Part shown: positions 1 to 18,768 of the stretch, piece after piece | How the letters are laid out: each line of letters starts with the position of its first letter | Position numbering within the stretch: the stretch's first letter is position 1 | IMG/VR virus record: IMGVR_UViG_2923618136_000001 | DNA length: 18,768 nt | Strand: one strand, 5' to 3' | DNA from: a virus | Lineage: Duplodnaviria; Heunggongvirae; Uroviricota; Caudoviricetes | Program-made: the position numbers and the translations under genes | The notes under the pieces: generated by a model | The model's input: the letters and a program-made list of their open reading frames with translations, nothing else | Told to the model about the DNA's origin: nothing | Database searches by the model: none

Positions 1-192
1 ATGAAGCAGATCGACAAGCAACTTCACGCCGAGATCGTCCGCCTGTACGGCGAGGGCAACAGCATCCGCGCCGTCGCGAAGGATGTCGAGCGCAGCTACG
101 GATACGTCTACAAGACCCTCACCGAAGCCGGGGTGGCCCTCCGCCCGCGTGGCGGCAGCAAGAAGAAGGACATCCCCGCCGAAGTGCAATGA
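1..192 (+). CDS. Small actinobacterial HTH DNA-binding protein (HTH_58 / SCO1839-Gbn-like), 63 aa
   Basis: Motif Y-x2-G-x-SIRA-x-A-x4-RSYG-x-V-x3-L-x-E-x-GV-x-LR-x-RGG matches, from memory, the small Streptomyces HTH family. It is convergent with the lysis genes and followed by a terminator. Confidence 0.8.
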   Translation: MKQIDKQLHAEIVRLYGEGNSIRAVAKDVERSYGYVYKTLTEAGVALRPRGGSKKKDIPAEVQ

Positions 193-206
193 GCAGGTGA
201 AACACA

Positions 207-251
207 AAGAACGCCCCGTCATCCCGATGTCCGGGATGACGGGGCGTTCTT
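207..251. terminator. Bidirectional intrinsic terminator
   Basis: Perfect 20-bp stem AAGAACGCCCCGTCATCCCG (207-226) / CGGGATGACGGGGCGTTCTT (232-251) with a 5-nt loop, between convergent stops at 192 and 266. The minus-strand tail is T-rich. Confidence 0.9.
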
Positions 252-265
252 CATGCGATCAGCGA

Positions 266-523
266 CTACCGCTGAGAGTCCGGCAGATCCGGGCGCGGCG
301 TGTGCCGCGCCTTCCAGCCGGCCAAGGCCGTCAGCGCGGTCGGCAGCAAGGGCAGGGTGATCATCTCCACCCAGTCAGGAAGGAACGAGATCAGCGACGC
401 ATCTGCAGCGACGGCCTGCAGGGCGGCAATACCGGCGATACCGGTCAGGTAGCTGACCAGCGTCATGGCCTTGACCTTGGCCTCGACCGGCTGCGTGTAC
501 GTGGGCTCGGGATCAGCGTGCAT
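266..523 (-). CDS. Putative holin, 85 aa
   Basis: Two hydrophobic segments with PVEAKVKA...GWKARHTPR, typical of actinophage holins, directly after the endolysin. ATG 523 is preceded by GAGGAGG; the ORF track start at GTG 553 has no RBS. Confidence 0.75.
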   Translation of the reverse strand: MHADPEPTYTQPVEAKVKAMTLVSYLTGIAGIAALQAVAADASLISFLPDWVEMITLPLLPTALTALAGWKARHTPRPDLPDSQR

Positions 524-545
524 GTGCCCCTCCTCAAGGGACAGG

Positions 546-562
546 CCCGCCACTGTGGCGGG
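546..562 (-). other. GC-rich hairpin upstream of the holin RBS
   Basis: CCCGCCA-CAG-TGGCGGG on the minus strand: 7-bp stem, 3-nt loop. Confidence 0.45.
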
Positions 563-574
563 ACGAATCAGAAG

Positions 575-596
575 ACGCCAGCGGTATTGCTAGCAT
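575..596 (-). repeat. Conserved intergenic hairpin motif, copy A
   Basis: Minus strand AT-GCTAGC-AATACC-GCTGGC-GT; same pattern at 16037-16058 and 18697-18718. Confidence 0.7.
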
Positions 597-1408
597 TAGG
601 TGAGCGCGGCCTCCCAGCATGCGGCGTCCCAGATCAGGTCGTCGGCGCCCTTCGGGATCTTCTTGGCGGCCTTGAACGCCTCGATCTTGGCGATCAGGTC
701 CGTGTCCTTCGGGTCGTACTTCGTGCTGTGCAGGTTCGCGGGCTCGTAGCCGCGAGCGAACAGCAGGCCGCGCAGGGTCTTGACGTGCCGGTGCTCGTCA
801 CCGGGCTTGAGGACGGGCAAGTTCTTCACCAGGGCCTCCGTGGTCAGAATCTTGGTCGGGATAGGCGGAACAGGCTTCGGGGTCGGAGAGGGCGGGCGAG
901 GCGCGCCCTTCTTGATCCAGGCGTACAGAGGGCCGCCGGGACAATTCGTAGCGAATCCGTCCTTGTGTCCCTTGATCTCGTTGCCTGCGTTGCCCTCGGC
1001 GCGCAGGTACTCGATCGCGTCCCTGATGCCGTGCAGCAGGAGATCGTTCGGCTCGGTGAACCCCAGCGACCCGACGAGCGCGAGCACCGCGTAATGCCCC
1101 GTGTTCAGGCCCGCGCCGTTCGCGGCCGGCAGCGCGTGCAGTCCGCGGCCGACGAACACCTGTCGGTGCGGACAACAGATCAGGCTGTAGCCGATGTCGA
1201 TGTACGGCTGCTCCCGCGCGCCCGCCATGTGCATGGTTTGGACCTGCCGGACGAGCTTGCCGCACTCCTCGTGGTCACGCTCGATCGCCGGGGGCACGTG
1301 ACCGCCCGTGTAGTGGATCTTCACGCCCTCGGTGCCGGGAATTCTGGTGTAGGACGCCGTGGGGGTCTTCGCTCCCCACGTGCGGCGACTGACGAGCTTG
1401 ATGCTCAT
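596..1408 (-). CDS. Endolysin: N-acetylmuramoyl-L-alanine amidase (Amidase_2/PGRP-like) with C-terminal PG-binding-like domain, 270 aa
   Basis: SRRTWGA, IHYTGG, DIGYS, VFVGRG and HKDGFATNCPG amidase motifs; Pro-rich linker; LPVLKPGD...VKTLRGLL binding-domain motif. RBS AAGGAGG before ATG 1408. Confidence 0.9.
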   Translation of the reverse strand: MSIKLVSRRTWGAKTPTASYTRIPGTEGVKIHYTGGHVPPAIERDHEECGKLVRQVQTMHMAGAREQPYIDIGYSLICCPHRQVFVGRGLHALPAANGAGLNTGHYAVLALVGSLGFTEPNDLLLHGIRDAIEYLRAEGNAGNEIKGHKDGFATNCPGGPLYAWIKKGAPRPPSPTPKPVPPIPTKILTTEALVKNLPVLKPGDEHRHVKTLRGLLFARGYEPANLHSTKYDPKDTDLIAKIEAFKAAKKIPKGADDLIWDAACWEAALT

Positions 1409-1447
1409 GCTGGTATCCGCCCTCCTTGCTTGATGTCCGATGTCCAC

Positions 1448-1882
1448 TCAGCCCTGGCTGTCGGCACCACTGCCTCCGGTACCGTCTGCGGTCATGGCAG
1501 TGACGCCAGCGCTACCGCTGGCATCGGTGGAGTTGTTGATGATCGAGATGGTTCCGGCGAGCTGGTGCTGATCCAGGTGAGCGGCCAGGCCGTCCTCCAC
1601 CCGGCGCACGCCGCGCTCCAGCCGGTCCACCGCATCCCTGAGCGACGTCCCGTGGTTGGGACGCAACTGCTCCTCTATCGTCGTGATCCGCTGAGGGAAG
1701 CCCGGCCGCGCCGCGACCCCGGGCCGCGCCGCCTCGCCCTGCCAGTCGTCGAGGAAGTTCTTCAAGCTGGCGAACGTCCGCCACAGCCAGGTCACGCCCC
1801 GGCTGAGCATCGCCAGCAAGCCCAGACCGCCGGCCACCATCCCCGCGATCACGAACACGTCTAGTGCCGGGTTCCCGGTCAT
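1448..1882 (-). CDS. Membrane protein of the lysis cassette (DUF2746-like), 144 aa
   Basis: N-terminal TM segment, then the LRPNHGTSLRDAVDRLE motif typical of actinophage pre-lysin genes. ATGA overlap with the upstream gene. Confidence 0.7.
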   Translation of the reverse strand: MTGNPALDVFVIAGMVAGGLGLLAMLSRGVTWLWRTFASLKNFLDDWQGEAARPGVAARPGFPQRITTIEEQLRPNHGTSLRDAVDRLERGVRRVEDGLAAHLDQHQLAGTISIINNSTDASGSAGVTAMTADGTGGSGADSQG

Positions 1883-2547
1883 CGGGCCCCTTCCAAGGTC
1901 TGGCCGACGAACGTGGCTGCGGGCTTCTCCTCGAACGTCGGCCTCATGGGCTGCTGGAGACTGGTCCGGTACCAGGCCACGGCCAGGCTGCGGGCCTTGA
2001 TCCGCAGCGGATCCAAGCGGGTCAGCTCCTTGATCGGTTCCAGCGGGTCAGGGGGCGCGACCCGGTTGGAGCCGACGTACAGCAGCGCGTCCTGCCTCAT
2101 CTGCCGCTGCTCCGGCTGCATACAGACCCGGTGTGTCTTGACGGACTCGATCCGGGCCAGGTGCGCGGCCAGCCGTTCGGCGTCCGGCACGTCCGGGGTC
2201 CAGCAGGTCGGCAGACCATGCGTGTCCTGCAGCACCGCGACCGCCGCCGGGTTCGTCAGCGACAGGGAGTCCTGCGGGTCCGGGATCCACGGCTCGTGCA
2301 AGATCACGTCTAGCAGCGTGTCCAGGTCTTCGGGGTCGATGGCGTACTCGGCCGCCCGCCACTCCATCGTGGAGTGCGGGAAAATGTGCATGTATACGCC
2401 GCCGTCCGGCCGGACTCGCGACACTCCCCATATCGGCTCGGCGCCGTCGTGGCTGCTGCGTTGCTCGGGGTGTTCCCCTCCGGACTGGGTGAGGCTGGTC
2501 GGCGTGTAGGCCAGCTCGGCGTCCCAGACGGTCCAGATTTCCGCCAC
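1879..2547 (-). CDS. Hub/fibre-2 partner protein (paralog of 5532-6014), 222 aa
   Basis: RBS AAAGGAG before GTG 2547. EWRAAEY...LDVILH and DPLEPIKELTRLDP align with the 160-aa protein. Confidence 0.75.
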   Translation of the reverse strand: MAEIWTVWDAELAYTPTSLTQSGGEHPEQRSSHDGAEPIWGVSRVRPDGGVYMHIFPHSTMEWRAAEYAIDPEDLDTLLDVILHEPWIPDPQDSLSLTNPAAVAVLQDTHGLPTCWTPDVPDAERLAAHLARIESVKTHRVCMQPEQRQMRQDALLYVGSNRVAPPDPLEPIKELTRLDPLRIKARSLAVAWYRTSLQQPMRPTFEEKPAATFVGQTLEGAR

Positions 2548-2570
2548 GTAGGCGCTCCTTTCAAAAACGA

Positions 2571-5351
2571 TCAGTGGCGGTGAGACCACCAGTAGAAGCC
2601 CTTGCCGGACCGGACTCCTCCGCCGTCCGACCAGGCCAGGCTGAAATCCGTTGGTGTCGAGGCGTCCTCGCACCAGTTGAAGTTCGGGGTGAGCGCGCCG
2701 TCTCTGACGACCGCGACCGGCCCCATGTTGGAGGCCATCGACGGCCCGTAGGTGATCGTCACGCCGTAGTAGCCGGACGGCACCGTGCCTGACCCGGCGT
2801 GGACCGCCGAGTACGACGAGTGCGTTGTGGTGTCCCAGAACCGGCCTTGGAGGTAGTACCGGCCGGTGGCGTTGTTATGGATGTAGGTCTCGGTGGAGGA
2901 GATCCCATCGCTGTAGCCGAACTGGCCGTAGCCCTCGGCCACGTCCAGGCCGCCGCCGTTGTTGCCGGATCCGGAGTTGTCGCGGATCCGCAACCGGATC
3001 AGTCCGGCCGCGACCTGCAGCTCCGCGCGGGCCGAGTTGAACTGGTTGCTGCCACTCGTGATGAACGTGGTGGTTTCGCCGGGATACATGCCGTCGACCG
3101 CGTAGAACCGCGAGTAGTTGCTGTTCCCGGCCGGATAAAACCGCAGGTCCAAGGTGGCGGAGTCGAGCACGAACCGCTGCCCGGTCGCCGCCGAACGCAC
3201 CACTGAGCCCGTGATGGTCTTACCGGTGATCGCGTCAGCGGCGATCTTCGCGGCCGTAATGGCATTCGCGGAGATCTTGTCAGCTGTGATCGCGTTCGCT
3301 GCGATGCGCCCGGCCTGGATCGCCCCCACAGCGATCTTGTCGGCCTCGATGGCGTTGGCCTGAATGTGCCCGGCCTGGACCGCGAGCGCCTGAATCAGAC
3401 CACCCGTGATCGTCCCAGCGACGATCTTTGCTTCACCGGGGATGGTCCCGTCGATGATGTGCTCAGCGCCATCGATGACCTGACCGATCACGTCCGTGTC
3501 GACCAGGGCCACCGTGGCGACGACTCCGTGCGCCGACTCCTCGGACTCGTTGCCAGACCGGTCCACACTGGTCAGCCAGATTTCCCGATCCGCGCCGTAC
3601 GGCTGGCCAGGGATCACCACCGACCCGCGCGCGTCGAGAGAGCCGACGTCGACCGCCCCCGGCGCGAGCGGATCCTGCATCCACACCCGGACCCGCTCGA
3701 AGTCGGCGGGCATCGGCACGCCACCAGCACCCAGGCCGTCCCACTCCACGTGGATCACACCCAACCGGGTGGACAACGCCGGCGTGCTCGGCACGGGCGG
3801 CGCGTAGGGGTCGTCCGGGATCAGCACGGCGACAGCCGCCGAGAACTCGCCCTTCACGCCGTCGTTGACTCCGCGGACCTTGAAGCCGTACTCCCAGCCC
3901 ACGACCAGCGGCGACACCTCCGCCGTGGTGTCGGCCTGCGCGGTCTGCGCGACCAGGAACCACAGCTGGCCCTCCTCGTTGCGGCGGGCGTAGACCTCGT
4001 AGCCGTCGACGGTGACCGCGACGCCGTTGACGTCGCCGATGACCGGCGCCCACGTCACCACGGCGAGGCCCTGGGCGTAACCCGATGAGTCGAGGTAGGC
4101 GACCGGCTCGACGATCAGCCCGACCGGCGCGGCCGGAACCCGGCCGCTGGAGTCCGGAGCCGGGGTCGCGCCCGATCCTCCGGAGGCGACGCCGCCGGTG
4201 AGGATCCCCGCCGCCTGGCGGGCGAGCCGAATGTCTCTCTCCAAGAACCGGTCGTTGAGGGTGAGGTTGCCGCTGATCAGCCCAGACGCATCACACGACA
4301 GGGTGATCTGCCGGACCCGCAGCGACTGCATCACGCTCTGGTCGCCGGGCGCGCGGATGTAGTCGCCGGGCGCGTAATGCGCAAGCGGTAGTGATAGCGC
4401 CATATACGGCTTGATGGACCGGGTGAGCTGCACCCGCTCCCCGGCCGCCCGCTCCAACGCGTTCTGGCCAAGGAGCTGCGCAGTGCCCTCGTCTGTCACG
4501 CCGCCCTGGCTCTGGTAGGTCTCCCACCTCCCCCACGGCATCACCGCGGACGGGTTGGTCACCTCCACCTGCAGGCCGGCCTCACCCACGATCAGGATGG
4601 ACGAGGCGGCGTCCTCGAACGTCGCGTCGTCCGGCGCTGAGTCGATGTCACGTCCCAGCCGCAGCTCGACCGGCCCCGCCCCGGAGGCGAGGTCGCGGGC
4701 CAGCACGGTGCCCTCATTGAAGACCCTCAGCGTGCGGCCCTGCATGCACCAGTCGATGACGCCCTGGTCGGCCAGGTTGATCAACAGCGTCAGCAGGTCG
4801 GTGCCCGGGTCCAGGCCGAGCGTCAGAATCTTCGCCCACGGCCGCCCGTCCGAGTCCTCGTCCGGCGTGAAGTCGATGTCCAGGAACCGCAGAGTGCCGC
4901 GCGCCTGCCCCTCGGCAACCAGGGTTGCCAGAATCGCCCCGGCTGGGACGGAGTTGAACGGGCGCTTGCCGTCGACCATGGCCAGGTTGGGATGCAGCAC
5001 GAGCTTGCGGAGCTGCCAGCCGTAGCCGGGGCAGTCATACGACCGCGTCCCGGTCTGGTCCGTGCCGTCGCCGCTCCTCTTGATCCGTAAGAACCGGGCG
5101 TTCTCCGGCTCCAGCCACGGGCCGCCATCGATGGAGAATTCCATGGCGATCTCGCACGGCTGTGCGAGCCGGGAGGCGTCGGCGGCGACCGAGCTGTAGG
5201 CCAACCGCAGCGACGACACGTCATTGAGCGGCATCCCAGCGTCCCAACCCAGATGCTCGGGCAACACGCCGAGGCGCGGCCCGTTCGGGGAGTAGACGAC
5301 CAGCCGCAGCCCATACCGCTGCGGGGTGCCGGGAATGATGAGGTCAGGCAC
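2571..5351 (-). CDS. Tail hub / central fibre protein 2, 926 aa
   Basis: N-terminal hub-like region, two FN3-like domains (YGFKVRGVN; WLTSVDRSGNES), about 7-8 ten-residue AANAITADKI-type repeats, and a C-terminal lectin-like tip. Paralogous to 6396-9131. Confidence 0.8.
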   Translation of the reverse strand: MPDLIIPGTPQRYGLRLVVYSPNGPRLGVLPEHLGWDAGMPLNDVSSLRLAYSSVAADASRLAQPCEIAMEFSIDGGPWLEPENARFLRIKRSGDGTDQTGTRSYDCPGYGWQLRKLVLHPNLAMVDGKRPFNSVPAGAILATLVAEGQARGTLRFLDIDFTPDEDSDGRPWAKILTLGLDPGTDLLTLLINLADQGVIDWCMQGRTLRVFNEGTVLARDLASGAGPVELRLGRDIDSAPDDATFEDAASSILIVGEAGLQVEVTNPSAVMPWGRWETYQSQGGVTDEGTAQLLGQNALERAAGERVQLTRSIKPYMALSLPLAHYAPGDYIRAPGDQSVMQSLRVRQITLSCDASGLISGNLTLNDRFLERDIRLARQAAGILTGGVASGGSGATPAPDSSGRVPAAPVGLIVEPVAYLDSSGYAQGLAVVTWAPVIGDVNGVAVTVDGYEVYARRNEEGQLWFLVAQTAQADTTAEVSPLVVGWEYGFKVRGVNDGVKGEFSAAVAVLIPDDPYAPPVPSTPALSTRLGVIHVEWDGLGAGGVPMPADFERVRVWMQDPLAPGAVDVGSLDARGSVVIPGQPYGADREIWLTSVDRSGNESEESAHGVVATVALVDTDVIGQVIDGAEHIIDGTIPGEAKIVAGTITGGLIQALAVQAGHIQANAIEADKIAVGAIQAGRIAANAITADKISANAITAAKIAADAITGKTITGSVVRSAATGQRFVLDSATLDLRFYPAGNSNYSRFYAVDGMYPGETTTFITSGSNQFNSARAELQVAAGLIRLRIRDNSGSGNNGGGLDVAEGYGQFGYSDGISSTETYIHNNATGRYYLQGRFWDTTTHSSYSAVHAGSGTVPSGYYGVTITYGPSMASNMGPVAVVRDGALTPNFNWCEDASTPTDFSLAWSDGGGVRSGKGFYWWSHRH

Positions 5352-5535
5352 CGAACCCCCCGCTCACCGCCCCCGTGAACTGCTGCTCAAGCTGGTTCAC
5401 GCGCTCTTGGAGCTGCTCCACAGCGGTCGCCAGGACCGCGTTTTCATACGTCAGCGCATCAACCTGCGCGCTGTACCTCTGGCGCAGCGCTGCCACTGTC
5501 TTCTGTAGATCCACCGACACGTCGGTCATGCTCAC
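5344..5535 (-). CDS. Small coiled-coil protein, 63 aa
   Basis: Heptad-like LATAVEQLQERVNQLEQQ; overlaps both neighbours (coupled); AGGGAG lies before the alternative ATG 5529. Confidence 0.7.
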   Translation of the reverse strand: MSMTDVSVDLQKTVAALRQRYSAQVDALTYENAVLATAVEQLQERVNQLEQQFTGAVSGGFGA

Positions 5536-6014
5536 TCCCTGTTGCTGAGCCTGAATCGGTCGATCTCCATACGGATCGCCGCCGTCTTGATCGGGTCGAT
5601 CCGCGTCTGATCCCGGATGACCTGCAGCGGATCAGCCGCCTTGGCCGCGCGGGCGGCCCCCGCCGCCGCGGCGGTGATGGTTCCGTAACGCTCCTTGCAG
5701 ATGGCGAGCTGCTCAGTCACCTGCGCGCGAGCGGCCTCGACGTCGAGCAGGCCGGGCGCCGGCATGTCCAGCTCCCCGGCCGCGTGAGCGGGCGCGAGCA
5801 ACGCCGCATGCAGGATCACGTCCAGGGCTTCATCGACGGTGGCCAGGCCGTACTCCGCTGCCCGAACCTCGATCGCTTCCTTCGGCACGTAGGAAGCGAA
5901 CCCCGAGCTCGGGTCGCCGTCGACCGGCTCGTAGGTGATCAGCCACGCGTCCTCGCCGGGACTGCTCACCTCGCGGACCTGAGTGATACGCCACTGCTGG
6001 ACCGGCATCGTCAC
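5532..6014 (-). CDS. Hub/fibre-1 partner protein (paralog of 1879-2547), about 160 aa
   Basis: EVRAAEY...LDVILH and DPLQVIRDQTRIDP motifs. GTGA overlap with the 122-aa gene; start could be 6017, 6014 or 6008. Confidence 0.75.
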   Translation of the reverse strand: MTMPVQQWRITQVREVSSPGEDAWLITYEPVDGDPSSGFASYVPKEAIEVRAAEYGLATVDEALDVILHAALLAPAHAAGELDMPAPGLLDVEAARAQVTEQLAICKERYGTITAAAAGAARAAKAADPLQVIRDQTRIDPIKTAAIRMEIDRFRLSNRE

Positions 6015-6379
6015 CACTCGGCCGACGGGATCGCCACGCCGCTGAAAGTGAACGTGACCGTCTCCTCGTAGTCCCTGTAGCGCCGGACCACGACCGTGTT
6101 GCTACCGTCAGCCAACGCCTGCGCGGCGTCCTGCGCGGCAGTGGAAGGGTCGATGAAACCCTCGGGCGGATGCTCGAAGTGCTCCACCGCCCACCGGTAT
6201 GTCGTCGGGGAGACCGGGACACGGAACGCGACGTACCACTGCTCACCGGGGCGGTACACGGTGGATCCGTCAGGCAGGAAGATTCCCCACATCATTCCTG
6301 GGCTCTTGAGCACCTCTACGGCCGCCTCATCGAGCGCGGCAACATCAGGGGTAACGGAATCCCCGTTGATCCAAAACAT
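6011..6379 (-). CDS. Hypothetical protein downstream of hub/fibre 1, 122 aa
   Basis: Strong RBS GAAGGAGG before ATG 6379; fills the gap in a tightly packed operon. Confidence 0.75.
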   Translation of the reverse strand: MFWINGDSVTPDVAALDEAAVEVLKSPGMMWGIFLPDGSTVYRPGEQWYVAFRVPVSPTTYRWAVEHFEHPPEGFIDPSTAAQDAAQALADGSNTVVVRRYRDYEETVTFTFSGVAIPSAEW

Positions 6380-6395
6380 GGTCCTCCTTCATCGA

Positions 6396-9131
6396 TCACA
6401 TTCGCCAGGCCCACATGTTCAGCAAGATCGTGAAAACAGTCGGCGTGGCCAGGCCGCTCTCGCTGCTGCGCAGCGTGAAGTTCGTCGTCGTTGGGTTACG
6501 CATGCAGAAGCTCAACCGCTCCGGGGTCGGGTTGTCCGCGGTGAACACCACACGCGGCACCGTGGCCATCGTGAATGTCCAGTTCACCAAGTACGACGAA
6601 GCGCCCGTCAGCGACACCGCCCGCATGATCAGTCCGGCCTCGTTGCCCGTGAACGACCACTTCCCGGCGAACTCGGTCGACGCGGCGGAGAACTTGAAGC
6701 GGTTCAGGTTCGCGCCGATGTCGTTGTATCCGACCTCGAGTTCGTTCGGTTTGAGGAACAGGTATCCGCCGCCAGCGAGACCAGATGTCGGGTTGACGAT
6801 GTGGACTCGGTAGTCGGTGGCCGCGTGGACCACCCGGCACTGCGCGGTGTTCGCGCCGTTGACGCCGGACACCGTGACGATCGTCGCCTCGCCCGCGTAC
6901 AACGACCCGTCGACGTACATCCGGGCCGGGTTCGTTCCGGTGCCCGGAAGGAAACGGATCTCCGGTTGCGTCGCGCCGGTCGGGTTGATGACGATCCTGT
7001 TGCCCGTCAGCCCCGTCGCGAGCTGCCCGACGATGCTCACCGAACCGGTCGACGAGACCAGGACGGTTTGCGTGCCGCCTGCGTCGTACGCGGCCAGGCC
7101 GGTCGCGTTGAGCTCCACCCGGGCCGCGAGCGGATTCCCGGCGACGATCCGAGTCGCCAGGGCCAGGATCGCCTCCAGCTTGTCGGCGGTGACCGCGTTG
7201 GCCGCGATGTTCCCGGCCTCGACGGCACCAGCCGCGAGCCTGTCCGTCGTGACGGCGTTCGCCATCAGAGCGCCCGTGCTGATCGACTCCTCAGCGGCGT
7301 CTCCGTCGACGAGCGGCACTGTGGCGATCGTCGCTGTGCTCGACCTCGCCGACTCGTTCCCAGCGTGGTCGACGGCGGTCAGCCAGAACTCGCGGAGCTC
7401 GCCGTACGGCTGGCCGGTCACGACGATCGACCCAGTCGCCTGCAGGTACCCGACTTCGGCCGCGCCGGGGTCGAGCGGGTCTTGCATCCACACCCGGACC
7501 CGATGGAAGTCGGACGGCATCGGCGCCGAGCCGACGCCGATCCCATCCCACGCGACGTGGATCACGCCGAGCCGGGTGGACAGCACCGGCGCGGCTGGCG
7601 CGGGCGGCGGGGTGTCGTCGTCGTCGATGGCCACGGCGTACTCGTCGGAGAACTGCCCCTTGACGCCCTGGCTCGTGGCCCGGACCTTGAAGGCGTACTC
7701 CCTGCCCACGATCAGCGGGCTGTAAGTCGCCGTGGTGCTGCCCGGCTCCGTGGTCGCGACGAGGAACCAGGGCGCGCCGACGACGTTGAACCGCATGAAC
7801 AGCTCGTAGCTGTCGATGTCGATCGCCTCGCCCGTCACGTCCAGGAGCACCGGACCCCACGTCGCGGTGATCTGCCCCTGCGCGAACCCGGACGCATCCA
7901 CGTAGGTGATCGGGTTCACAATCAGCCCTGCGGGTTTCGCGGCCGTACGGCCGCGCGGTGACGGCGGTGCCGGTTGCGCACCGGACCCACCGGACGCCGT
8001 CGACCCGCCGACGATCCCGGCGGTGCGGCGCGCGAACCGGATCGACTGCTCCAAGAAGCGGTCGTTCAGGATGACGTTGCCGCCGACCACGCCCTTGGCG
8101 TCCTTGGTGAGGGTGATCTGCCGGACCCTCAGCGGAGCCAGCGTGCCGCGACTCGCGGGCGCGATGACCTTGTCTCCGGGCTGGTAGTCGCGCCACGGCA
8201 GCCACCGCGCCCCGTTCGGCGTGATCTCACGGGTGTGCTGCACCCGCTCCTGGGCGGCGCGCTGCAGCGACGACTCAGCGAGCAGGAACGCGGTCCCCTC
8301 GTCGGAAACACCGCCCTGGCCGATGAAGTTCTCCCACCGGCCCCACGGCAGGGTCGCGCTGGAGCCGTACGACCGGCGGAACCCGTCGTCACCCACGACG
8401 AGCACAGCGCTCGCGGCGTCTTCCAAGGTGCCCGTGTCGGGGGCGTCGAGCACGTCGCGGCCGAGCCGCAGGTCCACGCGGGGTGCTGTCGTCCGATCAC
8501 GCGCGAGCTTGGTGTCCGCGTTGTAGACGTGGAGGGTCCGGCCCTCGAAACGGAAGTCGATGACGGACTGCTCAGCGAGGTTGATCAGCGTCGTGAGCGC
8601 GTCCAGGCCCGGCTGGTAGTAGATGGTCAGGATCTTGTTCCACGGCTTGTGATCGCTGTCATGCTCCGTGTTGAACGTCCAGTCGAGCACGGGCAGCGCG
8701 CCTCGCTCCTGCGCCTCGGCAAGGAACGTCTGCAGGATGCTGCCGGGCGTCGCCGAGGTGAACGCTCTCTTGCCATCGACCAGCGGCGCGGGCCCTGGGT
8801 AGAGCACGACCTTGCGGAGCTGCCAGCCGTAGCCAGGCATCTCGAACGTCTCGACACCGGTCTCGTCGGTGACGTCCATTCCTCGTTTGATCCGCAGGAA
8901 CCGCGAGTCCGGGGATTCGGTCCACGTCTGTCCGTCTTCGGACCATTCGATGGCGATCTCGCACGGCTGCGCGAGCAGGCCGGCGCCGAGGGCGTGGCGG
9001 CTGTAGCGCAGGGCCAGGGCGGGCACGTCGTTCAGCGGCTGCCCGGCCTGGAACGCGAGCGGGTGCGGGAGCAGGCCGAGCTTGTCGCCGTTCGGGGCGT
9101 ATGCGACGAGACGGAGGTCGAACACGCCCAC
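6396..9131 (-). CDS. Tail hub / central fibre protein 1, 911 aa
   Basis: Follows Dit in operon order. Hub-like N-terminus, two FN3-like domains (YAFKVRAT; WLTAVDHAGNES), about 4-5 AANAVTADKL repeats, RVELNATGLAAYD shaft motif and a lectin-like tip. Start may be GTG 9125. Confidence 0.8.
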   Translation of the reverse strand: MGVFDLRLVAYAPNGDKLGLLPHPLAFQAGQPLNDVPALALRYSRHALGAGLLAQPCEIAIEWSEDGQTWTESPDSRFLRIKRGMDVTDETGVETFEMPGYGWQLRKVVLYPGPAPLVDGKRAFTSATPGSILQTFLAEAQERGALPVLDWTFNTEHDSDHKPWNKILTIYYQPGLDALTTLINLAEQSVIDFRFEGRTLHVYNADTKLARDRTTAPRVDLRLGRDVLDAPDTGTLEDAASAVLVVGDDGFRRSYGSSATLPWGRWENFIGQGGVSDEGTAFLLAESSLQRAAQERVQHTREITPNGARWLPWRDYQPGDKVIAPASRGTLAPLRVRQITLTKDAKGVVGGNVILNDRFLEQSIRFARRTAGIVGGSTASGGSGAQPAPPSPRGRTAAKPAGLIVNPITYVDASGFAQGQITATWGPVLLDVTGEAIDIDSYELFMRFNVVGAPWFLVATTEPGSTTATYSPLIVGREYAFKVRATSQGVKGQFSDEYAVAIDDDDTPPPAPAAPVLSTRLGVIHVAWDGIGVGSAPMPSDFHRVRVWMQDPLDPGAAEVGYLQATGSIVVTGQPYGELREFWLTAVDHAGNESARSSTATIATVPLVDGDAAEESISTGALMANAVTTDRLAAGAVEAGNIAANAVTADKLEAILALATRIVAGNPLAARVELNATGLAAYDAGGTQTVLVSSTGSVSIVGQLATGLTGNRIVINPTGATQPEIRFLPGTGTNPARMYVDGSLYAGEATIVTVSGVNGANTAQCRVVHAATDYRVHIVNPTSGLAGGGYLFLKPNELEVGYNDIGANLNRFKFSAASTEFAGKWSFTGNEAGLIMRAVSLTGASSYLVNWTFTMATVPRVVFTADNPTPERLSFCMRNPTTTNFTLRSSESGLATPTVFTILLNMWAWRM

Positions 9132-9141
9132 CCCCTGATCA

Positions 9142-9199
9142 TGTATACCGGTAGACAGATGGGGTGCCGCACTCTAATGTGTCTACCAGTAGACACATT
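9142..9199 (+). promoter_or_regulatory. Sigma70/HrdB-type promoter overlapped by two palindromic operators
   Basis: -35 TAGACA 9152-9157, 17-bp spacer, -10 TAATGT 9175-9180. Operators TGTaTAC-CG-GTAGACA (9142-9157) and perfect AATGTGTCTAC-CA-GTAGACACATT (9176-9199). RBS GGAGG 9201-9205. Confidence 0.8.
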
Positions 9200-9209
9200 G
9201 GGAGGCGTA

Positions 9210-9527
9210 ATGGACATGGAACTCGTCACGATCCACGACGTGGACGGCCTGTTCGACAACCAGATCGATGGCGCGCTGCCCTGGAACATCGACCCGGTCT
9301 TCGCTTTCGAGACCGAGGTCGACGCCCTGCAGGTCCTCCAGCATCTCGCCGAGCAACTCGACACGACCCGCCAGCAGCTCCACCACGTGATGCGCTACAT
9401 GGAAGCCGCCGTGAAGGCCGCAGGCGCAACCGTCGAGGACGGGTCACCGATCAAGCCTCAGGCGATCATCAACCACACGGGCCTCTCGCGCCGTACCGTC
9501 TACAAGTTCCTCGGCACGCGCCAGTAG
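9210..9527 (+). CDS. Accessory HTH protein (helical N-part, C-terminal resolvase-type HTH), 105 aa
   Basis: PQAIINHTGLSRRTVYKFL HTH; RBS GGAGG; it is the 3' end of the 7974-9527 ORF-track frame. Confidence 0.8.
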   Translation: MDMELVTIHDVDGLFDNQIDGALPWNIDPVFAFETEVDALQVLQHLAEQLDTTRQQLHHVMRYMEAAVKAAGATVEDGSPIKPQAIINHTGLSRRTVYKFLGTRQ

Positions 9528-9536
9528 TCTGCGGCC

Positions 9537-9845
9537 ATGAACCCTCAAATCGAGGCAATGCACGCTGCCAACGTCGCCCAGGTCAACGCCCAGATGCGCG
9601 CGGAAGGCGTATGCAAGATGCACCTGAGTAAGCCGCGGCCTGCGGCGACAAGGGTGTGGCACTACACGAACGGCAACGAGGTCCCGATGTGCCAGGAGTG
9701 CGTCGACGCCTTCGCCCAGGGCGTCACAGACGGTTGGGCTCAGCCACCTGTGAAGATCGAGTCGCTTGGGTCACAGGTAGGAGCGACGGCCCCGAATCTT
9801 CAGAGCCGACGCGCCAGACGTGCTCGACGCCGTCGCGCTGACTAA
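9537..9845 (+). CDS. Accessory small protein with possible Zn-binding CxxH...CxxC motif, 102 aa
   Basis: Starts 9 nt after the HTH stop with gene-like codons (CKMH...CQEC). No clear RBS; the last 75 nt overlap the Dit 3' end antisense. Confidence 0.55.
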   Translation: MNPQIEAMHAANVAQVNAQMRAEGVCKMHLSKPRPAATRVWHYTNGNEVPMCQECVDAFAQGVTDGWAQPPVKIESLGSQVGATAPNLQSRRARRARRRRAD

Positions 9846-10640
9846 GACGGCCCGCGAGTGCGGGTCGCCCAACGCCATCGCGGGGGTCAGGTGTAGCCAC
9901 CGGAACGCCGACCCCGGGCCGGTGGCGTTGATGTCGCCGGTCACGTCCGTCCCTTCGTCGAGGTCCCACGTGTCGGTCGTGACGATCGCGGCCCTGAGCT
10001 GCCCGCAGTCGATCAGCAGGTGCTGCCCGGCGAGCACAGTCTCCGCGTAGGACACCGTGCCCCCGGTGGCCACGTCGACGACCGAGGGATGCACGGCCGG
10101 GCCGGTCACCCGCACCAGCGCATCCGTGACCGGCCCCGTGGACCCGGCAAGCGGGGTCACGATCTGCGCGGCCCCCGGCAGGGTGCCGGTCCACGTCGAA
10201 TCGACCTCGTCCCGCCAGTACACGCCCGGGACCTTCACCACGGCGGTCAACCTGGCCAGCGCCGCCCCGACATTGACCTCCGGCTCCGACACGGCCTCGA
10301 CGGTCACGCCCGCGACGCGGATGATCGACCCGGCCACCCACTTGCAGGTGATCAGCCGGTGCCGCACGCCGAGCAGCGCGCCCAGCGCTTCGAGGTTGGC
10401 CTCCATCTGCTCGACCCCGCCGTCCGCCCCGGACGGGGTCCGCGAGTAGACGGTGAGCGCGAGCCCGAACGACGTCGCCTCATGGTCGAGGCTCATGATC
10501 GGCAGTTCACCGGCCCGGCCCGCCACGGCCACGTTCGCCGCCCGCACCCCCGGCAACGGCCGGCGCTTGGTGCCCTTCTTCAACTTCCAGCACCCGCTCG
10601 GATGATCCAGCGGGACACCGTCGAGGACGTACGTCGCCAC
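9771..10640 (-). CDS. Distal tail protein (Dit-like), 289 aa
   Basis: Directly after the tape measure; size and beta-rich pattern fit Dit; typical C-terminus KIRGRRSYL. Confidence 0.75.
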   Translation of the reverse strand: MATYVLDGVPLDHPSGCWKLKKGTKRRPLPGVRAANVAVAGRAGELPIMSLDHEATSFGLALTVYSRTPSGADGGVEQMEANLEALGALLGVRHRLITCKWVAGSIIRVAGVTVEAVSEPEVNVGAALARLTAVVKVPGVYWRDEVDSTWTGTLPGAAQIVTPLAGSTGPVTDALVRVTGPAVHPSVVDVATGGTVSYAETVLAGQHLLIDCGQLRAAIVTTDTWDLDEGTDVTGDINATGPGSAFRWLHLTPAMALGDPHSRAVLVSATASSTSGASALKIRGRRSYL

Positions 10641-12857
10641 TCACACCACCCCCAGTGCACCGGCCATTTGCAGGCCACGATTGATCGTCTGCGATGACGG
10701 TTCGGCCTGCGGGTTGATCGTGGTCAAGTTGAACACCACGCCCCCGCCTCTCCCCGGCCCGGCGCCGCCGGCCACTCCCCCGCCCGGCCCGACCGGCACG
10801 GCCAGCTCCGGGGAGAACGCTGTGCTTAGCTGCCCAGCGATGTTCCGGGCCGTGCGCAGCACCTGCCCGGCCGACCCTTGCATGCCCTGCGCCATGCCGA
10901 GCATCGTGAACTGGCCGATCTGAGCGAACACCCGGCTGGGCGAGGAGATACCGAGGGCCTGGCGCACCCAGTCCGGCATGATCTGCGAGAAGAACCCGAG
11001 GATGGAGTTCCGGAACCAGTCCCACATGGACACGATGCCGTTCCACAGGCCGCTGATCACGGCCACGCCGATGTTGCCCATCACCGAGGCGATGTCACCG
11101 ACTGCGGACACGATCTGTCCCGGCAGGTTCATGAAGAAGCCGACCAGCGTCCCGCCGATCCACTGGCCGATCCCTCGCACCAGGTCAGGGATGATGCTGT
11201 GACCGATCAGCACGTCATACAGCCACCCGAACGCGGCGGCGACCGTCTGCACCATCGCGTTCACGACCAAGACGATCATCTGCACTGACGGGCCCAGAAC
11301 GTACGACAGGCCCTGCGCGAGCAGCGTCACCAGGGTGATGACCTGCGGCAGCACTGTGACCGCGAGCTGCACCAGCGGCGGCAGCAGCGGCATGACCGCA
11401 TAGAGGATCTGCGTGAACCCTGATGCGAGCTGGACCAGCATCGGAGCGAGCGAGAGAACAAGCTGCACAGTCGGAGGCAGAAGCGACACCGCGAGCTGCA
11501 GCAGCATCGGCAGGATCGGCGTCACGGCGGGCAACAGCGACGTGAACGCCTGAGCCACCTGAACCAGCGCGGGCGTAAGCATGATCACCGCACGCATGAC
11601 CTCCGTGCCGACCAGGACCGCGGCCTGCGTCAGCAACGGCAGAATCGGCGCGATGGCCTGCACGAGCACACCGAGGACCTGAACCAGCGCCCCGCCCACG
11701 ACGGCCGCAAGCTGCCCGACGAGCGGCAACAGCGGCGACAGGGCAGGTAGCAGCGCCGTGGCGATCTGCGCAACCAGATTCGCCAGCGGGCCAAGCAGCG
11801 GGATCACGGCCAAGAGGAACTGCCCGAACGCGGTCGTGAGCTGCCAGACGACCGGCTGGAGCTGCACCAGCACCGGCACCAGAGCGGCGGTGATCGCTGA
11901 GACGACCTGCACCAGTACCGGCATCAACGCTGTCGCGAAAATCGCGACGAGCTGCACCAGCGGCGGCAGCAGCGGGGCCATGGCCGCGACGAGCTGGCCG
12001 AGGCTCACGACGAGCACGGCGACGTGCGGCGCGACCTGCGTAAGCGCTTGGATGAGCGCACCACCGAGGGCCTGCACGATCATCGCCAGGGCACCCATGA
12101 CCGGCCCCATGAGCTGCGCGCCCACCTGGACGAGCGTGGCGATCAGCGGGGCGAGGGCCTGGAGGATCGAGCCCACGCCGACGATGAACTGAGCGACCGC
12201 ACCCGAGTTCGCCGCGACCGCCTGCGCGATCACGCCGAAGAACCCGGCGAGCTGCGCACCGAAGATGCCCATCACGCCGGCGAGCTGAGACAGGACCGGC
12301 ACGGCAGCGGCAACGATGTGCTGCAGCGCGGGCAGCGCCGACTGGAGGAACTGCACCAGGCCCGTCGTGAGTTGTCCCAGCAGCGGCGCGATCTGGCCGA
12401 ACATCTGAGTCAGCGCGGGGGCGATCATCTGCGCGAAGATCGAATGCAGGTTCGCGGCGACCTGCACCAGCGGGGCCTCGAACACACTGGCCGCTCGCTT
12501 CAGCTCCATCGTGACGCTGTCGGCCATCGCGGAAAACGCCAGCTTGACGCCTTCCGCTTGCGCGGCCGCGGCGATACCGATCCCGCCGAGCACGCCGACG
12601 ACCCCGAGGAAGCTGGCTCCGACGATGACAGCGGAACTGCTTGCGGCTACGCCGAGCGCGCCGAGCGCTGTGGCCGCCGACGCCGCGGCGATCCCGACTC
12701 CTGCGCTCATCGAGGCGGCTTGGACACCGATCGACCCGAAGATGCCGCCGAACTGGCCCGCGAACCGCTGCAGGTCGTTCAGGGCCCGGCGGAGCCCGGG
12801 GGTGAGGTAGTCCCGCAGGCTGATCGTGGCGACCAGGTCGCCGACGTTGAGCGCCAC
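10641..12857 (-). CDS. Tape measure protein 2, 738 aa
   Basis: N-terminus MALNVGDLVATISLRD; long amphipathic LLPPLVQL repeats; LGISSPSRVF...G motif; RBS AGGAGGTGA. Confidence 0.85.
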   Translation of the reverse strand: MALNVGDLVATISLRDYLTPGLRRALNDLQRFAGQFGGIFGSIGVQAASMSAGVGIAAASAATALGALGVAASSSAVIVGASFLGVVGVLGGIGIAAAAQAEGVKLAFSAMADSVTMELKRAASVFEAPLVQVAANLHSIFAQMIAPALTQMFGQIAPLLGQLTTGLVQFLQSALPALQHIVAAAVPVLSQLAGVMGIFGAQLAGFFGVIAQAVAANSGAVAQFIVGVGSILQALAPLIATLVQVGAQLMGPVMGALAMIVQALGGALIQALTQVAPHVAVLVVSLGQLVAAMAPLLPPLVQLVAIFATALMPVLVQVVSAITAALVPVLVQLQPVVWQLTTAFGQFLLAVIPLLGPLANLVAQIATALLPALSPLLPLVGQLAAVVGGALVQVLGVLVQAIAPILPLLTQAAVLVGTEVMRAVIMLTPALVQVAQAFTSLLPAVTPILPMLLQLAVSLLPPTVQLVLSLAPMLVQLASGFTQILYAVMPLLPPLVQLAVTVLPQVITLVTLLAQGLSYVLGPSVQMIVLVVNAMVQTVAAAFGWLYDVLIGHSIIPDLVRGIGQWIGGTLVGFFMNLPGQIVSAVGDIASVMGNIGVAVISGLWNGIVSMWDWFRNSILGFFSQIMPDWVRQALGISSPSRVFAQIGQFTMLGMAQGMQGSAGQVLRTARNIAGQLSTAFSPELAVPVGPGGGVAGGAGPGRGGGVVFNLTTINPQAEPSSQTINRGLQMAGALGVV

Positions 12858-12859
12858 GT

Positions 12860-12905
12860 CTCACCTCCTGAAAGGTCCGCATGGGCTGGGATTTCAGGAG
12901 GTGAG
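12860..12905 (-). promoter_or_regulatory. Hairpin sequestering the TMP2 ribosome-binding site
   Basis: Perfect 14-bp inverted repeat CTCACCTCCTGAAA (12860-12873) / TTTCAGGAGGTGAG (12892-12905). On the mRNA the 3' arm is the TMP2 SD. Confidence 0.8.
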
Positions 12906-12919
12906 GCGCGAGCCGGGTG

Positions 12920-14836
12920 TCAGGAGACGAGGCCGGCCGCCGCGGCGTACTGCAAGCCCCTATTCACGGTCTTGGAGGTGGGCTCGGCCTGCGGGTAGTT
13001 GTTCGTGACGTGCACCGTCACCTGGGATGCTCGGGCTGCGGCGTTCTGCCCGCTGAACCCTCCGCCGCCCTCGATGGCCACCACGGACCCGCCGTTGCCC
13101 GTGCTGCCCTCGATGGTGTTCTTCGGCTTCGGCAGCGGAACATCGAACTTGGTCGCGGTCCCCACGATGCGGCCCAGCCCGTCGCGGGCCACCGACTGCA
13201 CCTTGTCGACCATGATCTTGGCGGCGCTCATCGCGATTTTCTCGTTGTCCTTGATGCCCTTGGCCAGGCCGAGCACGGAGAACATGCCGAACTCAGCGAA
13301 GACCGTGGACGGCGAATTGATGCCGAGCAGGCCCTTGATCCAGCCGAGGAACCCGTTGATCAGGTTGCCGACCGAGGAGGTGAATTTGTTCCAGGTGTTC
13401 TGGAATCCCTGGATGATGCCGTTGACCATGTCCGAGCCCAGGGTCTGCAGCTTCTTGAACGCCTCGGTGACGGTCTTGCCGAAGACGCCGACCGCGTTCT
13501 TGATCAAGTCGAAAGCGCCTCGGAAGTCCCCTTGGAAAAGCTTGATGACCGCCTGCACGGCGCTCAGGACCAGGGGAATCACGGCGGTCGCGAGCTGCAT
13601 CAGGGGTGGCAGGAACGGCGTGACGGCAGCGACCAGCTTCACGAAGACCCCAGCGAGCAACGTCAGAACCGGGGTCAGCGCCTTGATGATCGTCACGATC
13701 GGCGGTAGAAGCCCGACCAGGAGCTGCGACAGCGGCGGCAAGATCGGCAGCAAAGCCGTGATGACCTGCCCGAACGCGGACGCGACCTGAGCCAGCACCG
13801 GCTGCAGCGCCACCAGAACGGGCTGCAGCGCCGCCGTCAAGGACTGCGCGATCTGGACCAGCACCGGCATGAGCGACGTCGCCAGGGTGGCCGCGAGCTG
13901 CAGGAACGGCGGCAGGAGCGGGATCACGGCGGTGAGGATCGCCCCGAAAGCCGTCACGATCTGAGCGATGACCGGCCCGAGCTGGATCAGAACTGGCGCA
14001 AGCGATGTTGATAGCGCGTTACCAACCCCGGCCAGCGCAGCGAAAAGCGGCCCGGCGACCTGCCCGGCCACCTGGACCAGGGCGGCGAGCACCGGACCTA
14101 TCGACTGCAGAACCCCGCCGATCCCGGTTACCAGGGTCGCCAGAAGACCGCTGTTCTGGCTCAACGCCTGCGTGATCGGCTCCATGAACCCAGCGATTTG
14201 CCCACCGAAGGTACCGAGGCTCCCGGCGAGCTGGCTGAGCATCGGAGCGACCGCCGCCACGAGTCCGGAGACTGCCGGCAGCATCGGCTGCAGGAAGTCG
14301 CCCAGCCCGGAGGTGAAGTCACCGATCAGCGGAGCCAGATCGGTGAACATGCCCTGCAAGGCAGGCGCGATCTCGCTGGAGAACATCGTCTTCAGCGACC
14401 CGGCCGCCTGGATCAGCGGCGCCTGGAACACCGTCGCGGCGTCCGCCATGTCCGCCTGAACCGAGGTCTTGAGATCACCGAAAGCGGCCTTCACCGCTGG
14501 TGCGGCCATCGCCGCGTTGATGCCGAGCTTCGCGATCCCGAGCGCGGCGCCAGCAAAAGCGAAAGCGACAGCGCCGCCGACCGCGACTCCGGCCGCTCCC
14601 ACCCCGGCCAGCAGCGCGCCGCTCTTGGCCCCGGCCGAGGCGATGGCCTTGCCCGTTGACGCCGCCCCCGACACGACGGCCGACGACATGCGTCCGGCCG
14701 CCATCCCGGCGGCGATCAGGGCGGCGTGGATCCCCGTCGCGTTGACCTTGATTCCAGCGGTGGCCCTGCTGAACGGCCCTGTCATCTGGTCTCGGAATGA
14801 CAAGGTGGCGTACAGGTCACCAATGTTGATCGCCAT
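12920..14836 (-). CDS. Tape measure protein 1, 638 aa
   Basis: N-terminus MAINIGDLYATLSFRD; amphipathic repeats; LGINSPSTVF...G motif; RBS AGGAGG; follows the tail assembly chaperone. Confidence 0.85.
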   Translation of the reverse strand: MAINIGDLYATLSFRDQMTGPFSRATAGIKVNATGIHAALIAAGMAAGRMSSAVVSGAASTGKAIASAGAKSGALLAGVGAAGVAVGGAVAFAFAGAALGIAKLGINAAMAAPAVKAAFGDLKTSVQADMADAATVFQAPLIQAAGSLKTMFSSEIAPALQGMFTDLAPLIGDFTSGLGDFLQPMLPAVSGLVAAVAPMLSQLAGSLGTFGGQIAGFMEPITQALSQNSGLLATLVTGIGGVLQSIGPVLAALVQVAGQVAGPLFAALAGVGNALSTSLAPVLIQLGPVIAQIVTAFGAILTAVIPLLPPFLQLAATLATSLMPVLVQIAQSLTAALQPVLVALQPVLAQVASAFGQVITALLPILPPLSQLLVGLLPPIVTIIKALTPVLTLLAGVFVKLVAAVTPFLPPLMQLATAVIPLVLSAVQAVIKLFQGDFRGAFDLIKNAVGVFGKTVTEAFKKLQTLGSDMVNGIIQGFQNTWNKFTSSVGNLINGFLGWIKGLLGINSPSTVFAEFGMFSVLGLAKGIKDNEKIAMSAAKIMVDKVQSVARDGLGRIVGTATKFDVPLPKPKNTIEGSTGNGGSVVAIEGGGGFSGQNAAARASQVTVHVTNNYPQAEPTSKTVNRGLQYAAAAGLVS

Positions 14837-14862
14837 GCCCGCCTCCTGGTCGTCAGTGCTGG

Positions 14863-15189
14863 TCAGTCGGAGGAGGGGATGCCGCGTCTGCGGCTGGTTG
14901 CCTTACTGGGAGGCGGGGCGAGCTGACGAGACAGCCGGGTGTCTTCCGCCAGCAGCCCGAGGATCCGAACCCGTAGCCACCGCCAGGACCGACCCGTCAG
15001 CACGCCGGGCGCGTCGAGGTCGATCCCGTAGTGGCTGTGCAGGTCCGCCTCGATCAGGTCCCAGTGGGTCAGGACGCCTTCCCACGTGAGGCCTTTTGGC
15101 GCGGGTTCGTACCACTCGTAGAGCCCCGTGACTTCGTCGTACTCGCCGCCGCCGATGAGGTCGCCGGGTCCGGGGCCTGTGCTTCCGGG
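14863..15189 (-). CDS. Tail assembly chaperone T-segment, probably expressed by -1 frameshift from the upstream ORF
   Basis: The -1 frame encodes HWDLIEADLH..YGID...RSWRWLRVRILGLL, typical of actinophage chaperone T segments. It has no RBS-supported start of its own. Candidate slip site CCCGGAA at 15189-15183. Confidence 0.65.
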   Translation of the reverse strand, partial: PGSTGPGPGDLIGGGEYDEVTGLYEWYEPAPKGLTWEGVLTHWDLIEADLHSHYGIDLDAPGVLTGRSWRWLRVRILGLLAEDTRLSRQLAPPPSKATSRRRGIPSSD

Positions 15190-15533
15190 CTGCCACCGGA
15201 CTCCCAATACCGCGTCGCGGTGTCGAGGTCGGCAGCGATCCACAGAAACGCCGTCACACCGGCGAGCTTGATCACCGGCCAGGAGACCTTGTCTGCGAGC
15301 AGCTCCCCATGGACGGGGCCGAGGCACCGCTGGTAGAGGTCGAGCTCCTCGCCGTCGTCCAGGTCGGCGAGGTCAGCCTGCTTGCCGTTCGCGGCGGCGA
15401 CACCGGCCTGCATGAGCCTCTGGCAGAGCAGGCCGGTCTCCGCGGACGGCGCCGGGATGGTGTACTCCTTGCCGCCGATCGGCAGGGTGAGCGTGGTGTC
15501 GAGAAACGCGTCGAGGGCCTTGAGCTTCGCCAT
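15069..15533 (-). CDS. Tail assembly chaperone (G-like), 154 aa
   Basis: Lies between tail tube and TMP; LDAFLD..LTLPIGGKEYTIPAP motif; low-complexity S/T/R tail overlapping the T segment. Confidence 0.8.
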   Translation of the reverse strand: MAKLKALDAFLDTTLTLPIGGKEYTIPAPSAETGLLCQRLMQAGVAAANGKQADLADLDDGEELDLYQRCLGPVHGELLADKVSWPVIKLAGVTAFLWIAADLDTATRYWESGGSPEAQAPDPATSSAAASTTKSRGSTSGTNPRQKASRGKAS

Positions 15534-15536
15534 GGG

Positions 15537-16007
15537 CTACGCCGCCGCCGGGTTCGTGATCTTGACGGGCTTGCCCTGGCCGAGGAGCTCACACTCGAAC
15601 GGCTCCAGGTCGGTGGTCTCGCCACCCGCGCCCTTGTAGTCCACGGCGGCGCGACCCTCGTAGGCGTCCGGCGAACCGTCACGGCGGTACCAACGGCACT
15701 GGATGTCCGCGCCGGGGCCGACCTCGTGGCCGGCTTCCCGCAGGAACTCCTGACCGGTGTCCGGCACGAAGGTCACCGCGTCGGCGTCCCGCTTGCGGTT
15801 GCCGTTGAGCGTCAGCGTCCACCCGCGCTGGGTGACGACCTGGGAGGCCCAGCCGTCGCCGTCGAAATCGCTGTCGTCCTCGGTCTCGGTGTTGATCTCC
15901 TCGCTGAACTCGGTGAGACCCTTGACGGGGGTCCAGACCGGCGTGGCCGCCGTGCCGGTGTTGACCTCGACAATCCAGTCCTTGGCGAGGAGGCTGCGCA
16001 GCGTCAT
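15537..16007 (-). CDS. Major tail (tube) protein, 156 aa
   Basis: RBS AGAAGGAG before ATG 16007. EVNTGT..TPVW..VKGLTEF, DFDGDGWASQVVTQRGW and WYRRDG..DAYEG motifs of actinophage tube proteins. Confidence 0.85.
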   Translation of the reverse strand: MTLRSLLAKDWIVEVNTGTAATPVWTPVKGLTEFSEEINTETEDDSDFDGDGWASQVVTQRGWTLTLNGNRKRDADAVTFVPDTGQEFLREAGHEVGPGADIQCRWYRRDGSPDAYEGRAAVDYKGAGGETTDLEPFECELLGQGKPVKITNPAAA

Positions 16008-16031
16008 GTCTTCTCCTTCTGAGCGCATGCG

Positions 16032-16059
16032 AAAAGCCGCCAGCAGATTCGCTAGCGGC
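16032..16059 (-). repeat. Conserved intergenic hairpin motif, copy B (terminator-like, followed by TTTT)
   Basis: Minus strand GCCGCTAGC-GAATCT-GCTGGCGGC-TTTT: 9-bp stem with one G.U pair. Confidence 0.7.
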
Positions 16060-16075
16060 AGTGGTTCAGAAACAG

Positions 16076-16537
16076 TTAGGGCCGGTGCGGGGACGGCCGG
16101 ACGCACCGCAGTTCGTAGCTGTCGGCCCTCTCCACCCGGCCCGACCCGTCCCGTGTGTGCGGGGTGATGATTCGCCGCTCGGCGAGCAGCACGAACACCC
16201 CTGTCGACAGCCGGTACTCGGACAGGCCGTGCACGGCGTTGAACACGGCGTCCGCGAGGTCGTCGGCCACACGAGGATCCGAGCCGCCGCCTCGCACACG
16301 GAACTGCACCAGCACTGAGCTGTCGGTTTGCTCGATGTCGTCACCGGCTTGGCCGAGGCCGTACGCCGCGATCGCGATGGCCAGGTCCGGTGCGGTCGGC
16401 AACCCGCCGAGCGTGATGGCGGTCTGCTCGGGCGTGTAGATCCCCTCGGGGTTCCAGTCGCCGGCGCCCTCGTCCTCCAGGAGCTGCCCCAGGCCCGAGA
16501 GCAGCAGCCGCGTCCATCCCTGCGGTGGTGGCGTCAC
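16076..16537 (-). CDS. Tail terminator (minor-capsid-3-like), 153 aa
   Basis: Position before the tail tube; VQFRVRG..DPRVADDLADAVFNAVHGL and RADSYEL motifs. Confidence 0.75.
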   Translation of the reverse strand: MTPPPQGWTRLLLSGLGQLLEDEGAGDWNPEGIYTPEQTAITLGGLPTAPDLAIAIAAYGLGQAGDDIEQTDSSVLVQFRVRGGGSDPRVADDLADAVFNAVHGLSEYRLSTGVFVLLAERRIITPHTRDGSGRVERADSYELRCVRPSPHRP

Positions 16538-16893
16538 CGGAACAGCTCCTTGAGTTGCTGCGCCAGGAGCGCCTGCACGGCGGAGGCTTCCTCTTCCAGG
16601 GCCGTCTCCAGGTACTTCGCCTGGCGGCCGGGCGCGTGCTTCCAGTCGAGGTTTTCGTGCTGAGCCACCGCGTATGGCTGGTCGTAGCTGATCGAGGCCC
16701 GCATCTCCGAGCGGTCCACGGACGTGGCGCCCGAGTTCTGCAGGTGACCCTCTTGGATCGGCACCCGCGTGTTCGCCACCCCCAGGACGTGCTCGGCGGC
16801 GTCCCTAAGCGCCCGCTCGGCCGCGGTCTTGGTCTTCTGGTCGAACACGGCCGGGCTGACGTGAAGGTCCAGCTTGATATCGATGTCTTTCAC
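16534..16893 (-). CDS. Neck protein, HK97 gp10-like, 119 aa
   Basis: RVPIQEGHLQNSG, YDQPYAVAQHE and PGRQAKYLETAL motifs. Confidence 0.8.
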   Translation of the reverse strand: MKDIDIKLDLHVSPAVFDQKTKTAAERALRDAAEHVLGVANTRVPIQEGHLQNSGATSVDRSEMRASISYDQPYAVAQHENLDWKHAPGRQAKYLETALEEEASAVQALLAQQLKELFR

Positions 16894-17204
16894 TTCAGCG
16901 CCACCTCCACGTGATCAGGTGTGGGCAGGCCGCCGCCGTCGCGGATCAGCGATGTGATGGCCGTGGTCGATCGGCCGTTGACCGTGACTCGGCTACCGGG
17001 CGGGCACACGACGCCGGGCTTGAAATACAGCGTCGTGTCCGAGACGATCTCCAGGCCGGTGGCGTCCCTGACAAGCTGGCGCTTGTCGTCGGCGAGGCAC
17101 GGCTCCGTCACCGGGGGGCCGAAGACCGGCCCGTACGCGCCTTCGCCCATCAGCGGCTCGATCACCGCCTCGTGCCGGAACATGAAATCCGGGATGGCGG
17201 TCAC
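16890..17204 (-). CDS. Head-closure / stopper protein, 104 aa
   Basis: EGAYGPVFG...CLADDKRQLVRDATG...PGSRVT pattern; coupled by 4-nt overlaps. Confidence 0.75.
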   Translation of the reverse strand: MTAIPDFMFRHEAVIEPLMGEGAYGPVFGPPVTEPCLADDKRQLVRDATGLEIVSDTTLYFKPGVVCPPGSRVTVNGRSTTAITSLIRDGGGLPTPDHVEVALK

Positions 17205-17581
17205 CAGGTCATCACCGCGATCAGGAACCCGGCCCGTAGAAGGATCGACACCGCGTCCTGCGCGTAGCGAGGCGCGGAGCCGTCCTTGCTCTCCACCCTG
17301 GAAAGGCGAACGGACCCCATCGACACGTCCTTGAAAGCCGACGCTGTGCCGTGCTCATCTCCCACGGCGAGCGTCCACGCGGCCTGAGCGCATGTCGCGC
17401 GGGCCATCGCGTCCCGCTCCTCCGCGTCCAGGGCAAGCCCCTGCGCGTCGGTTTCGTAGATGGCGTTGGCCAGCATCTCGTCAATACGTTCCGACGCCCG
17501 CGCGAGCCGCCGCTCGATGTCGGCCGGACCGGACTTGCCGGTGTAGTCGAGATAGTCCTCTGCCGTGGCGTAGGTCGGCAT
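17201..17581 (-). CDS. Head-to-tail adaptor, 126 aa
   Basis: YATAEDY...RLARASERID...RATCAQ...SMGSVRLS pattern of gp15-like adaptors. Confidence 0.8.
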   Translation of the reverse strand: MPTYATAEDYLDYTGKSGPADIERRLARASERIDEMLANAIYETDAQGLALDAEERDAMARATCAQAAWTLAVGDEHGTASAFKDVSMGSVRLSRVESKDGSAPRYAQDAVSILLRAGFLIAVMTW

Positions 17582-17584
17582 GGG

Positions 17585-17935
17585 CTACCCCGCAGGCAAT
17601 TCAAGGACCTCGACCGACAGGCCGGCCGGGTCCGAGTAGTCCAGGTAGACCTTGCCGTTGGCCTGGTTGTAGATCGCGGGCAGCGGCGGGATCAGCAGGT
17701 CCCCGGTGGTCGCCTCCACCGTGTAGGGGCGGTCCGGGATGGGCTGCCCCTCGACCTCGCCGGGGATCTGCACCGTGACCGTCCGCGCAGCGCCGTTGCT
17801 GTTCTTCACGCGAACCATGCGGCGGCCGTTGTTCACGAACATGTGGCCGTCCACGGTGGCAAGCGTGGGCAGCGCGCCCGCCAGGTCGTGGCCAGCGCGG
17901 GTCATCGGCGTGACCGGCAGATCAGCTCTAGCCAT
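17585..17935 (-). CDS. Conserved actinophage virion-region protein, 116 aa (possible decoration protein)
   Basis: Beta-rich; NNGR..VRVKN..TVTV and IYNQANG.V.LDYS motifs; located in the head operon. Confidence 0.65.
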   Translation of the reverse strand: MARADLPVTPMTRAGHDLAGALPTLATVDGHMFVNNGRRMVRVKNSNGAARTVTVQIPGEVEGQPIPDRPYTVEATTGDLLIPPLPAIYNQANGKVYLDYSDPAGLSVEVLELPAG

Positions 17936-18248
17936 CGTTGTCCTCCTCCTGGCCGAACTCCTTCACCAGCGACGCCTTGCTGAGCGCCTTGGCGTCCTTC
18001 TCAGCCATGCCGCAGTGGACCGCGTAGGCGACCCACTCGGCTTTGGGCTCGGTGTCGAGAGGCCGCGTGGATCGCGACGGCACCATGGGGATGGTGACGG
18101 TGCTCGGCGCGGGCACCGGTTCCGGGTCGGGGTCCGGGGCTTCCTCGGGGGCGTCGATCAGCAGCCAGTTCGACAGGTGATCGAGTCGGACTGACCGCTT
18201 CGGGGTCTCCCAGCAGTCACCCGTGTTGCTGTTGCGGTAGACGTACAT
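17928..18248 (-). CDS. Hypothetical head-region protein, about 106 aa
   Basis: YRNSNTGD N-terminus, Pro-rich linker, KAEWVAYAV...SKASLVKEFG small helical C-terminal module. ATG 18248 follows AGGTGG; the ORF track start is GTG 18257. Confidence 0.7.
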   Translation of the reverse strand: MYVYRNSNTGDCWETPKRSVRLDHLSNWLLIDAPEEAPDPDPEPVPAPSTVTIPMVPSRSTRPLDTEPKAEWVAYAVHCGMAEKDAKALSKASLVKEFGQEEDNDG

Positions 18249-18257
18249 GCGAGCCAC

Positions 18258-18635
18258 CTACGGATTCACTCGGAGATCGACCTGCACGATCACCTCTGCC
18301 GGGCTGCCGGCGGGGTCCGCGACGGTGACGGACAGGGTGTCGCCTGCTGCGAACGCCGCGTTCTGCAGCGCTGTCCAGCCCGTCCACCCATCGGTCGCGG
18401 TGGCGAGGTTCTCGGCGAGCAGGTCGCCCCCGTTGCGCTGGGCGTTGACGGTGCCGCCCGTCCCGCCAGCGCGGTAGGCGCGCACGGCGATGGCCGTGCA
18501 GCCGCTCGGAATCCTGGTCACCATGTAGGTGCCGGACTTGCCCTCGGGAACGCGGTATTCCTTGGTGAACGTGCGAACGGCGGACAGGTCGATCTCGCCA
18601 GCGTGTCCATCCACTGTGTAGACCTGGTAACCCAT
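18258..18635 (-). CDS. Small beta-sandwich protein after the capsid gene, 125 aa (possible decoration protein)
   Basis: RBS GGAGGGAG; CTAIAVRAYRAGGTGGTVNA...QNAAFAAGDTL...VQVD resembles a domain recalled from actinophage virion proteins. Confidence 0.65.
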   Translation of the reverse strand: MGYQVYTVDGHAGEIDLSAVRTFTKEYRVPEGKSGTYMVTRIPSGCTAIAVRAYRAGGTGGTVNAQRNGGDLLAENLATATDGWTGWTALQNAAFAAGDTLSVTVADPAGSPAEVIVQVDLRVNP

Positions 18636-18667
18636 CAGTGCTCCCTCCGTGAGGCTTGGAGATGGGA

Positions 18668-18692
18668 GGCCCGCCCCGGGGGTGGGCGGGCC
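18668..18692 (-). other. GC-rich hairpin after the capsid gene
   Basis: GGCCCGCCC-ACCCCCG-GGGCGGGCC: 9-bp stem, no real U tract. Confidence 0.5.
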
Positions 18693-18696
18693 GGAG

Positions 18697-18718
18697 ACGC
18701 TATCTGAAGCGCTAGCGT
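18697..18718 (-). repeat. Conserved intergenic hairpin motif, copy C
   Basis: Minus strand AC-GCTAGC-GCTTCA-GATAGC-GT, 6 nt after the capsid stop. Confidence 0.6.
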
Positions 18719-18724
18719 GATGGA

Positions 18725-18768
18725 TCAGTCGACGTCGGCGCCCTTGATGAGCACGGCCCGGTCGTAGT
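18725..18768 (-). CDS. 3' end of probable major capsid protein (partial)
   Basis: Reads ...YDRAVLIKGADVD-stop, resembling actinophage capsid C-termini, and sits upstream of the head-tail genes. Only 13 residues are visible. Confidence 0.5.
   Translation of the reverse strand, partial: YDRAVLIKGADVD

Follow-up and report, generated by a model that had tools for sequence, protein, structure and literature searches.

Three GCTAGC hexamers stand on the minus strand of the phage DNA analyzed here (18,768 nt, the window), each forming a dyad with a second hexamer 6 nt away. What do these sites do, and do they act as RNA or as DNA? A sequence-only reading had described them as a covarying hairpin at three module boundaries of the late operon, either working as minus-strand RNA in the manner of boxB or serving as a DNA box for a late activator. 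All three sequences (sites A, B and C; Table 1) were found where that reading had placed them, and the window contains no further GCTAGC; the bare hexamer is not enriched in it (3 observed vs 2.5 expected). With gene identities assigned by PHROGs, the sites follow the stop codons of the endolysin, head–tail connector and major capsid protein genes. The final base of the endolysin stop (TAA 598-596) doubles as the first base of site A. Site B lies 19 nt past the connector stop and 29 nt ahead of the major tail protein ATG (16007), and site C lies 6 nt past the capsid stop (TGA 18727-18725) and 62 nt ahead of a 125-aa gene. The window had neither a match in Rfam nor, by megablast, in the phage collection.

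Table 1. Paired-box sites and hairpins in the window, and the gene of the candidate binder
Feature	Coordinates	Strand	Sequence	Core	Location	Score (bits)
Site A	573..598	minus	TAAT-GCTAGC-aatacc-GCTGGC-GTCT	577-594	adjoins endolysin stop	30.0 minus strand vs 26.6 plus strand
Site B	16035..16060	minus	ctgcc-GCTAGC-gaatct-GCTGGC-ggc then CTTTTC	16039-16056	between head–tail connector and major tail protein genes	31.4
Site C	18695..18720	minus	tcac-GCTAGC-gcttca-GATAGC-gtct	18699-18716	right after major capsid protein stop	15.8-17.6
Fourth strong copy	1501..1526	minus	cgat-GCCAGC-ggtagc-GCTGGC-gtca	1505-1522	3' part of 144-aa holin-like gene	31.5
Weak one-mismatch copy	4381..4398	minus	GCTATC-actacc-GCTTGC		within 926-aa tail gene	12.9-13.3, E about 0.01-0.02
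Weak one-mismatch copy	12627..12644	minus	GCAAGC-agttcc-GCTGTC		within 738-aa gene	16.3 plus strand, E 0.001
Weak one-mismatch copy	13998..14015	minus	GCTATC-aacatc-GCTTGC		within tape-measure-like gene	11.7-11.8, E about 0.04
Second GC-rich hairpin	546..562	minus	cccgccacagtggcggg		between site A and following ribosome-binding site	
Second GC-rich hairpin	18668..18692	minus	ggcccgccc...gggcgggcc		directly 3' of site C	
Candidate binder, 170-aa single-chain tandem ribbon-helix-helix protein	C1:2815274-2815785				outside window	

The count of three did not hold. A strong fourth copy, the top match of the window, lies 57 nt ahead of the stop of the 144-aa gene, and three weaker copies accompany it, two of which (4381..4398 and 13998..14015) may be chance matches. 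Nor was a late-operon trio borne out at the scale of the whole element, as about 35-45 copies are spread over the prophage, early genes included. This prophage spans ~100 kb (C1:2,728,772-2,829,505) inside a 10.6-Mb Streptosporangium genome and carries 23 exact copies of the core GCNAGC-N6-GCTNGC, the larger figure being reached when one mismatch is allowed. Within the 10.6-Mb genome, all but two of the dyads with at most one mismatch in total fall in C1:2.729-2.830 Mb. Further copies and conservation were looked for in related prophages, gathered via the capsid protein rather than via the site pattern, and the sites proved to be conserved there: four relatives have 20-21 exact copies each, so that the five prophages together (541 kb) hold 104 exact cores, compared with 2 in host DNA totaling 540 kb. 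When 200 genomes of the family were scanned for the pattern, no other genome showed clustered sites. The spacing is strictly 6 nt, all other spacings between 0 and 12 nt being at background level.

What defines a site, then, is a pair, or sometimes a triplet, of near-palindromic GC(A/T)AGC hexamers set exactly 12 bp apart from center to center, with the flanking consensus TGAY...RTCA and an A/T-rich spacer center. Information is confined to positions -7 to +22 around the motif. All six spacer letters vary, only the central A/T preference being kept, and the commonest spacer accounts for 5 of the 104 copies; spacers are enriched in A and in purines on the sense strand. Inverted and direct box pairs are both enriched, and triple arrays also occur, in which the two spacers are complementary to each other, the sense strand showing U.G wobbles. 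The direct-repeat form, GCAAGC-N6-GCAAGC, makes up 14 sites (about 12% of copies) and is kept at orthologous places. Short boxes at a fixed period, direct or inverted, with at least two per site, are the features of ribbon-helix-helix operator arrays. The palindromic word TTCGCGAA is another sequence enriched in the prophage.

The sites are placed as selectively as they are built. By a spanning-ORF test, only 7 of the 104 copies lie deep within an ORF vs 59% of random positions; this stricter test supersedes rough gene calls by which 65 of the 104 sites had counted as intergenic. With 93% of copies at gene boundaries and the element confined to the prophage, its description as phage-specific and located at module or gene boundaries stands. 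The sites occupy short gaps of the lytic operons, among early, structural and lysis genes alike, and the reverse-strand cargo blocks are nearly free of them. A start codon follows many sites at 3-35 nt, and in some the Shine-Dalgarno sequence lies inside the spacer (e.g., GCAAGC-agaaag-GCAAGC-ATG). Relative to transcription, a left GCAAGC occurs 62 times vs 20 for a right GCTTGC, in counts that are non-independent because orthologs were included. The flanking TGA was considered as a stop-codon signal and rejected, as it is a genuine stop in only 11 of 104 sites.

How have the sites fared in evolution? The set is conserved across many Nonomuraea, Streptosporangium and Planomonospora prophages, and individual sites persist at orthologous places despite diverged flanking sequence. 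Orthologs of site A in two relatives (G201 and G204) have other box variants, and those of site C in 11 relatives read GCAAGC/GCTTGC, GCCAGC/GCTGGC or GCTAGC/GCTAGC. At the position syntenic to site B, every relative examined has a dyad, with distant relatives using their own box there. In these distant relatives GCTAGC-type boxes are absent and the 6-N6-6 layout is kept with the boxes GAATGC/GCATTC, GTAAGT/ACTTAC or GATAGC/GCTATC. A constant layout with changing boxes speaks for co-evolution with a sequence-specific protein. That a protein recognizes the element, one of the options in the sequence-only reading, is probable.

The explanation we prefer, at about even confidence, is that sites A, B and C are part of a set of about 35-45 prophage-wide sites that dock a putative phage regulator and act on DNA. 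A phage-encoded regulator would dock on double-stranded boxes in the gaps of lytic operons, where the sites would serve as operators or roadblocks with a repressive effect. In this way one protein might control or silence transcription over the whole 100-kb genome, much as Cluster A stoperators or the heptad arrays of the omega repressor do. Transcripts of the sites can fold because the sites are dyads, and at a minority of loci, such as site B and C1:2789624, the dyad has grown into a true hairpin or terminator.

The principal alternative is an RNA element, a hairpin read by a phage RNA-binding protein or nuclease and affecting translation of the following gene, mRNA processing or stability, or termination or antitermination where genes meet. 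We regard it as rather unlikely, since the covariation that had suggested it among A, B and C does not extend to the family as a whole. Paired cells make up 66.3% vs 63.0% in shuffles. Of 103 distinct copies, 60 (58%) have a mismatch at the central position of the stem, flank pairs are unpaired in about half, and the variable stem position changes between orthologous sites without the pair being kept. The information content of a model of the full set is 0.767 bits per position without base-pair terms and 0.770 with them. The argument that wobble changes work only as minus-strand RNA likewise fails on the full set, where mean MFE is -11.29 for sense vs -11.26 for antisense (p=0.77) and 96 G.U wobbles on the sense strand face 114 A.C pairs, which are wobbles on the antisense strand only. 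Moreover, the direct-repeat sites cannot form a hairpin, the longest stems are perfect Watson-Crick palindromes with no G.U pairs, and we found neither an Rfam family match nor a candidate RNA-binding protein. With a stem not kept by compensation, an unconserved loop, no advantage for the sense strand and about 40 copies, a boxB-like hairpin is not supported.

Several observations nonetheless speak for RNA and against a DNA operator. Extended stems built from variable complementary flanks (at least 5 Watson-Crick bp) occur at 7 sites vs 0.7 expected, some copies with such compensatory stems have T-runs, and at C1:2789624 the ortholog shows two compensatory pair changes. A simple symmetric dimer does not predict the bias between left and right boxes, the short distance to start codons would also suit an RNA translational operator, and the wobbling complementarity of spacers in triple arrays runs along the sense strand, as does the enrichment in A and purines. 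Complementarity is avoided at spacer positions 8-11 and 9-10, as it would be in a loop, and both A and C are immediately 5' of GC-rich hairpins. The one beyond site C is kept in relatives, its place being taken in more remote ones by a classic terminator complete with T-run. Within the trio, predicted RNA fold energies are -11.1 (A), -18.6 (B) and -7.2 (C) kcal/mol, with z of -5.1 for B and -1.9 for C; site B is the strongest hairpin and has a terminator-like look, and site C, with one G.A mismatch, is the weakest. The hairpin description is accurate for a minority of copies, B included, some of them with T-runs, but not for most.

A DNA box fits the data better than an RNA hairpin, yet the specific form suggested earlier, a promoter box for a late activator, does not. 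Across the family, the motif is not accompanied by a -35 or -10 element at a constant distance, and the window itself yielded no sigma-70-like promoter. The TTGAC of the left flank, tried as a -35, is just the palindromic arm TGAY/RTCA and has no -10 after it. By contrast, the Hiyaa motif carries a fixed TGATTTAA.

Non-regulatory DNA signals, namely recombination or "module boundary" sequences, a small mobile palindrome or targets of a cytosine-modifying enzyme, are improbable. They would agree with the location at gene boundaries, and Cluster O repeats do appear to mediate insertions and deletions via recombination (PMC4351075). However, the sites stay orthologous while their flanks diverge, neither target-site duplications nor transposase-like features are present, and the specificity of the modifying enzyme has no link to the box word. 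Most improbable are plain intrinsic terminators or attenuators sharing a stem through copying between sites (gene conversion) rather than protein recognition: a GC-rich stem with a T-run is seen in a few copies only (B with its CTTTTC tail, and C1:2789624, with a 12-bp stem and then TTTT) and a simple terminator scan of the window lists A, though not B, but most copies are weak mismatched stems without a T-run, T is not enriched downstream of the sites across the family, and termination needs neither strict 6-nt spacing nor invariant box letters, let alone boxes switched in concert across whole lineages.

If a regulator docks on these boxes, which protein might it be? Our best candidate is encoded outside the window (Table 1) by a gene divergent from the densest site cluster. 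An AlphaFold model combined with a structure search gave a tandem ribbon-helix-helix fold made of two beta-alpha-alpha repeats, which are 46% identical to each other. The top structural matches were 9f0x_E, a chain of the F plasmid relaxosome that we take to be TraY (Z 9.0), and single-chain Arc, 1u9p (Z 8.7), followed by the DndE entries 7x4e and 5wtu and by AvtR (4hv0), with the single-domain ribbon-helix-helix proteins PutA, NikR and omega lower; VIA-align gave Z of about 9 and Foldseek E was weak (0.1). The protein itself had no significant match in Pfam or PHROGs, and its relatives have Pfam ribbon-helix-helix matches below threshold only.

Genomic context is consistent with a link between this protein and the sites. 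In 5 of 5 prophages its gene adjoins 3-4 sites, and it has one site in its own 5' part; every relative that has the gene shows sites both next to it and within it. Around homologs of 61-64% identity, which lie on unrelated contigs, GCAAGC/GCTAGC dyads are present once more, and the homolog in a Planomonospora phage, 32% identical, is closely preceded by that phage's own GAATGC-type dyads. On the other hand, no significant homolog was detected in Hiyaa, G206 or G208, and the distant relatives G206 and G208 carry dyads (best match E=0.08), which counts against the candidate as the binder. The omega repressor binds repeated boxes at a fixed period, direct or inverted. A ribbon-helix-helix unit with two-fold symmetry suits the palindromic 6-bp box, and by analogy the fixed-period direct, inverted and triple arrays match omega-type binding (2bnw). 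More tentatively, the tandem ribbon-helix-helix protein could be a genome-wide, direction-sensitive "punctuation" regulator of the 100-kb temperate actinophage at about 40 boundary sites, possibly acting on both DNA and the nascent hairpin, that co-diversified with its boxes (GCTAGC, GATAGC, GAATGC and GTAAGT) across Streptosporangiaceae prophages; we consider this extended proposal possible rather than probable.

Scattered repeats read by a single protein have precedents. In phiC31 one repressor binds conserved inverted repeats (CIRs), multiple scattered copies of which occur in the actinophage; these are likewise phage-specific but have another sequence and fewer copies. Like boxB in the nut sites of lambda N, the present sites give a short transcript hairpin at operon boundaries, in some cases ahead of terminator-like hairpins, whereas boxB has a conserved loop, a paired stem and two copies per genome, as opposed to a variable loop, an often mismatched stem and about 40 copies here. 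The operators of the omega repressor of pSM19035 and of Arc, MetJ and CopG (2bnw, 1irq) share short fixed-period boxes, direct or inverted, in at least two copies. The omega heptads (7 bp) abut and lie at few promoters; here, 6-bp boxes are 12 bp apart at about 40 sites. One small omega protein runs several operons including its own gene, for which we predict a counterpart, and our candidate is a single-chain tandem protein, as are F TraY and AvtR. Cluster O mycobacteriophages have a 17-bp dyad, TGTTCGG-N3-CCGAACA, in >30 copies per genome, with a dimeric regulator suggested as the binder (PMC4351075). It resembles our sites in its dyad symmetry, A/T-rich center, many copies at gene boundaries or 5' ends and absence from the host. 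The resemblance is of kind only, as sequence and layout differ (7-N3-7 vs 6-N6-6), and Cluster O repeats are invariant with about a third within genes, whereas the boxes here are degenerate at one position, keep almost entirely to boundaries and also form direct and triple arrays.

Genome-wide repeated sites offer a rare handle on the silencing and timing of large temperate actinophages, and lineage-specific box switches amount to a natural experiment in protein–site co-evolution. The set described here is both large and clean. If confirmed, the system would serve actinomycete engineering as a source of orthogonal repressor/operator pairs and would provide a marker by which this prophage family is recognized. 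To our knowledge, Cluster A stoperators are the only genome-wide site system understood mechanistically. They also come in dozens of phage-specific copies across the genome, mostly in short intergenic gaps of lytic operons, with a sequence that varies by phage lineage; their orientation is biased relative to transcription, as box use may be here. Stoperators belong to the L5 gp71-type immunity repressor of mycobacteriophages (PMC9283540, PMC6550527); they are 13-bp asymmetric sites for a monomeric two-domain helix-turn-helix protein, unlike the 18-26-bp two-box dyads and the candidate tandem ribbon-helix-helix binder described here, and our prophage seems to own a separate switch with other operators. 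If the extended proposal is true, the stoperator principle would have been invented a second time, with an unrelated fold.

The sequence-only reading had described three 22-nt minus-strand hairpins (A, B and C) as a covarying RNA element of the late operon, with a DNA box as the alternative. All three sequences are present on that strand at the described positions, they contain the window's only GCTAGC hexamers (n=3), and PHROGs support their gene context (see table). The observation is genuine but drawn too narrowly, and the covariation it claims does not extend to the family to which the sites belong. GCTAGC alone is unenriched in the window (3 found vs 2.5 expected); the signal resides in the paired arrangement of two hexamer boxes 6 nt apart, a dyad of which the window holds a fourth strong copy and some weak ones. 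GC-rich hairpins directly follow C and A; the post-capsid hairpin is kept in relatives and replaced by a classic T-run terminator in more distant ones.

Features of the window and prophage, with the dyads of more distant relatives
Feature	Coordinates	Strand	Context
Site A	window 573-598	-	adjoins endolysin gene stop codon (PHROGs)
Site B	window 16035-16060	-	between head-tail connector and major tail protein genes (PHROGs)
Site C	window 18695-18720	-	after major capsid protein gene (PHROGs)
Fourth strong copy	window 1505-1522
GC-rich hairpin	window 18668-18692	-	directly after C
GC-rich hairpin	window 546-562	-	directly after A
Very strong terminator-like hairpin	window 207-251	-	20-bp stem then T-rich tail, after lysis genes
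Candidate binder gene	C1:2815274-2815785	+	divergent early gene, 170 aa, outside window
Alpha-CTD-like early gene	C1:2818572-2819045	-
GntR/HutC-type gene	G000 (source genome) C1:2736892-2737695	+	reverse-strand cargo block
GAATGC/GCATTC dyad			14 sites, Planomonospora phage
GTAAGT/ACTTAC dyad			10 sites, more distant relative
GATAGC/GCTATC dyad			7 sites, more distant relative

The window corresponds to C1:2747352-2766119 of the source genome (10.6 Mb, 69% G+C), in which all exact matches to GCTAGC-N6-GMTRGC lie within about 100 kb. With one mismatch allowed per half, 46 sites fall in C1:2.70-2.86 Mb, while the rest of the genome contributes just two, counting sites with no more than one mismatch overall. 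This region is a prophage with genes almost all on the minus strand, and its capsid protein shares ~70% identity with the capsid proteins of Streptomyces phages Hiyaa, Galactica, Keanu and Spocter. The GCTAGC hexamer is very scarce in the host, with 234 copies over 10.3 Mb; the prophage accounts for 27 of these, and 11 copies but zero dyads occur on the 224-kb contig C3. The cargo block, almost dyad-free, encodes a GntR/HutC-type protein (GntR and UTRA domains), an alternative candidate for a prophage regulator.

Searches with the capsid protein yielded about 40 related prophages, mostly from Nonomuraea, Streptosporangium and Planomonospora, and we assembled four in full. Each of these has 20-21 exact cores (GCNAGC-N6-GCTNGC); with the source prophage included, the count is 104 in 541 kb vs 2 in 540 kb of host DNA, and all other spacings from 0 to 12 nt are at background level. 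The sense-strand consensus is CCnnTGAY-GCWAGC-RvWAby-GCTNGC-RtcA. No conservation was found beyond it in the 104-site family, which leaves no promoter hexamer at a constant distance. Only 7 of the 104 sites lie deep within an ORF, vs 59% of random positions; typically, the upstream stop is 1-25 nt and the next start 3-35 nt away. C/A-rich words (CCAACCAA, CAACCCA), enriched 10- to 20-fold in intergenic DNA (5' untranslated regions of the five prophages), are frequently located between dyad and start codon. Many relatives of the prophage lie on stand-alone contigs of 88-106 kb (L010, L016, L018, L019, L020, L026, L029, L042), one carrying a plasmid label; the phage may exist outside the chromosome or undergo spontaneous induction in such strains.

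As a family property, covariation does not hold up. On the 104-site alignment, 60 of 103 distinct copies lack the pair between box position 3 and its partner; the four flank pairs are missing from between a third and a half of the copies, and overall pairing is 66.3% vs 63.0% in column shuffles. In a covariance model, suggested by the sequence-only reading, ten base pairs add no information (0.770 bits per position vs 0.767 without them). Sense and antisense RNA fold at -11.29 and -11.26 kcal/mol, respectively (p=0.77). The argument that wobble-type changes work only as minus-strand RNA holds for A and B only. Across the family, A.C pairs (114) are at least as frequent as the G.U wobbles favouring sense RNA (96). 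Moreover, 14 direct repeats GCAAGC-N6-GCAAGC, unable to fold, are kept at orthologous positions, and the variable position changes without preserved pairing where A, B and the post-terminase site have orthologous copies.

An element acting at the RNA level is nonetheless a serious, if less probable, rival, kept viable by structure in a minority of copies and by biased box use. Stems lengthened by at least five Watson-Crick pairs through variable flanks number 7 vs 0.7 expected. At C1:2789624 a 12-bp stem runs into TTTT, and the ortholog of this copy shows two compensatory pair changes; site B has a CTTTTC tail and a stem lengthened by three pairs. Triple-box arrays form 30-bp palindromes whose spacers remain complementary across prophages, and box use is skewed relative to transcription direction (62 vs 20).

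The GCTAGC type is entirely absent from more distant relatives (capsid identity 86% or less), which have other dyads of identical 6-N6-6 layout; the site-B position is occupied by each lineage's own dyad. Such concerted, genome-wide box replacement points to a sequence-specific protein co-evolving with its sites. Hiyaa (MK279841), with zero copies of GCTAGC, has a different, clearly directional promoter-like motif including a -10-like TGATTTAA. Its ~35 copies (gGGtA-CTTGCG-N5-CGCAAG-N4-TGaTTTAa; e.g. 74374, 75214, 76942) are found in the non-structural arm, inverted before leftward genes.

In all five prophages, sites are most densely clustered (3-4 in <1 kb) around the sole divergently transcribed early gene, which encodes our candidate binder. 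The protein has two internal repeats, 46% identical, and its AlphaFold model (mean pLDDT 71) contains strand-helix-helix twice. The top structural matches were an F plasmid relaxosome chain (Z 9.0), which we take to be TraY, and single-chain Arc (Z 8.7), followed by DndE and AvtR and, lower down, many single ribbon-helix-helix domains. By its fold it is a single-chain tandem ribbon-helix-helix protein. No Pfam or PHROG family was found for the protein itself, and Pfam ribbon-helix-helix matches in its relatives were sub-threshold only. A palindromic 6-bp box suits a two-fold ribbon-helix-helix unit; omega-type repressors bind box arrays in either orientation with a fixed period. Homologs with 61-64% identity on unrelated contigs also have GCAAGC/GCTAGC dyads around them, and a homolog with 32% identity, encoded by the Planomonospora phage, has that phage's dyads immediately upstream of it. 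Counting against the candidate, two dyad-bearing relatives gave no significant match to it. Apart from the Planomonospora protein, homologs are confined to Nonomuraea and Streptosporangium prophages. One dyad lies inside the candidate gene's own 5' coding part. Another early protein has a C-terminus resembling RNA polymerase alpha-CTD/helix-hairpin-helix (PF03118, 23.4 bits, just below cut-off); it is kept in all five prophages, each with a preceding dyad site; in the related prophage G205 this is a single two-box site, in the other four a triple-box palindrome of 30 bp.

We give about an even chance to the sites being a genome-wide set of operators or roadblocks, where a predicted phage regulator would act on DNA and some copies would have been elaborated into hairpins or terminators. 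The present design and family appear undescribed so far; the kind is already known from stoperators (PMC9283540, PMC6550527) and Cluster O repeats (PMC4351075).

Follow-up and report, generated by a model that had tools for sequence, protein, structure and literature searches.

Why would a prophage keep two tape measures, two hub-fibre proteins and two fibre partners around a single Dit? The window, the whole stretch of 18,768 nucleotides analysed here (IMGVR_UViG_2923618136_000001), covers the tail-encoding half of a late operon; the siphovirus-type prophage it belongs to is apparently complete and lies in a Streptosporangium chromosome. A sequence-only reading had claimed three diverged paralog pairs in this minus-strand operon, the tape-measure proteins TMP1/TMP2, hub 1/hub 2 (here hub a and hub b) and partner 1/partner 2. 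It was correct: the six ORFs were intact, lay on the minus strand and had the sizes it had given. It had taken this doubling as the sign of two tail types.

Organization of the tail operon

The features of the window were as follows.

596-1447, minus strand: endolysin, with a PHROG endolysin match
1448-1882, minus strand: holin-like protein, with a PHROG holin match
1879..2547, minus strand: partner 2, 222 aa, follows hub b in nearly all relatives
2571..5351, minus strand: hub b (hub 2), 926 aa, homolog of hub a
5344..5529, minus strand: conserved 61-aa coiled-coil ORF, stop overlaps hub b start
5532..6017, minus strand: partner 1, 161 aa, homolog of partner 2
6011..6379, minus strand: 122-aa ORF between hub a and partner 1, strong ribosome-binding site
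6396..9131, minus strand: hub a (hub 1), 911 aa, predicted Tal/baseplate-hub fold, Dit-proximal
9207-9527, plus strand: HTH-like ORF in the Dit-hub a gap
9537-9845, plus strand: 102-aa ORF in the Dit-hub a gap
9771..10640, minus strand: putative Dit, 289 aa, single copy, positioned between TMP and hub
10641..12857, minus strand: TMP2, 738 aa, PHROG tape-measure matches, adjoins Dit
12858..12919, minus strand: intergenic hairpin, sequestering the Shine-Dalgarno sequence and start codon of TMP2
12920..14836, minus strand: TMP1, 638 aa, PHROG tape-measure matches
15069..15533, minus strand: tail assembly chaperone (G-like), single copy, before TMP, overlapping ORFs

All-against-all BLASTP of the window's proteins returned the three pairs and no others. 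Tube, chaperone and Dit are therefore single-copy, as had been supposed. The sequence-only reading overlooked two minus-strand genes, the 122-aa and 61-aa ORFs. It had also described the pairs as interleaved gene by gene, which does not match the actual order: two adjacent TMP genes and two adjacent hub-partner units, with Dit between. The layout is that of two separate tandem duplications, a TMP block and a hub-partner block, split by Dit. Gene starts were coupled inside the late operon. The lysis genes (596..1882) mark its end, and a strong terminator hairpin was located at 207-251. The T extension of the chaperone is likely the overlapping shifted frame at 14863-15327; chaperone orthologs in relatives were 48–85% identical.

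A repeat search of the window revealed no long inverted repeats or near-identical tracts joining the paralog copies. The longest inverted repeats in the hub region (18–29 nt, 72–94% complementarity) did not flank the hub genes. Among direct repeats, none formed a near-identical TR/VR-type pair, and the longest (72% identical) were the paralogs themselves. No reverse-transcriptase family was detected in the ten region proteins scanned (TMPs, Dit, hubs, partners and lysis genes). The earlier suggestion of a scheme operating with neither DNA inversion nor a diversity-generating retroelement (DGR) is in line with this absence of invertase-type repeats, of TR/VR pairs and, in the proteins scanned, of reverse transcriptase.

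An assembly artefact, or the joining of two adjacent prophages, is almost certainly not the source of the doubling. No evidence for either was found. The 10.6 Mb genome is in 3 contigs, the head, connector, tube, chaperone and lysis genes each occur as a single set, and the gene order recurs in complete chromosomes as well as in many independent drafts. Since it was seen in many independent assemblies, the doubled arrangement is not an assembly artefact.

Tape-measure proteins

TMP1 and TMP2 were 33% identical end to end (E 5e-88) and had N- and C-terminal motifs in common, with 56% identity over their last 32 residues. The best PHROG match of TMP1 was phrog_58 (E 7e-29) and that of TMP2 phrog_305 (E 3e-37), each followed by many further TMP PHROGs, and tblastn matches landed on annotated actinophage TMPs. 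No close relative was found among cultured phages. Pfam gave no family at cut-off for TMP2 and a borderline Baculo_PEP_C match for TMP1. Internal repeats of 129 nt were common to both genes. The order chaperone, TMP1, TMP2, Dit places both proteins where a TMP is expected and was kept in relatives. In some relatives, an ORF of 229–258 aa between chaperone and TMP was considered as a split TMP and rejected, as it is a cytosine-methyltransferase-like moron.

TMP1 is the extra tape measure of a sub-clade with two TMPs. TMP2 was closer than TMP1 to the single TMP of two-hub relatives. The C-terminal motif of TMP2 was diverged in two-TMP phages, in contrast to the motif kept by TMP1 and all single TMPs. 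The TMP1 orthologs of 13 relatives measured 638–1148 aa and the TMP2 orthologs 694–808 aa. The two lengths were uncoupled across relatives, which suits independent rulers and is a poor fit to two chains in one lumen.

The hairpin 5' of TMP2 had a folding energy of −44.2 kcal/mol (z −3.6). Its use as a switch of the TMP1:TMP2 ratio was rejected, because hairpins of this kind also lie before TMP1 genes and before the lone TMP of relatives. It is therefore a general 5' element of the TMP genes in this group.

Hub-fibre proteins

Hub a and hub b were 46% identical, conserved to about residue 610 and diverged beyond. Their hub domains were 55% identical and had 62 invariant columns in common. Hub a begins with a Tal/baseplate-hub domain (residues 1–375). 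A flexible Gly/Ser/Pro linker joins this to FN3 domains, which are followed by a repeat fibre and a C-terminal tip that is conserved. Hub b is built likewise, except that its repeat fibre is longer and its tip exchangeable. The flexible linker after the hub domain spans 25–30 residues in both.

An AF2 model of hub a residues 1–380 (pLDDT 91, pTM 0.86) matched gp27-like hubs in Foldseek with probability 1.0 and E 1e-12 to 3e-18. Among the matches were Mu gp44 (1wru), Listeria gp18 (3gs9), the 80alpha baseplate model (6v8i chain AE), the Bxb1 tip (9d93), Douge (8zdo) and T4 gp27. Because the N-terminus has this predicted four-domain gp27/Tal baseplate-hub fold, the model identifies both hubs as true central hubs, in agreement with the earlier assignment of the 911- and 926-aa proteins. 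Their position fits as well: hub a follows Dit past a variable gap, and hub b abuts Dit in single-hub relatives. Sequence searches of both hubs against solved structures returned FN3 matches only, FN3 being matched in hub a. Pfam gave no family at cut-off for hub a and sub-threshold fn3 and Gp58 matches for hub b. The nearest cultured or record relatives of the hubs were 25–35% identical (an uncultured human-gut bacteriophage record, Streptomyces jumbo siphophages and Arthrobacter phages) and had one matching place per record. Hub remnants with stop codons were present in the genomes G131 and G183.

The C-terminal 250 aa of hub a aligned in 253 of 253 ortholog pairs; the hub b C-terminus matched in only 173 of 253, and hub b orthologs varied from 900 to 1084 aa. 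In trees, the Dit-proximal copies (hub a) formed their own group, and hub b clustered (99* support) with the hub of relatives that have only one. Hub b is the ancestral Tal hub-fibre.

Dit, partners and small ORFs

The assignment of the 289-aa protein as Dit is inferred from its position. PHROG gave one weak match, to a 'minor tail protein' (E 2e-4). No Pfam or PDB sequence match was obtained, even with a 16-sequence profile; Pfam searches of all 16 orthologs yielded nothing useful, and profile searches against solved structures with two alignments (A6, A2) found no match. Orthologs in 58 related loci were 45–88% identical. The Dit-hub a gap of 639 bp contains the two plus-strand ORFs, which look like moron cargo, and the cargo differs in the gap of relatives. 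The HTH-like ORF had a weak homolog in one locus only (L069).

Partner 1 and partner 2 were 26% identical (E 2e-8), and neither had a Pfam family at cut-off. Partner 1, of which ten orthologs were aligned, always followed a full-length hub a and was absent where hub a was bare. The 70 homologs of partner 2 were all named hypothetical protein and came nearly all from Streptosporangiaceae, with one weak Streptomyces match. Its AF2 model (pLDDT 89) had no convincing match in the PDB (Foldseek, best E 0.12), in BFVD (best E 0.04) or in a VIA-wide fold search (best Z 2.9), and an ESM Atlas feature search gave no usable match. From its linkage, partner 2 may be a fibre chaperone or a part of the tip. 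The 61-aa coiled-coil ORF was confined to loci with two full hubs. The 122-aa ORF had no family match in Pfam or PHROG; it had one clear ortholog (L096, 68% identical) and weak ones in L082 and L074 (25–26%).

Distribution among related prophages

The related prophages that could be classified numbered 45, from Streptosporangiaceae and Nocardiopsidaceae. Two TMPs and two hubs were encoded in 13 loci, one TMP and two full hubs in another 13, one TMP with a bare hub of 381–385 aa plus a full hub in 8, and one TMP with one hub in 11. Two TMPs with one hub were not seen in any of the 45, nor was hub a without hub b. Two hub genes were thus present in 34 of the 45 classified loci, and also in three decayed ones. 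The bare hub a, with neither fibre nor partner 1, belonged to 8 Nonomuraea prophages. It was under purifying selection (omega 0.18–0.48) and lay on a long tree branch (0.85).

In the Dit tree, the second hub corresponded to one clade of 34 rows (99*), and the number of TMPs changed twice. By this tree the second hub is about one old event and the TMP doubling a later one in a single sub-clade. As two TMPs with one hub were not seen, the copy numbers are nested and not fully independent. Streptosporangium saharense (L083) was placed inside the two-hub clade on the Dit tree yet has hub b only. The branch of its hub b was ordinary (0.20, compared with 0.15–0.19 in its sisters), so hub b is able to sit on Dit alone.

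The sequence-only reading had proposed that TMP1 serves one hub and TMP2 the other, giving virions that differ in both length and tip. Such hard-wired dimorphism would need no DNA rearrangement, length and tip being matched through recognition of one hub by the diverged TMP2 C-terminus. It could be of use on a host that has several cell surfaces, such as hyphae and spores. Its co-occurrence prediction held in one direction: two TMPs never occurred without two hubs (13 of the 26 loci with two full hubs, 0 of the 19 others). It failed in the other, with one TMP in 13 loci with two full hubs and in 8 with a bare and a full hub. Likewise, intact, selected TMPs and hubs and uncoupled TMP lengths agree with the proposal, but the link between length and tip is not supported: 13 prophages run two full hubs on one TMP. 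A hub pair therefore needs no TMP pair, and hub choice no second ruler. L083 lost both its second TMP and its second hub, and the diverged TMP2 motif could mark a new specificity for one hub. However, L083 combines a TMP1-type ruler with hub b, and single-TMP two-hub phages a TMP2-like ruler with both hubs, so no exclusive ruler-hub pairing is visible. The 56% identity that remains over the last 32 residues of the two TMPs also counts against it. The TMP doubling is essentially one nested event, and the one or two independent contrasts on the Dit tree are too few for a statistical test. We consider matched tail types improbable.

The omega values of all TMP and hub copies were 0.26–0.52 (TMP1 0.30 against the sister prophage, TMP2 0.44), compared with 0.22–0.30 for single-copy neighbours. 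All copies are thus, by their sequences, under purifying selection. This speaks against the idea that one copy of each pair has no role in the virion, being either a spare on its way to loss or a protein acting outside the particle, such as a hub that interferes with the tail assembly of competing phages. Losses do happen, as in L083, and related loci have decayed (TMP fragments in L065, L071 and L078; a split hub a in L072). The junction of Dit and hub a is a hot spot for morons, so genes there could be expressed on their own, and the fibre-less bare hub would fit the part of a poison subunit. But selection on every copy is near the level of single-copy structural genes, the starts are coupled within the late operon, and both pairs have lasted through 40–60% amino-acid divergence across several genera. 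A copy that has no virion role is improbable.

Separate tips or a shared tip

Starting from the gene identities, the hub fold, the selection on the copies and the nesting of the two events described above, we read the doubled genes as two independent duplications that diversified the tail tip. In this reading, an old duplication inserted another Tal/baseplate-hub cassette, made up of hub a, partner 1 and the 61-aa coiled-coil protein, between Dit and the ancestral cassette of hub b and partner 2. A later duplication, confined to one sub-clade, added TMP1 as a second full ruler between chaperone and TMP2, the ancestral tape measure. With TMP1 came a further copy of the hairpin at the ribosome-binding site, by which translation of a TMP is coupled to the gene upstream.

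Structurally characterised siphophages have one homotrimeric hub per tip, on a core of tube hexamer, Dit hexamer and hub/Tal homotrimer in the ratio 6:6:3 (PMC13252515); two candidate hubs would therefore face one site. Separate homotrimers are favoured because the fibres differ in length and each hub has its own partner. Each hub would form a homotrimer with its own fibre and partner, and the two would compete for the one Dit/TMP initiator. A single burst would accordingly contain particles with tip a, of a conserved tip family, and particles with the exchangeable tip b, and the phage would have two receptor specificities with no rearrangement of its DNA. In phages of the two-TMP sub-clade, an initiator would also take one or other ruler, unlinked to the choice of hub. 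Two tail lengths are plausible there, predicted here at about 96 and 111 nm (1.5 Angstrom per residue). We hold this account, with tips a and b in separate particles, only tentatively.

Both hubs may instead be in every particle, with hub a as an adaptor between Dit and hub b, a second hub layer or a part of mixed trimers. The conserved binder a and the variable binder b would then cooperate, for example in reversible and then committed binding. In none of the 45 loci did hub a occur without hub b, and hub b was often alone. The 8 prophages with a bare hub a keep it under selection beside a full hub b; as alternative tips lacking a fibre, these hubs would make wasted particles. That hub a is always accompanied and able to lose its whole fibre under selection is a poor fit to two equivalent tail types. 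A tip a conserved in every ortholog pair and a tip b that is swapped also suit two binders in one particle, the gene order Dit, a, b would mirror the order of assembly, and the flexible linkers could let a fibre leave the axis. However, neither two hub layers nor mixed hubs are seen in any solved siphophage tip, the reported core being 6:6:3 (PMC13252515). In two-hub phages, hub b barely differs from the L083 hub, which must bind Dit directly, and with differing numbers of fibre repeats, mixed trimers could not make a regular trimeric fibre. The bare hubs, on their long branch, may have a new role with little bearing on the full-length hub a. We regard a shared tip as somewhat unlikely, and alternative tips in separate particles lead only narrowly.

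Either arrangement of the hubs would extend the known rules of tail tips. This actinomycete prophage lineage keeps two selected hub genes, compared with one ruler species and one homotrimeric hub in solved tails, and one of its branches keeps two full rulers whose lengths evolve independently. If both hubs occupy each tip, a second hub layer, or a bare hub, would go beyond any solved structure. The choice of ruler by a tail can be studied in the two-TMP branch as a natural experiment. Natural controls that match one another come from the same lineage, since its members have a single hub, a bare hub beside a full one, two hubs, or two hubs together with two rulers.

Comparison with known systems

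Alternative receptor-binding ends for one phage are provided by the invertible cassettes of Mu (Gin) and P1 (Cin) and by the DGR of BPP-1. The former need an invertase and inverted repeats, the latter a reverse transcriptase and template/variable repeats. In contrast, both hub genes here are complete, lie on one strand and are predicted to be co-transcribed, without such repeats; the locus is not a cassette of the Gin/Cin type. Paralogous gp27-like subunits are known to co-assemble in the VgrG proteins of type VI secretion systems (T6SS), as heterotrimers sharing one spike. Those paralogs share a conserved trimeric beta-helix, whereas here the fibre repeat numbers differ and the tail is that of a non-contractile phage.

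The locus resembles the canonical core, solved for mycobacteriophages Claus, Corndog and Mysterious (PMC13252515), in the order chaperone, TMP, Dit, hub, in the gp27-like hub domain and in the central fibre with FN3 carried on the hub. It differs in having two hub genes, and in the sub-clade two TMP genes, per Dit, and in the 8 relatives with a bare hub; the second hub has no counterpart in any solved tip. A search of the available literature for a siphovirus with two full tape-measure paralogs or two Tal genes found none. The nearest matches were chaperone pairs, split TMPs (a PMBT24 relative) and jumbo myophages. The contractile jumbo Staphylococcus myophages have tandem tape-measure-like genes, one with peptidoglycan hydrolase domains (bioRxiv 10.1101/2020.12.14.422802), whereas the two paralogs here are full-length, colinear and free of enzyme domains, in a small siphovirus module.

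[quoted passage not shown] 2013). In these phages, two hub forms among the particles specialise infection without DNA rearrangement, but they derive from one gene by proteolysis. What is lost is a lysin domain, and receptors are bound by separate proteins of the baseplate. The present locus has two diverged genes (46% identical), each with its own fibre and tip. The likeness is thus one of function and not of membership in that one-gene, two-form system. If mixed tip types are made, the locus would do genetically what Tuc2009 does by proteolysis.

Late operon and paralog pairs

The window (G000:C1:2747352-2766119) lies in a genome of 10.6 Mb on three contigs and has a G+C content of approximately 68%. 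Homologs and related loci carry source names that assign the host to Streptosporangium (family Streptosporangiaceae). The late genes form one minus-strand operon, with the connector/tube end first and the lysis end last:

Operon start, minus strand: small head-tail connector genes and tube gene
After the tube gene, minus strand: chaperone with an overlapping shifted frame
12920-14836, minus strand: tape-measure protein TMP1
10641-12857, minus strand: tape-measure protein TMP2
9771-10640, minus strand: putative distal tail protein (Dit), 289 aa
6396-9131, minus strand: hub 1 (hub a)
6011-6379, minus strand: 122-aa ORF lying between hub 1 and partner 1; its ribosome-binding site is strong
5532-6017, minus strand: partner 1
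5344-5529, minus strand: 61-aa coiled-coil ORF; the start of hub 2 overlaps its stop
2571-5351, minus strand: hub 2 (hub b)
1879-2547, minus strand: partner 2
Operon end, after partner 2, minus strand: holin-like gene, then endolysin

Since genes for a large terminase, a portal and a MuF-like head protein are present upstream of the window, the structural module looks complete. An 851-aa MuF-like minor head protein (L118:2161-4716, minus strand), approximately 2.2 kb past the window's right end, has a C-terminal ADP-ribosyltransferase toxin-like domain, with PHROG matches to both parts. The 122-aa ORF had one clear ortholog (68% identity) in Nonomuraea bangladeshensis (L096) and weak matches of 25-26% in L082 and L074; a search for a family match to it found none.

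The three paralog pairs described in the sequence-only reading were confirmed. TMP1 and TMP2 were colinear and 33% identical (E 5e-88), shared N- and C-terminal motifs, and each matched many tape-measure PHROGs. The hubs were 46% identical, well conserved to residue ~610 and diverged in the remainder, and the partners were 26% identical (E 2e-8). Comparison of the window's proteins with each other gave no further pair. Recent conversion tracts between the copies were not found (longest shared DNA: 300 nt at 72% identity), nor were invertase-type inverted repeats. The supposed gene-by-gene interleaving proved instead to be two tandem duplications, TMP-TMP and hub+partner-hub+partner, flanking one Dit, and the 61-aa coiled-coil ORF had been overlooked.

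Identity of the hubs

The N-terminal domain of the hubs was not recognised by Pfam or by sequence searches of solved structures. An exhaustive profile-free search yielded 1423 cluster representatives, in which the domain was mostly N-terminal in proteins of 900-2000 aa. An AlphaFold2 model of residues 1-380, based on a 48-sequence alignment, was confident (pLDDT 91). With Foldseek, it matched at probability 1.0 the central-hub proteins Mu gp44, MuSo2 and Listeria gp18 (3gs9), a phage 80alpha baseplate model (6v8i chain AE), the tips of mycobacteriophages Bxb1 and Douge, and T4 gp27, VgrG and contractile injection system hubs. By this modelled fold, both window proteins are true Tal/baseplate hubs bearing a fibre.

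Distribution in related prophages

Relatives were gathered by searching whole genomes across the genus and family and by a Dit-centred scan with one genome per species (58 loci), which together gave 45 classifiable loci.

Copy-number classes among the 45 classifiable loci
Class A: TMP ×2, full hub ×2; 13 loci (window included)
Class B: TMP ×1, full hub ×2; 13 loci (for example, Sphaerisporangium viridialbum)
Class C: TMP ×1, bare hub (381-385 aa) ×1, full hub ×1; 8 loci
Class D: TMP ×1, hub ×1; 11 loci (for example, S. saharense)

Classes A-C occurred in at least six genera of Streptosporangiaceae, and the hosts of class D also included Nocardiopsis and Allonocardiopsis. Three loci beyond the 45 (L065, L071 and L078) had two hubs and a decayed upstream part. 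The sequence-only reading had asked whether TMP and hub duplications co-occur; they were nested, in that two TMPs were found only with two full hubs, but two full hubs accompanied a single TMP in 13 loci. Neither two TMPs with one hub nor hub a without hub b was present in any of the 45 classified loci.

In the Dit tree, the second hub formed one clade of 34 rows (support 99), and TMP number shifted only twice, as one gain and one loss; the loss was in S. saharense (L083), in which both TMP2 and hub a are missing and a TMP1-type ruler alone accompanies hub b. The TMP doubling was thus nested within the two-hub clade, with one or two independent contrasts behind this pattern. Hub b copies clustered with sole hubs in the hub trees (support 99); full-length hub a fell outside this clade, and bare hubs formed a separate long-branch clade.

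The sequence-only reading had proposed two matched tail types, each with its own TMP and hub. As the hub pair does not need the TMP pair and exclusive TMP-hub pairing was not seen, this coupled model is unsupported, and we consider it unlikely.

Individual loci deviated from the common layout. In Planomonospora parontospora (L045/L046; G134 contig 23, 95,680 bp), hub a occupies one contig end and hub b with the lysin the opposite one, both in the same orientation. This contig may be circular, in which case the prophage would be extrachromosomal or excised; alternatively, the assembly may have split the prophage. Nonomuraea sp. NPDC049758 has an approximately 9-kb insertion between Dit and hub a (L114 10871-19672). 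In another Nonomuraea prophage (L089 12825-17821), the hub b region is divided among three ORFs, one for hub+FN3 (506 aa) and two for FN3+fibre (648 and 528 aa), which could represent a decayed locus or a hub and fibre made as separate proteins.

The Dit-hub a and hub a-hub b junctions were moron hot spots (moron-bearing gaps in L044, L045, L049, L050 and L057). The Dit-hub a gap of the window (9132-9770; 639 bp) contains two plus-strand ORFs, one of them HTH-like (an HTH cassette); cargo elsewhere included paired small secreted proteins (L057 gap) and opposite-strand membrane proteins of 457-487 aa (L081 12398-13771; L094 12649-14112). The chaperone-TMP junction was a further hot spot, with a cytosine methyltransferase in L044, L047, L050 and L051. 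A 229-258-aa ORF ahead of the TMP in some relatives, considered as a TMP piece, was a cytosine-methyltransferase-like moron instead.

Tape measures and their hairpins

TMP2, which adjoins Dit, was stable in length among orthologs (694-808 aa) and more similar than TMP1 to the single TMP of class B, while TMP1 orthologs ranged from 638 to 1148 aa. The C-terminal motif that all single TMPs share was also kept in TMP1 but has diverged in class A TMP2. The two lengths varied without tracking each other, which fits independent rulers better than two chains in one lumen. Both TMPs are built from degenerate 129-nt (43-aa) repeat units, with nine copies detected in TMP2 (11364-12400) and three in TMP1 (13592-13947), through which TMP1 orthologs could readily have changed in length.

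A hairpin at 12858-12919 (-44 kcal/mol, z -3.6) buries the TMP2 ribosome-binding site and is kept in relatives with compensatory changes. Such hairpins preceded nearly every TMP gene of the phage group (TMP1, TMP2 and single TMPs; L060-L114), so a TMP2-specific ratio switch was dropped. TMP translation seems coupled to the upstream gene via the hairpin, which is a general coupling element duplicated with the gene.

Selection and possible tip arrangements

Between the window and a sister prophage, omega was 0.30 for TMP1, 0.44 for TMP2, 0.38 for hub a, 0.35 for hub b, 0.52 for partner 1, 0.26 for partner 2, and 0.22-0.30 for Dit, tube, chaperone and lysin. The bare hubs of eight Nonomuraea prophages (381-385 aa; ~10.7-13.2 kb in L081, L082, L086, L089, L090, L091, L094 and L095) lack linker, fibre and partner 1, end at a fixed point directly after the hub-domain helix, and directly precede the full hub-fibre gene. 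Their omega of 0.18-0.48, at identities down to 59%, indicated purifying selection. That one copy is idle or acts outside the virion is unlikely, and the chance of an artefact is negligible.

Over its last 250 residues, hub a aligned in 253/253 ortholog pairs (median identity 44%), against a C-terminal match in only 173/253 pairs for hub b (length 900-1084 aa); the hub a tip is thus conserved and the hub b tip exchangeable. Partner 1 was present only with full hub a, the 61-aa coiled-coil ORF was confined to prophages having both hubs at full length, and partner 2 came after hub b nearly everywhere. The fold prediction of partner 2 was confident (pLDDT 89), and structure searches matched it to no known fold.

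Two readings of the hub pair lie close together. We tentatively prefer alternative homotrimeric tips of hub a or hub b in separate particles: the single canonical hub site would suit one homotrimer per particle, and separate tips would be favoured by the unequal fibres with a partner for each hub and by L083, where hub b sits on Dit alone and its branch is not accelerated. Co-assembly of both hubs in every particle appears only slightly less likely; in its favour, hub a never occurs alone, bare hub a is retained under selection, and a conserved tip (hub a) stands beside a variable one (hub b).

Comparison with known tails

Our literature searches turned up no report of a siphovirus with a pair of complete TMP paralogs or of Tal genes; two TMP-like genes have been noted in jumbo Staphylococcus myophages (bioRxiv 10.1101/2020.12.14.422802). 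The double-hub tail tip is conserved and selected, as is a double ruler in part of the lineage, and how it is arranged in virions is readily testable. The alternative tips proposed here have a precedent in the mixed virions of Tuc2009 and TP901-1 (PMC6115969), which counts in favour of that reading. Siphophage tips are described in recent structural work as having a conserved tube-Dit-hub core of 6:6:3 with a single homotrimeric hub (PMC13252515); in contrast, the window has two hub genes per one Dit, a non-canonical arrangement.

Follow-up and report, generated by a model that had tools for sequence, protein, structure and literature searches.

In long-tailed phages a single ruler protein accounts for the length of the tail, and a tailed phage usually needs only one tape-measure gene. 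The gpH ruler of phage lambda with its gpG/gpGT chaperones is the paradigm (Katsura and Hendrix 1984; Xu et al. 2004; both in the reference list of PMC6145125), and the rule of 0.15 nm of tail per residue derives from the same phage. As in the prophage described here, the G/GT chaperone of lambda is followed by the tape measure and then by the tip genes; lambda, however, has a single ruler gene whereas the prophage has two, and no homology to the lambda tape measure was detected by Pfam or NCBIfam. Gp57 of phage 80alpha (PDB 6V8I / 9MU2) is homologous to both proteins (E 2e-8 and 1e-5), its residues 1030-1091 aligning to residues 626-688 of the second one including the SPSRVF motif. Yet 80alpha possesses one tape-measure gene (1154 residues), while this prophage possesses two (638 and 738 residues) whose products are far more hydrophobic. 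The single tape measures of related Streptosporangiaceae/Pseudonocardiaceae prophages (744-972 residues) share the N-terminal motif, the SPSRVF domain and the end peptide, and these prophages share the chaperone, Dit and hub genes, but they have one tape-measure gene, not two. Microbacterium cluster EB phages use two distinct types of tape-measure gene whose lengths match the virion tails, with one type per genome (PMC7302621), whereas here two types stand in tandem in one genome. Full-text literature searches for siphophages with more than one tape-measure gene turned up no description of such a pair. The matches concerned the two chaperone products or unrelated uses.

The window, i.e. the whole stretch of 18,768 nucleotides analysed here (IMGVR_UViG_2923618136_000001), contains two complete, diverged tape-measure genes in tandem within a prophage of a Streptosporangium-type actinobacterium. 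On the minus strand the order is G/GT (15533-14863), TMP1, TMP2, Dit (10640-9771):

15069..15533, minus strand: tail assembly chaperone G (phrog_3860 tail assembly chaperone, E 4.6e-33; syntenic in all relatives)
14863..15327, minus strand: chaperone T frame, the G-T extension (phrog_13398, E 9.6e-25, residues 81-146)
12920..14836, minus strand: TMP1, copy 1, 638 residues (ATG start; tape-measure PHROG and PDB matches)
12858..12919, minus strand: TMP1-TMP2 spacer, 62 nt, carrying the TMP2 Shine-Dalgarno sequence (GGAGGTGAG) within a 14-bp hairpin
10641..12857, minus strand: TMP2, copy 2, 738 residues (GTG start; phrog_305 match)
9771..10640, minus strand: distal tail protein (Dit-position gene), single (position; 61-88% identity over 58 related loci; weak phrog_5577 minor tail protein match)

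The order chaperone, tape measure, Dit/hub is identical across all relatives compared, and only one chaperone gene set stands beside the two tape measures. The T frame is a shifted frame which overlaps G and ends 26 nt ahead of the TMP1 start; its frame offset was checked, and a simple scan found no canonical X_XXY_YYZ heptamer. At the other end the TMP2 stop codon directly adjoins the Dit start codon, and the single Dit gene agrees with the earlier proposal of a Dit common to both copies. Shine-Dalgarno sequences (AGGAGG / GGAGGTG) lie 5-6 nt 5' of both TMP starts, and both start codons are backed by the N-terminal motif, which begins at residue 1 in all orthologs. The Shine-Dalgarno sequence of TMP2 is fully paired in the spacer hairpin (MFE -41.3 kcal/mol). 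An anti-Shine-Dalgarno hairpin acting as a family-wide ratio switch was nevertheless rejected, as such pairing clearly exceeds that of shuffles in only four of 15 loci and marginally in two more, the chance of pairing in C-rich spacers being 0.65-0.86. Likewise, a read-through fusion of TMP1 and TMP2 was discarded in view of spacers of 33-137 nt and mixed frames across loci. The DNA has a G+C content of 68%, at which long open frames easily arise.

Both proteins find tape-measure PHROGs, TMP1 phrog_58 (E 7e-29) and TMP2 phrog_305 (E 2.9e-37), with E values for these families of 1e-29 to 3e-37. Among PDB entries, TMP1 matches FtbJ (9j1k, E 1.5e-9) as well as 80alpha gp57 (6v8i, E 2e-8), and TMP2 matches gp57 (E 1e-5) and also FtbJ; the entries of gp57 and FtbJ contain three tape-measure chains each. 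In isolated phages, tblastn yields only distant (<30%) single tape measures, and the matches coincide with annotated tape-measure genes: TMP1 matches 454 places in 453 records, and the C-terminal domain of TMP2 one place per record in 303 of 303 phages. Megablast of the 4.2 kb pair against isolated phages gave no match. No Pfam tape-measure model scored above threshold for either protein, the only Pfam hit being Baculo_PEP_C (TMP1 38.1 bits at a cut-off of 38, TMP2 15.1), and NCBIfam matched neither. A missing match to curated models is common among actinophage tape measures; it weakens the curated-family label, not the PHROG and PDB homology. Taken with the position between G/GT and Dit, this homology identifies TMP1 as well as TMP2 as a true tape-measure protein. 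No enzymatic domain was detected in either of them.

BLASTP aligns TMP1 with TMP2 along both full lengths at 33% identity (E 4e-87), and this end-to-end match together with the PHROG and PDB matches bears out the preliminary description, which took both for full-length paralogs instead of halves of a split gene. A collapsed repeat or assembly artefact was rejected at such an identity, the arrangement recurring in independent assemblies including complete chromosomes. The N-termini are homologous as described, MAINIGDLYATLSFRD in TMP1 and (V)ALNVGDLVATISLRD in TMP2 both standing at residue 1, and the SP-S-x-VF motif occurs in both (SPSTVF at TMP1 residue 508, SPSRVF at TMP2 residue 639). The ends had been called near-identical; PQAEPTSKTVNRGLQ and PQAEPSSQTINRGLQ are indeed both found near them, but the end peptides are not equivalent, that of TMP1 being ancestral and that of TMP2 derived. 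The terminal motifs are plausible docking elements because they are conserved family-wide, from Pseudonocardiaceae prophages onward. A length difference of exactly 100 residues is correct for this prophage but not conserved in relatives: copy 2 exceeds copy 1 by 96 residues in the nearest relative and by 66-71, 22 and 34 in others, while the difference turns negative where copy 1 is longer (-116, -168, -384 to -388). It is a coincidence without significance. The placement of the extra TMP2 length mainly in the LLPPLVQL repeat region is about two-thirds right, since in the clade-A multiple alignment TMP1 is devoid of 94 residues (TMP2 363-456), the stretch that contributes most to the longer TMP2, and of a further 47 (TMP2 548-594), partly offset by TMP1-specific insertions of ~41 residues. 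The compositional contrast holds: TMP2 has 31 charged residues (4.2%) against 56 (8.8%) in TMP1, which carries 25 Lys concentrated after residue 440. TMP2 has only two Lys and a run of 291 residues (128-418) without D/E/K/R. Lys is near-absent from copy 2 in every lineage. The GRAVY values of TMP1 and TMP2 are 0.76 and 1.11, and AlphaFold2 monomers are ~80% helical by DSSP at a mean pLDDT of only 36 and 46, too poor to support fold searches. The contrast in hydrophobicity may, as had been proposed, reflect different membrane channels.

Within the two proteins the following segments can be distinguished:

13157..13516, minus strand: TMP1 residues 441-560, copy-1-specific C-terminal domain, Lys-rich, holding SPSTVF (segment BLAST; composition by 50-residue blocks)
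12923..13024, minus strand: TMP1 residues 605-638, end peptide of ancestral type, TNNYPQAEPTS..VNRGLQYAA (consensus by class)
11448..12527, minus strand: TMP2 residues 111-470, copy-1-type centre (identity to copy-1 proteins; gap-free collinearity with TMP1 121-372)
11490..11771, minus strand: TMP2 residues 363-456, 94-residue LLPP-type repeat block (Pro-kinked), absent from TMP1 (clade-A multiple alignment; motif count)
10644..11147, minus strand: TMP2 residues 571-738, canonical C-terminal tape-measure domain, W-rich, with IMPDWVRQALGISSPSRVF and the derived end peptide TTINPQAEPSS (segment BLAST; 80alpha gp57 alignment)

Residues 441-560 of TMP1 are only 25% identical to their TMP2 counterpart, and the C-terminal domain of copy 1 is fast-evolving. 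Its end peptide, TN(H/N)YPQAEPTS...RGLQYA, is of the same type as in single-gene relatives and outgroup prophages. By these comparisons copy 1 has kept the ancestral end peptide while its C-terminal domain has strongly diverged. In copy 2 the situation is reciprocal. Residues 571-738 of TMP2 are 54-59% identical to single tape measures and clade-B copy 2 but 25% to TMP1 of the same prophage, and the derived end peptide T(T/S)INP.AEP is present in copy 2 of every two-gene phage; the canonical SPSRVF domain has thus, on the alignments, been kept and the end peptide altered. The centre of TMP2, in turn, shows 50-56% identity to copy-1 proteins versus 30-41% to single tape measures and clade-B copy 2. 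From these identities TMP2 is to be regarded as a mosaic, the copy-2 centre in its clade having been overwritten later by copy-1-type sequence in an old replacement or conversion. Copy-1 proteins (638-1148 residues across the family) form a single clade with 100% support, and all copy-2 proteins (675-767 residues) form one clade on the C-terminal-domain tree (support 95). The long copy-1 proteins contain no enzymatic domains that we could find.

The intact pair is present in at least 19 prophages of Streptosporangium, Nonomuraea and Spongiactinospora, namely at 15 of 58 genome loci and in four more IMG/VR records. Median dN/dS amounts to 0.25-0.29 in copy 1 and 0.27-0.40 in copy 2, against 0.16-0.24 in Dit; hence neither copy is under relaxed selection, both values lying well below 1 and close to those of neighbouring tail genes, and the substitution ratios show the pair to be held by purifying selection on both copies. 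As it is intact in 19 prophages with both members under such selection, the duplication is neither recent nor decaying; the comparisons trace it to one old event in a temperate siphophage lineage of Streptosporangiaceae. At no locus was exactly one copy found broken, the sole degraded prophage (L046) having both broken. Copy 2 has been lost in a single lineage, Streptosporangium saharense, whose sole tape measure is a long copy 1 of 858 residues with an extra copy-2-like SPS domain and the ancestral end. A fusion of copy 1 and copy 2 was dismissed as the origin of this protein, its extension matching long copy-1 proteins at 63-66%. Three phages with a long copy 1 containing both domain types still retain copy 2, and copy 1 differs by 219 residues between two phages with near-identical copy 2. 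The single tape measures of close relatives measure 744-830 residues and go with the same tube, Dit and hubs; no copy-1 remnants were found between chaperone and tape measure of single-gene relatives. The preliminary description had implied that duplicated tape measures are matched to duplicated hubs. This idea is weakened: the two duplications are not coupled, since ~23 one-tape-measure relatives carry a second hub gene, 12-13 of these loci with both full-length hubs and 11 more with a short hub 1 (379-391 residues) plus hub 2. Coupling is hinted at only by S. saharense, in which copy 2 and hub 1 disappeared together.

We tentatively favour, although at somewhat less than an even chance, a joint use in which every tail contains the two chains together. 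Both proteins would be expressed from one late operon, with the single G/GT chaperone keeping the two soluble and the single Dit-hub initiator receiving both; as both copies conserve both ends, the end contacts they make should be the same. As a general principle, when the gene of a homo-oligomer duplicates and both products are made together, they initially assemble with each other. The copies would by now be complementary partners, the lumen of each tail holding both as a mixed trimer or as two co-axial sets, with the tube length set by the longer chain. After ejection, the two would form different parts of the envelope-crossing conduit, copy 2 being very hydrophobic and poor in Lys and copy 1 rich in Lys. 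Signs of non-redundancy count for joint use: no locus was found with exactly one broken copy, copy 1 has kept the ancestral end peptide where copy 2 has kept the SPS domain, and in S. saharense the loss of copy 2 goes along with a compensating SPS domain in copy 1. The lengths of the copies, however, do not co-vary, which excludes an in-register pairing along the whole length and makes the assumption that the longest chain rules necessary. Moreover, there are relatives in which one or the other paralog type serves as the only tape measure, so that each may be self-sufficient, and the three long-copy-1 phages which still hold copy 2 speak against strict complementation. These same observations, i.e. 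independently varying lengths and either type serving alone, fit two alternative rulers, each forming separate homotrimers on the common Dit-hub and giving rise to two tail classes per infection. Their nominal lengths of ~96 and ~111 nm (~95 and ~110 nm in the preliminary description) are arithmetic at 0.15 nm per residue which assumes each copy to be a separate ruler. Both copies are complete with both end motifs kept, their C-terminal domains, only 25% identical, could insulate the trimers from each other, and in Microbacterium cluster EB alternative tape-measure genes of different genomes match tail lengths (PMC7302621). If either copy alone sufficed for a viable phage, repeated single losses would be expected, yet there is only one among ~20 loci, accompanied by the compensating domain; nor does either protein appear fully equivalent to the ancestor, copy 2 having a shared derived end peptide and copy 1 a diverged SPS domain. 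No phage is known to us in which two tail lengths are genetically encoded. We place joint use ahead of two tail-length classes, which seem possible but unlikely. It is just as doubtful that one genome specifies two tail kinds, with two lengths and two chemically different conduits, one almost without charge and lysine and the other Lys-rich, which may cross the host envelope differently as bet-hedging against envelope differences or membrane-level exclusion.

Copy 2 abuts Dit, possesses the canonical C-terminal domain and keeps to a length range as narrow as that of the single tape measures, while copy 1 is far more variable in length and evolves fast in its C-terminal domain. Copy 2 might accordingly be the sole ruler and copy 1 a tape-measure-derived accessory. 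It could be ejected as a channel or pilot protein, assist assembly, or be expressed from the prophage as an exclusion protein which would block related phages at the membrane step. We consider this improbable: copy 1 retains the ancestral end peptide and the N-terminal motif, the sole tape measure of S. saharense is of copy-1 type, and the gene lies in the late operon right after G/GT, where no sign of a promoter of its own for expression in the lysogen was seen. Trimers stacked end to end, with the tail measuring the sum of both rulers (1376 residues, nominally ~206 nm), would not need length co-variation, and the sum resembles the single tape-measure frames of 1290-1509 residues in unrelated prophages of the same genus. 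Such an arrangement is very unlikely, however, given that both copies share the end motifs of single tape measures without partner-specific ends for head-to-tail docking, and that close relatives combine one tape measure of 744-830 residues with the same tube, Dit and hubs. Least credible of all is that one copy is a redundant duplicate about to be lost, or that the pair is an artefact of annotation or assembly. Open frames may be long by chance at this base composition, but an identity of 33% indicates no collapsed repeat, Shine-Dalgarno sequences are conserved at both starts, and the intact frames in three genera with dN/dS of 0.25-0.40 already contradict this explanation on comparative grounds.

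A stable pair of diverged rulers behind one chaperone and before one Dit raises the question of what a ruler trimer consists of, how chains that differ in length behave when they share a single initiator or compete for it, and which regions of a tape measure are for measuring length and which for crossing the envelope. The scarcity of Lys in copy 2 might have to do with what becomes of the ejected protein inside the actinobacterial host. With copy 1 ranging from 638 to 1148 residues beside an unchanged copy 2, one loss of copy 2 and many single-gene relatives, the family itself provides a set of natural variants.

The window corresponds to C1:2747352-2766119 of a 10.6-Mb actinobacterial genome (GTDB genus shared with Streptosporangium sp. 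CA-135522 and S. saharense), has a G+C content of about 68% and contains a siphophage tail module whose relevant genes are all encoded by the minus strand.

Genes of the tail module in the window
Head-tail connector genes, minus strand, part of the tail module
16106-15537, minus strand, major tail protein
15533-15069, minus strand, tail assembly chaperone G
15327-14863, minus strand, chaperone T frame, shifted relative to G, open over 154 codons, matching phrog_13398
14836-12920, minus strand, TMP1 (tape-measure copy 1), 638 aa
12857-10641, minus strand, TMP2 (tape-measure copy 2), 738 aa
10640-9771, minus strand, gene at the position of the distal tail protein (Dit)
9131-6396 and 5351-2571, minus strand, two large hub/fibre paralogs (hub 1 and hub 2; 911/926 aa) with small partner genes

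A simple in-frame scan of the G/T overlap (15069-15327) revealed no canonical X_XXY_YYZ slippery heptamer, which suggests that frameshifting may take place at a non-canonical site. A two-gene cassette on the plus strand (9164-9845) lies between Dit and hub 1. The nearest relative, L024, lacks it, its Dit and hub 1 genes overlapping (L024 11545-11548), and most other relatives harbour a variable stretch of 0.2-2.8 kb there, so that this junction looks like a hotspot for accessory genes. For the 122-aa gene 3' of hub 1 (6011-6379), which the nearest relative likewise lacks, a homolog could be detected in just one related locus, L067.

As proposed in the preliminary description, TMP1 and TMP2 are both full-length paralogs which align end to end with 33% identity (E 4e-87), and the N-terminal, SPSxVF and C-terminal motifs quoted there are found in either protein. 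Both match tape-measure PHROGs (E 1e-29 to 3e-37) as well as the solved tape measures 80alpha gp57 (6V8I) and FtbJ (9J1K), PDB entries which contain three tape-measure chains each; a curated tape-measure match in Pfam or NCBIfam was obtained for neither. A strong Shine-Dalgarno sequence is present at both starts, and the TMP2 stop codon directly adjoins the start codon of Dit. The described difference in composition is borne out: TMP2 is charge-poor (4.2% charged residues, two lysines, a stretch of 291 residues without any charge), and TMP1 (8.8% charged, 25 lysines, mostly after residue 440) is lysine-rich towards its C-terminus. The extra length of TMP2 had been assigned mainly to the LLPP-type repeats. 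In a clade-wide alignment this holds for 94 aa (TMP2 363-456), a further 47 aa being located elsewhere (TMP2 548-594), while TMP1-specific insertions of about 41 aa partly cancel these missing 94 + 47 aa and lead to the net difference of 100.

A Dit-alignment search restricted to one genome per species yielded 58 related loci whose ORFs were tabulated. Both tape measures are intact in 14 loci and in the window and broken in one degraded prophage; two loci are truncated remnants, and four further intact pairs are present in IMG/VR. The two-gene hosts belong to Streptosporangium, Nonomuraea and Spongiactinospora, and in the nearest relative, from Streptosporangium sp. CA-135522, the corresponding two proteins measure 638 and 734 aa and share 77% and 74% identity with TMP1 and TMP2. 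A single tape measure of 685-972 aa is found in about 25 Streptosporangiaceae loci and in all loci of the Pseudonocardiaceae outgroup. Among isolated phages with a copy-2-type C-terminal domain none has two copies, all 303 of 303 records showing one place each. Several relatives are prophage remnants cut within or right after the tail module (L079, L033, L038); in L079 (10870-20867) the hubs are gone, yet both tape-measure genes are intact.

Copy 1 comprises 638-666, 683, 851, 928 or 1147-1148 aa, copy 2 675-767 aa. In the phage of Nonomuraea sp. CA-141351 the two proteins comprise 1147 and 761 aa, for which tails of 172 and 114 nm would be predicted. The lengths vary independently, and one phage pair combines a nearly constant copy 2 (dN 0.04) with a length difference of 219 aa in copy 1. 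Given these ranges, the difference of exactly 100 residues noted before is a coincidence. Median dN/dS values, calculated according to Nei-Gojobori for all pairs within three groups (pairs which are not independent, by a method which is crude at about 68% G+C), amount to 0.25-0.29 for copy 1, 0.27-0.40 for copy 2 and 0.16-0.24 for Dit. Even so, neither copy is near neutrality, and no locus among those tabulated has exactly one copy broken. A decaying duplicate can in practice be dismissed.

In the Dit tree the two-gene state occurs in two clades, and three state changes suffice. The full-length tape-measure tree unites all copy-1 proteins in one clade, together with the sole tape measure of S. 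saharense (858 aa), and splits copy 2 into the window's type, which groups with copy 1, and a second type, which groups with single tape measures of Planomonospora. This split is resolved by segment comparison: residues 111-470 of TMP2 are copy-1-like (50-56% versus 30-41% identity), whereas residues 471-738 are 54-59% like other copy-2 proteins and single tape measures and just 25% like TMP1. In the tree of the C-terminal domain all copy-2 proteins form one clade (support 95). Together, the trees and the segment comparison indicate that the pair arose once and that later, in the window's clade, copy-1-type sequence replaced the centre of copy 2. The end peptide follows a pattern opposite to that of the C-terminal domain, as copy 1 has kept the ancestral form, TN(H/Y)YPQAEPTS..VNRGLQYA, common to outgroup, single and copy-1 proteins, and copy 2 of both clades shares the derived form T(T/S)INP.AEP. 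S. saharense (L025/L051) has lost copy 2; its sole tape measure, of the long copy-1 type (L025 6465-9041), carries two SPSRVF domains, the second of which is 37-42% identical to the copy-2 domain, as well as the ancestral end peptide.

The presence of two hub genes does not depend on that of two tape measures, since single-tape-measure loci carry a second hub as well: 12-13 possess both full hubs, and 11 (L049, L050, L052, L053, L055, L058, L060, L061, L064, L065, L083) possess hub 2 and a hub 1 cut down to its N-terminal domain of 379-391 aa. The 911/926-aa paralogs occur family-wide, single-tape-measure members included. The only hint at a link is the joint absence of copy 2 and hub 1 from S. 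saharense, which also lacks the small genes after hub 1, Dit sitting between the two missing parts.

As to function, we tentatively favour a joint use of TMP1 and TMP2, in which each tail would hold both proteins. This reading is suggested because both copies are always retained together, because ancestral features are divided between them, because the only lineage to have lost copy 2 possesses a copy 1 bearing both domain types and because mixing is the default for co-expressed duplicates of a homotrimer. Against it stand the independent lengths, the retention of copy 2 alongside long copy-1 proteins and the fact that each paralog type serves as the only tape measure in some relative. Precisely these three observations fit the two tail lengths, one per paralog, proposed in the preliminary description, an idea which we regard as possible, albeit somewhat less probable than joint use. 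That copy 1 might be an accessory, non-ruler protein appears unlikely, and an end-to-end stacking of TMP1 and TMP2 would be more improbable still.

In the window a hairpin sequesters the Shine-Dalgarno sequence of TMP2; since in the majority of relatives such pairing is not above that of shuffled sequences, it argues only weakly for a fixed TMP1:TMP2 ratio. In the inter-gene spacer of the related locus L040 (7065-7201) five tandem 14-nt units (GCGCGGAGCCTGAT) repeat the stop-codon context and are followed by a long hairpin covering the copy-2 ribosome-binding site. The difference in lysine content is conserved in every lineage (19-61 in copy 1, 2-7 in copy 2, which has arginine instead); single tape measures contain 12-32 in Streptosporangiaceae relatives and 1-20 in the Pseudonocardiaceae outgroup. 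One idea is that copy 2 might thereby escape being modified or degraded at lysines once it has been ejected into an actinobacterial host.

A full-text literature search retrieved no account of a siphophage with two full-length tape-measure genes. The nearest published parallel found are the Microbacterium cluster EB phages, each genome of which has one of two alternative tape-measure genes, matching tail length (PMC7302621). As judged from the compared loci, there is good support for the tandem tape-measure pair as a conserved genetic arrangement.

What the first reader, a model, noticed from the sequence alone, without database searches (positions are those of the whole stretch)
12851..12919. 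Perfect anti-Shine-Dalgarno hairpin locks the TMP2 start: possible switch setting the TMP1:TMP2 ratio
Seen: on the mRNA, 14 nt after the TMP1 stop, CUCACCUCCUGAAA pairs perfectly with UUUCAGGAGGUGAG, the TMP2 SD, ending 2 nt before the GUG. The 5' arm contains UCACCUCCU, a mimic of the 16S rRNA 3' end. The 18-nt loop can pair further (UCC/GGA, GC/GC). GCGC (12906-12909) can pair with 12851-12854 and bulge out the start codon. Established: SD-occluding stems control initiation and can be opened by an upstream terminating ribosome, a protein, an RNA or temperature. Inference: TMP2 is off or low by default and is released conditionally or by coupling to TMP1 translation, which would be the control point of the two-tail system.
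Basis: partly seen in the sequence, partly recalled or inferred. Interest (0 to 1): 0.78.

Follow-up and report, generated by a model that had tools for sequence, protein, structure and literature searches.

The report
Hairpin locking second tape-measure gene's start
In a Nonomuraea-type prophage with two tail tape-measure genes, a perfect RNA hairpin buries the ribosome-binding site of the second gene; it is a one-lineage, exaggerated version of an ordinary translational-coupling arrangement, not a conserved new switch.

Summary
On the minus-strand mRNA, a perfect 14-bp stem (5' arm 12905-12892, 18-nt loop, 3' arm 12873-12860) holds the TMP2 Shine-Dalgarno (SD) sequence. Two further pairs reach the first G of the GUG start.

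The stem is very strong. It folds at -27 to -29 kcal/mol. Of 1094 GGAGG-led genes in this genome, TMP2 ranks third for the cost of opening its start region and lowest for SD accessibility.

The perfect hairpin is not conserved. Nine other two-TMP loci all lack a 26-nt segment (12917-12892) that carries the 5' arm. That segment contains an inverted copy of the SD region, so it is a derived insertion.

In the Nonomuraea-type relatives a weaker anti-SD box sits on or just after the TMP1 stop codon. A modelled terminating ribosome frees their SD, which is classic "RNA-unfolding" coupling. In this window the same model leaves the SD locked, and the stem is predicted to hold even at 85 C.

My best reading is that TMP2 initiation is blocked, or very low, whether or not TMP1 is translated. 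Whether that is adaptive is unknown.

Covariation is not significant, no RNA data exist, and nothing was tested at the bench. This is a new member of a known kind, of moderate interest.

The parts
12920..14836 (-). TMP1, 638-aa tape-measure paralog; stop UGA at 12922-12920
   Evidence: PHROG tape-measure families, E down to 7e-29. It aligns end to end with TMP2 at 33% identity, E 5e-88.
12920..12931 (-). Ancestral-type, stop-proximal anti-SD arm CUCGUCUCCUGA (last three sense codons plus UGA). It can pair with UCAGGAGGUGAG: 12 bp, two of them G-U.
   Evidence: Read from the sequence. The homologous arm forms the SD-sequestering stem in G008: 14 bp with one G-U.
12892..12917 (-). 26-nt segment found only in this lineage. 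Its last 17 nt are an inverted copy of the SD region. The exact boundaries are ambiguous by a few nt.
   Evidence: Absent from all nine other two-TMP junctions in alignment A2. Its reverse complement ends in GAGGCG, as in G008 and M3C6, while the window's own 3' arm now reads GAGACG.
12892..12905 (-). 5' arm CUCACCUCCUGAAA. It contains UCACCUCCU, identical to the 16S rRNA 3' tail. With CGC (to 12908) the stem extends by two more pairs across one mismatch.
12874..12891 (-). 18-nt loop. Inner pairs UCC/GGA and CA/UG leave a 5-nt apical loop. It contains an out-of-frame AUG (12882) with no SD.
   Evidence: ORF list.
12860..12873 (-). 3' arm UUUCAGGAGGUGAG. It includes the 9-nt SD AGGAGGUGA at 12869-12861.
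   Evidence: The SD:anti-SD duplex is -16.2 kcal/mol, within the strongest 5% of 1094 genes.
12855..12857 (-). GUG start codon of TMP2
   Evidence: The N-terminus (V/M)ALNVGDL is shared with TMP1 and with all orthologs. There is an in-frame UGA two codons upstream.
10641..12857 (-). TMP2, 738-aa tape-measure paralog
   Evidence: PHROG tape-measure families, E down to 3e-37. Orthologs at 59-74% identity in G008 and M3C6.

Best explanation
The hairpin is a cis-acting lock on the TMP2 ribosome-binding site. It arose in this prophage lineage by a 26-nt insertion that includes an inverted copy of the SD region.

The ancestral arrangement is kept in the eight Nonomuraea-type relatives examined. There, a pyrimidine-rich anti-SD box lies on or immediately after the TMP1 stop codon and pairs moderately with the very strong TMP2 SD. 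A ribosome finishing TMP1 covers that box and frees the SD. This is the 'RNA-unfolding' form of translational coupling.

In this window the new arm forms a perfect stem of 14 (plus 2) bp, -27 to -29 kcal/mol, entirely downstream of the terminating ribosome's reach. It out-competes both the old arm and the 16S anti-SD (-16 kcal/mol). Initiation at TMP2 is therefore predicted to be blocked or reduced by orders of magnitude, whether or not TMP1 is translated.

Shown here: the sequence, the fold energetics, the genome-wide rank, the uniqueness of the insertion, and the in-silico ribosome effect.

Inferred: that coupling operates in the relatives, that TMP2 is silent or very low here, and whether this is adaptive or an accident in a prophage.
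For: - Genome rank. The cost of opening the start region is 33.2 kcal/mol, rank 3 of 1094 GGAGG-led genes (median 15.3, 99th percentile 30.2). P(unpaired SD) is 8e-5, the lowest of all.
- Operon rank. TMP2 is the only outlier among about 20 late-operon starts: 33.3 against 7.6-23.9.
- Hairpin energy. The hairpin alone is -27.3 to -29.2 kcal/mol, against -16.2 for SD:anti-SD.
- Modelled terminating ribosome. P(unpaired SD) rises from 0.0001-0.05 to 0.23-0.73 in seven of the eight Nonomuraea-type relatives (G008, M3C6, UViG, G519, G475, G463, G460). It stays at 0.0001 in the window.
- The 26-nt segment is unique among 10 junctions. The window is sister to G008 for TMP1, with 100/100 support.
- Literature. 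In f1 genes VII/IX, coupling is lost once the stop lies upstream of the hairpin (PMC12548453). In the Tian-Salis model, only structures that overlap the upstream coding sequence are opened by its ribosomes (PMC4538824).
Against: - All effects on translation are thermodynamic predictions. No RNA or protein data exist.
- Covariation across the 10 junctions is not significant: 78% of cells are paired against 50-61% in the slid controls, with one compensatory double change in one register and none in the other, no more than shuffles give. Both arms are constrained for other reasons (coding sequence, SD).
- The relatives fall into only two or three independent lineages, and their SD accessibility sits only at about the 0-16th percentile. 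G531 (0.34) and G243 (0.56) are not sequestered at the SD.
- TMP2 remains an intact ORF with pairwise dN/dS of 0.36-0.49. With proper outgroups it shows no rate acceleration, so there is no sign of long-term silencing.
- A fully untranslated 2.2-kb TMP2 might cause Rho polarity on the essential downstream tail genes. That argues some opening must occur if the phage is viable.
Confidence: 0.55

Rival explanations
1. One reading: the hairpin is a tuned, functional switch. It is opened by TMP1-terminating or scanning ribosomes, or by a protein, RNA or RNase. It sets a defined TMP1:TMP2 ratio in a phage that builds two kinds of tail.
For: - The old stop-overlapping arm is still present, at 12931-12920.
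- The base of the extended stem begins only 11 nt after the stop, close to the ribosome's leading edge.
- UGA-C is a weak stop context (my own knowledge). Read-through in the TMP1 frame would run through the whole hairpin.
- TMP2 is intact and under purifying selection.
- The two-TMP layout is conserved in 10 loci.
Against: - Modelled ribosome edges of 6, 9 and 12 nt past the stop all leave the SD locked.
- The perfect hairpin is unique to one lineage.
- No complementary trans RNA was found in the genome.
- The second hub/fibre gene is not locked.
Confidence: 0.2
2. The stem-loop acts mainly at the RNA level rather than on initiation. It would be an RNase III processing site, a 3'-end stabiliser of a TMP1-ending transcript, or a factor-dependent or U-tract-less terminator or attenuator between the two genes.
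For: - With its inner pairs the helix is about 19-21 bp, near the size of RNase III substrates (my own knowledge of T7 and lambda sites).
- There are 670 perfect hairpins of at least 14 bp in this genome against about 10 expected, so such stems are usually functional.
Against: - No U-tract follows the stem on either strand, and the terminator scan finds nothing at the hairpin.
- The nominal loop is 18 nt.
- No Rfam family matches.
- Termination here would cut off all downstream tail and lysis genes.
- The arm is an inverted copy of the SD itself, which points to SD occlusion as the primary effect.
Confidence: 0.12
3. The hairpin is a neutral mutational scar. A template-switch or inverted duplication arose in a prophage that is rarely or never induced, and it has no selected role.
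For: - It is unique to one lineage.
- Its structure is what a snap-back or template-switch error would produce.
- At least one later substitution (GAGGCG to GAGACG) lies just outside the core.
Against: - It would still have the predicted physical effect on TMP2 initiation, so this rival concerns origin and selection rather than mechanism.
- The 14-bp core has stayed perfect while the neighbouring spacer differs from G008 at about half its positions.
Confidence: 0.13

Closest known systems
RNA-unfolding translational coupling (phage f1 genes VII-IX, MS2 coat-lysis/replicase, E. coli rpmI-rplT and atpH-atpA; reviewed in PMC12548453)
   Same: The downstream gene's SD and start are buried in a stem whose partner lies at the end of the upstream gene. 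In the relatives, upstream translation is predicted to expose the site.
   Different: In this window the dominant 5' arm lies wholly in the spacer, beyond the stop codon and the ribosome footprint. It corresponds to the f1 construct in which coupling was lost.
Cis SD-sequestering repressor hairpins and RNA thermometers (ROSE, fourU)
   Same: An anti-SD strand pairs with the SD in a local hairpin.
   Different: Thermometers are weak and mismatched so that they melt at 30-42 C. This stem is perfect and is predicted to be stable at 85 C. No ligand- or protein-binding features are evident.
Intrinsic (Rho-independent) terminators
   Same: A stable stem-loop in an intergenic spacer.
   Different: There is no U-tract, the loop is long, and the stem lies mid-operon in front of essential genes.
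RNase III processing hairpins in phage polycistronic mRNAs (T7 R sites, lambda N leader)
   Same: An irregular helix of about 20 bp between late genes that could be cut to change translation or stability.
   Different: No sequence or structure signature could be tested. This rests on resemblance only.

Membership tests
RNA-unfolding translational coupling element | [quoted passage not shown] | tested here: met
   P(unpaired SD) 8e-5 and opening cost 33.2 kcal/mol, the 99.7th percentile.
RNA-unfolding translational coupling element | The pairing partner lies inside the upstream ORF or the terminating ribosome's footprint | tested here: not met
   The dominant arm is at 12905-12892, 14 nt past the stop (11 nt for the extended stem). 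The modelled ribosome does not free the SD. The feature is met by the weaker alternative arm at 12931-12920 and in the eight Nonomuraea-type relatives.
RNA-unfolding translational coupling element | Downstream translation depends on upstream translation | not testable with these tools
   This needs reporter fusions or ribosome profiling.
Cis SD-sequestering repressor hairpin | The intramolecular stem is more stable than the SD:anti-SD duplex | tested here: met
   -27.3 to -29.2 against -16.2 kcal/mol.
Cis SD-sequestering repressor hairpin | Conserved among homologous loci, with covariation | tested here: not met
   The perfect stem is unique to this lineage. The weaker pairing in relatives shows no significant covariation.
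RNA thermometer | Melts within the physiological temperature range | tested here: not met
   Predicted dG is -23.6 at 45 C, -14.6 at 65 C and -6.2 at 85 C.
Intrinsic terminator | A G+C-rich stem with a short loop, followed by a U-tract | tested here: not met
   No terminator-like site at the hairpin on either strand. The flanks are ACGUGGCG and GCGCGAGC.
Described RNA family (Rfam 15) | A match at the gathering score | tested here: not met
   No hits at gathering threshold in the window. The only local hit is a chance one, E 0.45.

The most novel reading that the evidence does not exclude
The lock is a true developmental switch. A phage or host factor, RNase III cleavage, or low-level read-through of the weak UGA-C stop opens it only under some conditions. 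The prophage would then make a minority of virions with the 100-residue-longer TMP2, giving a programmed tail-length (and perhaps host-range) dimorphism.
Probability: 0.1. Interest if true: 0.8.

Novelty: new member of a known kind. Interest (0 to 1): 0.4.

Why it matters
Tandem full-length tape-measure paralogs are unusual, and how their relative output is set is unknown. The junction shows a plausible answer for the family: coupling through an anti-SD box at the TMP1 stop.

It also offers a natural 'experiment'. One lineage has converted that coupling element into a ribosome-independent lock by inverting a copy of its own SD. The wild-type junction, the 26-nt deletion and the G008 junction therefore form a ready-made allelic series for testing the RNA-unfolding model of coupling in a high-GC actinomycete. 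The same series would show whether TMP2 is needed at all.

The mechanism itself, SD occlusion, is textbook, so the general significance is moderate.

Tried and rejected
**Searches for more relatives**
- Metagenome pattern scans gave 0 hits for the SD/start pattern. The TMP1 C-terminus pattern gave 33 hits, all unrelated proteins.
- Viral-contig protein scans with TMP1 and TMP2 found nothing.
- The phage-collection blastn gave only short chance matches.
- The search for homologous proteins gave only relatives at or below 43% identity. The two whose contigs were read (P0012, P0010) are single-TMP loci. The N-terminal search gave nothing.
- One look-up and the exact cluster look-up found no record.

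**Expression data**
- Sequencing runs: no RNA holder is listed. There are only four DNA runs, all from the probable source sample.

**Relaxed constraint on TMP2**
- Tajima's test with M3C6 as outgroup looked significant: 86 against 51 unique changes, chi-square 8.9.
- The TMP2 tree does not place M3C6 outside the pair.
- With G243 TMP2 or the TMP1 paralogs as outgroups there is no acceleration. I rejected this as evidence.

**Alternative readings considered and rejected**
- Split gene or read-through/frameshift fusion of TMP1 and TMP2. The frames differ here (62-nt spacer), an in-frame UGA lies two codons before the GUG, and the in-frame spacers of G008 and M3C6 also contain UGA.
- SECIS-like recoding of the TMP1 UGA. 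The hairpin is a lineage-specific insertion, and the read-through extension has no homology in the frames I read.
- Repeated element, recombinase site or operator. The arm is unique in the genome and the 18-bp spacer is atypical.
- Trans-acting complementary RNA. Only chance-level matches were found.
- The 555-aa ORF starting at the loop AUG (12882). It is out of frame, has no SD, and overlaps the homology-supported TMP2 frame.
- The literature search for 'two tape measure' returned only papers on the two chaperone products.

**Unpublished genome**
- No claim here rests on the unpublished genome G048.

Full report
**What is there**

All genes of interest are on the minus strand. ORF 12920-14836 (638 aa, TMP1) and ORF 10641-12857 (738 aa, TMP2) both hit PHROG tape-measure families, with E down to 7e-29 and 3e-37. 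They align end to end at 33% identity, E 5e-88. They share the N-terminus MA(I/L)N(I/V)GDL and the C-terminal NRGLQ...G motif. They are therefore tandem full-length paralogs, not a split gene.

Between them the mRNA reads, in order:
- the TMP1 stop UGA (12922-12920);
- a 14-nt spacer;
- CUCACCUCCUGAAA (12905-12892);
- an 18-nt loop;
- UUUCAGGAGGUGAG (12873-12860);
- AC, then the GUG start (12857-12855).

The stem is a perfect 14 bp. It extends by two more pairs across one C/A mismatch to include the G of the GUG.

**Is it more than chance?**

- At 69% G+C, about 10 perfect hairpins of at least 14 bp with 3-40-nt loops are expected in the 10.6-Mb genome, and about 0.02 in this window. The genome has 670, so such stems are generally not accidents.
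- The arm sequence occurs only here. No significant partial copy or complement exists elsewhere.
- The 116-nt context folds at -57.2 kcal/mol, z = -3.8.
- The hairpin alone is -27.3 kcal/mol, or -29.2 with the extension.
- Independent contigs from four runs of the same sample reproduce the region exactly.

**How extreme is the occlusion?**

I called 1094 chromosomal genes that have high GC3 and a GGAGG 5-10 nt before the start. For each I computed P(unpaired SD) and the free energy needed to open the initiation region. TMP2 has the lowest SD accessibility (8e-5). Its opening cost is 33.2 kcal/mol, the third highest; the median is 15.3 and the 99th percentile 30.2.

Among about 20 starts of the late operon it is the only outlier. 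The second hub/fibre paralog is not locked.

The SD itself (AGGAGGUGA) matches nine nt of the genome's 16S tail, GGAUCACCUCCUUUCU. That duplex is -16.2 kcal/mol, within the strongest 5%. TMP2 therefore has one of the best SDs in the genome and one of the most buried.

**Comparative evidence**

The genome is a 10.6-Mb actinomycete. The nearest named relative of the locus is Nonomuraea sp. M3C6.

I collected nine further two-TMP junctions:
- G008;
- M3C6 (= G451);
- an IMG/VR provirus;
- G519, G475, G463, G460 and G531;
- G243, from another genus.

Single-TMP relatives also exist: G449, N. basaltis and others.

The alignment of the 10 junctions shows that a 26-nt segment (12917-12892), which carries the 5' arm, is present only in the window. 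For TMP1 the window is sister to G008 with 100/100 support. Under any plausible topology, an insertion in this lineage is the most parsimonious history.

The last 17 nt of the segment are the reverse complement of UUUCAGGAGGUGAGGCG. That is the SD region with the GAGGCG spelling still found in G008 and M3C6, whereas the window's own 3' arm now reads GAGACG. The arm therefore looks like an inverted duplication of the SD region, followed by one substitution. This last point is my inference.

**What the relatives do**

In G008 the last codons of TMP1 plus the UGA (GCCUUACCUCCUGA) form a 14-bp stem, with one G-U pair, against UCAGGAGGUGAGGC. In the M3C6-type loci, a box such as CCUCCCC, CCUCUCUCCC or CCUCACC directly after the UGA pairs with the SD region; in some folds the preceding CUCUCCUG does so instead.

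P(unpaired SD) is 0.0001-0.05 in seven of the eight Nonomuraea-type relatives, roughly the 0-16th percentile of the control genes. G531 (0.34) and G243 (0.56) are exceptions. In G243 the start codon lies in a different hairpin.

I modelled a ribosome with the TMP1 stop codon in its A site, forcing 15 nt upstream and 6-12 nt downstream of the stop to be single-stranded. In those seven relatives the SD opens to 0.23-0.73, and the opening cost falls to about 14-17 kcal/mol, close to the genome median. In the window nothing changes: 0.0001 and 30-31 kcal/mol.

This matches the published picture:
- In the RNA-unfolding model, coupling works when the inhibitory hairpin is at least partly within the upstream ORF. 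In f1 genes VII/IX it was lost when the stop was moved upstream of the hairpin (PMC12548453).
- The Tian-Salis model counts only structures overlapping the upstream coding sequence as ribosome-openable (PMC4538824).

**Limits**

- Covariation is not significant. In both tested registers, 77-78% of cells are paired against 35-66% in the slid controls. There is one compensatory double change in one register and none in the other, no more than shuffles give.
- Both arms are constrained anyway, one by coding sequence and the other by its role as the SD. The relatives represent only two or three independent lineages. The 'conserved coupling design' is therefore an inference from folding, not a demonstrated selected structure.
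- No RNA data are available.
- TMP2 is intact, with pairwise dN/dS of 0.36-0.49. An apparent acceleration on the window branch disappears when valid outgroups are used. There is thus no sign of long-standing silencing.
- Complete lack of TMP2 translation might also provoke Rho polarity on the downstream tail and lysis genes. This is my inference. Some leak or opening is likely if the phage is viable.

**Alternatives**

- There is no U-tract and no terminator-like call at the site, and no Rfam family.
- The stem is predicted to be stable at 85 C, so it is not a thermometer.
- RNase III processing cannot be tested here and remains a minor rival.
- Read-through or frameshift fusion is excluded by the frames and by in-frame stops.

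**Verdict**

The hairpin is real and exceptional in strength. Mechanistically it belongs to the well-known class of SD-sequestering or coupling structures.

Its perfect form is a derived, single-lineage feature that most likely blocks TMP2 initiation independently of TMP1 translation. It is unlikely to be a conserved switch that sets a TMP1:TMP2 ratio.

I rate the interest as moderate. The value lies mainly in a natural allelic series for testing coupling, and in the open question of what two tape-measure proteins are for.

Noticed in passing
window 14841-14915 (minus strand): The TMP1 SD (GGAGGCGGG) is also predicted to be sequestered, by a long-range perfect complement (CCCGCCUCC) about 60 nt upstream inside the chaperone reading frame. 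P(unpaired SD) is 0.0035 here and 0.0003 in G008.
   Followed up: partly
window 207-251: A perfect 20-bp hairpin with a 5-nt loop lies just after the last minus-strand late gene (266-523). It is probably the terminator at the end of the operon.
   Followed up: no
window 9142-9199: An AT-rich gap between Dit and the first hub gene carries several inverted repeats, including an 11+11-bp perfect palindrome. It looks like an operator/promoter region.
   Followed up: no
L081 (G553), about 260 nt upstream of the TMP2-like start at position 1498 (minus orientation): A TMP2 ortholog (615-aa open frame) whose upstream TMP1 has been replaced by low-GC unrelated DNA. Only about 35 nt of the junction are retained. 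It is probably a truncated prophage remnant.
   Followed up: partly
window 10641-14836, compared with L021, L068, L070: The single TMP of G449 falls in the TMP1 clade. M3C6 is much closer to the window in TMP2 than in TMP1: 82 against 137 M3C6-unique residues, and dN 0.22 against 0.34. This hints at mosaic recombination near the junction, or at unequal constraint.
   Followed up: partly
window 83-1864 (+) versus 596-1408 and 266-523 (-): The long plus-strand ORF is probably a shadow. The minus-strand ORFs in the same stretch have high GC3 and SD sequences, and they continue the late operon.
   Followed up: no
genome C1, about 2.53-2.78 Mb: Seven of the 41 perfect 14-bp hairpins that contain GGAGG lie within 250 kb around the prophage, where about one would be expected from their genome-wide density. 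I did not examine them further.
   Followed up: no
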